Positions 1 through 64,000 of a DNA stretch of 64,000 bases are shown one piece after another. Both the position numbers and the translations under genes were made by a program. The stretch's first letter is position 1; the number at the start of each line of letters is the position of its first letter. The notes beneath the pieces were generated by a model that did no database searches, had not been told where the DNA came from, and saw only the letters and a program-made list of their open reading frames with translations. This DNA comes from a virus, in IMG/VR virus record IMGVR_UViG_3300020045_014031, positions 33,184 to 97,183 of that record; one strand, given 5' to 3'.

Positions 1-55
1 TTTAATAAACAAGATTTAGTTGATTTAATAGAACATATTAAAGAAGAAAAAGAAA

Positions 56-331
56 ATGAATAATTGGCAGACAATAGATAAATTAAAAGAAACTGATATT
101 GATATTCTTTTATTTTCAGAAGAATGGGTTAATGAGGATTTTAATCCTAATGGTATTAGAATAGGTTACAGACAATGCAATAATGATTTTTGTAGTGCAA
201 GAATTGATGAAGACGGAGAATACTGGAACATGAGTGCAGAAGAAGAAGGTATTTTTCCTACTCATTTTCACGAATTAAAATTTAATGTACCAAAAGATAA
301 AATGCAATTAAATATATTTAAAAATGAATAA
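56..331 (+). CDS. hypothetical phage protein
   Basis: 91 aa ORF overlapping the thyX start; co-oriented with the block. Confidence 0.6.
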   Translation: MNNWQTIDKLKETDIDILLFSEEWVNEDFNPNGIRIGYRQCNNDFCSARIDEDGEYWNMSAEEEGIFPTHFHELKFNVPKDKMQLNIFKNE

Positions 332-1421
332 TATAAAAGCAACAATAGTAGCAGATTCTATTAATAATAAAGGAGATAGAATAACAAGTATGTTAGTAAC
401 TTTTCCAAGATTTATTTTAGCTGAATTAAATACTCATAGGTTATTTAGTAGAAACTCAGCAAGTAGTAGAGCTATTCCATTTGAAAAAATGGTACAATCA
501 ATAAAAGAAAATCCTTTTATTCCTATTGCATGGCAAAAAGAACATAAAGGTATGCAAGGTACTGAATATATAACAGAAACTAAAGGAATAGAATACTGTA
601 AGAATTTATGGTTAAAAGCAAGAGATAGAGCAATAAATAGTGCTAAAGATTTAAACGATAAAAATGCTTATCCTAAAGGAGATTTTGACCCTTCTTTTAA
701 CGTAGGAGTAACTAAACAACTTTGTAATAGATTATTAGAACCTTTTATGTATCATACTGTATTAATTACAGCAACAGAATGGAGTAATTTTTTTGAGCTT
801 AGATGTCCTCAATATAGTATTACTTCTCAAGTATATAAAAGTTGGAAAGAACTGTCTAACAGTATTGCTGATTTAGAAGTAACTAAATCAATGGTAGATT
901 CTGCTAATACTATTACAAAAATTAAACTTAATAAAGGTCAGTCAGAAATTCACATGATGGATTTAGCTGAAAAAATGTATGATGCTATTAATGAAAGTAC
1001 ACCTAAGTTATTAAAAGAAGGTGAATACCATATTCCGTTTGGAGATAATATTGATACAATACAGTTACAAAATTTGTATAAAAAATATAAAGCAAGTGGA
1101 TATAATCCAGATAACCCAACCCCTGATGAGTATTATTATGAAGGATTAGATGATTTAAAAATTAAAATAGCTATTGCAAGATGTGCAAGAACATCTTATA
1201 CTATATTTGGAGAAGAAAAATCTGACAATTATGAAGCTGATTTAAAATTATTTGATAGATTAAAAGAATCAGGACACGCATCTCCTATGGAACACATAGC
1301 TCAAGTTATGACAATTGAAGAATATGAAAATAATTACATTATAGAAAATGGTATAAAAACAAAAGGAATTAGTAGAAATTTTAAAGGGTTTAAACAATAT
1401 CGACAAATTATAAATTTATGA
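324..1421 (+). CDS. thyX: flavin-dependent thymidylate synthase (ThyX/Thy1)
   Basis: ELNTHRLFSRNSASSRAIP motif, KQLCNRLLEPF, ARCARTSY and C-terminal GHASPMEH typical of phage ThyX. Confidence 0.9.
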   Translation: MNNIKATIVADSINNKGDRITSMLVTFPRFILAELNTHRLFSRNSASSRAIPFEKMVQSIKENPFIPIAWQKEHKGMQGTEYITETKGIEYCKNLWLKARDRAINSAKDLNDKNAYPKGDFDPSFNVGVTKQLCNRLLEPFMYHTVLITATEWSNFFELRCPQYSITSQVYKSWKELSNSIADLEVTKSMVDSANTITKIKLNKGQSEIHMMDLAEKMYDAINESTPKLLKEGEYHIPFGDNIDTIQLQNLYKKYKASGYNPDNPTPDEYYYEGLDDLKIKIAIARCARTSYTIFGEEKSDNYEADLKLFDRLKESGHASPMEHIAQVMTIEEYENNYIIENGIKTKGISRNFKGFKQYRQIINL

Positions 1422-1909
1422 AAGAGTTTAAATGTAATATTACAAATATAGTTTTATTAGTATCTCAAGAAGGTAAAGTATTTAAAGAAGGGAAAGAAAT
1501 AAGAATTAATAGTAGTGGTCATTACCCTACTATTGAATTAAAAAATAGTAATGTAAGACGTAACTATATGTTACATAGAATTTTAGCTGAATTATACATT
1601 GAAAATACTTTAAACAAACCTTTTGTAAACCACATAGACGGTAATAAATTTAATTATAGTTTAAATAACTTAGAGTGGTGTACACATTCAGAAAATATGA
1701 TTCATGCTGTAAAAACAGGGTTACAAACTAACTGTCTTAAAAAAGGAGAAGAACATAACACTTCTAAACATAGTTTCGCTAAAGTTAATCAAATAAGAGA
1801 AGATTATAAAACTAAACAGTATTCAATGAGACAATTAGCTAAAAAATACAATACTTCTTCTGGTTATATAAGTGACGTAGTAAATAATAAAATAAGAAAT
1901 TTAAACTAA
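1418..1909 (+). CDS. free-standing HNH homing endonuclease with C-terminal HTH
   Basis: LHRILAELYI..NKPFVNHIDGNKFNYSLNNLEWCTHSENMIH HNH signature; SMRQLAKKYNTSSGYISDVV HTH. Confidence 0.9.
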   Translation: MKEFKCNITNIVLLVSQEGKVFKEGKEIRINSSGHYPTIELKNSNVRRNYMLHRILAELYIENTLNKPFVNHIDGNKFNYSLNNLEWCTHSENMIHAVKTGLQTNCLKKGEEHNTSKHSFAKVNQIREDYKTKQYSMRQLAKKYNTSSGYISDVVNNKIRNLN

Positions 1910-1915
1910 AGTAAT

Positions 1916-2152
1916 ATGGCAAATTTTGTAGTAGGTTACTTATCTTTTTTTGATAATAACTTAAAATTAATTAAAGTTGAGGAAGAATCTGAATATGAAG
2001 CAATTAAGAAAGCTATGATTTCAGTTTGTGAAGAAGAATATAAACCAGAAGAAATTAAATGGCAAAATTCAGATGATTACCCTAAAAATAAAGAAAGTCT
2101 TATTGATTTACTTTATAATATTGATGTAGCTATAAACATAATTGAAATTTAA
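1916..2152 (+). CDS. hypothetical protein
   Basis: 78 aa ORF tightly packed in the operon. Confidence 0.6.
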   Translation: MANFVVGYLSFFDNNLKLIKVEEESEYEAIKKAMISVCEEEYKPEEIKWQNSDDYPKNKESLIDLLYNIDVAINIIEI

Positions 2153-2654
2153 AATGCTAAAAAAAGTAAATAAATTCTTATATCTATTTAAAAGAGATAA
2201 GAATTTACAAGAATTAACAGATAAACTTTTAATTAAAAAATTAGAAGAACAATTAAATCATAAAGAAGAAGTTATTTTAAAACTTCAAAATAAAATTAAG
2301 TTTTACACAGAAATAACTAAAGCAGATAAAAGTTTTCAAGAATCGGTTAATTACTTTAAGAAAAATAATAATGAAAAAAAACTATTATTATATAGTTCTC
2401 TTGAAAGTATAACAAGTAAAATAAAACAAACTAAAGAAGGTATTTTATTAAATGAATATAAAAGAGAAAAAGGTATAATTCTTTCTAAAATTAAAACGTG
2501 TAATATATTAGATACATTAATGAAAGAAAAATTTGTTTTATCGTGTGTATCATCAAAAATTACAGAGTTAAATAATAAAGAATTACTTAGTGAAATAGAA
2601 AAAGCACGTTCTTTTTATAATAATTTAGAAAATTACTTTATAACTAAAAATTAA
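2142..2654 (+). CDS. hypothetical coiled-coil protein
   Basis: 170 aa ORF; the true start may be the ATG at 2154. Confidence 0.6.
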   Translation: MKFKMLKKVNKFLYLFKRDKNLQELTDKLLIKKLEEQLNHKEEVILKLQNKIKFYTEITKADKSFQESVNYFKKNNNEKKLLLYSSLESITSKIKQTKEGILLNEYKREKGIILSKIKTCNILDTLMKEKFVLSCVSSKITELNNKELLSEIEKARSFYNNLENYFITKN

Positions 2655-2656
2655 TT

Positions 2657-3610
2657 ATGTTTTTAAGTAGAAGATATTATAAAACAATAAGTAAAACTAA
2701 AGATGAAGAAATAGAAATAATATCATCTGAACTTAATGATATTTATGAAAATTATCACGAAGTTTTATTTATTAACTTACTAACAAAAGAATTTATGTTA
2801 GTAAGTAATTTTGATTTACCTTATCTTGAAAAAGATACTGATAAAATAGAAAGATTTAATGAGTATACAGGTAAGTATACTAATAAAACAATTACATTTA
2901 AACCTAATAAAAATCAAGATTATATTACTGATATACAATTAAAAATTTTAAGTAAAATTCATTTTAGTTGGTACAACAATATGATTGATTATATAAGTTC
3001 TAATAAGTTTATTAATGTACTAAAAGAATTAGGTGCTGAAAGAAAAAAATATCCTGTATTTCCAGAAGTAGATAAACAATTTGTAGCTTATCAAAAATCT
3101 ATATCAAGTATTAAAGTAATCTTTATTGGTTTAGACCCTTATACTACTGGTGAAGCAACTGGTATTGCTTTTGCTACTGATAGAAAAGTTAAACCTGTTT
3201 CATTGCAAAAAATAGAAGAAGGAATTAAAGATGATTTATTTAATTATGATGAAACAAGAAACTTACAAAATAATTTATTACCTTTGATAGAACAAGGAGT
3301 GTTATTTATGAATTGTGCTTTGACAGTTCCAAAAGGAAAAGTCGGAGGTCATATTGAATTATGGAAAGATTTTACTACTTCAATTTTAAAATCTTTAGAT
3401 GCTCAAAAATCACCTTTATTATTTGTTTTCTTAGGTAAAAAAGCTCAGGAATTTTCAAAACATATTACAAACCCAAAACATAATTGCTTTCTTTTAGAGC
3501 ATCCTGCTAAAGCTTCTTACGAGGATAGAAAATGGAATCATCTTAATATTTTTTCACTAATTAATACACAATTAAAATATAATAAAAGAAAGGAAATAGA
3601 ATGGATTTAA
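2657..3610 (+). CDS. ung: family 1 uracil-DNA glycosylase with N-terminal extension
   Basis: VIFIGLDPY (canonical GQDPY), ATGIAF, QGVLFMNCALTV, GHIELWKDFT, LEHPA. Confidence 0.88.
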   Translation: MFLSRRYYKTISKTKDEEIEIISSELNDIYENYHEVLFINLLTKEFMLVSNFDLPYLEKDTDKIERFNEYTGKYTNKTITFKPNKNQDYITDIQLKILSKIHFSWYNNMIDYISSNKFINVLKELGAERKKYPVFPEVDKQFVAYQKSISSIKVIFIGLDPYTTGEATGIAFATDRKVKPVSLQKIEEGIKDDLFNYDETRNLQNNLLPLIEQGVLFMNCALTVPKGKVGGHIELWKDFTTSILKSLDAQKSPLLFVFLGKKAQEFSKHITNPKHNCFLLEHPAKASYEDRKWNHLNIFSLINTQLKYNKRKEIEWI

Positions 3611-3912
3611 AAACTAAAATTTTAATTAGTGTTTCAATATCTTTTTTAACTATTGCTATTATATTTATTTTTAGTATAATAAACAATAAAAAAGAAAAAC
3701 AAAAACTACAAGATGAAATAGTAAAATTAAATAATCTTTTAAAGGTAAAAAATACTAAAGATAGTACTATTACTAAAGTAGAAAATGAAAAAGAAAGTAA
3801 AATATATCTTATTAAATATCTTACAAAACAAATTACTAAAGATAGTATTATTTTTATCAATAGTAATGATGAGTTCAAAGAACATATTTTCTCAGAAAAT
3901 ACAAATAATTAA
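3601..3912 (+). CDS. membrane-anchored coiled-coil protein, i-spanin-like
   Basis: single N-terminal TM (ILISVSISFLTIAIIFIFSII) followed by a coiled coil; overlaps the next ORF out of frame. Confidence 0.5.
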   Translation: MDLKTKILISVSISFLTIAIIFIFSIINNKKEKQKLQDEIVKLNNLLKVKNTKDSTITKVENEKESKIYLIKYLTKQITKDSIIFINSNDEFKEHIFSENTNN

Positions 3913-4246
3913 GATAATAGAACCTGATAGTTCATTTTTTAAGTTTAAGTTAAATGATAGTTTATATTACGGTATTAATAGAGTAAGATTTTTTAATGCT
4001 ACTTATAAACTGTCTAAGTATAATTATTTAATCACAGTAAACAAAGAACAAAATGAAGTAATTAAAAAAGATTCTTTTTTATTATCTAATAAAGATGAAA
4101 TAATTAAGTTTCAAAACTATACTATTGATTCAATAAGTAAAGAAAATTTTAAATTAGTAATTACAGAAAAAACAAAAAAGAAAACAAATACAAAAATTAT
4201 TGTATTAGAAACATTAATAATTGTTTTACTTACATTGTTAAAATAA
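3785..4246 (+). CDS. exported protein with C-terminal TM, possible second spanin subunit
   Basis: N-terminal hydrophobic signal, C-terminal IIVLETLIIVLLTLLK; 128 nt overlap with the upstream ORF; no lipobox Cys. Confidence 0.45.
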   Translation: MKKKVKYILLNILQNKLLKIVLFLSIVMMSSKNIFSQKIQIIKIIEPDSSFFKFKLNDSLYYGINRVRFFNATYKLSKYNYLITVNKEQNEVIKKDSFLLSNKDEIIKFQNYTIDSISKENFKLVITEKTKKKTNTKIIVLETLIIVLLTLLK

Positions 4247-4252
4247 ATTAAA

Positions 4253-4750
4253 ATGAAGTTAAATTATGGTGATTATACATTAAACAAAATAGCCAAATCG
4301 CTTAGGTTTAATGTTTCTAAAAAGAAAATTAGAAAATCAAGACAAGGAGAAATGTATGAAGGAAGTATACCTATTGCTTCTGCTTTAAACTTAGATGATG
4401 CAATTCAAAGAATTGTTTATGATATACTTGAAGATAATAAAGATATAACTGAATTTAAAGATTTTTTATTAAATCTTGAATTAGAAAGTAAAAAAATAAG
4501 TAATTATCTTGATAATTTAGTAAATAATATTTACAATCATAAAAAATTAACATCTTATCTTTTTAAATCAGAAGATGAAGCAATTATATGGAAAGCATCA
4601 TTAGGTAAAAATATAATAAAAGCCTGTACAATATCTTATGAAGGTAATGTAAATGACATTCCAGAGAATTACCAAGAAGTAAATAAAATTTTCTTACAAA
4701 AAGAAGATGTTACAAAAGTAAATTATGTATTAATTTTAAAATTAAAATAA
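4253..4750 (+). CDS. hypothetical protein
   Basis: 165 aa ORF in the operon. Confidence 0.6.
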   Translation: MKLNYGDYTLNKIAKSLRFNVSKKKIRKSRQGEMYEGSIPIASALNLDDAIQRIVYDILEDNKDITEFKDFLLNLELESKKISNYLDNLVNNIYNHKKLTSYLFKSEDEAIIWKASLGKNIIKACTISYEGNVNDIPENYQEVNKIFLQKEDVTKVNYVLILKLK

Positions 4751-4751
4751 A

Positions 4752-5243
4752 ATGTCAAAACTATCAGGAATTGAAAAAGTAAAAGAGTTTATGGAAATGT
4801 CTAAGCAGACAATTAATGATAAACCTTGTTTAGTAAGTAGAGAATTAGCTGAACTTAGATTTAAGCTAATAAAAGAAGAAAACAGTGAGCTTTTACAAGC
4901 TATTGAAGAAGAAGATTTAACAGAGGTATTAGATGCTTTAGTAGATTTACAATATGTTTTGTATGGTGCTGTTCTTACATTTGGTATGCAACATATTTGG
5001 AAACAAGCTTTTGAAGAAGTTCATGTTAATAACATGACAAAAGGTTGTAAATCAGAAGAAGAAGCTGATGCAACAATTGAATTTTATTCTAAACAAGGAA
5101 TATCTGTTTTTGCTGAAAAAGTAGGTGATTTATATGTTGTTTATCGTACAAGCGATAAGAAAGTAATGAAATCAATAGATTATATAAAAGTTTCTCTTTC
5201 AAAATTTATTCCAGATGTCACTTCTAATAAGAATACAAGATAA
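4752..5243 (+). CDS. MazG-like / all-alpha NTP pyrophosphohydrolase (possible dUTPase)
   Basis: LRFKLIKEENSEL..EVLDALVDLQYVLYG..FEEVHVNNMTK, the EExxE/ExxD pattern of all-alpha NTP-PPases. Confidence 0.8.
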   Translation: MSKLSGIEKVKEFMEMSKQTINDKPCLVSRELAELRFKLIKEENSELLQAIEEEDLTEVLDALVDLQYVLYGAVLTFGMQHIWKQAFEEVHVNNMTKGCKSEEEADATIEFYSKQGISVFAEKVGDLYVVYRTSDKKVMKSIDYIKVSLSKFIPDVTSNKNTR

Positions 5244-5631
5244 AATAAATAAAACAAGACCTGAATATAATAAAGAATATTATGAAGAAAAAATGATAGA
5301 ATTAGGAATTGTTATTATAGATTTTGTAAGATTAAACTCTGATAATAAAGAGTTAGTAGAAGAAACTTATAAAAAAGTATTTATAATAATGATTGAATTA
5401 TGTAATAAGCAGTTATATTTTCAAAATAAAAATCCTAAATTAAGTTTAGAAGTTTTAATTTATGAAAAAGATTCTGAAATATTATTACATCCTAAAATTA
5501 TACTTTATAATTTCTTAGGTCAAGTTATAAAATGTCACGCATCAAAGTATGATGTGTTTACTTTAATAAAAATAGGAGAAAAACTAAAGATTAATATTAA
5601 AGATTTAATGATTGAAATAGTTAATTCTTAG
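5215..5631 (+). CDS. hypothetical protein
   Basis: 138 aa, last ORF of the + strand block. Confidence 0.6.
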   Translation: MSLLIRIQDKINKTRPEYNKEYYEEKMIELGIVIIDFVRLNSDNKELVEETYKKVFIIMIELCNKQLYFQNKNPKLSLEVLIYEKDSEILLHPKIILYNFLGQVIKCHASKYDVFTLIKIGEKLKINIKDLMIEIVNS

Positions 5632-5633
5632 TT

Positions 5634-5692
5634 AAATGAGCCTTCTAAAATAATAAGTGAGAATATCTACTTATTTTTTAGAAGGCTCATTT
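5634..5692. repeat. long hairpin made of two inverted copies of the dispersed GAGCCTTCTAAAA motif
   Basis: AAATGAGCCTTCTAAAA (5634-5650) and TTTTAGAAGGCTCATTT (5676-5692) are a perfect 17-bp inverted repeat; pairing continues inward (AATAAGT/ACTTATT) with one bulge. Confidence 0.95.
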
Positions 5693-5696
5693 GTAT

Positions 5697-5740
5697 AAAA
5701 ATAAACCCTATGTAACTAATACATAGGGTTTATTTTTTTT
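5697..5740. terminator. bidirectional intrinsic terminator between the converging gene blocks
   Basis: AAAA-ATAAACCCTATGTA-actaa-TACATAGGGTTTAT-TTTTTTT; perfect 14-bp stem flanked by A and T tracts. Confidence 0.9.
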
Positions 5741-6083
5741 ACTCGTTGAAAGAAACAGAAAGCCATTTACCTAAAGGACAATTTTCATTTATAGCTAATG
5801 TTTTACACCATAAGTTACAACCACATCCTTTTACTACTTGACCTTTTGTTCTGTTTTGATTACCGTATTTAAAATCTTGTTCTACAATACCTATTTTTAA
5901 TTGAGAACATATAGATTTATCTCTAATATCACAATTATCACATATTTTCATTCTTGAATATGCTAATTGTTCTGTTTCTTTTGGTAAATTAATAAATTGA
6001 GAAAGAAACAGATTACCACACCCTTCTGCTATGTTTTTTAATTGTAAATCTCTTACAAATTCTAAAAACTTAAATAGTATCAT
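5739..6083 (-). CDS. small Cys-rich putative Zn-binding protein
   Basis: RMKICDNC..C..GCGCNL..KT....NCPLGKW pattern, seen in Bacteroidota phage proteins. Confidence 0.65.
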   Translation of the reverse strand: MILFKFLEFVRDLQLKNIAEGCGNLFLSQFINLPKETEQLAYSRMKICDNCDIRDKSICSQLKIGIVEQDFKYGNQNRTKGQVVKGCGCNLWCKTLAINENCPLGKWLSVSFNE

Positions 6084-8664
6084 AATTAATAGAACAGTTA
6101 TTACAACATTTTTTACAATTACATTTTTCTTTTTTAACTAATAATACATTACTAATATTAGATGTTTCATTATTTAAGTGAGCTATGGTATAGTAAGCAT
6201 CACTAAAAGGAACTTCATTTATAGTAAATAAACCTCTACTATCTACTATAATTCCACTAACTATAATTTCACTATTAGAATTATATAAAGTAATAGAACT
6301 TTGAGGTGTTCCTTTACCTGTTATTGTATGATTAAAATAATTAATCAATTGAGGAGGTACTAACATACTTATATATTGAGTTATAGTAATATTTTTAGTT
6401 AATGTTACATTATACTTTTCTTCTATGTTTGTAACTACAACTGTTAGTATAGCTAATGAACTATTTGTCAATCTTATAGTTATAACATCTGTATTTAATC
6501 CTTGTTCTATAAAACCTCCTTGAATATCTGTATGAAAAACAAAAGGAGTTGAGCCTTGTAAATTTACAACATGATAAGTTTTTAACATATTTTTTAAAGA
6601 TACATTATCACCTATTATATTACCACCAGATACTCTTATTGGAGAACTTGTTATTGTTATACTTTCACTAAAATCAGATTTTAATTTATTAGGACAAGAT
6701 TGTTTAGCCGTAATAACATCACCTACTTTTAAATTATAATCTAAAGGTACTGTTAATACATTACTACTTGCATTTCCTGTTTTATAAAAGATTGAATTTA
6801 TATAAAAATCAACAACAGCTCCTATACAACAATTAACAGATAGGTATATACTATTTATATCGGTACTATTTAATACAGGAGGTAATGATTTTTCTATAAG
6901 TAAAATATTAGATGATACAGTATAATCTATTTGTGAACTACAACCATAAACATCAGATATTTCAGTATCAGAAGATACTATTACAAGTATTGTAATATTA
7001 CTATTTATAGAAGGTACTTTATTTGATGGTATTAAACAATTTAATTTATTTTCTACTAATGATTGTGTACCTTGATAAAGTATGTCTAATCCTTTAGTTA
7101 TTAGTATATTATAAGGTGGGTTATTTGTAATAGAACTTGAAAAATGAGGTTGAAAACTCAAATTTAAACCTTCACTTACTATTGATTCTACTATGTTTAT
7201 AATATTAAAAGATTTACAATCTTGTTGTTCACTTCCTAACAGTGTTGTTACATTAATATCATTAGAAATTATATCAAAAACAAAAGATGAAGATAATAAA
7301 CTACAACTTGTAGTTAAACTACTTATAAGTACTTTATATCCTGTACCTTCTATAATATTACTAAAATCAAGAACACCTTTTTTTTGATTTGTAACTTCTG
7401 TATTTACAGTAGTTAAATTACCTGTTTGTAATATTGTATTATCTGAATTAAATAAAGTATATTTTACATTTATATTATCGGGATTTAAAAAAAATACATT
7501 AAATAAGTAATTAGTTACTGTATCTCTTAATATAGTTATAAAAGATAAATTACAATCTGATGTACTTGAAATTATTATTTCATCACTAAATTCAGAAGTT
7601 GATAATTCAACTTGAGTACTTCTAACTTTATATACACCTTCAACTAAACTTACAAAAGTATATTCATTATTTGAAGTAGATACACTTTGTAAAAAAACAA
7701 AAGAAGTAGAAGGTAATACTTTACCCCATAACTCAACTACTTTATTTTCATCTTGTGAACCAAGAATAACTTTTAAGTCATTTGTATTTACTAAAAGTAA
7801 TGTAGGTGTTACAGTTTGTGATTGAGAAACAAAATTAAAACGTATTAAATTACTTTCTACTGATATATTACTATTTATATCTGCAAATTTAGCTACATAA
7901 CCGTAATTACCTACATTAGGTGTTACTTCAAGTGTTTCTGTGTTACCTCTTGAAGATAGTAAATTAGTATCTAAATTTTTTTCATACCATAGTATATGTC
8001 CTCCAGAAGGTTTACTACCTGTATATGTTAATATAGTACTATTACCTAATACAATATCATAAGTACCTCCTCCGTTTTGATGAAGAGTACATACAACTGT
8101 AGGAGGTGTTATAGTTACACTTCTTGAAGTACCTACTATAAATGAAGTTGATATACTATTAATATAATCTGTTTTACTTAAATAAAAACTAAAAGTACCA
8201 GAAATTAAAAATGTAATTTGAAAACCACCAGTAATACTTACTATTGTATAATCAATACCTACTTCTGCTGTACTACCGTTTAAAAATACATTTAATGTAG
8301 AGCCTGATTCTATATCTGTTATATTTAATTTTTCACCTATATATAAATCATCAGGTGTTAATACATTATCATTAATAAAAGTAGGTGTATTTAATGTAGG
8401 TGCTTGAGATACAGTAACAATAGAAGAAAATAAAGAAGTTCCTTCACTTCCTCTTACATAATCAAATTTTAAAGAACCTACTAAACTTGTTAAATTAGAA
8501 AAAGTTTTACTTGTTCCACTTACTATTTCACTACTATAAAAAATATTATTCAAATATGTCCTTAATGTATCACCCGTTTCTAATCCTGATACAGTAAGTG
8601 ATTGAGTACTTAACCTTGAAGTACTACTTACAATAGGAGCTGTTAATGTTCCATCTAATGCCAT
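6070..8664 (-). CDS. virion surface protein with tandem Ig-like beta-sandwich domains
   Basis: 864 aa, S/T/V/I-rich; recurrent TAPIV/TPTF/TPPTV/TPTL/PPVL starts and SxFS ends; Cys-rich C-terminus. Confidence 0.6.
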   Translation of the reverse strand: MALDGTLTAPIVSSTSRLSTQSLTVSGLETGDTLRTYLNNIFYSSEIVSGTSKTFSNLTSLVGSLKFDYVRGSEGTSLFSSIVTVSQAPTLNTPTFINDNVLTPDDLYIGEKLNITDIESGSTLNVFLNGSTAEVGIDYTIVSITGGFQITFLISGTFSFYLSKTDYINSISTSFIVGTSRSVTITPPTVVCTLHQNGGGTYDIVLGNSTILTYTGSKPSGGHILWYEKNLDTNLLSSRGNTETLEVTPNVGNYGYVAKFADINSNISVESNLIRFNFVSQSQTVTPTLLLVNTNDLKVILGSQDENKVVELWGKVLPSTSFVFLQSVSTSNNEYTFVSLVEGVYKVRSTQVELSTSEFSDEIIISSTSDCNLSFITILRDTVTNYLFNVFFLNPDNINVKYTLFNSDNTILQTGNLTTVNTEVTNQKKGVLDFSNIIEGTGYKVLISSLTTSCSLLSSSFVFDIISNDINVTTLLGSEQQDCKSFNIINIVESIVSEGLNLSFQPHFSSSITNNPPYNILITKGLDILYQGTQSLVENKLNCLIPSNKVPSINSNITILVIVSSDTEISDVYGCSSQIDYTVSSNILLIEKSLPPVLNSTDINSIYLSVNCCIGAVVDFYINSIFYKTGNASSNVLTVPLDYNLKVGDVITAKQSCPNKLKSDFSESITITSSPIRVSGGNIIGDNVSLKNMLKTYHVVNLQGSTPFVFHTDIQGGFIEQGLNTDVITIRLTNSSLAILTVVVTNIEEKYNVTLTKNITITQYISMLVPPQLINYFNHTITGKGTPQSSITLYNSNSEIIVSGIIVDSRGLFTINEVPFSDAYYTIAHLNNETSNISNVLLVKKEKCNCKKCCNNCSINYDTI

Positions 8665-8675
8665 TTTATTTTATT

Positions 8676-10817
8676 TTAGAAATTAAACATTTGACAATAA
8701 TAATGTTTTGCTTGATTAGGTAAATTACTTAATGATGTTGTAGCATAATTATAGTCTGTTGTTTCCCAATCGTTTGTTGTTACATGAAAATATTTCATAA
8801 CATTATTTATTGTAGTTCTTGCTATAAAAGCTAAAGGTTCAACTCCTTCTGGTCTAAAAGCAGTTACAACAACTTTATTACTTGATTTACTTATTCTTAT
8901 AGGTAAAAAAGTAGAAGGATTTTCATCCCAATCAATTGCATAAGTTTTTATCCATGTACTACCTCCATCTAAAGAATACTCACTGTTCCAATACTCAGGT
9001 ATTAAATCATTGTAAGCTTGTATTGCTCCTAAATTGTCTAACATTTCAATAGCACCAACTACTCCACTATAAGTATCTATTCCACCATTATTTAAAATAC
9101 CTCTATCCCAAATTTCCAAATCTAAACCATTTGCAAACCCTAACAAAGTAAATAAAAAAGCATATTTACGTCCTATTTGTTTACCACTTCTTTCAACAAT
9201 TAAATCAGGAAGTAATCTACCATCATAATTTCTTGAGTATTCATTTCTACCAACAAGACTACCTTTATCAATAATCATTTTAGGTATAAAAACACTTCTT
9301 CTATTATTTAATTTATAACGACAATACCAAGCTTGTATTTCCATGTTATAACCTAAACCACAAAAAGGATTAAATACAGTTTTAGAACTTCCAAATTTAT
9401 TAATTATAACATAATTACCATCATAATCTAATTGATAATGACTACCTTGTTCAGCAACCATATCTCCGTATAAACTAAATTCATTACAAGGTAATATACG
9501 TGGATAATCAATTATACTTACGTTATTTAAACCTCTTGAAGGTAAATCAGTTAGTGTACTTGGATTCCAACTTGCATTTAAGTTATTTATTGAAGGATAA
9601 TTACCATTAATATCGGGATAGTTATATCTTCTTTTATTACCTGTATCTAATTCAATAGTATAACCTAAAGTTAAAAAAACACCTGAGTATAAACTAACAA
9701 AATAACCTAATGTTTTATTTGATGCTCCATAAGCAAATACATTATGTTTAATGTTACCATTTTCATCTCCGTTTTCAACATCAGCCATAACTGTTTCTCT
9801 TAGTGTTTTATTAGATATATTATCACCTCCACCAAGCATATTACTTTGACCCACTTCATTACCTACATCATATATTTGTTCAAGAGTACCTGTAACCCAC
9901 GGTTCAGTACCATAAACAGCATTGTATTGATTATGACATCTATTATAGTAAGGTATTGCAGAAATAAAATTATAATAATCTGAATTCTTGTAATCAATTC
10001 CGTCTCTTGCAGGGTCTGCATCTACTATACCTCCATACACTAAACCTGCAAAACCTAATTCCCAAGCTTTTCTATTTGCTTGAATAAAAGATATGTGAGA
10101 TAAATCCCAATAAACAGCCCAATTAGGTCTTACATAATTACTACTATCTAAATAAGTTCTTTGAGGTATTGTTCCAAAATGATTTAAGTTTAATACATTA
10201 CCTGTTGTTAAGTATTGTAATAACTTTGTTTTGTTTGTTTTTGAACTTACATAAAAATCGTTTGTACTTAAATTAAAATCTCTCCATTTACTTATTACAA
10301 CACTATTAGTACTATTATTTGATTTAGAAGCTGATACAAAACCTCTTTGATAATTACTAAAATTAATACCTGATAAAGTAAATAATACAATCCATGTTAT
10401 ACTTGTTGTATTCTCACCTTCTTTACTATAACTAACAACTAAAGTATTGTTTATTTTTTTTAAAGATAACCAAATAGGAAAAGTAATATTACTTAATGTG
10501 TAGTAGTTTGTTAGTTGAGTATTTTCAGATTCTCTAATATCTAATTTTAAAGATAAGTATTCTTTATCAATATATAAAAAATAACAAGGTTTTCCTCCTT
10601 GATTTATTTCACTTAACAATGAATCTCTTACTATAATACCTGATTTACCATTAGATAATGATTTTATATATATTTTTGTTTCAAAATTAGAAGTATCTTC
10701 TATATTCCAGTAAACAAAACGAGCATTATCACCCTGTAAACCTTTTATATCTCCTATCCCTGTTAATTGAAATTTATTGTCTGTTCCAATAAATTTAATA
10801 CTTGCATCTTGTGACAT
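8676..10817 (-). CDS. tail-associated protein, N-terminal lectin (ConA-like) domain plus possible carbohydrate-active domain
   Basis: GDIKG..DNARFVYW..KSGIIVRDSL resembles ConA-like modules of secreted Bacteroidota proteins; G/N/Y/W-rich remainder; located in the tail module. Confidence 0.45.
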   Translation of the reverse strand: MSQDASIKFIGTDNKFQLTGIGDIKGLQGDNARFVYWNIEDTSNFETKIYIKSLSNGKSGIIVRDSLLSEINQGGKPCYFLYIDKEYLSLKLDIRESENTQLTNYYTLSNITFPIWLSLKKINNTLVVSYSKEGENTTSITWIVLFTLSGINFSNYQRGFVSASKSNNSTNSVVISKWRDFNLSTNDFYVSSKTNKTKLLQYLTTGNVLNLNHFGTIPQRTYLDSSNYVRPNWAVYWDLSHISFIQANRKAWELGFAGLVYGGIVDADPARDGIDYKNSDYYNFISAIPYYNRCHNQYNAVYGTEPWVTGTLEQIYDVGNEVGQSNMLGGGDNISNKTLRETVMADVENGDENGNIKHNVFAYGASNKTLGYFVSLYSGVFLTLGYTIELDTGNKRRYNYPDINGNYPSINNLNASWNPSTLTDLPSRGLNNVSIIDYPRILPCNEFSLYGDMVAEQGSHYQLDYDGNYVIINKFGSSKTVFNPFCGLGYNMEIQAWYCRYKLNNRRSVFIPKMIIDKGSLVGRNEYSRNYDGRLLPDLIVERSGKQIGRKYAFLFTLLGFANGLDLEIWDRGILNNGGIDTYSGVVGAIEMLDNLGAIQAYNDLIPEYWNSEYSLDGGSTWIKTYAIDWDENPSTFLPIRISKSSNKVVVTAFRPEGVEPLAFIARTTINNVMKYFHVTTNDWETTDYNYATTSLSNLPNQAKHYYCQMFNF

Positions 10818-10836
10818 TTTATTTATTATTTTAGAT

Positions 10837-10870
10837 TAAAATTTCCTGTTTTTTATAGAAGAACAGGGAT
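10837..10870 (-). terminator. possible intrinsic terminator
   Basis: imperfect stem TCCTGTT...AACAGGGA in the intergenic gap with a short T tract on the minus strand. Confidence 0.4.
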
Positions 10871-10919
10871 AGTAACAATAAAAATTTTAATTAAATAAAT
10901 TTCTTATAAAATTATATTT

Positions 10920-11312
10920 TTATTCTATTGAATTTATACTATGTTCTTCACCTAAAGTTAAATCTAATATTTTATCTAAAAATACTCCAGTAATAGTTAA
11001 ATTATTCTTTAATTTATTTTTACCAATTACACTACTTATTGTTTCATCTATATCTCCAAATGGGTGTATTGTATCATCTTTAATAAAGACACTGTTTAAA
11101 AATATATAACAAGTTGCATTTCCAATTTGGTCTAAACCAATTGCATATTTTAATAATATATCTTCTAAAAATACTAAGATATTACTTCTACTTTTCCAAG
11201 TATAAAATAAAGCATATAACAATGCTAATGGAATTATAATAAAAGATAATATTGTAGCTACAATAGCTAAAATTAAATTATTGAATAGTTTCATTATACT
11301 TAATTTTAACAA
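10920..11312 (-). CDS. conserved phage membrane protein
   Basis: N-terminal TM; AIGLDQIGNA..FGDIDETISSVIGKN motif of a widespread uncharacterised phage family. Confidence 0.6.
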   Translation of the reverse strand: MLKLSIMKLFNNLILAIVATILSFIIIPLALLYALFYTWKSRSNILVFLEDILLKYAIGLDQIGNATCYIFLNSVFIKDDTIHPFGDIDETISSVIGKNKLKNNLTITGVFLDKILDLTLGEEHSINSIE

Positions 11313-11321
11313 AATTTATTT

Positions 11322-11789
11322 TTAATTTAAGTTGTAAACTATTTGTTCATCCGAAATAATATTATCTACTTCTGTCATTATTATTTCATTTAAAGCATTT
11401 TCATCTATTTCACATTTAAAATATTGCAAAGAATCTTGAAACTGAAACAAAGACAATCCAACATTTAACACCTGAGTATTTTGCAATATCCTTTCATGTG
11501 TTATAAGCATAGGAAAAAAATCAACTGGAATAGCTCTTGTTTCTTGAATAAATATTTTTTCATCAAATTCATTATTTAAAAATATTTTCCTTCTAACAAG
11601 TTTCCATGTTATTTTAATACAATCAATTAATTCAAAAACACCGTCTTGATTTGGTATTTCTGATTTTATTTTTTCTGGAGATAATTTTTCAATTATCATA
11701 AAATTAGGCTTCATTAAACCCAATTGAGCGTCTTCCTTTTCGATTAAAGGTATTGCTATAAATCCTGCTTTAAATAATCTTTTATCCAT
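11322..11789 (-). CDS. hypothetical protein, possible tail spike chaperone
   Basis: 155 aa, immediately downstream of the tail spike gene; function is positional inference only. Confidence 0.45.
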   Translation of the reverse strand: MDKRLFKAGFIAIPLIEKEDAQLGLMKPNFMIIEKLSPEKIKSEIPNQDGVFELIDCIKITWKLVRRKIFLNNEFDEKIFIQETRAIPVDFFPMLITHERILQNTQVLNVGLSLFQFQDSLQYFKCEIDENALNEIIMTEVDNIISDEQIVYNLN

Positions 11790-11790
11790 T

Positions 11791-14637
11791 TTAGTATTTT
11801 AAAATTCTATAAACTATTGTTGAATTGTTTCCTGTTTCTACTGTACCTGATGTATTTCTTGCATTTATTACAAGATTATTAGAAGTTGCAGTATAATCAA
11901 AATTTGCAATTGTACCAGAATGTGTTTTGATACTTAATTGTACTATTGCATTAGGGGTTAATCCAGATATTGTAATATTTCCTGATGTACCAGAAGTTAA
12001 TGTAACAGTATTATATTCTTCTGCAATTGTTCCTGTTATCTCCTCTGTAAAAACAGAACCCCTTACAAATAAATAAGTTCTACCATTTATTAATTTTGTG
12101 TCTCTTCTATTTTTTAAATAAAATCTACCATTTCCAAAGCCTACTGCATCATGCTTTAGTGTTGTAAAATCATCTTTACATTCTATTATTATTATTTGAG
12201 CAGGTGTTGCCCCTGAAAAGTAATTAATAAAAGTAGATGATGTATTAGCAGTTTGAAAATAATTAGACTTTGAAACATCAGGAGCAGTCGAATTTACAGT
12301 CAGTGTTGCTATTGCTGTATTACTATTACTATCATAATAATTACCTAATACAATAGGAACTTTAGGTCTTATAATTTTAGGTATAAACCCAGACCTAAAA
12401 AATTCTAAAAAAGAATAAGCAGAACTACCATCATCTTTTATTGTACCTATTATAAATTTATCTTTTAATTGTGCAATTCTTATATTTTTTTCATCTGTGT
12501 CTGCATCTGTAACATTATATATATCTGCAACAGAATTTTTACTTGATAATTGAAAATTACCATCAGTATCGTAAAAATGCTGAGTACTTTTATGAGTACC
12601 ATCTGAATTTTTATTATAAATGACTAAATTATTTGTACCACCAGATTTTTTTAAATTTCTTAATTGAATACCTCCACCAGATTGTGTAAAAATAAATCCT
12701 GATAAATCATCAGCAACATCAGTTTCAGTCACACCAATAGAAGGTAAACTTCCTATTACATGGCAAACAGCATCTGCAACAGCATTTGCAGGAGAAATAG
12801 CTTCTTTACCAATTATCCATTTAGGTTTAACTGGATTGAATATTCCGTCAAAATGATTTGAACCTAAATTGTAAATACCACTTCTACAACCCTTTGGAAT
12901 ATTGAAACTCAATCTAATATCTTTTAAGGTGTAGTTATTATTATAACCTATACCTTCATTTGTAATAGATGATAAGCCAGAAAAGGTTATAGTAGGTGTA
13001 TTAATTTCACTCGTAGTATTAACAAGAATAATAGCTTCTGTTACATCATCCCCTAATGTAGTATCAGGTGTGTATTTGTTACCAAATGCACCATAGATAT
13101 TAACAGAACAATCTCTATAACTGTCACCTATTTCAATTACATAAGGCTGAGCATATTTAAAGCCTGTTGTAGCACCATAATAGGGATTTGGTTTCATTTC
13201 TCCTCTTGTAGAATAAAAATTAAATACTCCTCCAGATAAAGTACTACTGATTTTGATTACTGCTCCTGCTGTATTAGCATCGCCATCACAATTATTGAAT
13301 ACTACAACACCATTACCACTATTTTGACCAAGCCACTCTATACCATATCCGCCATTCCAATAGCAGTTAATGTGACTTAAATAACCCGGTACTCCACCTT
13401 TCCAATTAAAAAAGCCTGATTCTGGAAATTCTCTAATTTGAATATGACTTATATCATGTGTTCCGTTTAATCCTGCATAATTATCTATATCATCTCTATC
13501 AGTCCCTATATTTCTTAATGAAATACCCCTTCCTACTGTATTTGAATTATTCCCTCTAAGAATAAAATTACCAAAATTAATTCCTGTAATTCTTTCTTGG
13601 TCTAAGCTTCTAAAGGTTCTAAATACAATTGCATCATCATTAACATTTGTTAATTGCATCAATACAGTTACATCTTGATTACCTTCATCTGGAGGTGTGT
13701 GTCCTGCACCTTCATTTCTTCTACCAAAGTCTCCTGTACCTGTTCCTCTGCAATAAATTCCATCAGGGAATGCAATTTGAGTGAAGAAATAAGAACCCTT
13801 TGAAAGATGTACTTTTTTTATAGTAGCATCAGCAAAATCTAAACAAGCTTGTATTTCATCTGTAGAATCATAAACAGGAATTGTAAATGATGAATCTTCA
13901 AAATATCCATCACAAATATTTACAGTAATACCATTAACAGTTCCTGTTACAGTTTTTGTATAGAAATTTTGATATACTTTAGCACCAAAGTTCTCAGGCT
14001 TTAAATAATCATAATTTGTAGCTTTTATTCTTTTTCCTGATGTTGTAACTAATATAGTTCCTCCATTGTCAGTACTTGTAGTATCTGCACTATCATAGTA
14101 CCAGTCTTTTATTCTTCCTTGCTCTTTACATTGAAAAGAAGAAACTAAAGTTAATTGGCTATTTGTCAATAACCTAAGTTCTTCGATTGTAAATCCAGTA
14201 AATAATTTCCAAATAAAAACAAACCAACTTAATATTGTTGTATTATTACTTGAAATTAAATCTAAATAAACACCGTTATAAAAATACTTAACAAAAGAAT
14301 TAGAAAAAGTTTCATCTTTTATAACATAAATATTACATATTAAATTTCCATAGTTATTAAGGTTAATATCTTCTTTTTTTACATAAAAATCCCCATAACT
14401 TGTACTTATACATTTTTTGTTAGTATTCGTATTATAATATCCCGAACCGTTCCAACCTTTTAAGTAAGAATTATTTATACAATAAATTGTTTTTATATCT
14501 CCTTTTAACGGTAAAAGAGATTCGTTATTAAAATAACGAATCTCTACTGTATCAAAAAGATTGATAGCTTTATCTACAAATTTCAGTATTTCTGAACCTA
14601 TATATTTATCTTCTTCTTTATAGTTAATTATTTTCAT
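11791..14637 (-). CDS. tail spike / receptor-binding protein with beta-helix (pectate lyase-like) domain
   Basis: YYDSADTTSTDNGGTILV tailspike motif, PENFGAK and DSTDEIQACLD..VHLSKGSY beta-helix cap, G/N-rich repeats. Confidence 0.8.
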   Translation of the reverse strand: MKIINYKEEDKYIGSEILKFVDKAINLFDTVEIRYFNNESLLPLKGDIKTIYCINNSYLKGWNGSGYYNTNTNKKCISTSYGDFYVKKEDINLNNYGNLICNIYVIKDETFSNSFVKYFYNGVYLDLISSNNTTILSWFVFIWKLFTGFTIEELRLLTNSQLTLVSSFQCKEQGRIKDWYYDSADTTSTDNGGTILVTTSGKRIKATNYDYLKPENFGAKVYQNFYTKTVTGTVNGITVNICDGYFEDSSFTIPVYDSTDEIQACLDFADATIKKVHLSKGSYFFTQIAFPDGIYCRGTGTGDFGRRNEGAGHTPPDEGNQDVTVLMQLTNVNDDAIVFRTFRSLDQERITGINFGNFILRGNNSNTVGRGISLRNIGTDRDDIDNYAGLNGTHDISHIQIREFPESGFFNWKGGVPGYLSHINCYWNGGYGIEWLGQNSGNGVVVFNNCDGDANTAGAVIKISSTLSGGVFNFYSTRGEMKPNPYYGATTGFKYAQPYVIEIGDSYRDCSVNIYGAFGNKYTPDTTLGDDVTEAIILVNTTSEINTPTITFSGLSSITNEGIGYNNNYTLKDIRLSFNIPKGCRSGIYNLGSNHFDGIFNPVKPKWIIGKEAISPANAVADAVCHVIGSLPSIGVTETDVADDLSGFIFTQSGGGIQLRNLKKSGGTNNLVIYNKNSDGTHKSTQHFYDTDGNFQLSSKNSVADIYNVTDADTDEKNIRIAQLKDKFIIGTIKDDGSSAYSFLEFFRSGFIPKIIRPKVPIVLGNYYDSNSNTAIATLTVNSTAPDVSKSNYFQTANTSSTFINYFSGATPAQIIIIECKDDFTTLKHDAVGFGNGRFYLKNRRDTKLINGRTYLFVRGSVFTEEITGTIAEEYNTVTLTSGTSGNITISGLTPNAIVQLSIKTHSGTIANFDYTATSNNLVINARNTSGTVETGNNSTIVYRILKY

Positions 14638-14639
14638 TT

Positions 14640-14969
14640 TTAAAGTGTTTTAACAGTACAAAGTAATGTAGTTGATAAACCTGTAATTAATGTTATAGAT
14701 ACGTTATTTGTTTCATTATACGAAATATCTAAATTTTGACCTTCATACAAAGCAACAGGACTTGCTGAACCTATTGTAATTGTTGCATTAACTCCTTTTA
14801 CTAATACACTAAGTGAATGAAAACTTCCTATAGGATAATTTTTTGTTGTATTAGCATTTACACTTTCAATACTTGTATTATTATATACATTAGTATTTGT
14901 AACTATATTTATCTGTTGAGGTAAACTTACCTCTCTATTTGTTCTAAAATTCTGACCTGCTATTATCAT
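14640..14969 (-). CDS. small beta-rich virion protein
   Basis: 109 aa, T/N/S/V-rich, in the tail module. Confidence 0.5.
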   Translation of the reverse strand: MIIAGQNFRTNREVSLPQQINIVTNTNVYNNTSIESVNANTTKNYPIGSFHSLSVLVKGVNATITIGSASPVALYEGQNLDISYNETNNVSITLITGLSTTLLCTVKTL

Positions 14970-15223
14970 TTTTCTATTTTATCTTGTTTAATTATTAGTA
15001 TAAAAAAATATATACATCCACTTATACCTATTGTTAAAATATATTTTATCCATTCTTGAGGAAATAATGATAAAAGAGCTAACGAAATTAAAAGTAAACC
15101 TAAACCAAAGTGATATTGATGATTAGTATTTATTTTAATCATTTCTCTAATACCGTAAACAAATGATGTAATAACACTTACAACACTTATAATACTTATT
15201 AACTTAATTATTAAAACTATCAT
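14966..15223 (-). CDS. small multi-TM membrane protein (lysis-associated?)
   Basis: three hydrophobic segments in 85 aa, next to a holin-like gene. Confidence 0.55.
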   Translation of the reverse strand: MIVLIIKLISIISVVSVITSFVYGIREMIKINTNHQYHFGLGLLLISLALLSLFPQEWIKYILTIGISGCIYFFILIIKQDKIEK

Positions 15224-15554
15224 CTTTACTTATATTTGAAACTTTATTTGTTATATATTTTTTAACTAAAACATCAATTGTTTCAGAAGTTTTACTTCCT
15301 GCCCATGAAGTAACTGCTGTTACCATTATAGCTGTATCTTCGTTTATGTACTTAAAACATAACCAACCTAATAAAATACTTAAACTTACAGAAATTATAA
15401 ATTCATAAACTATATTCTTAAAATTTCTTTGAGCTTCATTTTTTATGTTTATTAGTGTTTTAACTACTGCGGTTAGTATTGATATAGGGATAAATTTTAT
15501 TAATACTATTAACATATCATAAAATGTATCTATTATCTTTTGAATTATTGTCAT
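15204..15554 (-). CDS. holin-like protein
   Basis: 116 aa with 2-3 TM segments and a charged C-terminal tail. Confidence 0.55.
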   Translation of the reverse strand: MTIIQKIIDTFYDMLIVLIKFIPISILTAVVKTLINIKNEAQRNFKNIVYEFIISVSLSILLGWLCFKYINEDTAIMVTAVTSWAGSKTSETIDVLVKKYITNKVSNISKDDSFNN

Positions 15555-15558
15555 TTAA

Positions 15559-15903
15559 TTACAGATTTGAAACTACAATTTTATCAAATATAACAATGAT
15601 TCCTTCATTATTTTTTACAGCTACATAATATTCTGTATTATCTGAACTGCTGAAACTAAAAACATTAGATGTTAAGTAAGTTCCTGTTAAAGGATTTGTA
15701 CCTATATAATAAGTAATTATTTCATTTTTAATTGAATTAATTGTAATTAATTTAATTGTATCTACTATTGAAACCTTATATGTTAATTTACCAATATCAA
15801 TAGATGATAATTCTTCTCTTTTTTCTAAATCTTCATAATCACAATAACTATAATTATTAAATTGTGTTAATGAAGTATTTGAAGTATTACTAAAAATGCT
15901 CAT
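15559..15903 (-). CDS. hypothetical (tail hub region) protein
   Basis: 114 aa ORF in the operon. Confidence 0.55.
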   Translation of the reverse strand: MSIFSNTSNTSLTQFNNYSYCDYEDLEKREELSSIDIGKLTYKVSIVDTIKLITINSIKNEIITYYIGTNPLTGTYLTSNVFSFSSSDNTEYYVAVKNNEGIIVIFDKIVVSNL

Positions 15904-16132
15904 TTTTAATTTGATTTAAAAATATAACTAATTGTTTTTGAGATAAAAAAGAAATATTTGAGCCTTCTAAAATAAATGAGGTTAAGAATAAATTATCTAA
16001 TTCTTCATTATCTACTTGTTTCTTTGAAGCACTTATTGATTTATATTTATCTGAAATATGTTTATTAAACATAGTATTTGATAAATTAAGTAAAGCGTTT
16101 TCTTTTTTATCACATATAAATTTATCATTCAT
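15890..16132 (-). CDS. hypothetical protein
   Basis: 80 aa; contains a motif-encoded FILEGS. Confidence 0.55.
   Translation of the reverse strand: MNDKFICDKKENALLNLSNTMFNKHISDKYKSISASKKQVDNEELDNLFLTSFILEGSNISFLSQKQLVIFLNQIKNEHF
15960..15974 (+). repeat. dispersed motif copy GAGCCTTCTAAAATA
   Basis: exact core; reads ILEGS in the 80 aa gene. Confidence 0.9.
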
Positions 16133-16134
16133 TT

Positions 16135-16156
16135 TCCCTTATATTTTAGAAGGCTC
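16135..16156 (-). repeat. dispersed motif copy
   Basis: GAGCCTTCTAAAATATAAGGGA on the minus strand; encodes EPSKI-stop of the 249 aa gene; 21 bp identical to 56916-56936. Confidence 0.9.
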
Positions 16157-16888
16157 TAACTCAGCATCCAAAGATTCAATAATAGAAGCAATTTTTAACA
16201 TATCATTACTTTTTTTTAAACCTTCAATTGCTTTATATTTTAAAACAATGTCTCTTAGCTTTTGATTATTTTTATAAATCTCACTTTTATTAACAGAATC
16301 AACACTACCATTATTATACTCAATTGATAAACCTAACGTTTCTGTTATTTTTTGGTTTAACTGTAATGTATGAACTATATAATTAGAATTAGTATAACCA
16401 ACATAAAGGCTTATAGTATCGTTTATAAGTGTATCTTCTTTTAATTGAAGTACATTTTCATAACTTCTTTTTTTATCAATGTGATAAATATTATCGTTAA
16501 TTAATACTACACTATATTTTTCTAATTCGTAAACAGGAAAAGGAAGTATAATTTTTGACTGTTGTAATTCTACTGGAGTAGAATTAAATAAATTAAAAGA
16601 TGAGTAAATAACTTCAATCACACCACTTTTAATTTTTAATAAGTAAGAATCTACATCTGTTTTACCTAATGAAAAAGAATTAACAATTACTTCATCGTCA
16701 TTATTAAAAAAATTATCAATATTTGGAGAACTTAATTCAGTAAGTATAATTTTATCTTTTTCTTCATTAAGCATTCCTATTTCTAAAATTATTTTATCAG
16801 GAAGAACACTAACATTATAACTATTATCTTTTAGTGTTATAGTAGTTCCATCATTGTAAATTTTTGTTAATTTTATATTTGGTTTCAT
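16139..16888 (-). CDS. putative tail hub / structural protein
   Basis: 249 aa, between cargo genes and tail fibre genes as in crAss-like phages. Confidence 0.5.
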   Translation of the reverse strand: MKPNIKLTKIYNDGTTITLKDNSYNVSVLPDKIILEIGMLNEEKDKIILTELSSPNIDNFFNNDDEVIVNSFSLGKTDVDSYLLKIKSGVIEVIYSSFNLFNSTPVELQQSKIILPFPVYELEKYSVVLINDNIYHIDKKRSYENVLQLKEDTLINDTISLYVGYTNSNYIVHTLQLNQKITETLGLSIEYNNGSVDSVNKSEIYKNNQKLRDIVLKYKAIEGLKKSNDMLKIASIIESLDAELEPSKI

Positions 16889-16919
16889 ATTTAATTATCA
16901 ATTTTTAATTGAATTTACA

Positions 16920-19900
16920 TTAGTTTAAATCATCAACAAAGTGTTCAGACTGATACTTAAATTGAGAAGCTATATTTAAAACTGGAACAAGTTTACCTAA
17001 TTTATATAAATACTTATCAAAATCATAATCATCATCAGAAATAATTTTTACAGTTGCAGGAATTAAGGATTGTAAATTAGTAACAACACTATAAGCAGGA
17101 ATTAAATTTCCTGCTACAATCTCAGAAACAGTAGAAGGTGATATAACTGTTAAATCTCTTTCTATCAATAATGATTGATTAACTATAAAAGTTAATAAAG
17201 CATCATCTTCTTCATCATCAGCTAAGTATCTTAATATATAACCTAATGTCATAAATGACATGATTAAACTTAATTCAATTGTATTTTTTACAAGATTATT
17301 AGCATCTGTTTCTGTTATTTTTCTACCCTTATTATTTTTTAAATGTACATAATCTTTACTACCAAATATCCATGATTTATAAACTTGTAGAGTACCTACT
17401 AAAAAACCAGTAAAACCTAAATCAGAATAAGTTAAATATCTCCCTTTTATTGTTCTGTTTAATTTATAATCATAATGTTCTTTTTCTAATCTTGATGCAA
17501 ATGCTTCTGGCATCCATGATACTTTAAATTGACCTATTAATCTACCTACAAAAGATTTATTAATTAACTTAAATGAATGAGTATCGCCCATTACAATATC
17601 GTTAATTCTTTGAATTTTTAATATTATATTATTAATTACATCTTGTTCAATAATATTGTTTCCTTGTTTTTCTCCAATCCAATTCCCATCATTATCAAAT
17701 TTAGTATATAAATCTTCTTTTTCAAGAATAGAAATCATTAAAGCATATCTAATAGCTTGTTCTGATTTTTCCATTAATTTAAACCCGTAATTATCAAACC
17801 ATGTTTTCTCATCTAAACCCTGTAAATCTATAACATTGTCTTGAACTAATAATTTTTGAGCAAGTTTAAATACTTTAAAAGCTTCTTGTTTATCTTTTAC
17901 TATATTTGAAATCATCAACGATGTTACTTTACCCACATTTTTAGTAAATACAACAGAATCGTATTCTTGACCTGCATTAACAATACCATTAAAATAACCC
18001 CCAACAAAATTTCTACCTGCTGAAAAAGGATTTAACCCTAAAGATATAGTTCTTCTAACTTTAATTAAGTAATCAGTTATTTTACTAAAGTAAATACTAC
18101 TTCTATTTAACTCTCTAATTCTTTTTTGTATTAAATCATTAGTTTGTATAAACTCTTCTTTTGTTATTTTACCTTCTCGTCTTAATTGCCTTGATGTATC
18201 TAATTTCTCCAAGTAATAATTATATAACGTTTCAGCACTATCATAATTTTCACCTCTATACTTCTTTGTAAATTGATTTTTTATAGAATTTAATTTAGAA
18301 AAAACACCTTTACTTAATGAATCATTTATATTTTTCTGAACATTATTTACTAATTCAATTTCATCATTAAGTTCTTTTTCTGTAAAAGGAGAGTATATTT
18401 TTTTATTTTTTAATGCTTTTTTATTTTCATTTATAATTGCTAAAACACCTGATAAATCGGTTACATCATAATTAGAAAAAATATTTATCTCTGGTTTTGT
18501 CTTTTCTAAAAACATTACGTGATTAATAGTTTCTTCTAATAAAGTTAATTCATTAGACAAACCTTGACCTTTATCAAATTTCTTATCTGTTCCTTTACCT
18601 CTTTCTATAACAATATTTCCTTTATAGTCTTTCTGTATTGGTGTAGCATTCTTTAAAATACTTTGACCTAATAATACAGGTGCTTTAATTTGAGTATAGT
18701 AATAGTAATGATAAACAGAATCACCAAACAATTTTAATACAGGAATTAAATTAGTTGAAAAATCACCTTTATCTTTTGTAAAATTAGCTGAGTTTTTATG
18801 TTCTCCTATTTCTGGAATAAAATTAATAGGTATTTCTTTATAATCATTTATATTATCTGATGCTGTAAAATTAGGTAATGTTAATAAATCTTTTACTTGT
18901 TCTTGAAAAGATAAACCTTCTTTTACTAAATAACTATCTACAACAGGTATAAAATCTTCTGATATTCTGTTTCTTATATTAGCAGGTAACTTACTTTTTA
19001 AATTATCAATTACTTTAGATAAATTGTTATATACTTCTAATTTTTTATTATCTTTAAATATATTTTCAAAATCAATATTCCAAAATTGTTTTAATACAGG
19101 TAGTGATACAACATATTTTCTTGATGATAAATAATTAGGTTTATCTTTATTTAAGTTTTCAATATATAAAAAAGGATTGTTAATATTATTCCACTTATTA
19201 AAATCTTCTTCTGAACTAATTTCTTTTCTTGTCTTAACATCTTCAAAATACTTATTTAATAAACTTAACTGTTGATTTATTTTTTCTTGAATTACATATT
19301 TTACTAATTCTTTATTTTCAACACTAATCTTATCAGATAAACTTTTTATTTCTAATTCTAAATTATCTTTATTTATTTCATAACCTTCTGGTGTTTCTAT
19401 AAATAAATTTTTTAGATTTAAAACAGTACCTTGAACTTTATGGTTTAAAGATTGGTCTTTCCATACTTCTTTAGATGTAGCTAAATCATTAGCTCTATTT
19501 TTTCTCAATAATAAAACTCTTTCGTTTTCCATCCAAGAAGAAGTAAAGGCTTTAATTAATCTTATATCAGGTTCTTTTCCTTCTTTATTAACAGTTAAAA
19601 AATCTTTTGTATCAATTTTATTTTCTTTAACTATTTTCTCAATATCAATAAGAATATCTTGTAAACTATTAGATTCTCTTTTTTTAGATACATAAGCTAA
19701 ATCTAAAAATTTATTAATAGCTTGTACTGCAATATTAGCTGTTCTACCAGAACCAAGTAAAAAAGAACTTACAACATTTCTATCTGAAATATCTGTTGTT
19801 AAATTTTCTTTTTTAATTTCTTCACCTATATTACTTTCTTTAATAAAAGATTGTATTTCTATATCTTTAAATTTTTTACTTAAAGAATCAAATTTAGATT

Positions 19901-20564
19901 GTATTAGCAGTAAATCATCAGAATCTCTAATATCATCACCTACTAAATCTTTTATTCTTAACCAAAAATCCATTAAAAAAGAAAGTGATTTGATTTCATC
20001 AACACTTGTAGTTTTAAAATTATAATTACTTACAATATTATTAAAGTAATTATAATGTTTATTTGCTACAATCATTAAATTTACTAATGGATTATTAATA
20101 TTACCTAAAGAATTAATATCACTTGCTAAATCATCTAATCTAAGTTGTCTTGATTTATTAAATAAACTACTATCTTTCTCTTGAAATATGTTATTTCTAA
20201 TTATATTTAACTCAGATATTACTTTATTTAAAGGTTGTGTATTAACAATACTTGGAGCAAAAAAAGTATTACTATCTTCAATATCTTGAAGTATATTTAC
20301 AAACTCATTATAAGAAGGTTCTTCTTTTGATTTAAGCCTTTTAAAAAATAAGGAAGAATATAGTTTAGATTTTATTCTTATAGCTTCATTTTCAGAATTT
20401 GTACTTTGAAGTATCTCTTGATATAGTTTACTATCATTCCCTTGGAAATCTTTATCAATAAAGTTTCCGTTATTTCTTGCAAAAACAAGATGTGCAAGCT
20501 CTTCTCCAAGAACTTGCACTGTTTGTTTATAAAATTCGTTATTTTTATTTGGACAAATATTCAT
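16920..20564 (-). CDS. giant virion cargo (ejection) protein
   Basis: 1214 aa helical protein downstream of the vRNAP; N-terminal CPN motif; C-terminal GRLIGQFK.WMP...GRYLTY and hydrophobic segments typical of the third crAss cargo gene. Confidence 0.75.
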   Translation of the reverse strand: MNICPNKNNEFYKQTVQVLGEELAHLVFARNNGNFIDKDFQGNDSKLYQEILQSTNSENEAIRIKSKLYSSLFFKRLKSKEEPSYNEFVNILQDIEDSNTFFAPSIVNTQPLNKVISELNIIRNNIFQEKDSSLFNKSRQLRLDDLASDINSLGNINNPLVNLMIVANKHYNYFNNIVSNYNFKTTSVDEIKSLSFLMDFWLRIKDLVGDDIRDSDDLLLIQSKFDSLSKKFKDIEIQSFIKESNIGEEIKKENLTTDISDRNVVSSFLLGSGRTANIAVQAINKFLDLAYVSKKRESNSLQDILIDIEKIVKENKIDTKDFLTVNKEGKEPDIRLIKAFTSSWMENERVLLLRKNRANDLATSKEVWKDQSLNHKVQGTVLNLKNLFIETPEGYEINKDNLELEIKSLSDKISVENKELVKYVIQEKINQQLSLLNKYFEDVKTRKEISSEEDFNKWNNINNPFLYIENLNKDKPNYLSSRKYVVSLPVLKQFWNIDFENIFKDNKKLEVYNNLSKVIDNLKSKLPANIRNRISEDFIPVVDSYLVKEGLSFQEQVKDLLTLPNFTASDNINDYKEIPINFIPEIGEHKNSANFTKDKGDFSTNLIPVLKLFGDSVYHYYYYTQIKAPVLLGQSILKNATPIQKDYKGNIVIERGKGTDKKFDKGQGLSNELTLLEETINHVMFLEKTKPEINIFSNYDVTDLSGVLAIINENKKALKNKKIYSPFTEKELNDEIELVNNVQKNINDSLSKGVFSKLNSIKNQFTKKYRGENYDSAETLYNYYLEKLDTSRQLRREGKITKEEFIQTNDLIQKRIRELNRSSIYFSKITDYLIKVRRTISLGLNPFSAGRNFVGGYFNGIVNAGQEYDSVVFTKNVGKVTSLMISNIVKDKQEAFKVFKLAQKLLVQDNVIDLQGLDEKTWFDNYGFKLMEKSEQAIRYALMISILEKEDLYTKFDNDGNWIGEKQGNNIIEQDVINNIILKIQRINDIVMGDTHSFKLINKSFVGRLIGQFKVSWMPEAFASRLEKEHYDYKLNRTIKGRYLTYSDLGFTGFLVGTLQVYKSWIFGSKDYVHLKNNKGRKITETDANNLVKNTIELSLIMSFMTLGYILRYLADDEEDDALLTFIVNQSLLIERDLTVISPSTVSEIVAGNLIPAYSVVTNLQSLIPATVKIISDDDYDFDKYLYKLGKLVPVLNIASQFKYQSEHFVDDLN
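20334..20348 (+). repeat. degenerate dispersed motif copy
   Basis: AAGCCTTTTAAAAAA; reads FFKRL, a different register from the ILEGS copies. Confidence 0.55.
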
Positions 20565-20565
20565 T

Positions 20566-23500
20566 TTATTTACATTTTTTAACTAACTCTCTTGCTTCTT
20601 GCATATCTTCATTACTAAATATACTTTCTGATTGACTTAATTCTAAACTTAAATTATTTTCCTCAATATCTTGCATTAACTCTATTATGTTTTGAATAGA
20701 ACTTCTTAATATAGAGTTATTATTAATAGGAATTGATAAGTTATTAGCTATTTCATTTATTAACTTATTTAACCATTCAACAAATTTATCAAGTAAATTA
20801 ACTTCTGTATCTAAAAATTCTATATTATTAAGTTTTCTTTGAAAATTTACATCTGTTAAAACACCAGTAACAAATTCTCTAATATCACTCAAGTAATATA
20901 AAGATACTAATTCTTTTTTACTTAAAGTAGAATTTTGTTCTATTTCTATATATTTATTTTTTCTTTCGGTTAAATCTTTAATTTTATGAGCTTTACTATA
21001 TTCTTCAACAATACTTAACTCACTTTCTAATAAAGATTCTTTTGCTGAATTAACTAATAATTTTAGTTTTACATAAGGTAAAGAACCTTTATTTTGATTT
21101 AGATAATTTAAAGTAACATGATGTACTGATTCATGTAATAAATTTCTTAATAATTTAGAATTGTTATAAGCTAATTGTATTTCTGAACCATTGTAATAAC
21201 TCATTCCATTTTCATTTTCTACAATAGGTATATCAGCATTTTTATCATATATAAATTGATAAAGTATATTACTTAAATCTTTAAAAGGAGTGTCGTATTT
21301 TTCAATATTATGTAATGTACTTATTAAAGATTCTTTTCTTATACTATCAATTATAATTTTATTATTTTCTAAATTTTTTATTTGTTCTTGTTTTTCTTGT
21401 TTTTGACTGATTGAATCATTGCTTTCAAATAAAAGTAAATCTTCAATATGTAAACCTTTTTGTGTTTTATTAATAGGTATTAATGAGTTATTAAAATCAT
21501 TATTATAATTGTATTCATTAATATAATAATTACCTAAAGTATCTATTTGTAATAACTTAACATAAAAAGTTTTATCTTGGTTTTCTCTTGATTCAATTAC
21601 TTCATATAAAAATGTTTTATTTACTTTATATTCTTTACCTGTTTTTTCATTCTTAACACTAACTTTACCTTTTTTATACATAAACCTTGATAATTTATCA
21701 ACTTGTAACTCAATTATAGGTTTATCAAATTTTATATTTTTAGGTATTGGTTGACCTTCTTCTGGATTATGCTGATAATACTGTCTTACAAAATAATCAT
21801 CATTTAAAGAAGGTTCGTTAATTGTATTCTTTAAAAATTCACTAAAGTTATTAATAATAATAGAAGGAGGTATTAATTGAATAAATGAATTATAATTATT
21901 TATACCACCATTAACATAAGCGTATCTTACTAAATCACTTACAAAATTTCTTATTTCTAAATTTTCTGATTCTAACAAAATATAAAACTCATTATATATT
22001 ACTTGTGAATCAGCTTCTAAATCTAATGTTCTATAAACAATATAATCAGGCTCTCCTTTTTTATCTGCTATTTTTGTTTCTAACTTATTAAATAATGTGT
22101 AATTTTTATATTTTAATTTTAAATGTTGTAATCTTAAAGCTAAACTTTCATTATCACCTAATGTAAACATTAATCTTCTTCTTTCTTTACTATTATTTTC
22201 CCAAATATTATTAGCTGAATAAACATAAGACTGATAATTTGTAAGAATATCTCTAAGTTCTTTAGGGTTTAATTCTTTATCTTTTATTGATGTTATTTGA
22301 TTAATTATATTATTTAACTTGCTGTAATTAAACATTTCAGAAAAACTATTTAAAACATCTAATGTTAAATCAACTGTCTTACCTAATTCTGTTTGACCTA
22401 TTGATTCTTCGTAAAATAATTCTCTAAAGTTATTCACATAAGGAAATCCTTTTGAAGTATCAATAACAGATAAAGAGTTAATTTTTTGTTCTTTTGCAAT
22501 ACCTTCTAATATATTTGTACCAAAACCTTTAGTATCAACATTAGTAGCAATCATCATTTGAAATAAATTAGTACCTATATAATCAAGAACTAAAAAAGAT
22601 TTTAATAAATTATAGTTATTTTCTGGTTCTTTTAATTCTTTAATATTACCATTATTATCTCTAACAATACCTAAGTCACTGTCTGTTAAATATACATTTT
22701 CTTTTAGTACATCATAAATACTACTCGGTATTTCATATATTTTTTTTGAAACATTAGATTCTGAACCAAAACGTAAATCAAAATCCTCTAATGTTTTTTC
22801 ATAAGCTAATTGTTTAACATCTTTTCCTTTTGCATCATTAAAAGTATCTCTGTATGATTTTAAGTTATTAACATAACTTTTTACAATATCGTTATTAATC
22901 AATTGAGCAGAATATTCATTACTTACAGCATTATTATCACTTTTACTGCTATCTTTTAATTGTAATAATACAACATAAGCATTAGCTGTAATATCATTAA
23001 GATTAATTTTATCTGCTGTTTGATTTTTTGCATGGTCTACTGCTTCTGATTGTGGTATTACTATATTATCAGATGTTGTTCTTCTTTGTCCATTAAAATA
23101 ACTATAACCAATACCAGAAAAAGTATTTAGATTTGTATTATTTATGTTTATCCTAACATTTCCTAAATTCATATTTTTAGTTCTTTGTAATAAAGTACTA
23201 AACGTTAAATTTAATGAAAAAGTACCAACTAATCTTTTAACACCAATATTACTTACATAACTTTCTAATTGATTAACAGGATTAAACAAATCTTTTATTT
23301 GTTTATTTTTGTTTGATTTATTTCTCATTGATACTACATCTTGTAAATCTGACATATCAAGAGGTTGCATAATTTTATCAAACATTCTTGGTGCAATTAA
23401 TATATTATAAAGAGTATCAAAATAATCATTTTTTAACTCTTCAATTCCTTCTTCATATTCTTCGTTTATCTCTCCAAATTTATTAACATTTAGATTAGTA

Positions 23501-26500
23501 TCAAGATAATTTATAGGTAATTCATTTAACTGTTGTTTATAGTTTTCTAACAATTCCCTGTCTTCTTTTAGTAGCTTTACAACTTTAGAAAAAGTATTTT
23601 TCTTATTGACATCTTCTATATATGAAACAGTAAAAGCATTATAAACTTGTTTTTTAAACTCACTATCTATATTTTTAATTTTATTATATATAGTTCTTGT
23701 TTCACCTTTATATTTTGATTTAACTGATTCTGCTCCTATACCTGTTGTATATGTTAAATCTCTAAGGTTAGTTAAATCATCAATATTAAAAGATTCAATA
23801 ATTTTTTCTAAATTTTCAGAATCCAAATCACTTTCAATAAAATAAGAAATAACTTTTTCTTTTAAATTCTTTAAGTATTTGTCAGAAGTAATTGCTTGAT
23901 AATATTTTTCTATTTGTTCATTTACTTTTTTAAACTCTTCTTCTGATAATTTATTATCTTGAAGTTCTTTTTCTTGATTTTTTATTTTTTGTTTTAATAA
24001 TATATAATCATTTTTTAATTGTAAATCAGGATATTTTTTTACTGGTTTATACTTTTTTTTGTAAACATAAAGTTTATCAATATCAAAGTCACTACCCATT
24101 TGTTTTGTAATCTCAGCAGGTACATATATTATATCACCTCCTATATTAGGTAAAAACCCTACAATTTCCATAGGTAACTGTGAACTATGTGATTGGTTAG
24201 GTATCCTTGCTCCTACAAACTTTAATAGTTCTTTATTTATATCAACACTTCCTTCATTTATAAACTGATTTATATCAATTCTTTGTTCTTTATTAAAGAA
24301 GTTAAAAGGAACTAATACTTGTGCAGGAAGTATTTTTGCTGTAAAATTATCTGAGCCTTCTAAAATAATAGAAGAATTAACTAACTGTTGGATTTGCTCA
24401 TTATTTATTTTAAAAGGCTCATTTGTTTTAGATAAATCTAACTGTTCTTGTGTTAAATATATCTCTATTCCAAATTGGTCATATAACTCAGATATTACAG
24501 GTCTTAATGGTCTTAATCTTTTATCATCCCAACCTTTAACTTTTTTAACATCATTAGGTACTTCACCTGTTTTATCCATTTTACCAATACCTAAACTTGT
24601 AATTTGAACAAATGACTTACCGTTAATTTTAACTTGAATAGCTTTTCTAACAGCAGAAGCTATTTTTGATTGTATCTGATTAGAACTTCTATTAAATAAT
24701 AAAGGAATTAACATTTCATTATTATCATCTAATTGCAACTCTAATTTTTGATTAGTTGTTAAATCAGAAGTTGTTCTAAATATATAATCTCTTAATTTTG
24801 TTTTATCAACAAAATCTTCATAAATACCTAACTCATCTTTTAATTCATCAAAAGATATATCTAACATTCTTTTACGAATATCTTCTTTAATTAAGCACAT
24901 TTCCTCACCTGTTTTCTTTTCTCCTTTATATTCAAATACAGGTTCTTTAATTGAAGTTAATGTATCAAGAATTAATTTATTTAATTGAGTTACAAAAGTA
25001 ATTTTTTCTTTTGTTTCATCATAAGGTATTTCTTGCTGTATTAAAAAAGCATCAGCATTCATTACTCTCATTGATTTAACTAATGAATCACCTTCATTTT
25101 TATAAATCCAATTACCGTTAATATCAAAAGGTTCAAAAAATACTACTGGATTACCTGATTTACCTGCTGTATCTAAACTAACTTGGTCAATACCGTTTTC
25201 TTCTATTAGTTTTCTTAAATTATCTAATTCAGTACCAGAAGTTATATTAGGTATTAAAGGAATTAAAGATGATTTTACATAATGAATATAACTATATACC
25301 CTATTAACACCTAATGGAGTAAACTTTCTATCTGTTTCCACAGGTTTCATAGCATACATATAAGATAGTTCTTCTGCATTTAAAAATTCACCATCTTTCT
25401 TTTTCATTATTTGACTATAAACTCTTGTAGGTATTCTACCGTAATCAAATAGTATATTAGCTATTCTTTTAACAGAACAAAATTGAGAAGCATCCGAAGG
25501 GTCAATTTGTCCTTCTAACTCTCCTTTCTTGTTTTGCTTTAATCCGTAGTAATTATTTAAAAATAAATCTTTATACTCTTCTGTAAATGTATTAGGTACT
25601 TTAATTGTTATTGCTTTATAAGTTAAACTTTGATAACTACCTGCAATCCCAGGGGCTATATCTTTAGCTAATCTTTTAGTATATTCATCATAAGTTCTAT
25701 TTATAGTATCTACTATTGTATCACCTTCTTTACCTTTATAAAATAAAGCAGGGTCACCAGATGTAAACATAGCTAACGATATATTAAAAATATGTTTATT
25801 AATAGCATACTGAGATATACTACTAATATCTTCTTTTGATATTAATTCAATAGGTAATTTATTTTTTTGAATAGAATCAAAAACATTATTAATTATAATA
25901 TCACTTCTATAACTAATTACTTTATTTATTACATCAAGATACTTTTCTATTATGTTATCGTTCTCATCAAGAATTTTATCATTAATTGTATCTTTGTCTA
26001 TCCATAATAAATCTATTTCTTCTTTAGAAAATAAATTACTACCGTCTATTGACTTAATATTACTTAAAATCTCATAATTAAAATCAGGTAACAAGTAAAA
26101 TATTCCTGCTCCCTTTTTAACTTGTGCTGTTACATCTAATTTATCTTTATTAACTACTCTAATATATTCGGCTTTAAATATATAAGCATATTCATTACCC
26201 ATTTGACTAAAAGGTATTTTAGGTATTCCCGAATGAAAAGGAGTTGTTTTCTTGTCAGATTTAGTTAAATCAAAATAATTAGCTGTACTTTTACCTTCAT
26301 TTCTAAAGTTTTCAATTTCAGTAACTAACTGTTCTCTAAAACTCATATTATCTCTTGTAATACCTTTTTTAGATTTTTCATTCTTAATAGCTTCAAATAA
26401 ACCTAACTTATACTCTTCTAAAACATTGTTATTGTTAATTACATTTCTAAAAAAGAAAGAGTTACTACTAAATAAATCTTTACTTAATGTATCCCTATAG

Positions 26501-28218
26501 TTTTCACCATTAATAATAGGGTTTTGAATAGCTCTTAATATCTCTCTAAATTGAAAAGTAGGTAAAATATAATCATATACTTTCTTACCTTCTACTGTTG
26601 TATGAGTAGATGTAATAATATCTGAATATTTACCTTGTAACTCACCTAAAAATCTTGCTACTTTAGTATCAGTATATAATGGATTACTAATAGTTAAAGT
26701 TGCTTCAACTTCTTCATCTTCATTTTCATATATACTTTCTCCTCTTAAAATACTTACAATATCTGAAAATAAACCAAATGGTTCAAAATCAGTTGTAGAA
26801 CCTTTTTTAAGTTTTCTCGTATATTGAAATTGAGAAATAATATCTTTATTGTATCTTGATTTCTTAAAGAAAAAACTATTATTAAATAAATCTTCTCTTG
26901 TTTGTTCTGATATTGTAAAACCTAAACCATCAATAATTTCATTAGCTAAATCAATATACTCTTGTTTAACAGCTTTTTCTTTATTAGCTTTTAATATTCT
27001 ATTATATATATTATTTACTTTTTCTTTGTTTACAAAATAATTACCGTCATTATCAAAACTAATAAAATTATCTTTTCTATCTAAAGTATTTAGTTTTTGC
27101 TCTTCTTTCCAAATAGAAAGAATTTTATTAAGATAAGAATTTCTATTTCCTTCAATAGTTACAACTTTATAAGGAGTATTTAAACCTTCTTTTTCAGCTT
27201 TATAATCTTCTGTTTTATTAAATAAGGTAACGTATTGTTTAGCGTTTACTTTCTTTAATGCTGATACAAATTCATTTTTAATTCTATCTTCTGAATTAAT
27301 TAATCTTTCACCTAATTTATAAATAGTAGGTTGATTTTTTTTATTAAAGTCAGATTGTAATATAGTTAATAATTCATCAAAAGATAAATCTAATTTATTA
27401 CTTGTGATAGTTACAACTTTTTGATAAAGCTCATCGTAGTTATATAACTTACTTAATCCAATAGAACTTATTTGAGGAACAATATTTCCATTAACATTAT
27501 CATATATAGGAAGAGTTGAAAGAAACAATTTAATTCTTTTTGACATTGTTTCTTTAGGGTCACGTTCTTCACTTGCTTTATGTTCTCCTCTTACATCTGC
27601 TTCCCCTGTTTCATTGTCTTCTAACAATGATTCATTAATTCTATCAACATCAATATTTAATTTTGAATATTTATCTTTAACAAAACTTTCAATCTGTTTT
27701 CTTGAATTAATTATGTTCTCATAATCTTTTATAAAAGGTATAAAAGAATAAAATTTACTTTCTGTATTATCTTCTAAAAAAGCTTTTAAAGTATTTTTAT
27801 GTATAATACTTATATTCTTAAATACAATATCAAATACATCTTCTACTTTTAATTCTTTATTATCTTCTTTTGATTTTTTAATTAGTTCTTCAAAAGACAT
27901 TTTAAAAACAACTTCAATAGAATCTTTTTGTTTTACAATATCAAAAAATTCACCTGTATAGTTACCATTTGAATCTTGTATTTCAATATTATACAATCTT
28001 CTTTCTTCATTGTTATTTGATGTAACAATAGATTTATTAATTACTTGCTCTATTGTATATCTTTTTCTTTTAAATTGTTTTATCTTTTCACTAACAGAAA
28101 TAGCTCCTTCATTAGAAGGAGCTATATTTTCTGCAAACCATACTTGTTGTGCATTTTCACCATGTTCAGCAACTAATTGTCTCCAATAATCACTGTTATA
28201 ATTTGGACATATTTTCAT
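20566..28218 (-). CDS. virion-packaged DNA-dependent RNA polymerase (crAss-like) with C-terminal zincin-like domain
   Basis: 2550 aa; GARIPNQSHSS and MGSDFDIDKLY catalytic DxDxD motif (about 24076-24090); LLHESVHHVT HExxH near the C-terminus. Confidence 0.93.
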   Translation of the reverse strand: MKICPNYNSDYWRQLVAEHGENAQQVWFAENIAPSNEGAISVSEKIKQFKRKRYTIEQVINKSIVTSNNNEERRLYNIEIQDSNGNYTGEFFDIVKQKDSIEVVFKMSFEELIKKSKEDNKELKVEDVFDIVFKNISIIHKNTLKAFLEDNTESKFYSFIPFIKDYENIINSRKQIESFVKDKYSKLNIDVDRINESLLEDNETGEADVRGEHKASEERDPKETMSKRIKLFLSTLPIYDNVNGNIVPQISSIGLSKLYNYDELYQKVVTITSNKLDLSFDELLTILQSDFNKKNQPTIYKLGERLINSEDRIKNEFVSALKKVNAKQYVTLFNKTEDYKAEKEGLNTPYKVVTIEGNRNSYLNKILSIWKEEQKLNTLDRKDNFISFDNDGNYFVNKEKVNNIYNRILKANKEKAVKQEYIDLANEIIDGLGFTISEQTREDLFNNSFFFKKSRYNKDIISQFQYTRKLKKGSTTDFEPFGLFSDIVSILRGESIYENEDEEVEATLTISNPLYTDTKVARFLGELQGKYSDIITSTHTTVEGKKVYDYILPTFQFREILRAIQNPIINGENYRDTLSKDLFSSNSFFFRNVINNNNVLEEYKLGLFEAIKNEKSKKGITRDNMSFREQLVTEIENFRNEGKSTANYFDLTKSDKKTTPFHSGIPKIPFSQMGNEYAYIFKAEYIRVVNKDKLDVTAQVKKGAGIFYLLPDFNYEILSNIKSIDGSNLFSKEEIDLLWIDKDTINDKILDENDNIIEKYLDVINKVISYRSDIIINNVFDSIQKNKLPIELISKEDISSISQYAINKHIFNISLAMFTSGDPALFYKGKEGDTIVDTINRTYDEYTKRLAKDIAPGIAGSYQSLTYKAITIKVPNTFTEEYKDLFLNNYYGLKQNKKGELEGQIDPSDASQFCSVKRIANILFDYGRIPTRVYSQIMKKKDGEFLNAEELSYMYAMKPVETDRKFTPLGVNRVYSYIHYVKSSLIPLIPNITSGTELDNLRKLIEENGIDQVSLDTAGKSGNPVVFFEPFDINGNWIYKNEGDSLVKSMRVMNADAFLIQQEIPYDETKEKITFVTQLNKLILDTLTSIKEPVFEYKGEKKTGEEMCLIKEDIRKRMLDISFDELKDELGIYEDFVDKTKLRDYIFRTTSDLTTNQKLELQLDDNNEMLIPLLFNRSSNQIQSKIASAVRKAIQVKINGKSFVQITSLGIGKMDKTGEVPNDVKKVKGWDDKRLRPLRPVISELYDQFGIEIYLTQEQLDLSKTNEPFKINNEQIQQLVNSSIILEGSDNFTAKILPAQVLVPFNFFNKEQRIDINQFINEGSVDINKELLKFVGARIPNQSHSSQLPMEIVGFLPNIGGDIIYVPAEITKQMGSDFDIDKLYVYKKKYKPVKKYPDLQLKNDYILLKQKIKNQEKELQDNKLSEEEFKKVNEQIEKYYQAITSDKYLKNLKEKVISYFIESDLDSENLEKIIESFNIDDLTNLRDLTYTTGIGAESVKSKYKGETRTIYNKIKNIDSEFKKQVYNAFTVSYIEDVNKKNTFSKVVKLLKEDRELLENYKQQLNELPINYLDTNLNVNKFGEINEEYEEGIEELKNDYFDTLYNILIAPRMFDKIMQPLDMSDLQDVVSMRNKSNKNKQIKDLFNPVNQLESYVSNIGVKRLVGTFSLNLTFSTLLQRTKNMNLGNVRININNTNLNTFSGIGYSYFNGQRRTTSDNIVIPQSEAVDHAKNQTADKINLNDITANAYVVLLQLKDSSKSDNNAVSNEYSAQLINNDIVKSYVNNLKSYRDTFNDAKGKDVKQLAYEKTLEDFDLRFGSESNVSKKIYEIPSSIYDVLKENVYLTDSDLGIVRDNNGNIKELKEPENNYNLLKSFLVLDYIGTNLFQMMIATNVDTKGFGTNILEGIAKEQKINSLSVIDTSKGFPYVNNFRELFYEESIGQTELGKTVDLTLDVLNSFSEMFNYSKLNNIINQITSIKDKELNPKELRDILTNYQSYVYSANNIWENNSKERRRLMFTLGDNESLALRLQHLKLKYKNYTLFNKLETKIADKKGEPDYIVYRTLDLEADSQVIYNEFYILLESENLEIRNFVSDLVRYAYVNGGINNYNSFIQLIPPSIIINNFSEFLKNTINEPSLNDDYFVRQYYQHNPEEGQPIPKNIKFDKPIIELQVDKLSRFMYKKGKVSVKNEKTGKEYKVNKTFLYEVIESRENQDKTFYVKLLQIDTLGNYYINEYNYNNDFNNSLIPINKTQKGLHIEDLLLFESNDSISQKQEKQEQIKNLENNKIIIDSIRKESLISTLHNIEKYDTPFKDLSNILYQFIYDKNADIPIVENENGMSYYNGSEIQLAYNNSKLLRNLLHESVHHVTLNYLNQNKGSLPYVKLKLLVNSAKESLLESELSIVEEYSKAHKIKDLTERKNKYIEIEQNSTLSKKELVSLYYLSDIREFVTGVLTDVNFQRKLNNIEFLDTEVNLLDKFVEWLNKLINEIANNLSIPINNNSILRSSIQNIIELMQDIEENNLSLELSQSESIFSNEDMQEARELVKKCK
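24352..24376 (+). repeat. dispersed motif copy
   Basis: TGAGCCTTCTAAAATAATAGAAGAA, 25 bp identical to intergenic 55532-55556; reads SSIILEGS in the RNAP. Confidence 0.95.
24406..24426 (-). repeat. dispersed motif copy (C>T variant)
   Basis: ACAAATGAGCCTTTTAAAATA on the minus strand; reads TNEPFKI; forms an inverted pair with 24352-24376. Confidence 0.85.
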
Positions 28219-31200
28219 TATTCTGTACAGATTTTATTAAATAATTTATTTGCATCTTCCATAGATTGTACTTTAGATGCTTCTTCTAAATATTTGTTTT
28301 TAGAATTTTCTGATAATTCATCATTCAATATAACATTTATATTTATAAATTCATAAACAAAGTTCTTATACTTTTCAACAGAATTTTTAAATGATTCTAA
28401 AAAAGAAGAATTGTTTTTGTAATCATCATTAATTGAAAATACAGAATCTAAAACATCTTCGTCTTCTTCATTAGATTTCTCACCTATATTTTTAGAAGGC
28501 TCATTTGTTTGTTCAATAACTTTATAATTATAATCAAAATTAACCACAAAATCTTTAGTATAAACCAATTCTTTTTGTCCTTTGTTATTTATTATAAAAT
28601 TATCTTTATTTACATCAAAATTAGTTTCTAAATCATTCTTAATATAATCATAATAAGTAAGGTTATTTCCTCCTTTAATTACAATTTCGTTATTTTCTAA
28701 TACAGGATATTTAAAACCTTTTGTTTGACCATTATTTAAAAAATCATTATCAAGAGTAAATAGTTTATTCAATAATTCTGTTTCTAAATTATCTATAAAT
28801 TTTTTAAACCCTTGTTTATCTAAATTATAAGAACTATTACTATTAGCAGGTTTTAAAGCAAATAAATTAACTCCTTTTTTACCGTTAGCATCTGACATAT
28901 AAATTAAAGAAGGTAATTTATTTTCTCTTCTTGTTTTTATATCGTTAATATAATTTACTGTTGTAAAATACTGTTGAATAAATTTATTAAAATTAGTTAA
29001 TATATCATAGTTTAATACTAAATCATTAGATATTTTATTTAATTTATCTAATGATATTTTATCTCCTTCAACAGTACCTTTATAGTATAAAGTAAATAAT
29101 TCTTTTAAAGTATTTATTTTATCTTTACTAAGTGTTTTAATTGTTAAAGGATATACTTTAGTTAAACCATTAATATCAGGATAACTTAAAACAGCAAGTA
29201 GTTTTTTATTTATTGTACCATTTATTTCACTTTCAATTGAAGGGTATAAAGTACCATTAACCAATGAATGAACTTTAACTCTACTATCATTATTATCTAT
29301 AATACCTTCTAAAGATTGTCTTGTTTTTTGAGTAATTGCTCTACCACCTGATTTTCTTTTAAGATTGGTTTTAATAACTACATTAGAATTAGTAGAAAAC
29401 AGTTCTCTTATTTTTTTAATTTTTTGTTCGTTATAATTTCTATAATTAATAGAAATTATAACACCTTCTTGTGTTACAATACTTTCTTTATCTAATTTTA
29501 AATAACTTATTTGATTTAATACATCAAATAATTCATTTAGTATTTTTTGATTTTTACCTTCTGTATTATAATCTTTAATGTTGTTTTTACTATCTTTAAT
29601 GTACGTAGTATTAATAAATTCAATAGTTGGTAAATAACCAATTTTTTTGTCTGAGCCTTCTAAAAATATAGCTATCGGAAGCTCATCATTAATTCCTACT
29701 TGATAGTTTTTATCAATTCTTAATTCTAATGAAGTACCCTTTTTTAACTTAGCTGTTTCTAAAGCATCTGCTGTTAAAGAATTATCATCTCTTATTTGAC
29801 CATATTGAAATCTAAACATATCTAAAGTAAAAGGTTCTTCATACATTTCTTCTTCTTTTACTTCATTGTTAAAATTATCAATAATTTCTTCTGTTGTTTG
29901 TTCTTGTGTTTCTTCAATAAAAGAGGGTTCTTCATTAATAGTTTTAGAAATAACAAGTTCCTCAACTTTATCTTTAACTTCTTCTTGATTTTGTTTAGCT
30001 AAAGTTATAGCATAACTTTCTTCAATTTTATTTTTAAATTCTGTAAAAGACTTTCTTAGTTCTTTTTTTATTTTTTTACTATCAAACATTAAATCTAATA
30101 CTTCATCTGAAAAAGAAAATAATCTTAATTGTAATTTATATTTTTCTTCACCTGATAACTCTTTTATATTTTTATGAATATAGTCTAATAAAGTACTTGA
30201 TAGATATTCTAAATTGTAATCACCAGAATCAAGAGAAGACTTAATAAAATTAAATACAAATGTTAAAATTCTATCATTTTTGTTTTCTTTAGAACCAAAT
30301 GTACTTTTTATCTTATTTTCTAATTCTTGTATTTTTTTAGAAATAACTTTTTTCTTTTGTTCTCCTTTAGTAATTATTTCTTTTTTCCTTAATGTTTGTT
30401 TTTTAACAGGTTTTTTAACAATAGGTTGTTCTATTAATTCTTTTAATAAATCATCATATTTAGCATTAATTTTTATAACAACAGGTTTTTTATTAAATTC
30501 ATCAACTGTTTCATTTCCAGTAATTTCACTATCTAATTCTTCTTGTCTTCTTTTTTCTATATCAGCTTTTTTATCTTCTAAACTATTATTATTTTTAGTT
30601 TGTTCTGAAACAACAACAGGTTTTTCTGATTCTTTGCTCTCTTCTGCTTCTTTCTCTTCTTTATTAATTTTACGTATTTCTTCAAGTAACTTATTATTAA
30701 AATCATTATCACTTTCTTTACCTTCTCCTTGTGGAATTTCAGACTCTTCTTGACCAAATGTTCTTAATACTTTAGGTTCTAAATCATCAGGAACTTCTAT
30801 TTTTTCAACTTCTTTTTTAGTTTTATCAACTACTTCTTGTTTTTCTAAAGGAGTTTCTTTTTCTTTAACTATTTCTTCTTTAGCTTGTTGCTTTTCTTCA
30901 TTAACTTTTTTAAGATAATCTTGTAATTCATTTATTCTATTTTTTCTAAGTTTTATTAAAGTAGTAATATCAGATAAATTATTAAAATAATTTACAAGAC
31001 TATTGTAAAAACTATCTTTTTTATTTGTTTGTACATTAATTTCTTCAAGTTGTTTTACTTCTTCCTCAATTCTTTTAATTTCATTAACAATTTGCTCTTC
31101 TTGTTCTTTGTTTATTTTTTGTAATTTATCTATAAAGTAACTATCCTCATTTGCTTTTCGAGCTTCATCATAAGAATAAATATTGTGCTGAGCTTCTAAT

Positions 31201-33698
31201 TGTTGTTTTAAATCTTGTATTCTTTGAGAATGATTATTAATAAATTTATTTCTACCTTTACTTGAAGTAACATCTTTAATTTTATTCTTAATACTTTCAG
31301 TACCTTTTGTAAATTCTTTTAAAGATTCACTAAAAGAAATTATGTTTTTAAAATCAGGATATTTATCTGACCATTTATTAATATAATCTTTAATATCTTT
31401 ACTTCCCGATTTTTCAAAAGAGGGTGAAATTTTAATATAGTTTTCTACTTCTTCTTCTTTTTGTTTTATTAATTCATTATTCTTTTCTACTTTAATGTAT
31501 AAATTATCTAATATATCTTTATCAGAATATACTTTTTTATCTAAGGTATCTACAAAATCTTTTAATATATTAATATCAGGATTTTTACTATACTCTTTTA
31601 AAGCATTTGTAATACTATCTGTTTCTTTTATTAATGAAGTTAAAGAAGTATTTAAAATCATATTTTCAATATTACCATAATCATCAATTGATGAAAATAA
31701 TTGAAAATTAGCTTTTTCAGATAATAAATCATTTTCTAAATCTTGCTGTATATTCTGTCTTCCAATTACATCAGACTGTAATTTTGTTATATACTCAGCA
31801 AAGTTTACATTTACTTCTTCTGGTAAAACATACTTTTCTTTATTTTTTTTGTGTAACTCATCAATTTGCTTTATTTGATTAATTGCTTTAGTAGCTCTTA
31901 ATTTATAATCATTATCGTTTTTATCTTTAGCTAATCCTAATTGCACAGCAGGTGTAACACCTGTTAAATCAGCAACTTTTTGTTGTGTTTCTTTAAGTAC
32001 TTTATCAAGTTCTGTTATTTGATTTTTCTGTTCATCAGATAACTCACCTTTTTCATCTACATTTGATTTAATACTATTAATTTGATTTTGTAACTGTTCT
32101 GCTTGTTTTGCAGGTTCTTCACTTAAATCAGTAGAATTATCTTGTTGTAGTATTTTTTGATAAGAAGAAATTAAATTTTCTCCCATACCTTTATATATAG
32201 AATCAAGATTGTTAATAGAATATAATTTTCTATAAAGTTCTTTTTTTTCAACAGGATTATCTGTACTTGCTATTTTATTTTGTATATCATCAATATAAGA
32301 TAAATCAGAAAATAAACTATCTTTTAATGTGTTATAGTATTGTTGGTTATCGTAAATGTCTCTTGCTCTTGGTGAAACTCTTTGTGTTTCATAAACAGGA
32401 TTTCCTTTTTTATCTAACAATACATTACCTTCACTATCTTTTTTAACAATTAAACTACCATCATCTGATAGTTTATTTATCTTCTGAGAAGGTATTACAT
32501 TATCTAATAACATCGTTTGAGACATACCTCCAATAGCACCTAAAGCAAAATTTAAAACACCTTCATCATTTACAACAGAGTTTAAATTATCATAAGCTGA
32601 TTGAAATTGTTCTAAATAAGATAAATCTTTACTTTCTACACCTTCTTTTCTACCTGTATTTTCAGCAAGTTGAGTAACTACTTCTTCAATACCTTCTTGT
32701 GACATCTCAGAAAGTAATTTACCATAATTTTGTTTTGTAATTTCATTAAGATATTGAGGTGATTGTTTGATTATTCTTTCTTTATATTTCTGAAAAGGTT
32801 CATAAACTAATTCTCCTAAACTATTTTTTTCAACTAATCTTTTACCTGCTCCTTTTAAAAAATACTTTTCTGCTTCATTAGCTGTTCTATTAAATACAGA
32901 ACCTATACCAGTTAAATTTAAAGCTGAACCTATTGTAGTGTTTAACTGTACAGTAGTACTTGCTCCTTCACTTGCATATTTTTTAGCTAATTTATCAGCT
33001 TCATCAATTGATAATCCTTTTTTAGTTAGTTTATCAAATTGATTTTTATAAATATCTCTATATACAGTAGCACCTGACATAGCTCCTTCTAAATAAGAAA
33101 GTTCTACTGCTGTCATTGCTTGTAGTGAACCTTTAATAACTTTATTAGCTGTATTACCTAATTTTAATAAGCTACCTAATTTACTTACTGCCCCACTTGC
33201 TAATAAACCTCCTGATTCAGCAATTAAACCAAATTGAATAGCACTTTCAACTAATGATTGACCAGAATTTAACCAAAAAGCACTGTCGGTTAAATCAATT
33301 ATTTTATCTGATTTTCTTTTTACTTCACCAAAAGGGTTTCTTACACTATCTGCCCAATCAGTTATAGCATTAGAATAATCACCTTTACTATCTTCAAATA
33401 AAGTTCCTAAATATCCAATACCCCCAACAGTACCTGTTACAATATTAGATATTGTATTACCTGATGTAATTGCTAATTGTTTACCGAAAGATTGACTATT
33501 AGCTTCTTCTTCTTGTGAAACTTTATAAGGGTCTTGTGAACCTACTTTAATACCTTGTTCTAAAGTGTTTCTATATTCATTAGATGAAAATGGAGTTTCA
33601 CCATAAGGTTGTTTTAGTTTATCTAAAACATTAACAGAAGACTTTGGTTTTGGTTTACCATTGTCTTCTGTTGAATTTAATGCTTCAAGTACGTTCAT
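28218..33698 (-). CDS. giant virion cargo (ejection) protein
   Basis: 1826 aa; Gly/Ala-rich membrane-like N-terminal part with EGIEEVVTQ motif, long coiled coils, directly upstream of the vRNAP. Confidence 0.75.
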   Translation of the reverse strand: MNVLEALNSTEDNGKPKPKSSVNVLDKLKQPYGETPFSSNEYRNTLEQGIKVGSQDPYKVSQEEEANSQSFGKQLAITSGNTISNIVTGTVGGIGYLGTLFEDSKGDYSNAITDWADSVRNPFGEVKRKSDKIIDLTDSAFWLNSGQSLVESAIQFGLIAESGGLLASGAVSKLGSLLKLGNTANKVIKGSLQAMTAVELSYLEGAMSGATVYRDIYKNQFDKLTKKGLSIDEADKLAKKYASEGASTTVQLNTTIGSALNLTGIGSVFNRTANEAEKYFLKGAGKRLVEKNSLGELVYEPFQKYKERIIKQSPQYLNEITKQNYGKLLSEMSQEGIEEVVTQLAENTGRKEGVESKDLSYLEQFQSAYDNLNSVVNDEGVLNFALGAIGGMSQTMLLDNVIPSQKINKLSDDGSLIVKKDSEGNVLLDKKGNPVYETQRVSPRARDIYDNQQYYNTLKDSLFSDLSYIDDIQNKIASTDNPVEKKELYRKLYSINNLDSIYKGMGENLISSYQKILQQDNSTDLSEEPAKQAEQLQNQINSIKSNVDEKGELSDEQKNQITELDKVLKETQQKVADLTGVTPAVQLGLAKDKNDNDYKLRATKAINQIKQIDELHKKNKEKYVLPEEVNVNFAEYITKLQSDVIGRQNIQQDLENDLLSEKANFQLFSSIDDYGNIENMILNTSLTSLIKETDSITNALKEYSKNPDINILKDFVDTLDKKVYSDKDILDNLYIKVEKNNELIKQKEEEVENYIKISPSFEKSGSKDIKDYINKWSDKYPDFKNIISFSESLKEFTKGTESIKNKIKDVTSSKGRNKFINNHSQRIQDLKQQLEAQHNIYSYDEARKANEDSYFIDKLQKINKEQEEQIVNEIKRIEEEVKQLEEINVQTNKKDSFYNSLVNYFNNLSDITTLIKLRKNRINELQDYLKKVNEEKQQAKEEIVKEKETPLEKQEVVDKTKKEVEKIEVPDDLEPKVLRTFGQEESEIPQGEGKESDNDFNNKLLEEIRKINKEEKEAEESKESEKPVVVSEQTKNNNSLEDKKADIEKRRQEELDSEITGNETVDEFNKKPVVIKINAKYDDLLKELIEQPIVKKPVKKQTLRKKEIITKGEQKKKVISKKIQELENKIKSTFGSKENKNDRILTFVFNFIKSSLDSGDYNLEYLSSTLLDYIHKNIKELSGEEKYKLQLRLFSFSDEVLDLMFDSKKIKKELRKSFTEFKNKIEESYAITLAKQNQEEVKDKVEELVISKTINEEPSFIEETQEQTTEEIIDNFNNEVKEEEMYEEPFTLDMFRFQYGQIRDDNSLTADALETAKLKKGTSLELRIDKNYQVGINDELPIAIFLEGSDKKIGYLPTIEFINTTYIKDSKNNIKDYNTEGKNQKILNELFDVLNQISYLKLDKESIVTQEGVIISINYRNYNEQKIKKIRELFSTNSNVVIKTNLKRKSGGRAITQKTRQSLEGIIDNNDSRVKVHSLVNGTLYPSIESEINGTINKKLLAVLSYPDINGLTKVYPLTIKTLSKDKINTLKELFTLYYKGTVEGDKISLDKLNKISNDLVLNYDILTNFNKFIQQYFTTVNYINDIKTRRENKLPSLIYMSDANGKKGVNLFALKPANSNSSYNLDKQGFKKFIDNLETELLNKLFTLDNDFLNNGQTKGFKYPVLENNEIVIKGGNNLTYYDYIKNDLETNFDVNKDNFIINNKGQKELVYTKDFVVNFDYNYKVIEQTNEPSKNIGEKSNEEDEDVLDSVFSINDDYKNNSSFLESFKNSVEKYKNFVYEFININVILNDELSENSKNKYLEEASKVQSMEDANKLFNKICTE
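28484..28503 (-). repeat. dispersed motif copy
   Basis: TGAGCCTTCTAAAAATATAG on the minus strand; reads NEPSKNI. Confidence 0.95.
29652..29671 (+). repeat. dispersed motif copy
   Basis: TGAGCCTTCTAAAAATATAG; perfect 20-bp inverted repeat of 28484-28503; reads IFLEGS. Confidence 0.95.
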
Positions 33699-35473
33699 TT
33701 TTTATATAAATTTGATAATTTACCTAACAAATCTTCATAGCTAACTGCTACATCATTTCCATTAGGTGTTTTTATTGTATATTCTCCTTTTAAACCTTCA
33801 CTTGGTAAATTCTTTTTAACTAATATTTCTGGAAAACCTTCTACTTTAATCTTTTTATAGTTACCAAACATATTATCTAATCCTTGTGAAGCTATATATG
33901 CTTTAGCTATCCAAGATTCAATTTTTCCTGATTTAACTAAATTGTTTACAACTTCTATTTGATTAGGAACTTTAATTCTAAAATTAAAATCAGATTTACT
34001 TGAATCTTCTGAATTTTGTTCTTTAGATGAACCACTACTTCTTCCTTTATAGTAAACACCATCGGTAGTTAAGTTAATACCTCCAAACTCAACATTTTTC
34101 ATTTTAGTAAGTTGTTCTTTACTTAAAGGTTTTCCTGTACTTGCATCTTCTGGGTGATATTGAGCTTTCATTTTATCATCTGATAAAACATTTGCAGATG
34201 ATAAGTTACCTAATGATTGTTGTAAATTTCTATCTAATGACTTATAATCAGATTCTTTGTCAAAACCAAATGTTTTAAATAATTGTGTACTTGACATAGC
34301 ATCTTGTTGTACAGCTAAGTTAGCTTTTTCAATTAAAGATTTTTTACCATCGTTTAAGATACGCAATGTTTTTCCTACACCCATATTTAATACTTCATAA
34401 TCCTTACCGTATTTTAAACCAAATTGTTTATCAATTCTATCTCTATATTGAACAATATTTTTAGCTCTTTCAGTATCACCTTTTTGTTCTGCTTCATTTG
34501 CTAATGAATTTATATGACCTATATTATCAGCTTCAAAAGATTTTTTATTGTATGGAGTAGGAAGTAGTAAGTCACCTACAACAGCATTTTCTTTTTCAAT
34601 TTGTTTTCTTTCTTTCTGTCCTTTTAATAAAGATTTAGTAACATCTTCATAGTCAATAGAATTATTATTGTATTGACTTATTGATAAACCATTAACAATA
34701 GAAGAAACAAATTCTTTATGTTTTTGTTCAGCGTATTCTTTACCTCCTAATTCAGCTTGCATTTTAAGCCAATTTTGATAAGGTAAATCCATTATTCTAT
34801 TTTCAATTTTCTTTTGTATTTCTGGTGTAACTTGTTTTCTTTTATAGTTATTCTCTAAAGTAGCTCCTTCAAAAGGATAAGGTTTTCTTTCGTTTGTTTC
34901 TGGATTAATATATTCCTTACCTTCTTGTACAGGAATTAAATTATCTAATTCTCCCATTATAGCATGAGCATCAGGGTCTTTTACAATACTAACAGGAATA
35001 AATTTGTTTTTTACAGCTCCTGTAATAGGGTCATATTGTAATCCTCCTGATTTTTGTCTTGCATAATTAAGATACATTTGTTGTTCTTGTTCTGACTTAC
35101 CTGATTTAGCTAATTCTTCTTTAAACTTTTGTTTTCTTGCTGTATTTTCAGCAAATTGTGAATACATAGATTTAAACTTACGAGCTTGATTAATTAACTT
35201 AGTATCTAAATTACCTACATAATCTTGTTCACTTAATTTAGATAAATCATTTCTTAAATTACCTGTTGCTGAATTAAATAAATTTCTATCTTCATCATCT
35301 AAATTAGCTGATGCCATATCTAAAGCATCTTCTAATTCTCCTTTTGAATTTAATACTTTATCTTGTTTTCCTTGATAATGACTATATAATTGACCTAATT
35401 CTTGAGTTGGTAATCCTGCATAAGTACTTATATGTTTGCTTGTTACAGGTACTATTTTATTTATGAAATCCAT
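33695..35473 (-). CDS. virion cargo protein
   Basis: 592 aa, N-terminal HISTYAGLPTQEL motif, helical and Cys-free; position matches the crAss cargo cluster. Confidence 0.65.
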   Translation of the reverse strand: MDFINKIVPVTSKHISTYAGLPTQELGQLYSHYQGKQDKVLNSKGELEDALDMASANLDDEDRNLFNSATGNLRNDLSKLSEQDYVGNLDTKLINQARKFKSMYSQFAENTARKQKFKEELAKSGKSEQEQQMYLNYARQKSGGLQYDPITGAVKNKFIPVSIVKDPDAHAIMGELDNLIPVQEGKEYINPETNERKPYPFEGATLENNYKRKQVTPEIQKKIENRIMDLPYQNWLKMQAELGGKEYAEQKHKEFVSSIVNGLSISQYNNNSIDYEDVTKSLLKGQKERKQIEKENAVVGDLLLPTPYNKKSFEADNIGHINSLANEAEQKGDTERAKNIVQYRDRIDKQFGLKYGKDYEVLNMGVGKTLRILNDGKKSLIEKANLAVQQDAMSSTQLFKTFGFDKESDYKSLDRNLQQSLGNLSSANVLSDDKMKAQYHPEDASTGKPLSKEQLTKMKNVEFGGINLTTDGVYYKGRSSGSSKEQNSEDSSKSDFNFRIKVPNQIEVVNNLVKSGKIESWIAKAYIASQGLDNMFGNYKKIKVEGFPEILVKKNLPSEGLKGEYTIKTPNGNDVAVSYEDLLGKLSNLYKK

Positions 35474-35495
35474 ATTATTACTTTTTCTTTTAAAT

Positions 35496-35528
35496 AAAAA
35501 TTGAGTGATTAAATATAACCACTCAATT
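35496..35528 (-). terminator. intrinsic terminator
   Basis: AATTGAGTG...CACTCAATT stem with a T tract on the minus strand, downstream of the 861 aa gene. Confidence 0.65.
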
Positions 35529-35541
35529 AATATAAACCAAT

Positions 35542-38127
35542 TTATTTCATTTTTAATTTACCACCGTTCTTTTTAGGTAGATAACCTTGTAAGTATTTTT
35601 TACCTTCGTCTAATATACCGTTTAAACCAGTAGTTTCATTTACTCTTTTTCTAACTCCTTCATCAGCAATTGAACTATTAATGTATAGTTTAGCTAAATC
35701 TAATTTTCTTTGATTACCTTCTCTTTTATCTAATAACATTTTTTCATTTATATTACCAAGATAAGATTGATTAGCATTTTGAATTGCTACATTTCTATCA
35801 GCTACATTTTGATTATATTGATTTAATAATCCTTTATTTTGTTGATTTATTTCAGCATTTGTTAAAGCTTCTCTATTTGAAATATCTACATTAGCTAAAT
35901 TTTCTCTTTGTGAAATATCATTATTCATTTGGTATTTTTTAGCTAATAAATTACCTCTTATTCCTGCTGAAATATTAGGTGAAAGATTTTCTGTACCTAT
36001 TAAAGCATTTTTAAAATCTGAATTAGCTTGTGTTCTATCACCTGATAAACTTAATCTATTTAATCTTACTTCACTGTTTAGTTCTGGAGAAGGTACATTA
36101 GGATATTTTCTTAATAAACCTACAACATCTGAACCATAGTTATTAATAGTATCATTTAGTTTACCTAAGTCGAACCCTTTATTTTTAGAAGGCTCAGTTA
36201 ATCCTTTTGTAACTACTGTTTTATCTTTATTAATGTCAGGTTGTACATCAGTTAATAATAAAGGTTTTTTACCTTGTTGTGTAAATCTATCACCTCCTGC
36301 TTTAGTATTTGTAGGTAAATAATTACTATCTGTTTGTACGTTTTGAACAGGATTAATATTTGTTTTTACAGGTGTTAATAAAGATTTATTATTTTCTTTC
36401 TTAGTTATTTCAGATAGAGGTTTTGATAGGTTAGGAGTTTTATTTTTATTATTAAATAAGTAATTTGTATTACCAAACTTATTATCTAAACCTTTAAAAT
36501 AATTAAATGAAGGATTTGAACTAAAATTATTATTTTGTTTTGGTTTTTCAATTTCATTAAATACTTGACCTGTTATTTCATTTCGAGTTTTGAAATCATT
36601 ACTTATTTTATTATCAGTATTTAAGCCAAGAATATTTCTTTCTTTTTTTGGTTCTATATTTTTTATTTCTTTTCTTAAATTTTCCATTTGTTGATACAAA
36701 GAAGTTCTTTTATTTGTATTAACATATCTGTCAGGAAGTAAATCTCTTTCTTTTTTTAATTCTTGTATTTTTTTTAATTTAGAATCAATATCACCTCCAC
36801 TTTGCATTTTTAAATAACCTCCTAAAGTAAATTTCTTTGTACCATACAATCTATTATACATATTCATATCTTCTGATTTAATTTGTCTTTTAGTTAATTC
36901 ACTTAATTCATTATCGTTTAAGTCTTTTACTTTTTTACCTCTTAACTCAGGATATATATTAACTCCATAACCTGAATTACTCCATCTTTTTAATGCTGAA
37001 TCAACATCCAAATCTCTATAACCTTTACTTTTAAATAATTCTTTTCCTGCTTCTAATCCTGCTTCTACTGTTGGAAACTTTGCAAATACACCTCCGTCAG
37101 TAGCTTTATCTCCTTTTATAGCTCCAAATCTTTCAGCAAATGAGCCAAATTTAATGTTTCTTGGGTTATTATTTCTAACAGCAATAGAATCAGATTTTAC
37201 ATTAGTTTTGTTAGAGCCTTCTAAAATAATAGGTGATTTTAAAGATTGTAATTTTGTTTCTATTACATTAGCAGAAGGTAAAGAATCATAATCTATTTTA
37301 TTATCTAATAATTCATCAGCACTAAATAAAGAACCTCCTCTTGCATATTCATCACTATTATTATCTAAACCTAATTGTTCTTTTATTTCTTCTTGTTCTT
37401 TCTTTAATCTTTCAATCTTATTATCACTTAATGTTAAAGAGTTAATTAAACCTTTATCATTAGGTCTATCTTTTAACAAACTTTCTAATTTTTGTTTTTC
37501 TTTAATTATTTTTAAATGTTTATCTGCAAAACCTAATTCTTTAGAAAATACAAAATCTTTATTTAATGTTTCATTATTTTCAAGTTCAACACCTTGTTCT
37601 GGAAATTTAACCCCTCCTTCATCATGTGTTTTACCTTTTACTATTGAATCTTCTTTTGTTAATTGATGTAATTGACCTCCTTTAGAACTACCTAATGAGT
37701 GTTTATTTAATTCACCTCCATTTTCATAGTATCCATTATTTACTCCTCCATTAAATAACTCAGGATTAGCTAAACTTCTATTTCTTGTATTGTTTAATGC
37801 TAAAGTATCTTGTTTACTTCTAAAATCATTTAACATTGATTGTTCTTCTTTTCTGTCTTTTCCTGCTTTTATTAAACCATACAAACCTCCTGTAACTAAA
37901 CCTCCTACCATTGCATAAGGATTACCTGTTGAAGCTCCCATACTTAAACCACTTAAAGCAGAACTTGCTACTGTTGAACCAGTATTTTTATTTCCAAATT
38001 GATTACCTGCATCTAAAGCAGAAATAGTTCCTGATACTGTATTAGCAGTACCAGAAACTAAACTTTGATTATTTTTATCTTGTAAAAAAGTATCTAAACC
38101 CCATTTACCTTTTTTATACTTTATCAT
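35542..38127 (-). CDS. virion cargo protein with Gly-zipper TM region and lysozyme-like domain
   Basis: GLSMGASTGNPYAMVGGLVTGGLYG; GKTHDEGGV..VELENNET..FVFS motif; RNNNPRNI..FAKFPTVEAG muralytic-like module. Confidence 0.7.
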   Translation of the reverse strand: MIKYKKGKWGLDTFLQDKNNQSLVSGTANTVSGTISALDAGNQFGNKNTGSTVASSALSGLSMGASTGNPYAMVGGLVTGGLYGLIKAGKDRKEEQSMLNDFRSKQDTLALNNTRNRSLANPELFNGGVNNGYYENGGELNKHSLGSSKGGQLHQLTKEDSIVKGKTHDEGGVKFPEQGVELENNETLNKDFVFSKELGFADKHLKIIKEKQKLESLLKDRPNDKGLINSLTLSDNKIERLKKEQEEIKEQLGLDNNSDEYARGGSLFSADELLDNKIDYDSLPSANVIETKLQSLKSPIILEGSNKTNVKSDSIAVRNNNPRNIKFGSFAERFGAIKGDKATDGGVFAKFPTVEAGLEAGKELFKSKGYRDLDVDSALKRWSNSGYGVNIYPELRGKKVKDLNDNELSELTKRQIKSEDMNMYNRLYGTKKFTLGGYLKMQSGGDIDSKLKKIQELKKERDLLPDRYVNTNKRTSLYQQMENLRKEIKNIEPKKERNILGLNTDNKISNDFKTRNEITGQVFNEIEKPKQNNNFSSNPSFNYFKGLDNKFGNTNYLFNNKNKTPNLSKPLSEITKKENNKSLLTPVKTNINPVQNVQTDSNYLPTNTKAGGDRFTQQGKKPLLLTDVQPDINKDKTVVTKGLTEPSKNKGFDLGKLNDTINNYGSDVVGLLRKYPNVPSPELNSEVRLNRLSLSGDRTQANSDFKNALIGTENLSPNISAGIRGNLLAKKYQMNNDISQRENLANVDISNREALTNAEINQQNKGLLNQYNQNVADRNVAIQNANQSYLGNINEKMLLDKREGNQRKLDLAKLYINSSIADEGVRKRVNETTGLNGILDEGKKYLQGYLPKKNGGKLKMK
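36181..36195 (-). repeat. dispersed motif copy
   Basis: GAGCCTTCTAAAAAT on the minus strand; reads EPSKN. Confidence 0.9.
37214..37232 (+). repeat. dispersed motif copy
   Basis: GAGCCTTCTAAAATAATAG; reads IILEGS. Confidence 0.93.
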
Positions 38128-41100
38128 AATGTATCTATGTATGTTATACCTACTTCATTTAAACAAAACATTGAATCAATATTGTTGTCATACTCAAATC
38201 TAACAATAAAAAAATTAGATTCTAAATAATCTTTATGATACCAATTATCAATTAAAGAAATATCTTTAAGTCTATAATCTTTAAAAATATCTTCTATAAA
38301 ACTAACAGAATCTCTTGTAATTTTATTTCTTATTTCATTAAAACTAAATTGATTTCTTTTTTTACTGTAATTTTTATCCCACCAAGTACTGTTTCTTAAA
38401 TCAATTTTTGATGTATGTTGATGTGAATTTCTAACTGAAATATGAGTTATAGTATTAAATTCATCTATATATTCATTTTCTGCTAAATAATTTACAACAT
38501 TTTCACTAACCCAATTTATAGTTTCTAATGTTACATCGTCTTCTGTTCTAAAAACTATATCAATTATAAAAGGATTAATTTCTTCTGTATAATAAATTCC
38601 TGCTTTACCTCCAGAATTTTTATATATTTTATTATCTTTTATACTAAACAAATCATTTTTAGTATGGAAATAAAAATCAGGAATGTAATTATGAAAAAAT
38701 GTCCAATTATCTTTTTCAATTGAGTAAGATAATGTATAACTATTATCTCCGTTTTTAACAGTTAATAAAAATCTTTTATTCTTTCTGTCATAACCATAAG
38801 CTATACCTTTATTTTTAAAAGGATTATTATCATTTATATAAAGAAAAGAATTAAAAAAGTTATACATACTATTTGTTAAACTTTTTAACCCGTTTTTATA
38901 TATAAAAGGTTTTCCGTCTTCAATAAAATGATAACCTAATGGAGAAACTATTAAACCTATATCTTGTTTTGTACCTCCATAACCTAAGTTAGTTTCTAAA
39001 GCTTGTATAGGATTAAACTCAAATATATCACCTGCTCCTAATACTACATTTAATATATCAGTACTTAATCTTGCTTTCTCTCTTGTTACAAACAATGCGT
39101 TTTTATGATGTATTAATAACTTATCATCTAATGATTCTAAATTTATAATTTCACCGTAATTTTTAGGTTGTTCATAATAATCTAAAGGTGCAAAATTACG
39201 CCAATTTCTTTTAGATTTTTCTCTTTGGTTAGGAGAAGTTCTTGTAATTCTAAAAGGATGTATATATTGAGGTTCTGAGAAAGGGTTAAATGAAACTATA
39301 TTCTCCTCTAATAAAAGGTTAAGCTCTTTGTCATAACCAAAAGAATTAGGTTCAAGGCTTTTGTCTAATGACCGAATCCATTTTCCGCTTGATTTTGGAT
39401 AGAAATTAGTATAAATATCTCCTATTTTTTCATACCTTAAATTTACATTACTGGCTGTTTCACAAAGAAATCTATGTACAAATCTATTACTTCCTTCTGC
39501 ACTACTTACTGTATCATAAATATCTCTCTTACCGTAAGTTACAAAAGAATAATCAGATACAAACATATCACCACCATAAATAGGTTGAGAAGTACTTCCT
39601 GTTATTGCAATACCTGTATTTACTAACTCTTGATTATAAAAATTAACAAATACATTTGATACTATCCTTATTAAATTACTTAAATAAGTTATTTCATAAG
39701 CAGGAAAATAAATTTCATTCTCTGTACCTGTTATTGTTTGTCGAGATACATCCTCTTCTATTAATTTAGTTCCGTTATCTCCAGATAAAATACCTGTATA
39801 ACAACTTTCTAATAACCTATTATCAATATCACCAAAATAACTGTTATTTGGTGCAAATTTAAAATTTGTTATCTTTCTTGCTAAATTATTATTTACAGGA
39901 ATTGAAATATTAATATTGCTTTTTGTAATGTTTGTATAATCAATTATTTGATAAATACTTCTTTCTTTATAAAAAACAGTATTAAAATCTCCTTTGTCAT
40001 TTTGTAAACCTTCTGTATTATTAAAAATATCAGTTACATTATTGATAGGTAGTACAACACTTTGTGTATTTAATGTTTTTTTATATTTTAATTGATTTAT
40101 TATTATATCAGGTTTAATTGATAACTTATTAAATAACATATCAAATGAATGAAATCTTAATACAGTATCTTCTGTAAAGTTAGATTTTTCATCTTCTAAG
40201 TCAGTTCCATAAGCTTTATAATTAAAATTACCACCAGTTGATGTTACATTAAATGGTTCACCAGTTTGTGTCTTTTGCTTTGAGCCTACTAACAATAATG
40301 ACTGTCCTAAATTTGTAATATTTATTTGTGTTCTTTTAGCATACACTAATTCATAACTTACAATATAGTTAGCTATTTCAGTAGGTATTACAAAATTATC
40401 TACTATTACAGATAGTACATCTAAATCTTTACTACCATAATTTAGTGTTGTATTAGTATAAAACTCTTGATAACATAATTGATGTGAAGGAGTTTTAAAA
40501 TGTCTTATTTTTTGACCTTCTAATTCTTCAAACGGATTACCAAAACTTTCTATGTTTTCACTTGGGTAAAATTCATTCTCATTTTCCCAATAACCAAACT
40601 CACCACTATTATTACCATAGTCTATTGTATTAACATCAATAGTATCTTCTAATTGATATTTTTTAGCTGTTACACCTACTCTTGAACCTACTATTGATGT
40701 ACTAATATCATCAGGAATTGATTCTCTATTTGCTATTAAATAAGCTCCTGTTTTTCTACCGTTAGCTAAGTTACCTATTATATAAAAAGCATATACTTCT
40801 TGATGAGCAAATCCTTTGTATTTACCACTTAAATAATTATCATTTGAAGTAAAACTTGTACTTGAAGAACCTTCTTGTTGTACTATATTACTTACTAAAG
40901 TACTTTTCCATTTTAATTTTGCTTTTAAAGCTTCTTTTTGCATATAATAATTAATCTTGTTCATATTAAACTCTTCAAGATTAGCTAAAAATAATTCATC
41001 ATTTAACTGTGTTATAGATTTAACATTAGTATAGTAAGGAGTTATTGCAAAAATAATATCTAATGATGTTTCACTTTCATAACTACCATTGTAATTTACA

Positions 41101-41834
41101 CTAACACTGTCTGAAATATATACTGGAGTTAATTCAACAACTTTAGTTATACCACTGTTTGTAGATATAAAAGCAACTTGTATCTGTTTATATCTTCTAT
41201 CTAAATCAGTAATTACAAGATTTATTTCACTATTGTTGTTATTACCTGTATAACATGGTCTTCCATATATAAAATAATCAGTATATAAACCTTCATTTAT
41301 ATATCTTATTACAGGTACATAGCAACCTTTTAACAAACTACCTCCTTGTGATACAGAAGCATTTATTGTACATTTTTTCCATGATGAAAACAATAAATAA
41401 TCTTCAATATAAACATTCTTATTATTTTCAATATTAATAATACGTGGAGGATTTAAGTTATCTTTCCAAGCACAAATTAATTCTTTTTTATAATTTCTTT
41501 GAAATTCTCCTTTAATAGGATTATCTTGATTAAAATTGAACTTATAATCAAGTAAACTATCATCTACAACAGTAGTATAAATTTGTCTTAGTGTATCTAA
41601 TATACCTATCTCACTATAAGTATTATCAGTACTAAATATAATAGTTACATCATCTGTTTCAACTATACCGTTTATTTTATATTTTAAATCAGGAATATTT
41701 ATTTTTACAAAACCTTCCTCATTAGTTACAGAACCGTCAATATTACCTTGAATACCATTTTTACCAAATAAATAATATCCTTCGGGTGTATCTAAAGGTC
41801 TTGTATCTGTACATAATCCTTTTAAACTTTTCAT
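38124..41834 (-). CDS. tail stabilisation / muzzle protein
   Basis: 1236 aa; N-terminal KGLCTDT..NEEG, DNLNPPRIIN, C-terminal YTLSYS...WTFFHNYIPD, as in crAss-like tail stabilisation proteins. Confidence 0.8.
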   Translation of the reverse strand: MKSLKGLCTDTRPLDTPEGYYLFGKNGIQGNIDGSVTNEEGFVKINIPDLKYKINGIVETDDVTIIFSTDNTYSEIGILDTLRQIYTTVVDDSLLDYKFNFNQDNPIKGEFQRNYKKELICAWKDNLNPPRIINIENNKNVYIEDYLLFSSWKKCTINASVSQGGSLLKGCYVPVIRYINEGLYTDYFIYGRPCYTGNNNNSEINLVITDLDRRYKQIQVAFISTNSGITKVVELTPVYISDSVSVNYNGSYESETSLDIIFAITPYYTNVKSITQLNDELFLANLEEFNMNKINYYMQKEALKAKLKWKSTLVSNIVQQEGSSSTSFTSNDNYLSGKYKGFAHQEVYAFYIIGNLANGRKTGAYLIANRESIPDDISTSIVGSRVGVTAKKYQLEDTIDVNTIDYGNNSGEFGYWENENEFYPSENIESFGNPFEELEGQKIRHFKTPSHQLCYQEFYTNTTLNYGSKDLDVLSVIVDNFVIPTEIANYIVSYELVYAKRTQINITNLGQSLLLVGSKQKTQTGEPFNVTSTGGNFNYKAYGTDLEDEKSNFTEDTVLRFHSFDMLFNKLSIKPDIIINQLKYKKTLNTQSVVLPINNVTDIFNNTEGLQNDKGDFNTVFYKERSIYQIIDYTNITKSNINISIPVNNNLARKITNFKFAPNNSYFGDIDNRLLESCYTGILSGDNGTKLIEEDVSRQTITGTENEIYFPAYEITYLSNLIRIVSNVFVNFYNQELVNTGIAITGSTSQPIYGGDMFVSDYSFVTYGKRDIYDTVSSAEGSNRFVHRFLCETASNVNLRYEKIGDIYTNFYPKSSGKWIRSLDKSLEPNSFGYDKELNLLLEENIVSFNPFSEPQYIHPFRITRTSPNQREKSKRNWRNFAPLDYYEQPKNYGEIINLESLDDKLLIHHKNALFVTREKARLSTDILNVVLGAGDIFEFNPIQALETNLGYGGTKQDIGLIVSPLGYHFIEDGKPFIYKNGLKSLTNSMYNFFNSFLYINDNNPFKNKGIAYGYDRKNKRFLLTVKNGDNSYTLSYSIEKDNWTFFHNYIPDFYFHTKNDLFSIKDNKIYKNSGGKAGIYYTEEINPFIIDIVFRTEDDVTLETINWVSENVVNYLAENEYIDEFNTITHISVRNSHQHTSKIDLRNSTWWDKNYSKKRNQFSFNEIRNKITRDSVSFIEDIFKDYRLKDISLIDNWYHKDYLESNFFIVRFEYDNNIDSMFCLNEVGITYIDTL

Positions 41835-42340
41835 TTTGTTATTTGGATATATTTTTCTCCTTTAATAACTTCTGAATATATTAAAGGATAAATCTTTAAG
41901 TAATTTATTTTAGATTGAGCAACACCAAAAGCTGTTTTTTCATCACCTACAATTAAACAACCTTCTGTATCTTCTGCTGTATTACCCCAATGTATAAGTA
42001 CAAATTCAAAAGAAACATATTCATTCTTAACTTCTTTTAACCAAAGTAAATCATGTACTCTATAATCTTCTTTATCTTTTAATGTACTGTACTTTTCTTT
42101 TGTAATTAATTTTTTATTTTTATCACTCCAATAAAAGAAACTACTAAACTTAGGTGATTGTCTAAAACCTAATAAGTAAGTACCGTAAGGTATTGCTGTT
42201 TTACCTTTTATTTTTATCTTATCTCTTACTACGTCTTCTACTATATAACCTTCTTTCTTATCTTTAATATAGTTTTCAGATATTGTAAACTTAGTGTTAA
42301 AAATCTTTCTAACAACTTTAACTAATATATCTTTTTCCAT
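41831..42340 (-). CDS. DUF5675-like protein, putative peptidoglycan peptidase/endolysin
   Basis: TAIPYGTY..SPKF..VLIHWGNTAEDTEGCLIVG (His...GC, L,D-transpeptidase-like pattern). Confidence 0.75.
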   Translation of the reverse strand: MEKDILVKVVRKIFNTKFTISENYIKDKKEGYIVEDVVRDKIKIKGKTAIPYGTYLLGFRQSPKFSSFFYWSDKNKKLITKEKYSTLKDKEDYRVHDLLWLKEVKNEYVSFEFVLIHWGNTAEDTEGCLIVGDEKTAFGVAQSKINYLKIYPLIYSEVIKGEKYIQITK

Positions 42341-42352
42341 TTCTTTAGTATT

Positions 42353-43120
42353 TTATAAATCACCTCTATCGTAAAAATCGTAGCTAACTAACCCCATTTT
42401 ATCAATCATACCTTCTATTTTTTCTGGTGAAGGATAACTAATATTTTGTATTGCTTGAGTTCTAAATTTAGTATATAGTTCAAAGCTTTCCATAGGATTT
42501 CCATTTAAAAGTCCTTTTTTTCTTAACTTGTAATCTACCCAATTTATAACTGCTTCTGTATAGAAAATATTATCAGGTACTAATATTTCACCAAATTTAT
42601 CTTTTAATACTCCATGATAAAAAATATCTACACTACCTTCTTCAAATGTAAACTGTAAATAATTACCGTTTTGAGTATAAAACTCATTTGAGTAATCTTG
42701 AAAACTAACTACATAACTTTCAAGAGTTTGTAAAGCTTGTGTCCAAAAAGGTAAAGGTAAATTATTATCTGATTCTTTTATTAATTCTGGTGTTGGTAAT
42801 GCTGTTCTCCAAACAGTCATTTCTCTTGGTGTAATATGTATATCATTAAAAGTCTTAGCTCCTACAATAGAGTTTGAAAAATGTAATCTCAAATTGTTAT
42901 GGTATATAGCTAATACAGTTTGTGTACCTACTGGTAATTGTAATTGATTATTTTTTACATTTATTTTTTCATGATAAATACCTAATACAGAAGATATTTT
43001 CATTGTTTCAGTACATTCACCAATCCAGTTTTTTACTGTATTTTTATATGAAGTAGGAAAATTAATATCTGATTCACATTTAGCGTAAATTTCACTAAGA
43101 GAAATCCATTGTGTTATCAT
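42353..43120 (-). CDS. tail tubular / ring protein
   Basis: 255 aa; YTQNGNYLQFTFEEGSVDIFYHG..D..GEILVPD pattern; gene position. Confidence 0.65.
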   Translation of the reverse strand: MITQWISLSEIYAKCESDINFPTSYKNTVKNWIGECTETMKISSVLGIYHEKINVKNNQLQLPVGTQTVLAIYHNNLRLHFSNSIVGAKTFNDIHITPREMTVWRTALPTPELIKESDNNLPLPFWTQALQTLESYVVSFQDYSNEFYTQNGNYLQFTFEEGSVDIFYHGVLKDKFGEILVPDNIFYTEAVINWVDYKLRKKGLLNGNPMESFELYTKFRTQAIQNISYPSPEKIEGMIDKMGLVSYDFYDRGDL

Positions 43121-43131
43121 ATTTTTATTTT

Positions 43132-43683
43132 TTAAATATCTCTATCAAATTTTTTAACATCATAAGTATAAATTAAATCAGGATTTCTTCTAATCATTTG
43201 ACTTAATTTAAACTTTAAACCTAATGATTTATCATTTGTACCATCACTTCTTGCTACACTTAATTCATAGTTTTCTATGTTTTCAATTTGAGAACCTAAT
43301 TCTCTTTTTCTTTTACTTGCATCAGTACTATCTCTATGAAAGTAAAAAGCACATTGAGGAATAGTTTTATCTATTTTACTTATATCTTTATAAAATTTTA
43401 AATTAACTTCTTTACCACTATATCTAATAATTCTTAAATTACCTAAACCATAATCAAACCTTAATTTATAACCTTTTATTAAATATATACTTGCTTCTTT
43501 AAAATAAAACTTTAACAACTCTGAAAACTGTTCGTAAGTAATTATAGTATCTCCTTTTTTAATAAATTGTTTTGTATGTACACTACTTTCATTTTTTAAC
43601 CAACCTTCATGAACTTTTAAATTACAATAAAAATTCCAATACTCAGGAATACCTTTTGTCTTTTGTATTTTAGCAGGCTTCAT
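43132..43683 (-). CDS. IHF/HU-like DNA-binding protein
   Basis: TYEQFSELLKFYFKEASIYLIKGYKLRFDYGLGNLRI resembles the HU helix plus LPxxGxF arm; crAss structural blocks carry IHF-like genes. Confidence 0.55.
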   Translation of the reverse strand: MKPAKIQKTKGIPEYWNFYCNLKVHEGWLKNESSVHTKQFIKKGDTIITYEQFSELLKFYFKEASIYLIKGYKLRFDYGLGNLRIIRYSGKEVNLKFYKDISKIDKTIPQCAFYFHRDSTDASKRKRELGSQIENIENYELSVARSDGTNDKSLGLKFKLSQMIRRNPDLIYTYDVKKFDRDI

Positions 43684-43688
43684 CGTTT

Positions 43689-44321
43689 CTATTGTTTATT
43701 TATAATTACAGGAACTTGTTCTTCTTGTTGTCTATCTCTTACCTTTAAATCTTCTGACCATATAGCTTGTATAATTTTTTGAATTATATCATCAGTACAT
43801 TTAAACTCTATATCATCAATTGTTAATTTAGGATTTTTATCTAATTCAATTTGTTCTGGAAATTCTAAAGTAGATATAATACCTACAACAGGTAGTTCAA
43901 GAGTATTAAATATAACAATTTTATTTTCTCTTATATCATACATTACTTCTCCTTTAGTGTATTTTCTATTTAAACTATTACTAATACCTAAAGGATTTAC
44001 TTTACCAAAACTATTTGTAAAATCAATAGAACCTACAAATTCTATTGTATCACCTGTTCTTAACGGTTTATATATTTCTTTTTTACTTACTAATATTTTA
44101 TCTCCTACATCATAACCAAATTCCCATGAATTTACTTTTTCTAATTCTAATGTGTAATGATGTAAATAGTAACTAATATCAAAAGGGTTTGTTTTTAATG
44201 TTTGTCTTAAAATAGTATTTCTCCATATTCTAATTCTTTCTTTTAAAATATCTAAATATACTAAATCAAATTGTTTATCTTCTTTTTCTGCTATTAATAC
44301 AGCTATTTCGTTTATTTTCAT
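43689..44321 (-). CDS. tail ring / head-tail connector protein
   Basis: 210 aa; size and position in the crAss structural block. Confidence 0.55.
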   Translation of the reverse strand: MKINEIAVLIAEKEDKQFDLVYLDILKERIRIWRNTILRQTLKTNPFDISYYLHHYTLELEKVNSWEFGYDVGDKILVSKKEIYKPLRTGDTIEFVGSIDFTNSFGKVNPLGISNSLNRKYTKGEVMYDIRENKIVIFNTLELPVVGIISTLEFPEQIELDKNPKLTIDDIEFKCTDDIIQKIIQAIWSEDLKVRDRQQEEQVPVIINKQ

Positions 44322-44351
44322 TTTTGTATAAATTTATTTTAGTAAATAAAC

Positions 44352-44384
44352 AAAAAAAATGGTACATTAAAAAATGTACCATTT
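44352..44384 (-). terminator. intrinsic terminator
   Basis: AAATGGTACATT..AATGTACCATTT stem with a T tract on the minus strand. Confidence 0.85.
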
Positions 44385-44407
44385 ATAAATAAAACTCATA
44401 ATTAAAA

Positions 44408-45409
44408 CTAAACACCAAATAAAGTAGAAAGCTTAGTTACAACAGGCGTACTATTTAAAGCAACAACCATAGTTTCATATCTATTGAAATCTCTTTCGTT
44501 ATATGTTCTTGCTACTTGATTACTATCTCTCTTAATTTCAAACACTGTAAACAATGATGTACTTATAGTAGAGGTAAATTTAGTTGGATTTGGTGTTAAA
44601 TCTGTCAGTGGTGGGAATACCATTAACGGACTTGTTTTACCATCTGCAACAATCCCTTCTTGTTCAAAGTAAGCAATATCAGTTACTCCATTTACTGCAT
44701 CAAGAGGTGAAGTTGTAATTGTATTAGTGATTACACAAAAACCAGTTGATGTTACTGTAAAAGGTGCAAAAGAAACACCTGTTAAATTAAAAGTAATAGT
44801 TGTAGGTGTACTACCTGAACCTGCTACTACTACTGGTGTACTTGCTGTTACTCTTTGTCCTCTTGCATTTTCTGGATAAGTTAAATCATTAATTCTATTA
44901 GTGATTCTTGTTACTAATGCTTGAACTGTTTCATTTGTTAATGCTACAACTGTAAAACGTTGCTCATCAGGTACAAAATCATGTGTTTGTTTGTCAATAA
45001 TACCTATAGAATAATCTTCAAGAGGGTCAGCAACACAATTAATACAATTACCACAATCTGCTGTTCCATTACCTCCACAAGAAATTACAACTTGTGTAAC
45101 TTGAGAAGCTCCTGCAACACCAATTTGTTTTGTAATTGCTGTTCTTTTTTCGTAATCTGTACCTCCTACTTTAAATGAAGGTTCAACTTTAAAATCTCCA
45201 TTTCTTTTTTCAACAATGAACACTTCTGTTCCTGCTGTTATAGCTGATGTTCCGTCAAAAACGGAATTATCTGCTTTATTAATTACTGCTATTTCTCCTT
45301 CTGCTGCATTATTAATATAAGCAGAATAAGTTGTTTGTGCAGTATATGTTAGTGCTACTAATACTCCTGCAAATCTACCTTTGGTATTCTGATAATTCTT
45401 TGTGAACAT
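44408..45409 (-). CDS. auxiliary capsid / decoration protein
   Basis: 333 aa, T/A/V-rich, followed by its own terminator, three genes downstream of the MCP. Confidence 0.6.
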   Translation of the reverse strand: MFTKNYQNTKGRFAGVLVALTYTAQTTYSAYINNAAEGEIAVINKADNSVFDGTSAITAGTEVFIVEKRNGDFKVEPSFKVGGTDYEKRTAITKQIGVAGASQVTQVVISCGGNGTADCGNCINCVADPLEDYSIGIIDKQTHDFVPDEQRFTVVALTNETVQALVTRITNRINDLTYPENARGQRVTASTPVVVAGSGSTPTTITFNLTGVSFAPFTVTSTGFCVITNTITTSPLDAVNGVTDIAYFEQEGIVADGKTSPLMVFPPLTDLTPNPTKFTSTISTSLFTVFEIKRDSNQVARTYNERDFNRYETMVVALNSTPVVTKLSTLFGV

Positions 45410-45414
45410 TGTCT

Positions 45415-46044
45415 TTAATTGATTAATAATTGATTTTTATTATTTTCTCTTTTTAATCTATATTTTTCACTGTCGCCAGAACTTGCAGTTATGTTTTGCT
45501 GTGCTAACTCACTGATTAATATATGATAAAACTCTTTCAATTTACAATCATCTGTAATTGTTATTGTAGGAGGTTTAGTTATGTAAAGTAAATATATTTG
45601 TTTGAAATCAACACTATCTGATTGAATTTTCAATGTATTTGAGAACTGTAATACATTTACAAATGTAGTATTTCCTTTATAGAAAGGTAAGTTGTTAATA
45701 GTGCTTGCTAAATTACTTTTTATTTTATTTAACTTTAGTTTTCTATTATCTACTTTAACTTCCCCAGATAATAAAATATAACAATCATCAGGTATTTCAA
45801 AATTACCAGAATTATTCTTGTTTACAAATGAGCCTTTTAAAATATTAGTGAATAACTCTTGATTAATTTCATCAATTTCATAAAAACCATTAGTGTTATC
45901 AGGTCTAATATTATTCCTTATTAATTCATATTGAGCATCATTTAGATACCAAATAATTTCCTCATCTTGTAATCTTTTAGTTGAGTTACCATTAAGTTTA
46001 TTAAGCTTAACGGTAACATCAATTATCATTTCTTTTGTTTTCAT
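45415..46044 (-). CDS. tail ring / adaptor protein
   Basis: LQDEEIIWYLNDAQ..YITKP..CKLKEFYHILISELA, typical of crAss ring proteins. Confidence 0.65.
   Translation of the reverse strand: MKTKEMIIDVTVKLNKLNGNSTKRLQDEEIIWYLNDAQYELIRNNIRPDNTNGFYEIDEINQELFTNILKGSFVNKNNSGNFEIPDDCYILLSGEVKVDNRKLKLNKIKSNLASTINNLPFYKGNTTFVNVLQFSNTLKIQSDSVDFKQIYLLYITKPPTITITDDCKLKEFYHILISELAQQNITASSGDSEKYRLKRENNKNQLLIN
45820..45848 (+). repeat. dispersed motif copy (extended)
   Basis: GTTTACAAATGAGCCTTTTAAAATATTAG, 27/29 identical to 55523-55551. Confidence 0.9.
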
Positions 46045-46062
46045 TCAAGTAACCTTTATTTA

Positions 46063-46989
46063 TTAAAGAGTTTTTTCTTGATATTTATTTTTATAGTTAT
46101 TCATTTTTTCTCTGTTTTCTGGATTAACCATAAAATTAAGCATTTCTTCAAGACTATTAGCTAATTCTGCACCTGACATTACATCAATGTAACCACCGTA
46201 AGAAGTTTTACTTAATATATTTTTCTCACAATATCTTCTTAATCTTAATCTTGCTTTAAATTTATCTTCATCTTGTTTATATAAATCATACAATTCAATA
46301 AATTTAACAGGATTATCATTTACGTACTGATGTAATGTAAGTGTATTTTCAATATTATCTTCATGTACTTGTAAACCTAATTCAGATAACATTGTTCTTT
46401 GAGCAAGAGTTTCTTCTTTCATTTTTTCATACATAGAATTAGCTAATCCTATTGACTCTTGCTTTTTCAATCTATCTAATTTCTCTTGTGTTTTACTCTT
46501 CTTATAAAACCAAAAAATAGGAGATATTTGTCCTTCTGCTTCTGAATCTGCTGTTTCAGCATCATTTTCAAATAAAGCTTTATAAGTAATATAATCTGAA
46601 ACATTTATAGGTCTGTTAGTTTCACTTAATGGTTTACTATCATCTTCTAAACCTATTTCAAAATCTTTACCATTATAAGGAATTGAACAACTTAATGATT
46701 CATAATATTGATTTACTTCTTTTCTAAATTCATTAACAGTGTTTTCATTATAATCCATTGAAAGAATTTCTTGAAATAAAATTTTAATTGTTGTTCTTTC
46801 TTTCTCAAAATCATAAGGTTTATCTTTACCTTTAAATCCTAATCCTGTGTACATTTTAACTTTATTTTGTAATCTTGCACACTTCATCCTTAAAGATAAA
46901 CTATTCCATTCTTCCGTATTTGAATCTCTTTTATCTACTATTGGTGATAAATTTTGTGTTCTACAAATTGTAATAATATTGCTACCCAT
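46063..46989 (-). CDS. conserved protein downstream of the major capsid gene
   Basis: 308 aa; RPINVSDYITY motif; conserved position in crAss-like phages. Confidence 0.6.
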   Translation of the reverse strand: MGSNIITICRTQNLSPIVDKRDSNTEEWNSLSLRMKCARLQNKVKMYTGLGFKGKDKPYDFEKERTTIKILFQEILSMDYNENTVNEFRKEVNQYYESLSCSIPYNGKDFEIGLEDDSKPLSETNRPINVSDYITYKALFENDAETADSEAEGQISPIFWFYKKSKTQEKLDRLKKQESIGLANSMYEKMKEETLAQRTMLSELGLQVHEDNIENTLTLHQYVNDNPVKFIELYDLYKQDEDKFKARLRLRRYCEKNILSKTSYGGYIDVMSGAELANSLEEMLNFMVNPENREKMNNYKNKYQEKTL

Positions 46990-47023
46990 TGTTTTATTTG
47001 TTTTAAAGTTTTAATTATTTTAT

Positions 47024-47031
47024 CAAATATA
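47024..47031 (-). promoter_or_regulatory. possible Bacteroidota sigma-A -7 box (TAnnTTTG)
   Basis: TATATTTG on the minus strand right after the terminator T tract, 35 nt upstream of the 308 aa gene; no clear -33 box. Confidence 0.35.
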
Positions 47032-47033
47032 AC

Positions 47034-47065
47034 AAAAAAAGAGTAGGAAAATACCTACTCTTTTT
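47034..47065 (-). terminator. intrinsic terminator after the major capsid gene
   Basis: AAAAAGAGTAGG-aaaata-CCTACTCTTTTT. Confidence 0.88.
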
Positions 47066-47084
47066 CATTTATTTTTAATTAAAA

Positions 47085-48692
47085 TTAATACAAATTGTAA
47101 GGAGTATATTGTAAGTCAAATGAAGTGTTACCTCTTAAAAGTTGAACACCCATTTTATACATTCTCATATAACTTGATTTTTCTTCATCTGAACCAACTA
47201 CACCTAAAGATGATTTATCATCTAACATATTGTTACCTCCCATAATACTAATTGAAGGAGGAACATCGTTAAATCCTCTTAATACTGCGTGTTTGTACGG
47301 AGTAAACCCATCACCAAGAATTAATTGAATATTACTTTCTCCTTCATAATCTGAATCATCAAGTAAAATCATTCTTCCTGATTCACATGGTAAACCTGAT
47401 TCTTCATCAATTGGAGAGTTAGTAATTAAACTATTATCAAAAATACTTGTTTTCTTAACTTTAATAATCCATCCGTCAATATGATAGAAACCGTCAAAAT
47501 AACCTCCTAACATTAATGAATCAGAATTACCAGTGATAAATTTATCTGCAACTCCATTCCATCCATTTGGTTTTAAGAAATCAACACCTGCTCTTTTCAT
47601 AGCTGCATCAAAGATTCTAAACCCTAATGTTCCTGTATATAAAGTTTTTTCTTTTGGTGTCCCTTTAATACCATAGAATTGACGACCAATTAAATCAGAT
47701 AAAAACTTATGACTAAATTTATTATATGATACTTTATTTAGTACTTGAGATAAAATACCTGCTCCAATTGCAATTGGTTTACCTGTAAAGTTATCTTTTA
47801 AAGAGATAGTACCATTAGCATTTCTGTTATATTCTGAATACCACAATAAACTTTCAACTAATGTAAGGTTATCTATTTCATAGTTATAAGTATATTGGTC
47901 CATCCAATAACCACCTCCTTCTGTACCTCCTTTTAAATCTACTTCTGGATTAGTTTTAGCATCTTTAAATAAGATAATTTTACTTTTCTTATTTGCTGAT
48001 TCACCTTCCCATGATAAACCAGTTCTCATTTTAGTAATTTGATTCTTATAAGCAGAAGGTGTTATCATTCTTGCTATATCAATATTACGAGAACCTGATT
48101 CTGCAATTGCAGGGAACATATTAATCCATACTGTACCTGCTACTGTTTCACTTGCAGGACAAGCTTGTGTCATTATACCTGTTGGAATTTTAAGAGTATA
48201 ATACCATAAACCTCCTTGTGATTTTACATCAACTACATATAATTGTACCTTTCTTGGAGATTGGATAATATATGATTTATGTAAAGCATTTGTTTTAAAT
48301 ACAACAACAAATTCAGATTGTCCAATACCGTTAGAAGTTCCTGTAAGTGTTGTTGCTACTTCACTACCGTTTCTAAATGATGTCATTACTGGATAAGTAA
48401 ATTCAGTAGTACTAATCACTTTCAACGTACTATTAATATGAAAAGGATTATCTACTGTACCGTCTTCCATTGTCTGCATATTACTTGTATTAAAGTAACC
48501 TCCACCCATCAATTTAGTAGCTAATGGAAAATCTAACGGATTTTGTTTACCTAAGTAATAAATCAACTTACGAGTTAATTGTGCAGGAGTTGATTGTTTT
48601 TGAGCATAATAATTTTGCTCTGAAATAAGTTTTGTAGTATCTTGAATTGAATTGGATACTTTAAACTTTAGGTCTGGTGATTGTATTGCCAT
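47085..48692 (-). CDS. major capsid protein
   Basis: 535 aa after portal and scaffold; GAGILSQV, TLYTGTLG, LMLGGYF..YH.DG motifs of crAss-like MCPs; strong terminator downstream. Confidence 0.88.
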   Translation of the reverse strand: MAIQSPDLKFKVSNSIQDTTKLISEQNYYAQKQSTPAQLTRKLIYYLGKQNPLDFPLATKLMGGGYFNTSNMQTMEDGTVDNPFHINSTLKVISTTEFTYPVMTSFRNGSEVATTLTGTSNGIGQSEFVVVFKTNALHKSYIIQSPRKVQLYVVDVKSQGGLWYYTLKIPTGIMTQACPASETVAGTVWINMFPAIAESGSRNIDIARMITPSAYKNQITKMRTGLSWEGESANKKSKIILFKDAKTNPEVDLKGGTEGGGYWMDQYTYNYEIDNLTLVESLLWYSEYNRNANGTISLKDNFTGKPIAIGAGILSQVLNKVSYNKFSHKFLSDLIGRQFYGIKGTPKEKTLYTGTLGFRIFDAAMKRAGVDFLKPNGWNGVADKFITGNSDSLMLGGYFDGFYHIDGWIIKVKKTSIFDNSLITNSPIDEESGLPCESGRMILLDDSDYEGESNIQLILGDGFTPYKHAVLRGFNDVPPSISIMGGNNMLDDKSSLGVVGSDEEKSSYMRMYKMGVQLLRGNTSFDLQYTPYNLY

Positions 48693-48733
48693 TTCTCAGT
48701 TTTATTTTTAATCTTTTGTTTTAATTTTTATTT

Positions 48734-49726
48734 TTATCTAAATATGCTATCTACTGATATTTTTTCTTCTTTTTTACTTTTATCAATAACAGGTGATACA
48801 GGTTTTTTAGTATCTCCTACTCTTCTTTTAATTTCTTCTTGTTTTAATTTTGCAGTGTAAATTTTATCTCTTACTTTAGTATCAGCATTTATAACATGAC
48901 TTTCAATAACTTGTTTTATATTTTCATCAGTTAAAGGAATTTTATAATAAGCAACTCCTTTTTCAACAGAAGTATTAGCTAAAAAAGAATCATAAAGTCC
49001 TTGTTTTTTATTTTCTTGCAAACTTAATAAACCATCAAATAAATCATTACCTGTAAGAATACCTCCAGTAATATTAGCAACAGTTTCAACCATTTTAGAA
49101 TGTAACTCTTTTTCTTTTACTACTGCTTCTTCTTGTTTTTTTATTGATTCAGATAATTCTTGATTTCTTTTTTCAACAACATTTTTTGATTTATCAAACA
49201 AGGTTTCAGTATCAATAGCTTTTTTAATAATAGTATCGACAATATCTTCATCTATACCTTTTTTAAGTAAATCCTCTTTAAAAATACTTGATTGTAAAGT
49301 TATATTATTTTTTAAAGCATCTAATGAAACACTACTATTTTCTGTATTAATAAAACTGCTAAAAGGATTTCCTGCTTCAACATGAAGATATGCTTGGTAT
49401 AACTCAGGATGTGATTTTAAAGAATCTTCAATAAACATCTTAGCTCCTATACCGATAGAACGTCTAATAACTTCTGCAATACCTTCTTTTGTATCTAAAT
49501 CTAATCCTTCTTCAAAAGTTAAATCTTCTTTAAATAACTCTATTTCAGTTAAACCTAATTCTTCAAGAGATTCAAGTACAATAGGTTTAACTATTTCATT
49601 AGTTAAAATATCTTGTTGTTCTGTTGTTTCAGTTGTTGTATTTTGAGTATCTTGTTTTACAATATCATTTATATTAATTGTAAAATCCTCTTGTTCTTCT
49701 AATTCTGTAATTTCTCCGATTTGCAT
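48734..49726 (-). CDS. putative capsid scaffolding protein
   Basis: acidic N-terminus, helical, located between portal and MCP. Confidence 0.65.
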   Translation of the reverse strand: MQIGEITELEEQEDFTININDIVKQDTQNTTTETTEQQDILTNEIVKPIVLESLEELGLTEIELFKEDLTFEEGLDLDTKEGIAEVIRRSIGIGAKMFIEDSLKSHPELYQAYLHVEAGNPFSSFINTENSSVSLDALKNNITLQSSIFKEDLLKKGIDEDIVDTIIKKAIDTETLFDKSKNVVEKRNQELSESIKKQEEAVVKEKELHSKMVETVANITGGILTGNDLFDGLLSLQENKKQGLYDSFLANTSVEKGVAYYKIPLTDENIKQVIESHVINADTKVRDKIYTAKLKQEEIKRRVGDTKKPVSPVIDKSKKEEKISVDSIFR

Positions 49727-49774
49727 TTTATTATGTATTTATTATATGTTTTAACTATGATTAAATTCTTTCTC

Positions 49775-52090
49775 TTATTTTTTAGAAGGCTTATTCTGAT
49801 TCTTTTTTAATTCAGTAACATTTTTTTCATCTGCAATTTGTTTATTAACTGATATTTCTCTTTCTTTAACATCAAGTTTTCTATTTTCAATTGCTTGTTT
49901 CATTTGTACTTCTAAAATATCAGGTATTCCATCTTTATCGTTATCAATTTTAGACATACCAGAGGATAAATTATTTTCTCTAATTTCTTCTAATTTGTTT
50001 TGATGTTTTAAGTTTTCTAATTGTATATCAAGTTCTAATTGAAATCTATTAATATCTTTTTGTTGTTCAATTAGTTCTTTTTCTCTTTCATGGTCACTTT
50101 GAGCTGTTTGTTCTAATTGTTGTTGATTTCTTTCAGCTATTTTATTTAATTGTTTTTTAAGTTGAGAAACATTATCAGATGTTAAAATTTCAATAACTTC
50201 TAAAGGTGAATTTTGATTAGCTGTTTTAGCATAAGCTTTAGCTTCATCTAATTCTTTGTTTTCTTTAGAATTGTTTACAGGTACAATTTGTAATTTACTA
50301 AACCATATTTCTTCTGGTGTTAAATTTAGTAATTTAAAACCGTCATCACTATAGGTTGAATTATGTTCATTATCTAATAATAAATACTTTGCTATTTCTA
50401 AAAAGTATTCAACTTGTCTTAATGTATAATCATCAAATTTTTGATAAATATAATCAATAATAATACTACTTTGATTTATACTTGCATTAGTTGTACCTAC
50501 TTGGTCAGAAGCGGACATTTGACCTTTTATCTGTCTTGATATACCTGTTATATCATCCCATGCTGATTTATATGAATTAGCTAAATTAGTAAGTTCTGAT
50601 ATATCTTTCAATGTACTCATATCAACAGATTGATATTGATTAAAAGTTTTATCAGCTCCTAATTGGTCACGTTTAATAAAAGCATAACCAAGCATTTCCA
50701 TATAATACATAAACTTTTCTTCATCCCATCCTTCGTCCTTTGGAATTACACCATAATCTAAAACAAATATTCTACCTTTATTTTTAGAAAGCATTTTTTC
50801 TATCATAAAGTTACAAATTAAAATCATAGATAAATAAGGAATACCTATTTTTAATAATGAATAAACTTTCTCATCGTAATAATGAGCAAATTTAACACCG
50901 TTATAAGGCATCATTAGTTTTCCTGTTACACCATTAACACAAGGATATTCATATTCTCCCATATTAAGATATAAATCTACAATTCTATCTGTTTTATAAA
51001 TAGTATTTTTCCATTCCCACTCTACTGTTTCATATCTTTCATCTACTGGATATGTTTCATCTACTTCTTTAGATGTTAATACTCCGTCTTCATCATAGTA
51101 AACTACTGTACCAACTTTCTTTCTTGATTTCCAAAAACAATGATATACAGGTATCTTACCAACAGTAGAACTTGCATAATTTGAAGCTATTACTTTATCT
51201 GCAATATATCTTTTAAATGATTCTGCTGATATAGCTGAATATCTATCTAACTTTGACCAATCATCTTCTGTTAGTTTATATTTATCTACAACTTCACTTA
51301 CAGTTAATAATTCTAATTCAACTTGCCATTCTGCTTCTGATATATACTTATTATTAACAGATTTATCATATTCAAAGAATCTTCTATCTACTCTTCTATA
51401 CTCTAAATTACCGTTTTTAATTCCTGTATAACAAATAGGTTCTCCGTTAATTAAATAATCAAGAAATTGTTCAGATAGTATCTCGTGAACATGATTTTGA
51501 TTCATTAATTTATTTAAGTACCTTTGTGCTTTATCAGATAGTTCATCTTTGTAAGATAATGAAAAATTAACTTTTACTGTTTCTGGTGTTAAATCAACTT
51601 GTTGTTTTTCACCTTTTTCATCTGTAATTAATTGAGTAAATCTTTTAATTATTTGAGTACTAAAATTCTTTTTAAAATTTTCTTGAAACTCATTATATAC
51701 ATTAGGGTCTAAATTTACACAACTCCAATTAAAAACTCTTTTTCTGTAGTTAGAATTAATATAATTCAAATTAGAATTAAGAATATTAAAAGGTCTAAAT
51801 TTAGCTCCTTTAGCTTTATAATTTTTATTTGTACTATTTAAAGGGTTTGTAAAAGCTTCAAAAGTTGATTCTGTTAATTCGTTATGGTATAATTTTCTTA
51901 AATTACCAAATTCAGTTCTTACTTCATTATTTGTTCCGTTGTAGCCTACTAAAATATCAGAGAAAGCAGATAACCCTATAAATAAATCAGCAGATTTTCT
52001 AAACCATTCATAATCATTTTTTATTTTATCTTCATAACTTATTCTTTGTAAAGGTTTTATCCTTATTTCTTGTCCTTCATTGTTTTCCAT
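49775..52090 (-). CDS. portal protein
   Basis: 771 aa after TerL; GISRQIKGQ..S..VG motif and C-terminal DNDKDGIPD as in crAss portals. Confidence 0.9.
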   Translation of the reverse strand: MENNEGQEIRIKPLQRISYEDKIKNDYEWFRKSADLFIGLSAFSDILVGYNGTNNEVRTEFGNLRKLYHNELTESTFEAFTNPLNSTNKNYKAKGAKFRPFNILNSNLNYINSNYRKRVFNWSCVNLDPNVYNEFQENFKKNFSTQIIKRFTQLITDEKGEKQQVDLTPETVKVNFSLSYKDELSDKAQRYLNKLMNQNHVHEILSEQFLDYLINGEPICYTGIKNGNLEYRRVDRRFFEYDKSVNNKYISEAEWQVELELLTVSEVVDKYKLTEDDWSKLDRYSAISAESFKRYIADKVIASNYASSTVGKIPVYHCFWKSRKKVGTVVYYDEDGVLTSKEVDETYPVDERYETVEWEWKNTIYKTDRIVDLYLNMGEYEYPCVNGVTGKLMMPYNGVKFAHYYDEKVYSLLKIGIPYLSMILICNFMIEKMLSKNKGRIFVLDYGVIPKDEGWDEEKFMYYMEMLGYAFIKRDQLGADKTFNQYQSVDMSTLKDISELTNLANSYKSAWDDITGISRQIKGQMSASDQVGTTNASINQSSIIIDYIYQKFDDYTLRQVEYFLEIAKYLLLDNEHNSTYSDDGFKLLNLTPEEIWFSKLQIVPVNNSKENKELDEAKAYAKTANQNSPLEVIEILTSDNVSQLKKQLNKIAERNQQQLEQTAQSDHEREKELIEQQKDINRFQLELDIQLENLKHQNKLEEIRENNLSSGMSKIDNDKDGIPDILEVQMKQAIENRKLDVKEREISVNKQIADEKNVTELKKNQNKPSKK
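49778..49792 (-). repeat. dispersed motif copy
   Basis: AAGCCTTCTAAAAAA on the minus strand; encodes the last residues KPSKK of the portal. Confidence 0.85.
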
Positions 52091-52102
52091 TCTAATAGTT
52101 TA

Positions 52103-54319
52103 TTAACCGTTATACTCATTTATTACTAAAGTATTATTAATATTGTTTGAATTATTTTCTATAAACCTACTAAAAAAATCAGATTTATCCGAATTTTTCA
52201 TTGATTCTTTAGCTCTAAACTCTTTCTCTTTTAGTATTCCCATAGCTAAAATAGCAGAACTGATACTGTCAGCATTTTGACCATGATAATCAGAACATTC
52301 TTTTAATAGTATTTCATCATCTACAAAATGTACATTTAATAAACTACTTGTATTTAACGATTGACCATTATCGTCAGTTTCTTCTTCCTCTTCTTCATTT
52401 ATAGTATAACCTCTTTCTTCTAAAAACCATTGAGCAAATTCTTTTAAAGCACTTGCTTTAAAATCTGTACTAACTTTAGCCCACTTAGTTTTCTTTCTTT
52501 GTTCATCTACAACCATTGAATCAGGACTGTCGGCTATTAAATGTAATTTATGTTTATACTTAAAGAAGTTAATTAATATAACACCTTGGGCATTATACTC
52601 TCCATGTATAGGTGCATTACCAAAATATATAGACATTAACATTAATATATTAAAAGCTTTATCTTGACTTCTTGGTCTTCCTCTATACCATGCAACAGGT
52701 AATCTTGCATAACTATTATCGTACTTATTATATTGTTTCCATACATAAGCACAAAATAAAGAAGTTTTATCTTCCGCATCATCTACACCATAGTTATCTA
52801 CTGTAATAAAATACATGTCTCTTGGTACAGAAGCTTTATTAGAACCTAACATAGTTCTTCTATAAGGTTTTTGTCTTAACTGTACACAACCTTCATAATA
52901 TTCATCTTTATTATGTGGGTAAATACTAACAGGTCTGTTTTGTGCAGGTTCTACTTTTATTTCACCTAAGTTATCTATTGATAAATCAACACATAATATT
53001 GAGTTTATTTTATTTCTATCAGCTTGTAATCTTTGTAATTGAGCATTAATTTCAATAGTTGGAAATATATTACCTTTAACTCTTTTTAATGCTTCTTGTG
53101 GTGTAAATGGGTACTCTGCTGTATGTCTATCTACTTCTTTTGAACTTACTTTCTTTTTTTCATTTCTAATTTTCTCTTCACTATCTATTGCTTTTCTTAT
53201 TTCTGGATTACCATCTTTATCCATAAATTTACTATTAGCAAAAAATGAAGGACAAAAGAATCCTACTTTATCATTTGGATTTTCTCCAAATATATTTGGG
53301 AATTGCATCATGTTAAATGCTTTAGGATTAGTAAATACAGATTCTAATCCTTGAATCCCAGGTCCTTCTTCACCACCTGTACCAAACATTACTATTTGTC
53401 CTACTTTATATGCTCCATCTTTTACTAATGCTTGTGATGTTGATATAATATCTAATACATTAGGAAAAGAACCTGCTTCTTCAATAGTTATTTTTCTACC
53501 TCTTTTACCACGTGCTTTTCTTGGTTTATCACATATAACACTTATTATTTGTGAATCTCTACCGTAAATTACACCTGATAAATCTTTATACCCTGACTTA
53601 AATTCTTTAGGTTCATCAGAAATATCATATCTATTTAATCCCCACCTACTATCTTCTGATAATTTACCGTTAGCTAAATAACTTTTAGTAGCTGTTCTTA
53701 AAAAGTTTAATCCATTTTGTATCTTAGGCATTATACCATCAGCTCCATCAAGGTATTCACTACTGTACGCAAATACATAACTCTTACTTTTAGGTATAAA
53801 AGTATAATTATATATATCATCTGCTGCATCCATATAACTAAATCCTGCTCCACGTGTTTTTACACAACATATATCTTCACCTCCTTGACTTGTTAATCCT
53901 GCAAATTTTCCTCCATAATGAGCTACTGTTTTAAAATTCCACCATAGATATTGTATTAACCAAAAACTTGGAAATGATTCTTCTTTTTCTACATTAGTTT
54001 TAGTTTTATCAGTACCTTCTGGTACTCTTAGTATCATAAAATAGTTTAAGTAAAAATACATTCTTCCTGTAATTTTTAAATCTCCTATTTTATAACCATT
54101 CATACATCTTCTTTCTTCTTCATTCCAAAACATCTCATTTTCTAAAGAACCTTTAGGTGCTAAACAATATACTGGTTTACCTGCTTTTTTATTCTTTAAA
54201 TATGTTTGTCCTGCTTCTGAAAATAATCCTGTATTTACAAGTTTAGTAAAAGTTAATGAATCCATAGAGTATTCATTAACTTTAGTACTATATTCTTTTT
54301 CAATAAAGTTCTCTATCAT
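52103..54319 (-). CDS. terL: terminase large subunit
   Basis: ITGRMYFYLN, Walker A VKTRGAGFSY, Walker B ITIEEAG, FGTGG, EYPFTPQEA, nuclease YFITVD. Confidence 0.93.
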   Translation of the reverse strand: MIENFIEKEYSTKVNEYSMDSLTFTKLVNTGLFSEAGQTYLKNKKAGKPVYCLAPKGSLENEMFWNEEERRCMNGYKIGDLKITGRMYFYLNYFMILRVPEGTDKTKTNVEKEESFPSFWLIQYLWWNFKTVAHYGGKFAGLTSQGGEDICCVKTRGAGFSYMDAADDIYNYTFIPKSKSYVFAYSSEYLDGADGIMPKIQNGLNFLRTATKSYLANGKLSEDSRWGLNRYDISDEPKEFKSGYKDLSGVIYGRDSQIISVICDKPRKARGKRGRKITIEEAGSFPNVLDIISTSQALVKDGAYKVGQIVMFGTGGEEGPGIQGLESVFTNPKAFNMMQFPNIFGENPNDKVGFFCPSFFANSKFMDKDGNPEIRKAIDSEEKIRNEKKKVSSKEVDRHTAEYPFTPQEALKRVKGNIFPTIEINAQLQRLQADRNKINSILCVDLSIDNLGEIKVEPAQNRPVSIYPHNKDEYYEGCVQLRQKPYRRTMLGSNKASVPRDMYFITVDNYGVDDAEDKTSLFCAYVWKQYNKYDNSYARLPVAWYRGRPRSQDKAFNILMLMSIYFGNAPIHGEYNAQGVILINFFKYKHKLHLIADSPDSMVVDEQRKKTKWAKVSTDFKASALKEFAQWFLEERGYTINEEEEEETDDNGQSLNTSSLLNVHFVDDEILLKECSDYHGQNADSISSAILAMGILKEKEFRAKESMKNSDKSDFFSRFIENNSNNINNTLVINEYNG

Positions 54320-54942
54320 AAATCTTCTATGTCTTCAACCCAAGTTTTATTTGTTGTTTTTTCTAATGTAGATAACACCATAGATTGTTTAAGTCTTAAC
54401 TCTTCATTTCTATAAGCTGTTTCATATTTTATTCTAAACTCTTTCATAGATTTCATATCTTGGTCTAATCCTGCAACTGACTTACTGTGTTCAGCAGGAG
54501 TAACTAATACTCTACCTACTTTATCTACTTTATCAAAGTTAATATCATTAATATATTGAATTTTTCTTTCAGTACTATTTTTTACAGCTTGATAAGCCTT
54601 ATAAAAAGGTAGTGATTCAATTATTTTTTTATATTCTTTGTATGCCTCTTGTAATGCTTCATCTTTATAAAACTCTTTTTCTGTATAACCATAAAGTTTT
54701 AATGATTCAGTAAATCTTTCTTCTTCACTCATTTCAGAGTATTCTGAATCAGGATTTAACATTACTCTTATTAAATTAAAATCTCTTTTAGCTCTTTCTT
54801 TTTTAGTAGCTGAGTAATCAGTTCTTACTCCTCTATTTCCTTTATCTCTATCAAATAATACAGATAATTTAGGATTGTTTCTAATCCAAATTTTGTTCAG
54901 GTTCACTTCTCCCGATTCTTCGTCTAACACAAACAGCTCCAT
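54316..54942 (-). CDS. putative terminase small subunit
   Basis: 208 aa helical protein directly upstream of TerL with a 4-nt overlap. Confidence 0.5.
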   Translation of the reverse strand: MELFVLDEESGEVNLNKIWIRNNPKLSVLFDRDKGNRGVRTDYSATKKERAKRDFNLIRVMLNPDSEYSEMSEEERFTESLKLYGYTEKEFYKDEALQEAYKEYKKIIESLPFYKAYQAVKNSTERKIQYINDINFDKVDKVGRVLVTPAEHSKSVAGLDQDMKSMKEFRIKYETAYRNEELRLKQSMVLSTLEKTTNKTWVEDIEDL

Positions 54943-55513
54943 ATTCTATTCCTTTAAGATTAACTATTTTATTTCTTTTTATTTTAAATGAACCTATGTA
55001 AGGTATTCTTGTAGCTTCATTTTCTTTCATGTTTTCAATTATAAATAAACTTAAAAGTTTTATAATATCTACACTTTCAGTATGTTCAACTTTAAGTTTA
55101 TCTGCTATATTTTTAAGTACTGGATTAACAGTAGTAGAACATAAAGAAGGTCTTGCAAATTTAGTCCAACCATCTGTAAATACAAGTCTTTTTATAGGTC
55201 TAAATAAATTTTTACCATTTTCAATTTGGTCAAGTCTAATTTGAATATATTTCTTTTTATAACTTATAAACTTTTTATATATTTCATTATTTATTTCATT
55301 ATTGTTTTCATTAACTTCTATTTCTTCAAGACTGATTAATTCAAAACTATCTTCTTCTTTTACTTTAAAATCTTCCAATAGAAATTTAGGTATTCCTTTT
55401 TCTATTAATTGAGATACAATTTCTTCTTTTTTTTCTTCTAATGTTAAAGGAGTTATATAAACTCCTTGATGTATTCCTTTATAACTTTGTATTCTATAAA
55501 TTGTTTTAATCAT
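54881..55513 (-). CDS. protein with C-terminal HU/IHF-like domain
   Basis: VLKNIADKLKVEHTESVDIIKLLSLFIIENMKENEATRIPYIGSFKI matches the HU/IHF fold pattern. Confidence 0.6.
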   Translation of the reverse strand: MIKTIYRIQSYKGIHQGVYITPLTLEEKKEEIVSQLIEKGIPKFLLEDFKVKEEDSFELISLEEIEVNENNNEINNEIYKKFISYKKKYIQIRLDQIENGKNLFRPIKRLVFTDGWTKFARPSLCSTTVNPVLKNIADKLKVEHTESVDIIKLLSLFIIENMKENEATRIPYIGSFKIKRNKIVNLKGIEYGAVCVRRRIGRSEPEQNLD

Positions 55514-55522
55514 GGTTTTGTA

Positions 55523-55556
55523 GTTTACAAATGAGCCTTCTAAAATAATAGAAGAA
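55523..55556 (+). repeat. dispersed motif copy, intergenic, best match to consensus
   Basis: GTTTACAAATGAGCCTTCTAAAATAATAGAAGAA, just upstream of the HU-like gene start. Confidence 0.95.
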
Positions 55557-55593
55557 ATTTTTACTTAATTCTTTTATTAGTTAAATATAAAAC

Positions 55594-55625
55594 AAAAAAA
55601 AGGTAAAAGAAAATCTTTTACCTTT
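55594..55625 (-). terminator. intrinsic terminator
   Basis: AAAGGTAAAAGA-aaa-TCTTTTACCTTT with a T tract on the minus strand. Confidence 0.85.
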
Positions 55626-55653
55626 AATAATTAATCCATTAACACTCTATTCT

Positions 55654-55980
55654 TTATTCTGCAATTTTACTAATAAGCAAATAATAATCAAGAATTATAA
55701 ATCCTATTTTTTCACTATCTGTTTCTCTTGAAAAATAAGGTATAGGAGGTGTATGAGGTTGGTCAATTAAAATAGTATCACCTACTTTAATTGATTGACT
55801 GATTTTTTCTCCATTACCTACGGCAATAACTTTTGTTATTCTATCAAATTTTAATTGTCCAGAATTATCACCTGCTGTTGAAGTAATAATACTACTCTTT
55901 TTTACTGAACATTCTACTGCAAATCTTTCACCTTCTAATCTTAGTTTATCAGGTTGTATAGCTAATTTATCTTCTAACAT
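55654..55980 (-). CDS. GroES-like co-chaperonin
   Basis: RLEGERFAVE..KKSSIIT..KVIAVGNG....IKVGDTIL pattern of Cpn10. Confidence 0.7.
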   Translation of the reverse strand: MLEDKLAIQPDKLRLEGERFAVECSVKKSSIITSTAGDNSGQLKFDRITKVIAVGNGEKISQSIKVGDTILIDQPHTPPIPYFSRETDSEKIGFIILDYYLLISKIAE

Positions 55981-55981
55981 T

Positions 55982-56308
55982 TTACTTATGGTTTATATTT
56001 TTACCTTCTACATTTTGAGCAATTCTTTTTCTTGTTCTTTCATACAACCACATATTAGCTTCTTGTAAATGTGTAATTGCACAAGCATTTTCTTTACATG
56101 GAAACTTAGATTGTAAATATGATATTCTGTCAATTAACATTTCAATTACTTCTTCATTTGTAGTACCATCATTTAAAGTAATTAATTTTCCTTTAATTTC
56201 TGATTGAGTATCTTCTATCTTTTCAATAAATTGAATAACTTGACCTTGCTCCTCTTTGTTTTCAAAGTTTTCAAGTTCGTATTTGTGACCTTCTGTTAAT
56301 ACTTTCAT
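55982..56308 (-). CDS. tad1: Tad1-like cyclic nucleotide sponge (anti-Thoeris/anti-CBASS)
   Basis: GTTNEEVIEMLIDRISYLQSKFPCKENACAITHLQEANMWLYERTRKRIAQNVEG matches, from memory, the Tad1 C-terminal hairpin (DRL..FQ..F..RENACALTH.EEA.MW...R..DR..RNV.G). Confidence 0.8.
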   Translation of the reverse strand: MKVLTEGHKYELENFENKEEQGQVIQFIEKIEDTQSEIKGKLITLNDGTTNEEVIEMLIDRISYLQSKFPCKENACAITHLQEANMWLYERTRKRIAQNVEGKNINHK

Positions 56309-56341
56309 TTTAATTTAGTTTTAACTATGAGTTTTATTTAT

Positions 56342-56830
56342 TTATAATTTATAATAAGTAAAAATTGTTTCACCTGTTAATTCACTTTTTAATTCTATTA
56401 CAAAATCATTTACTTTTATTAAATAACCTTTCTTAAATATAAAATTAAATTTTCCAAATGTAAAATAATAAGAGTTATTATTTACATGAGTTACAATACA
56501 TTCTTTATATTCAAAGTGCCAATAAGGTTCTTGTGAAGCTGTTTTACTATAATCAACTAATTCATCAAAAGAAATAAACTCTTTTTTATTTACAGGTATT
56601 AAATCTTTATTTGTTTTTAAATAAGTTTTTTCAAACACTTCTTTCGGTGACCAACTGATATAACCTTTATGTAAATTATGGTTAGGTTTTCCTCCGTCAG
56701 TATATTCAACTAAATAACCTTCTTCTTTAGGGTCTTCATTTTCTGGTACAACCCAATTTCTATAATTACAATATTCCTCTTTGTTCATTTTTTTAGCAAA
56801 GAGTGTTTTAGTACCTACATATAATTCCAT
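56342..56830 (-). CDS. phage protein with YxGTK...GYLVEY...GYISWSPKxxFE domain
   Basis: N-terminal about 70 aa is a widespread phage domain that I recall being fused to DUF2829/Tad2 and related sponge domains. Confidence 0.6.
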   Translation of the reverse strand: MELYVGTKTLFAKKMNKEEYCNYRNWVVPENEDPKEEGYLVEYTDGGKPNHNLHKGYISWSPKEVFEKTYLKTNKDLIPVNKKEFISFDELVDYSKTASQEPYWHFEYKECIVTHVNNNSYYFTFGKFNFIFKKGYLIKVNDFVIELKSELTGETIFTYYKL

Positions 56831-56843
56831 TTTATTTATTTTA

Positions 56844-57248
56844 TTAGTGAATTGAATCTAAACCTATAAATTCATCATCTACATTTTTAGGTACAAAAGG
56901 AATCTTTTTAAGTTCTCCCTTATATTTTAGAAGGCTTATACAACTTCTAATTAATTTATTATCTTCTAATACTTTAAATGAAGTACATTTTTCAAATAAT
57001 ACTTCTTGTACATCTATATCTTCAAAATCAAAATCTTCAATTTTACTATCTACATATTGCTCTGGTGTACTATGTAAAATAAGTAAATTTTCTAATTGAT
57101 GTTCTAATGCTTTTAAAGGTTTGTTTTCTTTATCAGACATTAAGTTATACCCTAAAGGGTGTGTAATTACTTGTTGTTCTTTAGGATATTGTTTAATACA
57201 TTCTAAAGATATTAAAATAGCTTGAATTAATTCTGTATTATTTTCCAT
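56844..57248 (-). CDS. hypothetical protein
   Basis: 134 aa ORF. Confidence 0.55.
   Translation of the reverse strand: MENNTELIQAILISLECIKQYPKEQQVITHPLGYNLMSDKENKPLKALEHQLENLLILHSTPEQYVDSKIEDFDFEDIDVQEVLFEKCTSFKVLEDNKLIRSCISLLKYKGELKKIPFVPKNVDDEFIGLDSIH
56916..56937 (-). repeat. dispersed motif copy
   Basis: AAGCCTTCTAAAATATAAGGGA on the minus strand; reads SLLKYKG, a different frame from the EPSK copies. Confidence 0.9.
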
Positions 57249-57300
57249 TTTTATTATTGATTTTATTTTCTAATTTAATATTTATTTTTTTAAAAAACAA

Positions 57301-57639
57301 TTAAAAGTTAAAATTTATATTTTCAATTTGTTTTCTAATTAAATTATTAACCTTAACTAATTGTAATTCTTTTATTTCTTTAGTATAAAACCATCCGTAA
57401 TAATTTTTAAAATTTACATATTCTAATTTATTATATCCTTTTCCATACATTTTTTGTATTAGTTCTCTAATACTTTGAATATCTTTTTCTAAACTATCTT
57501 TTAAAGCATATTTATCTGCAAAACTTAAACTTGATAAACCTTTTTGCATACCTATAATACTTTTAGAATTAACTTCTTCTATACCTATTTTATCAATTTC
57601 TTCATTTGATAAACCATTTAATTCTTCTAAGTTTCTCAT
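57301..57639 (-). CDS. hypothetical protein
   Basis: 112 aa, start overlaps the upstream stop. Confidence 0.55.
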   Translation of the reverse strand: MRNLEELNGLSNEEIDKIGIEEVNSKSIIGMQKGLSSLSFADKYALKDSLEKDIQSIRELIQKMYGKGYNKLEYVNFKNYYGWFYTKEIKELQLVKVNNLIRKQIENINFNF

Positions 57640-58409
57640 TATATTGTTTTTAAAAAGTTATGTAATTCTTTATCCCATTTAGCATCAGATAAAGCATTAT
57701 GTTTATTAATTTGTTTTGGATAACTATCTGATAATTTTATTGATTTTAAACCCTCTTCAATATTATAAGCTATTGGAATTTGTTTAGCTTTATTATCTAA
57801 CTCTTGTTTTAAATCAATTGTGTACATTGGAAATCCTTTAGGTAAATCTATCATCTTTCCAAATAATTGACATAATACTACATGGTCATAATCTGAGTAA
57901 TATCCGTAGAATTTAATAGGATTATGTTTTTTACATATATTTTTACTTCCAATTTTTCTATCACAATCACAATGTGTCTTTGAGATAAAAATTAGTATTT
58001 CTTCTGCTATTTGTTTATTTGTTTTACCATGTTTATTAATTAATTTTTTTAAATTTGAATAATTAAAATCTAATTTTTGATAAAAAAATCCGTTATTAAC
58101 ATTAGAATTTAATTCATCAAATATAGGTTTTAATACATTTTCTCTAATCCAATATTCTTTAATATACATTGGATTATAATGAGATTCTTCTTTACTTGGA
58201 TTATAATCATTATTTATTTTTTCATCATATCTATTCCAAGCTTCATATAAATTAAAATCTTTAGAAATAGCATAATATTCTCTATTATCTTCTGATACAA
58301 TTCCAATACTTATTAAATCTATTGTAGGTTTTGTTTCTCCGTATTTAAAACCTAATATTCTTTTATCTTGTTTACCTTCAAGAAATTCTGTATCTATATA
58401 ATAGTTCAT
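57639..58409 (-). CDS. DEDDh 3'-5' exonuclease (Rv2179c-like)
   Basis: YYIDTEFLEG, LISIGIVSED.REYYA, GYYSDYDHVVLCQLFG.MIDLP.GFPMY..DLKQ, HNALSDAKW. Confidence 0.88.
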   Translation of the reverse strand: MNYYIDTEFLEGKQDKRILGFKYGETKPTIDLISIGIVSEDNREYYAISKDFNLYEAWNRYDEKINNDYNPSKEESHYNPMYIKEYWIRENVLKPIFDELNSNVNNGFFYQKLDFNYSNLKKLINKHGKTNKQIAEEILIFISKTHCDCDRKIGSKNICKKHNPIKFYGYYSDYDHVVLCQLFGKMIDLPKGFPMYTIDLKQELDNKAKQIPIAYNIEEGLKSIKLSDSYPKQINKHNALSDAKWDKELHNFLKTI

Positions 58410-58561
58410 TTTGTTTTTCTTTTAATTCTTAACCAATATTTTCCTAAACTATTTTCACAACATCCAAAATCATGATTACATTCATCAATATAACTGTTAT
58501 GCCAAGCTATACCTATAAAAGATAAAAAGTTTTGAAACCAAAAAGTTATTTTATATTTCAT
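58406..58561 (-). CDS. 51 aa Cys/His-rich microprotein missing from the ORF track
   Basis: MKYKITFWFQNFLSFIGIAWHNSYIDECNHDFGCCENSLGKYWLRIKRKTK; ATGA overlaps with both neighbours. Confidence 0.75.
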   Translation of the reverse strand: MKYKITFWFQNFLSFIGIAWHNSYIDECNHDFGCCENSLGKYWLRIKRKTK

Positions 58562-58941
58562 TTTATTAATTGTTTTAAGTTATTTAATTCTTGTATTTCT
58601 TTATTACAAGCTATGTTATGATTATGTAATTCTTTAATTTGTCTTTCTATAATAAATATAACTTCTAATTGTTTTTCTTTGTAGTTAAAACTTTTAAATA
58701 TATCAATATATTTATAAATTAAATTTTTATTAAACTCATAATCATAATTTGTTTCAAATAATTTTTCACATCTGTATAACCTACCTTTACTGTCCTCCCA
58801 GACACTTCTACAATTCAAATAATTTATTTCATCACCGTAAATATTAGAATCAAAATAGAGGTTAAAATCATAACACTGTTTTAATGTTATTATTTTAAAA
58901 TATCTATAATACCATAATTTAATTTTTTTTATCAGTTTCAT
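58558..58941 (-). CDS. hypothetical protein
   Basis: 127 aa; NIYGDEINYLNCRSVWED..GRLYRC motif. Confidence 0.6.
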   Translation of the reverse strand: MKLIKKIKLWYYRYFKIITLKQCYDFNLYFDSNIYGDEINYLNCRSVWEDSKGRLYRCEKLFETNYDYEFNKNLIYKYIDIFKSFNYKEKQLEVIFIIERQIKELHNHNIACNKEIQELNNLKQLIK

Positions 58942-59116
58942 CTTTTATTTTTGCTTCAAAATACTTTCTTAAACTATTTCTTTCAATATTATTAAGAGTA
59001 TCTATTGCTTTTTTATACTCTTCTTCTGGCATCCACAAAGGAGTTTTTTCAATTTCTTTTGTTAGTTTATCTTCTTGTTGTTTTACAAAAGATTTATTAT
59101 AGTCTGTATTTTCCAT
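58919..59116 (-). CDS. hypothetical protein
   Basis: 65 aa, fills the operon. Confidence 0.5.
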   Translation of the reverse strand: MENTDYNKSFVKQQEDKLTKEIEKTPLWMPEEEYKKAIDTLNNIERNSLRKYFEAKIKDETDKKN

Positions 59117-59117
59117 A

Positions 59118-59672
59118 TTATTTATATTTATTTAATAACTTACCTTTAACTTGATTACTAAATTTATTTTTATTAGCTCTTCTTAATTGTTGTCTTGACA
59201 TTTTAGTAATATCAATATCTTTTAATACTTCTTCTAATGTTACATCTTCTTTAATTTTAGTAACCAATTGTTTTTCTTTGTTTTGATGTTTCATTATTTC
59301 ATCATATCTTTCATTAACTCTATCAATTATAAATTGACTTCCTTCAAAGTAACAATCATCTCTATTTATATATTCTAAAAAATCTTTATCTTCCATGTGG
59401 AGGAGGATAGAAGCAGGGTATCTAAATCTTTCTTTTTTTGTATTAAATGTAAGTAATTCTTTCATTTCTTCTAATGTATATTTTTTAGTTTCTTGATTTT
59501 TAATTTCTTTTGTTTGTTCTTGTAATTGAGCTAATATACCTTTGGTTTTTTCGTTCGTATCTAATTTTTCTTGATTTATTTGTTCTTTACTTTTAGGATA
59601 GAGCAAGTCTAAAGTTTTTGTTTCTTCATTCCATTGTTTTATTATATAACCATCTAAACTATCATCTCTCAT
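59118..59672 (-). CDS. hypothetical protein
   Basis: 184 aa with basic C-terminal MSRQQLRR. Confidence 0.6.
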   Translation of the reverse strand: MRDDSLDGYIIKQWNEETKTLDLLYPKSKEQINQEKLDTNEKTKGILAQLQEQTKEIKNQETKKYTLEEMKELLTFNTKKERFRYPASILLHMEDKDFLEYINRDDCYFEGSQFIIDRVNERYDEIMKHQNKEKQLVTKIKEDVTLEEVLKDIDITKMSRQQLRRANKNKFSNQVKGKLLNKYK

Positions 59673-59989
59673 TATTTCTCAAATTTAAAATTCTTTTTAT
59701 TTTCTTCTCTAACTCTTAACGTTTCCTCTTCTACTCTTTCTTTTATTTCTTTATTATCCTTTAATAAATCAAAAAGAAATGTTTCTTTAGTAAATTTAAA
59801 CTCAGAATACAATTCTTCTTTGTATTGAAATTCTTCTGTATCAGCATACATTGCTAATGTAAGTCTTTCTTTATATAATCTAATATAAAGAATAGTTATT
59901 TCTGGGTGTTTAAATACTAAGTAGTTTGTTTTCTTAGCTACTTGTCTAAAACCTTGTTGAGTAAGTAGTGATATAAATTTCTCTTTCAT
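59672..59989 (-). CDS. hypothetical protein
   Basis: 105 aa, coupled at both ends. Confidence 0.6.
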   Translation of the reverse strand: MKEKFISLLTQQGFRQVAKKTNYLVFKHPEITILYIRLYKERLTLAMYADTEEFQYKEELYSEFKFTKETFLFDLLKDNKEIKERVEEETLRVREENKKNFKFEK

Positions 59990-61011
59990 TCAAAATTATA
60001 TTTAGATTTTACTTTTACTTCTTTATTAGGTTTGTTGATTAATTGTTTTCTATTATTCTCAAAATAGAATTTAATCATATCTTCAAACTCTTCTTTTAAG
60101 TAAGGTACTTTTTTAACTGTTACTTTTTCCTTACCTAATAAACTAACATCTATGTTTTTAGTCATCCCTAATTTCTTAATATCATGATGAGTAAAATTAA
60201 GATTTCTAACTACATAACCATATTCTTCTAATATTCTTGCATAACCTGATATTTGTAAACAGTAATGTATAAAATTACAATCGTCTAAATGATTAATCGG
60301 AAACTCCATTTTATTAAAGAAATTACTTTCTTCTATTTTTTCATTAGTTTTATAATCATCTACATCAATGTATCTAACCCCATTGATAGTTTCAACATAA
60401 ACTTTATCAGCCTGTCCTGTAAGAAAGATAGTGTATTCTGAGCCTTCTAAAATAATAGAGGAAAGATATAAGAGTAGCTCAGGATGATAACCATCTTCTA
60501 AATTTGTTAAATCTTTAGAATATCTTATTTCTTTACTTCCTTGACTTATATTATTAAGAGCTAAACTAACTTCTGTATTACCTATTACAGCTTTCTTTTC
60601 TTCGTAAGCTTTTTCTTCTTTATGTTCATGAAACTCAGTACCTACATTACAAGCATTATCTTTCTTATCTTGCCAATCTTGTTTTACTTCTTTAGAAGTA
60701 TTATTAATTACTTTATTCCAATCTACTAATTTACCTATACAAGATTTTAAAAACAAAACTCTTTCTTCTTGGGTATCAAATGAATCATGTCTTTTAAAGT
60801 TAAATCCGTGTTGTTTACATAAAGCACTAAATTGTTTCCTATCTTCTATTTGTAATTCTCTTCTTACAGCAGTATATATAGACCAGAAATGCTCTTGATA
60901 TTTCTGTTTAAATTTACCAATAAATGTAGTCATTGATAAACCTTGTTGTACTTTTATATTATCAACTAACTCATAATAGTTATGTCCTAATTCTTCAAAT
61001 ATTACTTGCAT
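59986..61011 (-). CDS. PD-(D/E)XK exonuclease (RecB/Cas4-like)
   Basis: GTEFHE, ELLLY, GQADKV, IDVDDYKTN, Y.LQISGYA motifs. Confidence 0.85.
   Translation of the reverse strand: MQVIFEELGHNYYELVDNIKVQQGLSMTTFIGKFKQKYQEHFWSIYTAVRRELQIEDRKQFSALCKQHGFNFKRHDSFDTQEERVLFLKSCIGKLVDWNKVINNTSKEVKQDWQDKKDNACNVGTEFHEHKEEKAYEEKKAVIGNTEVSLALNNISQGSKEIRYSKDLTNLEDGYHPELLLYLSSIILEGSEYTIFLTGQADKVYVETINGVRYIDVDDYKTNEKIEESNFFNKMEFPINHLDDCNFIHYCLQISGYARILEEYGYVVRNLNFTHHDIKKLGMTKNIDVSLLGKEKVTVKKVPYLKEEFEDMIKFYFENNRKQLINKPNKEVKVKSKYNFE
60439..60463 (+). repeat. dispersed motif copy
   Basis: TGAGCCTTCTAAAATAATAGAGGAA; reads SSIILEGS, the same peptide as in the unrelated RNAP. Confidence 0.95.
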
Positions 61012-61425
61012 TTATTTTATATTTAAAAATTCTAATACCTTTTTTAATTCATTTATTGATTTTAAATTACCTTCAAAAACTGTTTTTATTTTATCTTCTT
61101 TTTGTAATTCTATTTGTATAATATCATGTTGTAATGTTATTATTAAATAATAATTATTTACTAATTTTTTAAAAGATAATATATTGTTAATATTTAAACA
61201 TAAATTAAATCCTAAACTTTCAATATCTTCTTTATCTAAGTATTTAGTTTTTAATATTGCGTGAGAAGCTTTAGTATAATCTTCTTTATATTGATTTAAT
61301 TCTTCATTAAATAATAATAAATCTGGAAAACAACCTGATTGTAATCCTTTATTTGTTTGTATATTTGTTATATAACCTAAATATAATTCCTCTAATTTAG
61401 GTTCATAATATTTATCTTGTTCCAT
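61012..61425 (-). CDS. hypothetical protein
   Basis: 137 aa; KYLDKEDIESLGF..FEGNLKSINELKKVL family seen in Bacteroidota phages. Confidence 0.6.
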   Translation of the reverse strand: MEQDKYYEPKLEELYLGYITNIQTNKGLQSGCFPDLLLFNEELNQYKEDYTKASHAILKTKYLDKEDIESLGFNLCLNINNILSFKKLVNNYYLIITLQHDIIQIELQKEDKIKTVFEGNLKSINELKKVLEFLNIK

Positions 61426-61657
61426 TACTATATATTTTTAATTCATTATCTAAAAATAAATCTAATTCTATAAAAGATTTGATTTCTTTAAGTCTTTGTT
61501 TAAAATCAACTCTTTCTTTTTTATTACGGTAGTATTTAAGTAAAGTATTTATTTTAACATCTCTTTCCGATTCTATTCTTTCTTTCTCTTTTTTAAATAA
61601 TTCTTCATTATCTTTTCTTAAAAAAACATAAAGGTTACTTGATATTTGTCCTTTCAT
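61412..61657 (-). CDS. hypothetical protein
   Basis: 81 aa ORF in the operon. Confidence 0.5.
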   Translation of the reverse strand: MKGQISSNLYVFLRKDNEELFKKEKERIESERDVKINTLLKYYRNKKERVDFKQRLKEIKSFIELDLFLDNELKIYSNGTR

Positions 61658-61658
61658 T

Positions 61659-62003
61659 TTATAAGTTTATTAATTGAATAGTATGCTTATATAAATCAAA
61701 TTTTATGTTTTTAAAAAATATACCATGTTCTAATTTTAAAACAAGTATTACTTTATCTAATAGTATTATACTTGCTTCTTTTGATTCTGGATACCAGTGG
61801 TCAATTACTAATACAATTTTCTTTTCAAATAATAATTCAATTATATTTTTTACTATCAATGTTGTATTTCTTGATTTACTGTTTTCTAATATCTTATTAT
61901 AATCAGGTAATACGCAATCAATACCTCTCATCCCATGTTCTATTTTATCTAATACTTTACTTGATACATAAGGTTTTATTTTAATTAATTCTTCTGTTCT
62001 CAT
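61659..62003 (-). CDS. hypothetical protein
   Basis: 114 aa ORF in the operon. Confidence 0.55.
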   Translation of the reverse strand: MRTEELIKIKPYVSSKVLDKIEHGMRGIDCVLPDYNKILENSKSRNTTLIVKNIIELLFEKKIVLVIDHWYPESKEASIILLDKVILVLKLEHGIFFKNIKFDLYKHTIQLINL

Positions 62004-62341
62004 TTTAATTTGTTATTACTTATTTCAATTAATAATTTCTTTCTTTCACTTGATGAACCTTTAAAAGCGTACTTAGGATTAATTTTATAAGTTTGTGTAT
62101 TAGGTTGAGCTTTATATATTAGATTTAATTTTAATAAAACACTTGTTGAATTACTATATGAGCTTAATGCTTTACCTGTTTGTTTTACTATTTCATTTTT
62201 TAACACCTTACTGATTGTAAGTAATGTACCGTCTGAATAGTGAGAAACTAAATAAGCAAATAATTCAATATCAGACTTACTTAATTGATTTTCTAATAAT
62301 ACATTCCAGAAGTCTATATCAGTTATTATTTTGTTTTTCAT
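62000..62341 (-). CDS. RepL-like winged-helix DNA-binding protein
   Basis: LSKSDIELFAYL..HTH..LLKLNLI....TYKINPKYAFKG. Confidence 0.7.
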   Translation of the reverse strand: MKNKIITDIDFWNVLLENQLSKSDIELFAYLVSHYSDGTLLTISKVLKNEIVKQTGKALSSYSNSTSVLLKLNLIYKAQPNTQTYKINPKYAFKGSSSERKKLLIEISNNKLK

Positions 62342-62810
62342 TTTGTTTATTATAATGTTTTAATCTATCACCAGAATATACAAAAGAAGTATTAACACAA
62401 TAAACCTCATCATATAGTGTAACGTTAAGTATATTATTAACTAATAGTTCTTTTATAGCTTTATTGTAATCTTTACTTCTTAATTTAGTTTTTTCTAAAA
62501 ATAAAGCTTTATTAATCCATAAGTAATCTTTTCCTGTTTCTATTTCATAGGTTATAAAAATAAATAACCAATTAGCTTCTCTACCTAATGTTAATAGTAA
62601 ATCTCTGTTTTGTTTATTTTCTTTATATAACTTAGTAAAATCTGAATTTTCTACTTTTTTATTTATAGAAGTATTTATTTCTGTTACACCATCAGAAGAG
62701 TCAAATGAAAAACTATTCTTAGATTTAAACTCTCTTATCTTAATATCTTCTAACTTGAAAGAAGATTTTTTAATTTCTTCTTCATCTATAATTGGCTTCT
62801 TCTTATTCAT
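62319..62810 (-). CDS. RepL-like winged-helix protein
   Basis: FTKLY..AIKELLVNNIL....VYCVNTSFVYSGDR. Confidence 0.65.
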   Translation of the reverse strand: MNKKKPIIDEEEIKKSSFKLEDIKIREFKSKNSFSFDSSDGVTEINTSINKKVENSDFTKLYKENKQNRDLLLTLGREANWLFIFITYEIETGKDYLWINKALFLEKTKLRSKDYNKAIKELLVNNILNVTLYDEVYCVNTSFVYSGDRLKHYNKQNEKQNNN

Positions 62811-63231
62811 TTATCAAATTGTTTGGGTAAAATTCTTTTCTACTACCTTTAAACATAAACTCAGGGTTAATCCAATAAACATCTTTAATTATTGTCTTAG
62901 CTATAATGTTATGTTTACATAAGTTATTTACCATAGATTTAAAAGTATTTAATGATTTAATACTATATGTACTCATAAAATGTTCTTTATTTACAATTAC
63001 ATATTCGTTGTTTTCTTCTAAGTTAAAAGGTAAGTACCAGTATAGTTTTATGCTATTATTTAATTTAAAAATTGTTTCTTTAAAAGATTCTTTTCTATAT
63101 ATATTTGTATTCCATATACCTATACTATTTTTCTCATCTTCTAATGTAAATTTTAAATCTTTAATAAAAGGATTAGTACCTATTTCTTTTAGCTCTTTAT
63201 CTGTTAGTGTCAATTTTTTGTTATCTTCCAT
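62803..63231 (-). CDS. RepL-like winged-helix protein
   Basis: NLCKHNIIAKT...DVYWINPEFMFKGSR. Confidence 0.7.
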   Translation of the reverse strand: MEDNKKLTLTDKELKEIGTNPFIKDLKFTLEDEKNSIGIWNTNIYRKESFKETIFKLNNSIKLYWYLPFNLEENNEYVIVNKEHFMSTYSIKSLNTFKSMVNNLCKHNIIAKTIIKDVYWINPEFMFKGSRKEFYPNNLINE

Positions 63232-63313
63232 ATTTTTGATATATTGTTAATTTATTAAAGATAATGAAAAATATTGACAAACTGTCAAAAATATGTTATT
63301 ATTTTATTTAACG

Positions 63314-63453
63314 TAAGTATTTGATAATCAATGAATTGACAAAATGATAGTTATAAGTTATTGATAATCAGTTAATTATAGTTTATCGAGGAGGTGAATA
63401 TAATACTATTCCCTGCTTGATGATAGGTTAATTAATTGATAATCAGTTAGTTA
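63314..63453. promoter_or_regulatory. three quasi-palindromic TAAnTnnTTGATAATCAnTnAnTT boxes
   Basis: TTGATAATCA at 63321, 63361 and 63436 with conserved flanks. Confidence 0.7.
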
Positions 63454-63542
63454 TGTATTTTAAAATGTCAGAAAGTGATATTTTTGATTTTATATTTTAA
63501 AAGGCACAAATAACAAAAATAAAAATAATTAAATGTCTATGT

Positions 63543-63684
63543 GTTATATGCCCGTATGATATAAAAATAATGAAAAAAATATAAGTAATGTTATAACTAA
63601 AGAAAAAGGTATAAAAAGGATAAAAGGATAACGATGATAACGATGATAATTTTAAGAACTTGTGTGAGTTATATGCCCGTATGA
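63543..63684 (+). repeat. 17-bp direct repeat GTTATATGCCCGTATGA x2 enclosing a short tandem repeat
   Basis: exact copies at 63543-63559 and 63668-63684; GATAACGAT x2.5 at 63627-63649. Confidence 0.85.
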
Positions 63685-63757
63685 CCACATCACCTTTAAC
63701 ACCCCTACCTTATTAATGCGATTGGAATGTCCCGTTCGTTTCTAAAACTAAAATATC

Positions 63758-64000
63758 ATGGCTAATTTCAATAGAATATCAATTGATGCTTTCAAAAAGC
63801 TTTCAAACTCAACGTTTTTGGATTTAGTAAAATCTCCAAAAACAAGTAAATTGTTTCTTGTTAATCAAAACGGTGACAAGTATAATGTTCAACAAGATAT
63901 TGACATTGACAAGCATTGTGAAATCCTTGTAATTGTATCTGTTGAAGATGATGAGGAAATCACAGCTTATTGTTTAGTAAACAAGAATGAGTCTGTTATT
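63758..64000 (+). CDS. first gene of the divergent (probably early) block, truncated by the window end
   Basis: open from ATG 63758 to the end: MANFNRISIDAFKKLSNSTFLDLVKSPKTSKLFLVNQNGDKYNVQQD... Confidence 0.75.
   Translation, partial: MANFNRISIDAFKKLSNSTFLDLVKSPKTSKLFLVNQNGDKYNVQQDIDIDKHCEILVIVSVEDDEEITAYCLVNKNESVI

Follow-up and report, generated by a model that had tools for sequence, protein, structure and literature searches.

The genome of a freshwater phage related to the crAss phages of the human gut carries a word of 14–23 letters that recurs genome-wide on both strands and looks like an apparently undescribed signal read by phage machinery. The stretch analyzed here (the window; 64,000 nt) comprises positions 33184–97183 of the 97,183-bp genome. 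A recount confirmed the 13 exact AGCCTTCTAAAA cores listed in an earlier note at precisely the same coordinates, seven on the + strand and six on the − strand, compared with none in 100 dinucleotide shuffles of the window (expected 0); with up to one mismatch allowed, 19 sites were found versus 0.83 expected. The other 33 kb hold eight further exact cores, so that the whole genome has 21, along with ~26 strong copies of TGAGCCTTCTAAAAWAAWAGRGG, again on both strands. The conserved stretch is TG-AGCCTTCTAAAA-WAAWA-G-RGG, ~23 bp. Three C>T variants noticed earlier (20335+, 24408− and 45831+) are real and their flanks fit; the remaining one-mismatch matches (43668−, 51943+ and 54595+) have low position-matrix scores, and the one at 54595 is not conserved in relatives. 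Literature searches found no published description of the word in crAss-like phages, and the earlier note likewise knew of none.

Several lines of evidence support a real cis-acting signal that is selected as DNA and not as peptide, as had been proposed. Eighteen of the ~26 strong copies are intragenic, in four reading registers; the gene offsets give EPSK/KPSK, SLLK, (I)LEGS and FKRL, with EPFK in addition, which bears out the claim of at least four. The exact coding copies use codons that make up <2% of their class: GGC, which the ILEGS copies had been said to use as a rare codon, accounts for only 1.6% of Gly codons, and AGC for 1.7% of Ser codons. The codon-preserving shuffle suggested as a check, applied to synonymous codons in every gene, lowers the genome-wide number of exact cores from the 21 observed to 7.6; ~7 of the latter are intergenic copies untouched by shuffling, and fewer than one of the 14 exact coding copies survives.

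Along the window, an intergenic exact core at 5639–5650 (+) is the left arm of an inverted pair where two convergent gene blocks meet, and the core at 5676–5687 (−) is the right arm; an ordinary bidirectional terminator at 5697–5740 adjoins the latter as a separate element. The tail-fibre region has no strong copy, as described before: 5687–15961 is empty and forms the widest + strand gap (10.3 kb). Exact cores follow at 15961–15972 (+), antisense within an 80-aa ORF (15890–16132), and at 16144–16155 (−), sense at the stop codon of gene 16139–16888 (...LEPSKI*). The C>T variant AGCCTTTTAAAA at 20335–20346 (+), antisense in a 1214-aa gene in the FKRL register, closes a gap in the + strand series. 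The vRNAP gene holds an antisense exact core at 24354–24365 (+; SSIILEGS) and a sense C>T variant at 24408–24419 (−; EPFK). At the former, ILEGS is kept in P0037, the vRNAP of a 60.5-kb relative (the portal P0001 concerns another site), and is ILVGS in an 85-kb relative; at the latter, EPFK is kept in 3/3 close phages.

The 1826-aa gene carries exact cores at 28490–28501 (−; sense, EPSK), 270 nt upstream of the vRNAP start codon, and at 29654–29665 (+; antisense, LEGS register). The 861-aa gene also has two, at 36183–36194 (−; sense, EPSK, with EPTK in the 85-kb relative) and at 37215–37226 (+; antisense, ILEGS, with YLVGS in the 85-kb relative). The widest gap among exact + copies is closed by the C>T variant at 45831–45842 (+), antisense in gene 45415–46044. 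The portal gene has an exact core in its 3' end (49780–49791, −; KPSKK*), 48 nt upstream of the last gene before the major capsid gene; this site reads KPSK in a 90% relative and KPTK in a 79% relative and is absent from a 52% relative. Exact cores at 55534–55545 (+; intergenic, antisense in the leader of gene 54881–55513) and 56925–56936 (−; sense in gene 56844–57248, SLLKYKGE) form an inverted pair around a 1.36-kb accessory segment, and the second has TATAAG in place of TAATAG, whereby stop codons are avoided. The exact core at 60441–60452 (+), antisense in gene 59986–61011, has the top matrix score of the genome (37.8). The weaker copy reported at 63493–63507 (−) is the intergenic TGTGCCTTTTAAAA, with two mismatches; its position would extend the − strand series, 6.6 kb past 56925.

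Homologs at 40–61% identity have segments of equal length without the motif peptides, so the copies arose in place by point substitution and not by insertion, and the pair within the vRNAP gene is not an insertion either. Sites are conserved at orthologous positions across phages with 70–90% protein identity. The 85-kb sister phage has none of the window's own versions, and at 4/4 orthologous sites it shows the peptide change expected from AGCCT[T>A]CTAAAA (KPSK>KPTK, ILEGS>ILVGS, ILEGS>YLVGS and EPSK>EPTK). The same single T>A at all four sites, as read from the peptides, is concerted "dialect" evolution and would point to a co-evolving reader.

It is hardly credible that the copies are a miniature mobile element, the footprints of one, or a signal taken from the host (host Chi, uptake sequence or host promoter). 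The inverted pairs do have variable spacers, and contigs of relatives join the inverted copies around the 1.36-kb segment, although the short side is only 21–23 nt. However, the equal-length segments indicate origin by substitution, 401 Bacteroidota genomes contain 0–3 occurrences of the 13-mer each, equal to the reversed control and without enrichment of the word, and the corresponding word of PhicrAss002 occurs 0–2 times per genome in 151 Bacteroidales genomes. The word is also dissimilar to the published A-tract/TTG/TAnnTTTG middle promoters of phi14:2, and this reading is largely refuted. Molecular drive without benefit to the phage, by biased gene conversion or favoured recombination of word-bearing fragments as proposed for the USS of Pasteurellaceae and DUS of Neisseriaceae, is improbable as well. 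Its appeal lies in a near-identical genome-level pattern, with a 10–12-nt core and extended flanks, similar numbers in both orientations, even spacing, coding copies in few registers, inverted pairs at terminator-like positions and lineage dialects, and in the lack of a copy in the tail-fibre region, which is often exchanged among phages. USS and DUS, however, act in DNA import of competent bacteria, and uptake is not applicable to the virulent-type phage studied here. The same base altered at all four sister sites needs a changed reader or template rather than neutral spread, retention at orthologous positions and the rare codons tolerated at sites by essential genes also argue against drive, and no process driving such spread is known in phages.

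The spacing of the copies is regular on each strand separately. Even spacing was found for the + strand (n=15, CV 0.32–0.33, P<1e-4) and the − strand (n=11, CV 0.33–0.34, P=4e-4), and it holds with exact cores alone (P=0.006 and P=0.010), whereas the pooled strands are far less regular (CV 0.61). The one-mismatch variants sit in the widest gaps between exact copies. Neighbouring copies are oppositely oriented in 18/25 cases. Within the structural arm, orientation is independent of gene direction (five exact copies are sense and six antisense), in keeping with the earlier view that this is not a stoperator-like array oriented with transcription; in the replication arm, 5/5 solitary exact copies are sense. 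Tight inverted pairs lie 12, 27, 37 and 54 bp apart, and opposite-strand copies are paired within 1.4 kb above expectation (9/15, P=0.004). A hairpin reading of the word was not supported.

Operator-like sites for a phage DNA-binding protein (RepL-like winged-helix or IHF/HU-like), serving silencing, looping or compaction, are an unlikely explanation of this arrangement. Precedent exists in L5 gp71 and P1 C1, which use asymmetric 13–17-bp sites scattered genome-wide, including within genes, with some P1 operators in inverted pairs; RepL-like genes are present at window positions 62000–62341 and 62803–63231, and a co-evolving binding protein would account for the dialect change. The excess of opposite-strand pairs also speaks for such sites. 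A non-directional double-strand binder, however, predicts pooled evenness, and the reverse was observed (CV 0.33 per strand vs 0.61 pooled), while the pairing excess is not significant in PhicrAss002 (P=0.16). Moreover, L5 stoperators follow transcription and both systems serve lysogenic repression, whereas the orientation of the word is independent of transcription and no lysogeny functions were seen among the ~50 of 115 genes annotated. Per-strand spacing together with equal strand use within genes disfavours two suggestions made earlier, an orientation-blind architectural site and a small-RNA target on mRNA. Site-specific single-strand nicks in virion DNA, as in T5, phiKMV-like and tf/LUZ24-like phages, are very improbable. 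The signal is indeed strand-specific and spaced per strand, and nick-associated motifs of similar size are known (PMC3517423, PMC11780129). In the tight inverted pairs, however, nicks in both arms would amount to staggered double-strand breaks, which disfavours the earlier suggestion of nicking at every copy, and no nickase was identified among the ~50 of 115 genes annotated.

The earlier note had also proposed a search of related phages for motifs of their own, and two cultured crAss phages each carry one; thus, the phenomenon extends beyond this genome. In PhicrAss002, T-TCCCCC-R-TA-R-AGGAG (TCCCCCRTARAGGAG) is present in 32 copies, evenly spaced on each strand (CV 0.38 and 0.37; P=2.5e-4 and 5e-5), with neighbours oppositely oriented in 26/31 cases and an inverted pair where its convergent gene blocks meet. 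In PhicrAss001, CTTCTGGAG occurs 27 times versus 0.36 expected, with even spacing on the − strand only (P=0.002; + strand P=0.08). By every measure applied, these words belong to the same class as that of the window: they are present in 27–32 copies, on both strands and within genes, and all combine a C/T-rich block with subsequent GGAG-like purines. They differ in sequence and length, the window's word being much richer in A/T, and an A-rich stretch separates the C/T block from the purines in two of the three dialects. Literature searches found no published descriptions of the PhicrAss002 and PhicrAss001 words, and no comparable word was found in the phi14:2 genome.

The shared layout bears on the main rival explanation, which we regard as possible though rather doubtful: the word would tell a polymerase encoded by the phage, most likely the vRNAP reading one template strand, where to start, and would yield RNAs for expression, transcription-driven DNA entry or replication priming. 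A lineage-specific C/T-rich block, an A-rich stretch and purines (GRGG here, GGAG in PhicrAss002 and PhicrAss001) resemble the specificity block, TATA and GGGAGA of T7, T3 and SP6 promoters, and the 14–23-nt length is compatible with a start signal. T7-group promoters (T7, T3, SP6, K11) are likewise ~20 nt long, present in 15–30 copies per genome and subject to concerted base differences between sister phages; the concerted one-base dialect change seen here is the expected product of promoter/polymerase co-evolution. A start codon follows within 100 nt for five of the 12 sense copies, among them the one ahead of the capsid operon and the one ahead of the non-coding left-end region, and the solitary exact copies of the replication arm are all sense. 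The phi14:2 vRNAP, whose promoters are unknown, transcribes single-stranded and denatured DNA (10.1101/2020.03.07.982082), and in P23-45, strongly conserved motifs mark the 14 and 7 start sites used by its single-subunit two-barrel RNAPs (10.1101/2022.12.01.518664). Against this, T7-group promoters are all gene-oriented and upstream, whereas antisense copies within genes make up half of those in the structural arm and the word is evenly spaced on both strands; convergent pairs would fire toward each other, and sense copies do not come after the ~11 intrinsic terminators. The PhicrAss002 copies nearly alternate, in orientations unrelated to gene direction in either arm. Among crAss-like phages, early transcripts have been mapped in phi14:2 only, and the sequences upstream of these yielded no shared motif to the authors of that study (10.1101/2020.03.07.982082).

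As the best, still tentative, explanation, we propose a strand-polar signal that is private to the phage and is recognized, following a Chi-like logic, by a phage enzyme tracking along DNA. Like the Chi sites of RecBCD and AddAB, the word is oriented, would be read in one direction, occurs on both strands and within genes irrespective of coding, and may mark "own" DNA against DNA without it. Chi sites, however, have 5–8 nt, are read by host enzymes, are common in the host genome and are co-oriented with replication, whereas the word has 14–23 nt, is not enriched in the genomes sampled from the host phylum, switches strand between most neighbouring copies and differs between sister phages. To our knowledge, even spacing is not a feature of Chi sites, and we know of no phage-private Chi. 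The common layout of the dialects is not explained by a Chi-like model and resembles a polymerase start site more; the sense-only solitary exact copies of the replication arm fit a promoter, a bias that PhicrAss002 does not share. Candidate machinery encoded by the phage comprises a RecD-like SF1 helicase, an RNase H-fold protein (possible exonuclease) and a SNF2-type helicase, and other crAss-like contigs encode vRNAP-like virion proteins with a fused RecD-like domain.

Under the proposed Chi-like logic, an enzyme encoded by the phage that moves along DNA or starts on it would recognize the word on a single strand or from a single direction. Selection would ensure that, on each strand, no point is farther than ~4–10 kb from a correctly oriented copy, despite the cost of rare codons within genes. 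A helicase-nuclease or recombination machine may load at DNA ends or breaks and be switched when it encounters a properly oriented word; phage DNA would thereby be spared and recombined, and host DNA, which lacks the word, would not.

The earlier note had placed 13 exact copies of the core AGCCTTCTAAAA in the window; each was recovered at its position, and none appeared in 100 shuffles. Allowing up to one mismatch, the window holds 19 sites compared with 0.83 expected. The window spans positions 33184 to 97183 of one contig of 97,183 bp (G+C 24%), and across this whole genome the exact core occurs 21 times. A position matrix describes a longer word of about 23 bp, TG-AGCCTTCTAAAA-WAAWA-G-RGG, with 26 strong copies in the genome, or about one per 4.6 kb. 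Eight of these (31%) are intergenic, although intergenic DNA makes up 6% of the genome, and the remaining 18 lie inside genes. The coding copies are read in several registers, as the note had claimed, with EPSK/KPSK, SLLK, (I)LEGS and FKRL all found among them; in the SLLK register the downstream TAATAG is replaced by TATAAG or AAGAAAG, so that stop codons are avoided while the A-rich and purine pattern is kept.

Selection acts on the DNA. In the codon-preserving shuffle that had been proposed as a check, synonymous codons were permuted within every gene 200 times with intergenic DNA untouched, and 7.6 exact cores remained compared with the 21 observed. Since about 7 of these 7.6 are the unshuffled intergenic copies, the protein sequences by themselves would predict fewer than 1 of the 14 exact coding copies. 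The rarity of GGC, which the note had remarked on, was evident (1.6% of glycine codons in this phage); among the other codons of the coding copies, AGC accounts for 1.7% of serine and GAG for 11% of glutamate codons. Shuffles and rare codons together support the claim that the DNA rather than the peptide is selected, and this, with the enrichment, makes the general inference of a cis-acting signal right.

Comparison with homologs clarifies how the copies arose. The inverted pair at window positions 24354+/24408-, within the gene of the virion RNA polymerase (vRNAP), encodes EPFKINNEQIQQLVNSSIILEGS; in vRNAP homologs at 61%, 44% and 40% identity the segment is equally long and free of motif peptides, and in gp84 homologs, within the same 40-61% identity range, the segments at the motif sites are longer and lack the motif peptides. 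Both sites in an 861-aa protein and the lysine-rich portal tail likewise show no insertion relative to homologs. As the homologous segments lack motif peptides, the copies are substitutions in existing coding sequence and not insertions of a small element. A miniature inverted-repeat mobile element was rejected because the copies are not insertions relative to the vRNAP and gp84 homologs, and an in-frame mini-element in the vRNAP gene was rejected by the homolog alignment.

In the genome, the major head protein, portal and large terminase were recognised with PHROG profiles, the portal being 24-27% identical to Crassvirales portals, and a 2550-aa protein with DFDID in its sequence aligns with virion RNA polymerases of the crAss type. 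The genes form two convergent blocks, replication and nucleotide metabolism on the + strand (genome 273-38814) and virion genes on the - strand (38922-96414), in a layout syntenic with Cellulophaga phage phi14:2. The A-rich gene leaders without Shine-Dalgarno sequences and the set of about 11 ordinary intrinsic terminators would fit a Bacteroidota host. Metagenomes from freshwater and aquatic sources contain relatives. A megablast search of GenBank phages gave no match to this phage; a portal-based search found IMG/VR relatives only 25-31% identical and one fragment in JGI metagenomes, and there was no RNA run among the runs listed as containing this sequence.

On each strand the word is evenly spaced. 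The 15 + strand copies are separated by gaps of 4.0-10.3 kb (CV 0.32, P<1e-4 vs random placement) and the 11 - strand copies by gaps of 3.6-13.6 kb (CV 0.34, P=4.5e-4 vs random placement), and the spacing is less regular when both strands are pooled (CV 0.61). Exact cores alone, on a circular map, give evenness P=0.006 and 0.010 for the two strands. One-mismatch variants fill the largest gaps between exact copies, a position which suggests that they are functional. Neighbours face in opposite directions in 18 of 25 cases (P=0.02), and tight inverted pairs occur at genome positions 4858/4885, 28703/28715, 38822/38859 and 57537/57591. One tight inverted pair is a plausible terminator before an rIIA-like gene, and the pair at the gene-block junction adjoins a separate, complete terminator. 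With pairs this tight, it is unlikely that every copy is nicked. The reported lack of a copy in the tail-fibre region was borne out: the tail-fibre genes (window 6070-14637) form the longest copy-free stretch of the + strand. Their G+C is 0.26-0.27 compared with 0.22-0.24 nearby, which would fit a recently exchanged module.

A concerted change was detected in a sister phage, an 85,082-bp contig whose portal, vRNAP and 861-aa protein are 79%, 88% and 76% identical to those of this phage. At all four orthologous exact sites, read through the proteins, the sister phage carries the peptide change expected from AGCCT[T>A]CTAAAA, namely KPSK>KPTK, ILEGS>ILVGS, ILEGS>YLVGS and EPSK>EPTK, one per site. 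The window's own peptide versions are found nowhere in the three sister-phage proteins and are kept by a second close relative, the phage of the 60,553-bp contig, and by a 90%-identical portal. Judged from these proteins, four independent identical changes without a common cause would be very unlikely; that cause would be a shared template or a reader, i.e., a protein recognising the word, with shifted specificity. We consider it highly probable that the word acts in cis as a strand-specific DNA signal under selection, and that its sequence co-evolves with a reader encoded by the phage.

Several known kinds of genomic word were compared with this one. Each of 401 Bacteroidota genomes contains the 13-mer 0-3 times, equal to a reversed control, and a host genomic word was rejected on this background level. 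Its frequency in the phage, set beside that background, would fit a phage-encoded reader rather than one of the host. The genome pattern is like that of USS/DUS uptake sequences in its both orientations, even spacing, coding copies and terminator pairs; however, USS/DUS belong to a competent bacterium and are common to its chromosome, whereas here the word is in a phage record and is not enriched in any bacterial genome sampled. A 14-mer scan of viral and genome collections gave single chance matches only, among the matches listed; no multi-copy sharing with any IMG/VR contig was found, and the 19-mer pattern gave eight single matches. Solitary copies fold at -3.6 kcal/mol (random 40-mers: -2.5 +/- 2.3), in a variable pairing register, so a structured RNA or DNA hairpin element was rejected; no Rfam family matches the word.

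Promoters required closer attention. The published crAss middle/late promoter consists of an A-tract, TTG at -33 and TAnnTTTG at -7 (10.1101/2020.03.07.982082), a consensus seen upstream of phi14:2 g070, g075 and g108 and less clearly upstream of g110. These elements are absent from the word on either strand, by which a host sigma-A or phi14:2-type promoter was rejected, and the consensus shows no enrichment between genes of this phage. T7-group promoters lie upstream of genes and along transcription; the exact copies in the virion-gene arm are 5 sense and 6 antisense, and 18 of 26 strong copies are intragenic. The main rival to our preferred reading is that the word marks a polymerase start site, serving the virion RNA polymerase or priming. 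The order of elements in the word, a specificity block, an A-rich stretch and then purines, is what such a site would offer, a concerted dialect change would follow naturally, and other single-subunit two-barrel phage RNAPs use long conserved promoters (10.1101/2022.12.01.518664). However, the antisense and convergent copies argue against a start site, as does phi14:2, in which early transcripts were mapped and no motif was found (10.1101/2020.03.07.982082), and we regard this explanation as rather unlikely. An operator ranks lower: as the note had observed for mycobacteriophage L5, stoperators of that type follow transcription in their orientation, whereas orientation is independent of transcription both for the word here and for that of PhicrAss002. 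Molecular drive and nick sites also rank lower.

The proposed check of related phages for motifs of their own showed that the cultured gut crAss phages PhicrAss002 and PhicrAss001 each carry a different word. PhicrAss002 (MN917146) has 32 copies of T-TCCCCC-R-TA-R-AGGAG (word TCCCCCRTARAGGAG) on both strands, with per-strand CV of 0.38 and 0.37 (P=2.5e-4 and 5e-5), neighbours facing opposite ways in 26 of 31 cases, and an inverted pair at 64739/64775 at its convergent gene-block junction, as in this phage. Across 151 Bacteroidales genomes the PhicrAss002 word does not rise above background. PhicrAss001 (MH675552) has CTTCTGGAG 27 times on both strands compared with 0.36 expected, and in each of these two phages the word keeps even spacing on one strand or both. 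Opposite-strand pairing, significant in this phage and not in PhicrAss002, was dropped as a shared property. In the three clear dialects, i.e., lineage-specific versions of the word, a C/T-rich block is followed by GGAG-like purines, and the A-rich spacer is 9 nt long in this phage, 5 nt in PhicrAss002 and 0 nt in PhicrAss001. Phage cr1_1 has only a 9-mer, CCARAGTAA, present 29 times on both strands and not evenly spaced, and phi14:2 has no clear word. Since some enriched word occurs in nearly every crAss genome examined, phyletic profiling for the reader gene was dropped. In a survey of other crAss-like contigs (84 loci, 20 kb each), short 9-mers were the only enriched words; stretches of that length are too small to judge, as even this genome shows its own word in only 2 of 5 such chunks. 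Six crAss-like IMG/VR loci (L250, L278, L294, L297, L315, L269) have 9-mers enriched on both strands over 20-kb stretches (TAATTTAGA x18, TAATTCAGA x9, TAATCCAGA x7, AGCTTTAGA x8, AGCTTCTAA x8); several resemble TTTTAGAAGGCT, the reverse complement of this phage's word, and these 9-mers may be shorter dialects. A link to headful packaging was dropped, as pac-type PhicrAss002 and PhicrAss001, with its short terminal repeats (PMC8042965), both carry a word. Publications on PhicrAss001, PhicrAss002 and phi14:2 and a wider literature search contain no mention of such words. The word is real and, as far as found, unpublished; it is the version of a single lineage within a class that spans crAss phages.

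The properties that define this class across lineages are even spacing per strand, near-alternation and independence from gene direction, which together place a correctly oriented copy near any point in either direction. Like Chi, the word of this phage is oriented, present on both strands and independent of coding. Our tentative first choice is that the word is a polar signal, with Chi-like logic, to an enzyme moving along DNA; it could possibly self-mark phage DNA against a phage nuclease, and its length would be just sufficient for absence from a host genome. Among the genes of this phage are one for a RecD-like helicase, separate and in the replication arm (genome 15286-16857), one for an SNF2-type helicase and one for an RNase H-fold protein that may be an exonuclease. 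In several other crAss-like contigs, RecD/PIF1-type SF1 helicase domains (PF13604, PF05970, PF13538) lie within the giant vRNAP-like virion protein (P0064, P0088, P0097, P0098, P0100, P0104, P0124). Two RepL-like winged-helix proteins, the first genes of the virion block (window 62000-62341 and 62803-63231, - strand), adjoin the 770-bp non-coding right end and are candidate sequence-specific readers or regulators.

Other features were noted nearby. Between the inverted copies 55534+ and 56925- lies a 1.36-kb segment (window 55546-56924) with three small genes, two of them 108-aa paralogs in tandem (55654-55980, 55982-56308). A weak match to the Acb2/Tad1 hairpin domain in the second paralog (25.3 bits vs a cutoff of 27) hints at an anti-defence sponge. 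One relative's contig skips 55977>56306, leaving a single 108-aa gene copy, and those of other relatives join both inverted copies directly (55551>56913, 55555>56916; short side 21-23 nt), a joint compatible with either a hairpin in the relatives or absence of the segment. Outside the window, long structured non-coding stretches at genome 12160-13223 and 21387-22332 (L240, L241) interrupt replication genes and look like group I introns; neither matches Rfam at gathering score. One holds a GIY-YIG homing-endonuclease gene (12393-13061), and the adjoining RNase H-fold gene may be an exonuclease piece from a polymerase. A non-coding region of 867 bp (genome 1236-2102), which contains hairpins and one tRNA and lies downstream of the first copy, 608+, is reminiscent of the early intergenic regions with high transcription at the phi14:2 left end.

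crAss-like phages rank among the most abundant human gut viruses and occur commonly in water; to our knowledge, how their DNA is handled after entry is largely unknown. Even spacing on both strands, the rare-codon cost in essential genes and the concerted change in the sister phage point to a central, previously undescribed sequence-reading machine. More speculatively, and with considerable doubt, we hypothesize that each Crassvirales lineage marks itself with a private, strand-polar word every few kilobases on both strands, by which a co-evolving phage-encoded DNA-tracking enzyme would distinguish phage from host DNA, so that phage DNA would be spared or recombined and host DNA destroyed. The cultured phages PhicrAss001 and PhicrAss002, with words of their own, make the question directly testable in culture; dialects are possible lineage markers, and their correlated changes offer a handle for finding the reader. 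If true, such self-marking would give viruses an equivalent of Chi, one whose specificity changes rapidly.

Follow-up and report, generated by a model that had tools for sequence, protein, structure and literature searches.

Terminal cysteines may tie three giant virion proteins of a crassvirus end to end

Three giant virion proteins encoded one after another in a viral genome fragment, here called U, R and D, are probably tied end to end by disulfides into one thread for injection. Sequence comparison supports this daisy-chain reading well. U, R and D would be the three parts into which the single or paired polyprotein of other crAss-like phages is divided. All three are nearly free of Cys, as other ejected phage proteins are, with a single Cys retained a few residues from each facing terminus, i.e., at the C-terminal end of U and the N-terminal end of R (junction 1) and at the C-terminal end of R and the N-terminal end of D (junction 2). 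The window, by which we mean the whole stretch of DNA analysed (64,000 nucleotides, positions 33,184 to 97,183 of the IMG/VR record IMGVR_UViG_3300020045_014031), has the following features in and around the three genes. Invariance is given for A1, an alignment of R (six sequences, down to 40% identity), and A2, an alignment of U (7 sequences, mean column identity 45%).

28218..33698, minus strand: U, upstream giant virion protein, first member of the proposed chain (1826 aa; only Cys at 1824, in NKICTE before the stop codon)
28227..28229, minus strand: codon of U Cys1824 (KIC-TE before the stop codon), C-side Cys of junction 1; invariant column in A2
20566..28218, minus strand: R, virion RNA polymerase, middle member of the proposed chain (2550 aa; Cys at 4, 914, 1108 and 2549)
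28207..28209, minus strand: codon of R Cys4 (MKIC-PN), N-side Cys of junction 1; invariant in A1
20572..20574, minus strand: codon of R Cys2549 (KKC-K before the stop codon), C-side Cys of junction 2; invariant in A1
16920..20564, minus strand: D, downstream giant virion protein, last member of the proposed chain (1214 aa; only Cys at 4, in MNICPN)
20553..20555, minus strand: codon of D Cys4 (MNIC-PN), N-side Cys of junction 2
33695..38127, minus strand: two Cys-free proteins upstream, 592 aa and 861 aa (0 Cys in 1453 aa)
16139..16888, minus strand: Cys-free protein of 249 aa, downstream

The translations agree with the sequence-only reading, which had seen a single Cys in U at its C-terminus, an R that starts MKICPN, ends KKCK and has two other Cys, and a single Cys in D within MNICPN. 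Cys accounts for 0.05-0.16% of the residues of U, R and D versus 0.7% across all 58 ORFs of the window, and the block from 16139 to 38127 contains 6 Cys in 7,292 aa (0.08%), far under the 0.7% of the 58 ORFs, in which the block itself is included. The 592-aa and 861-aa proteins are likely small cargo or ejection proteins, since a muzzle-like gene adjoins them, and stand outside the Cys chain here. The stop codon of U and the start codon of R overlap (TAATG at 28218), and a 1-nt spacer at 20565 separates R from D; both arrangements fit a coupled, roughly equimolar synthesis. Near-end Cys are also found in a few other ORFs of the window.

To judge from its sequence matches, R is a virion RNA polymerase of the Crassvirales type, i.e., a two-barrel polymerase like gp66 of phi14:2. 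It matches gp66 with 26% identity over residues 905-1491 (tblastn, E 7e-17) and PDB entry 6VR4_A by phmmer (E 1e-19), and two motifs stand out in it.

24076..24090, minus strand: DFDID catalytic motif of the RNA polymerase, residues 1377-1381 (P0002)
21121..21135, minus strand: HESVH (HExxH, zincin-like motif), residues 2362-2366, with the C-terminal Cys of R about 190 aa further on

The residues H2362, E2363 and H2366 are invariant in A1, and the HESVH region has a homologous counterpart in FpV4 gp32, in the C-terminal part of that protein. The cargo genes are surrounded by a crassvirus module, with Pfam matches to Crass_capsid (47085-48692), CrAss_Ring_1 (42353-43120) and CrAss_Ring_2 (43689-44321), all above the curated cut-offs. 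PHROGs and Pfam contain no family for U, R or D; tblastn of U against a phage collection gave no match, a viral-contig search with D and the RNA polymerase alignment gave no related loci, and PDB sequence searches with the U profile and with D returned nothing meaningful. Matches of the window in sequencing runs were small shares only (at most 0.11 of words), from aquatic and freshwater metagenomes.

The junction Cys are conserved in relatives that encode the proteins separately. Among close relatives (40-89% identity), each of them is an invariant column. Exactly one Cys, 1-6 residues from the C-terminus, is found in 19 of the 22 homologs of U, and the Cys of the whole family number 22 over 42,689 aa. 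All further homologs that contain the RNA polymerase and end as R does (15/15) have a Cys at -1 to -4. Stand-alone representatives of the D family (n=56) have a median of 1 Cys in total; 48 of them have a Cys within the first 5 residues, and none has a C-terminal Cys. The conservation across Crassvirales, which the sequence-only reading had named as a check, extends down to ~20-26% identity, in several crassvirus families. In phi14:2, crAss001, DAC15, IAS virus, p-crAssphage, crAss002, FpV4, cr50_1 and cr1_1, a Cys lies 1-9 residues from every terminus that faces a partner, and the outer termini of these nine phages have none. The offsets, written as C-side/N-side for junction 1 and then junction 2, are -1/3 and -2/3 in phi14:2 (g067, g066, g065; just four Cys in 5,398 aa), -3/5 and -9/5 in crAss001 (gp47, gp50, gp49), -3/5 and -1/4 in DAC15, and -1/5 and -3/5 in IAS virus. 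In crAss001, gp47 ends ..RCNS, gp50 starts MSKRC.. and ends ..DKICGANTLYEL, and gp49 starts MAKKC... The pattern had been said to follow gene order exactly. The pattern itself stands, but the order that decides is the one in the polyprotein: in crAss001 (gp47), DAC15 and IAS virus, the U gene is on the opposite strand and apart from R, and the Cys pattern is unchanged.

Counted over our protein sets, a Cys is present in 93 of the 107 N-termini of junction type versus 0 of the 33 that start a chain (Fisher 3e-21), and in 35 of the 37 C-termini of junction type versus 0 of the 103 that end one (Fisher 6e-31), values that overstate the independence of the comparisons because the sequences are related. 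Several of the 14 junction-type N-termini (of 107) without a Cys look like miscalled starts or truncated genes. Another explanation is that the pattern arose by chance or from base composition, or that it is an artefact at gene boundaries, due to gene calling or translational coupling. It could draw on the abutting U/R and R/D genes of the window and on the few other ORFs with a near-end Cys, but it is almost certainly wrong: when the observed numbers of Cys are placed at random, the probability that all four facing termini have one at most 4 residues away is ~2e-10, and the pattern holds both where U is encoded far from R on the opposite strand and in over 100 representatives that share less than 50% identity, a survey that contradicts this explanation.

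The fused forms tell the two junctions apart. Fusions of U and R (FpV4 gp32, cr50_1 gp059, cr1_1 gp076 and P0010-16) have no Cys at their N-terminus and keep the C-terminal one, which is the only Cys of P0010, P0013, P0016 and FpV4 gp32, so these four have none at the U+R junction. The D partners of such fusions start with MAC (FpV4), MQC (cr50_1) or MSIIC (cr1_1). Conversely, fusions of R and D (p-crAssphage gp44, P0009 and 35 of 41 representatives) retain a Cys at the N-terminus but none at the C-terminus, and P0009 has no Cys near the junction. Four U+R+D polyproteins of 5,280-6,067 aa have 0, 0, 0 and 1 Cys, and no Cys was found near the fusion points of the U+R, R+D and U+R+D proteins that we examined. 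Facing Cys that are kept when the proteins are split and gone when they are fused are what one would predict if a C-to-N link took the place of the peptide bond that joins the pieces in the polyprotein. The comparison suggests a rule by which every break in the polyprotein comes with one pair of Cys. The earlier proposal that C-termini are linked to N-termini in a single chain is partly supported by this comparison, in that facing Cys are conserved, are absent near the fusion points examined and never occur at outer ends. That the links are disulfides, that they set packaging stoichiometry and ejection order, and that reduction releases them would be hypothetical further steps of that proposal. 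Prediction of the complex of U 1727-1826 with R 1-60 from custom alignments gave a score of 0.21 (mark 0.32).

The same data weigh on two further explanations. The terminal Cys could bond elsewhere, to a second copy of the same protein (U-U, D-D, R-R) or to the portal, the inner capsid or small cargo. Homodimers joined by Cys-Cys bonds are known for crAss001 gp57 (PMC10172136), and lone terminal Cys without an obvious partner occur in p-crAssphage gp47 (Cys856/857), crAss002 gp30 (Cys550/557) and FpV4 gp30 (Cys5/598). We consider such bonding improbable, since it accounts neither for fused forms that lose both Cys of one junction yet keep the other pair, nor for the Cys-free outer ends (0/33 and 0/103). 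Alternatively, the Cys could serve processing or ligation, through thioester or acyl-shift chemistry that cleaves or joins the pieces. Cleavage of the fused polyproteins was proposed by Drobysheva et al. (10.1101/2020.03.07.982082), a zincin-like HExxH lies within ~250 residues of a junction in many lineages, and crAss001 and FpV4 both have genes annotated as E1-like ThiF. However, the Cys are present in split forms, where no cleavage is needed, and missing from fused forms, where it would be; the N-side Cys is at position 2-7 and never at 1, a variable stretch of 0-8 residues comes after the C-side Cys, and there is no common cleavage motif. We regard this explanation as very improbable.

The ends of the window's proteins also have a recognisable organisation around the Cys.

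28126..28218, minus strand: N-terminal head module of R, residues 1-31 (ICPNxNxDYW..V..HGE..A...F)
20472..20564, minus strand: N-terminal head module of D, residues 1-31, paralog of the R head
28221..28271, minus strand: C-terminal tail module of U, approximately residues 1810-1826 (..SMEDANKLFNKICTE)

The N-terminal module that R and D had been noticed to share is confirmed, with ~42% identity over residues 1-31 (MKICPNYNSDYWRQLVAEHGE.. vs MNICPNKNNEFYKQTVQVLGE..). In the homolog P0006, an insertion of ~200 aa directly follows the R head, which marks the head as a separable module. Residues 3-112 of D have homologs at the N-terminal ends of cr1_1 gp077 (MSIICPNLKNKE.., E 2e-7) and cr50_1 gp060, and the AF2 model of D (pLDDT 79) has residues 1-9 as coil, then a helical hairpin at 10-30. 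The U tail looks like an amphipathic helix that ends at the Cys, and it resembles the R tail (..NEDMQEARELVKKCK) in character, a likeness rather than an established homology. Three other roles for these ends were discarded: a lipobox or signal peptide at MKIC/MNIC, for which the hydrophobic signal segment is absent; split inteins, since the terminal modules are much too short; and CaaX-type prenylation, given the variable C-terminal spacing and the bacterial system.

The facing termini could also pair without a disulfide, through a shared metal ion or a non-covalent interface between tail and head. The comparative data demand only pairing and no specific chemistry, hosts such as Bacteroides are anaerobic, and the sequence around the head Cys is conserved (ICPN.., C..APNGE), all of which would suit this explanation. 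Nevertheless, Cys is the sole residue that every type of head (ICPN.., C..APNGE, MSC..) and tail (..KIC.., ..NPFxKC, ..SFxC.) has in common, it lies anywhere from 1 to 9 residues from the chain end, and the flanking motifs vary by lineage, as would be expected of a flexible covalent tether rather than of a well-defined metal site. A pair of thiols is also a poor ligand set by itself, and D has Leu in place of His19, which is conserved in the R head. A disulfide is seen in the comparable proteins of cyanophage A4 (below). Pairing of this kind seems unlikely, although it is marginally less so than bonding to other partners.

For the disulfide-linked chain, we infer the following sequence of events. 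The tail helix ending in Cys would dock head-to-tail with the ICPN head and its helical hairpin, after which a disulfide between the two proteins would join the facing Cys, once the virion is assembled or released. The product would be a thread of ~5,590 residues, U-S-S-R-S-S-D, with the polarity of a continuous polypeptide; it would be topologically linear because the links lie at the extreme ends and there is almost no other Cys. Such a thread could be partly unfolded on its way through the narrow channel of portal and tail, and the reducing cytoplasm would open the links and free the RNA polymerase. As the cytoplasm is also reducing at assembly and many crassvirus hosts are anaerobic, oxidation would have to take place inside the capsid or after lysis. 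In the lineage of the window, moreover, R and D have paralogous heads and the U tail is similar to the R tail, so that the choice of partner is not accounted for and R could join R. A more speculative extension, which we hold to be possible but doubtful, is a redox-gated coupling in which the thread, of about 5,600 residues, is drawn through the tail in an invariable order from N to C and host thiol reductases cut it only inside the cell, freeing the RNA polymerase from a packaged, self-inhibited state, such that reduction would switch on early transcription. A phage-encoded thioredoxin is annotated in p-crAssphage.

Crassviruses have to package and inject cargo of more than 600 kDa, among it the polymerase with which infection begins, and the crAss001 structure, in which this cargo is not resolved, left the mechanism open. 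If true, a rule that can be read from sequence would explain why the same three modules occur both split and fused, why they are free of Cys, and how their order and co-delivery could be secured. In practice, it could be used to check gene starts and splits in the annotation of crassvirus genomes.

All three proteins have been reported in virions of phi14:2 (gp67-gp66-gp65; 6VR4; 10.1101/2020.03.07.982082) and crAss001 (gp47-gp50-gp49; PMC10172136), the RNA polymerase of both phages being known to be packaged and delivered to the host, and the first of these studies noted the polyprotein fusion of these cargo proteins in other phages (10.1101/2020.03.07.982082). These triplets are orthologous to U-R-D and have the same terminal-Cys pattern, but the window's proteins have only ~26% identity to them over the catalytic core and a distinct ICPN head at both junctions. 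Several inter-subunit disulfides are known in crAss001 virions; Bayfield et al. 2023 give them for tail and portal-vertex proteins and none for cargo (PMC10172136). The preprint uses neither the word cysteine nor the word disulfide (10.1101/2020.03.07.982082), and our literature search found no paper on terminal-Cys chaining in crassviruses. In the Schitoviridae, the giant virion RNA polymerase and ejection proteins (N4 gp50, DEV gp71-gp73) are poor in Cys relative to the proteome, which was rationalised by their passage through the periplasm (PMC11445570). Cys is essentially absent throughout the proteins of these N4-like phages, whereas the phage of the window keeps one at each facing terminus.

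Outside viruses, modular polyketide and non-ribosomal peptide synthases use short terminal docking modules to order separate giant proteins head-to-tail, and fusions replace these modules in related systems. Their docking is non-covalent and serves a cytoplasmic assembly line, and the likeness to the crAss junctions is one of analogy only. The closest parallel is in cyanophage A4, where gp26 takes up the C-terminal helix of gp27 in a cleft and a Cys1715-Cys5 disulfide holds it in place, as seen in the cryo-EM structure of the pre-ejectosome (PNAS 2025, PMC12002296). The two proteins of the A-4L record, 1717 aa and 1114 aa long, contain no Cys besides these (..DNPCQF before the stop codon, MSKHC). 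In A4/A-4L, gp27 and gp26 are consecutive giant, all-alpha ejection proteins, and they resemble U and D in size and in the lone-Cys signature. BLASTP of U and D against the A4 proteins gave E > 0.2, a D-family HMM (jackhmmer, 295 sequences) did not match them, and comparison of the D AF2 model with the PDB returned generic helical bundles only (Foldseek E >= 0.05, VIA-align Z <= 10), A4 gp26 not among them. A4, of the family Saffermanviridae, also differs in having no RNA polymerase between gp27 and gp26, and thus one link instead of two. A link of this type is therefore known from cyanophage A4, and what our sequence comparison would add is the terminal-Cys rule in crassviruses.

The three giant virion proteins of the proposed chain, U, R (the virion RNA polymerase, RNAP) and D, are encoded in immediate succession:

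33698..28218, minus strand: U, 1826 aa
28218..20566, minus strand: R, 2550 aa
20564..16920, minus strand: D, 1214 aa

The stop codon of U overlaps the start of R (TAATG, 28216-28220) and a 1-base spacer separates the stop of R from the start of D (20564-20568), an arrangement compatible with translational coupling of the three genes. R carries a DFDID motif at residue 1377, shares 26% identity with the catalytic core of gp66 of Cellulophaga phage phi14:2, and matches the crystal structure of that protein (6VR4, E 1e-19). Pfam and PHROG searches assigned no family to U, R or D. The module also encodes a crassvirus capsid protein and tail ring proteins 1 and 2, so the window (G+C about 23-27%) derives from a divergent crAss-like phage.

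As the sequence-only reading had claimed, cysteines in these proteins are few and mostly terminal: the only one of U is residue 1824, that of D is residue 4, and R has them at residues 4, 914, 1108 and 2549. These are the six cysteines of a block of 7,292 aa (16139-38127), against an average content of 0.7% in the window's ORFs. Under random placement, cysteines within four residues of all four facing termini are expected with p of about 2e-10. The common N-terminal head of R and D was also recovered, with 42% identity over the first 31 residues (ICPN-x4-aromatic, then a helix and GE); the resemblance between the tails of U and R (..SMEDANKLFNKICTE and ..NEDMQEARELVKKCK) is one of character only. 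Elsewhere in the window, a 333-aa protein of the structural module (44408-45409, minus strand) has a cysteine cluster at residues 111, 119, 122 and 125 (CX7CX2CX2C), and the most cysteine-rich ORF (114 aa, eight cysteines, 7%; 5739-6083, minus strand) sits where the plus-strand and minus-strand gene blocks meet; neither has a Pfam match.

The terminal cysteines are conserved across crAss-like phages, in homologs of all three proteins and in reference phages. All RNAP homologs at 88-40% identity have ..ICPNxNxDYW and a cysteine at -1 or -2, and both features are invariant in an alignment whose mean column identity is 56%. Among 22 U homologs (89-26% identity; 1,260-2,485 aa), 19 have exactly one cysteine, 1-6 residues from the C-terminus, and none has one at the N-terminus. 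With D as the query, phmmer returned 324 matches among 1.84 billion representatives, and cysteines were counted in the best 150. Among these 150, stand-alone D proteins have a cysteine in the first five residues in 48 of 56 cases (median total of one), R+D fusions have one in the first seven residues in 35 of 41 (median of one per approximately 4,000 aa), and a C-terminal cysteine is found in 0/150. In one RNAP (P0006, 49% identical), an insertion of approximately 200 residues directly follows the 30-residue ICPN head, so the head acts as a module in its own right, attached through a linker. In three homologs of 2,200-2,600 aa (P0081, P0115, P0151), DFDxD comes as early as about 200-370 residues into the sequence, and the N-termini are of the type MKC.. 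or MPLINC..; these proteins may come from truncated genes, or from RNAPs divided at an additional internal break that again has a terminal cysteine.

The strongest argument for a bridging role of the facing cysteines is the contrast between split and fused genes. The metagenomic U+R fusions P0010, P0012, P0013 and P0015 lack the N-terminal cysteine and keep the C-terminal one; P0011 and P0016 are probably fusions of the same kind, with the same pattern. In P0010, P0013 and P0016 the C-terminal cysteine is the only one, so there is none at the fused junction. The R+D fusion P0009 keeps its N-terminal cysteine and has none near its junction, and four U+R+D polyproteins (5,280-6,067 aa) have 0, 0, 0 and 1 cysteines. 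When pooled, cysteines are present in 93/107 junction-type N-termini vs 0/33 chain starts (Fisher 3e-21), and in 35/37 junction-type C-termini vs 0/103 chain ends (Fisher 6e-31), values that assume more independence than these related sequences have. The direction of the contrast is nevertheless uniform, and pairwise identities in the D set are under 50%. The reference phages follow the same pattern:

Cysteine offsets (C-side/N-side) at junction 1 (U to R) and junction 2 (R to D); + denotes a fusion.
Window: U, R, D; -3/4; -2/4
phi14:2 (g067, g066, g065): U, R, D; -1/3; -2/3
crAss001 (gp47, gp50, gp49): U, R, D; -3/5; -9/5
DAC15 (61, 63, 62): U, R, D; -3/5; -1/4
IAS virus: U, R, D; -1/5; -3/5
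p-crAssphage (gp45, gp44): U, R+D; -2/3; fused
crAss002 (gp32, gp33): U, R+D; -2/3 with start at Met33 (annotated start: 35); fused
FpV4 (gp32, gp33): U+R, D; fused; -2/3
cr50_1 (gp059, gp060): U+R, D; fused; -2/3
cr1_1 (gp076, gp077): U+R, D; fused; -4/5

In phi14:2 the triplet has four cysteines in 5,398 aa, every one at a facing terminus, and cr1_1 gp077 starts with MSIICPNLKNKE, an ICPN head as in the window proteins. The claim that cysteines follow gene order holds in the window but not as gene adjacency: in crAss001, DAC15 and IAS virus the U gene is on the opposite strand and the pattern is the same, so the rule is a property of the proteins. Two annotations deserve mention. The first cysteine of crAss002 gp33 (L004:17088-17190) is residue 35 from the annotated start; the internal Met33 gives MSCTPSNPK.., with the MSC start of p-crAssphage gp44, and the true start probably lies 32 codons downstream of the annotated one. 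The IAS virus RNAP is annotated as two overlapping genes (gp055/gp056, L006:15812-24794; gp055 starts MSLYC); ambiguous bases, translated as X, occur close to the break, and this split looks like a sequence artefact and not a genuine one.

The junctions also differ in the position of a zincin-like HExxH motif, which shifts among U, R and D but mostly lies no more than about 250 residues from a junction. R has it in its C-terminal part in the window (residues 2362-2366, 21121-21135) and in FpV4 (homologous, E 5e-8); in phi14:2 the N-terminal part of D carries it (residue 245), and in crAss001 (2157/2341), p-crAssphage (1743/1957) and crAss002 (1814/2020) the C-terminal part of U. The breaks thus seem to lie at non-homologous positions, or else the zincin module is shuffled around them. 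In other crassviruses, some of the smaller cargo-like proteins have a lone cysteine near one end and no evident partner, for example p-crAssphage gp47 (Cys856 of 857), FpV4 gp30 (Cys5 of 598) and crAss002 gp30 (Cys550 of 557, ending ..FRCGGKKKIA); p-crAssphage gp48, with three cysteines, has a similar ..YRCGGHRR motif at its end. Their window counterparts (861 and 592 aa) have none.

We consider it likely that, whatever the chemistry, the function of the facing cysteines is to span the breaks. Somewhat less securely, though still the favoured mechanism, each tail would dock with the next head and form a disulfide, giving a linear U-R-D thread that would imitate the polyprotein, go through the channel partly unfolded and be opened by reduction in the host. 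Such a thread would be unbranched because the links are terminal and there is almost no other cysteine. The R and D heads are paralogous in this lineage, so there is no evident bar to R-R joining. In an AF2 model of D (pLDDT 79), the segment with Cys4 is a coil that precedes a helical hairpin (residues 10-30), compatible with, and no proof of, an accessible thiol. The links may also set stoichiometry and ejection order and be released by reduction. p-crAssphage gp39 and gp37 (L003:30978-32245, early/middle region) are annotated as thioredoxin and truncated thioredoxin, possible reductants for the proposed links; no thioredoxin-like Pfam match was found among the window ORFs scanned.

The three proteins are present in virions, and some phages have them joined as a polyprotein (Drobysheva et al., 10.1101/2020.03.07.982082); the preprint text mentions neither cysteine nor disulfide, and we found no description of a terminal-cysteine rule in crassviruses in the literature searched. 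In crAss001, inter-subunit disulfides occur in the tail and in gp57, and the cargo, which was not resolved, was argued to need partial unfolding for tail passage (Bayfield et al., PMC10172136). Cysteine suppression is documented in the ejected proteins of N4-like phages, with periplasm passage as the rationale (PMC11445570). Sequence and fold searches gave no evidence of homology between gp26/gp27 of cyanophage A4 and D/U. In that phage, gp27 reaches with its C-terminal helix into a cleft on gp26, where a Cys1715-Cys5 disulfide holds the helix in place (PMC12002296), and in the A-4L record the 1717-aa and 1114-aa proteins have no cysteine besides this pair.
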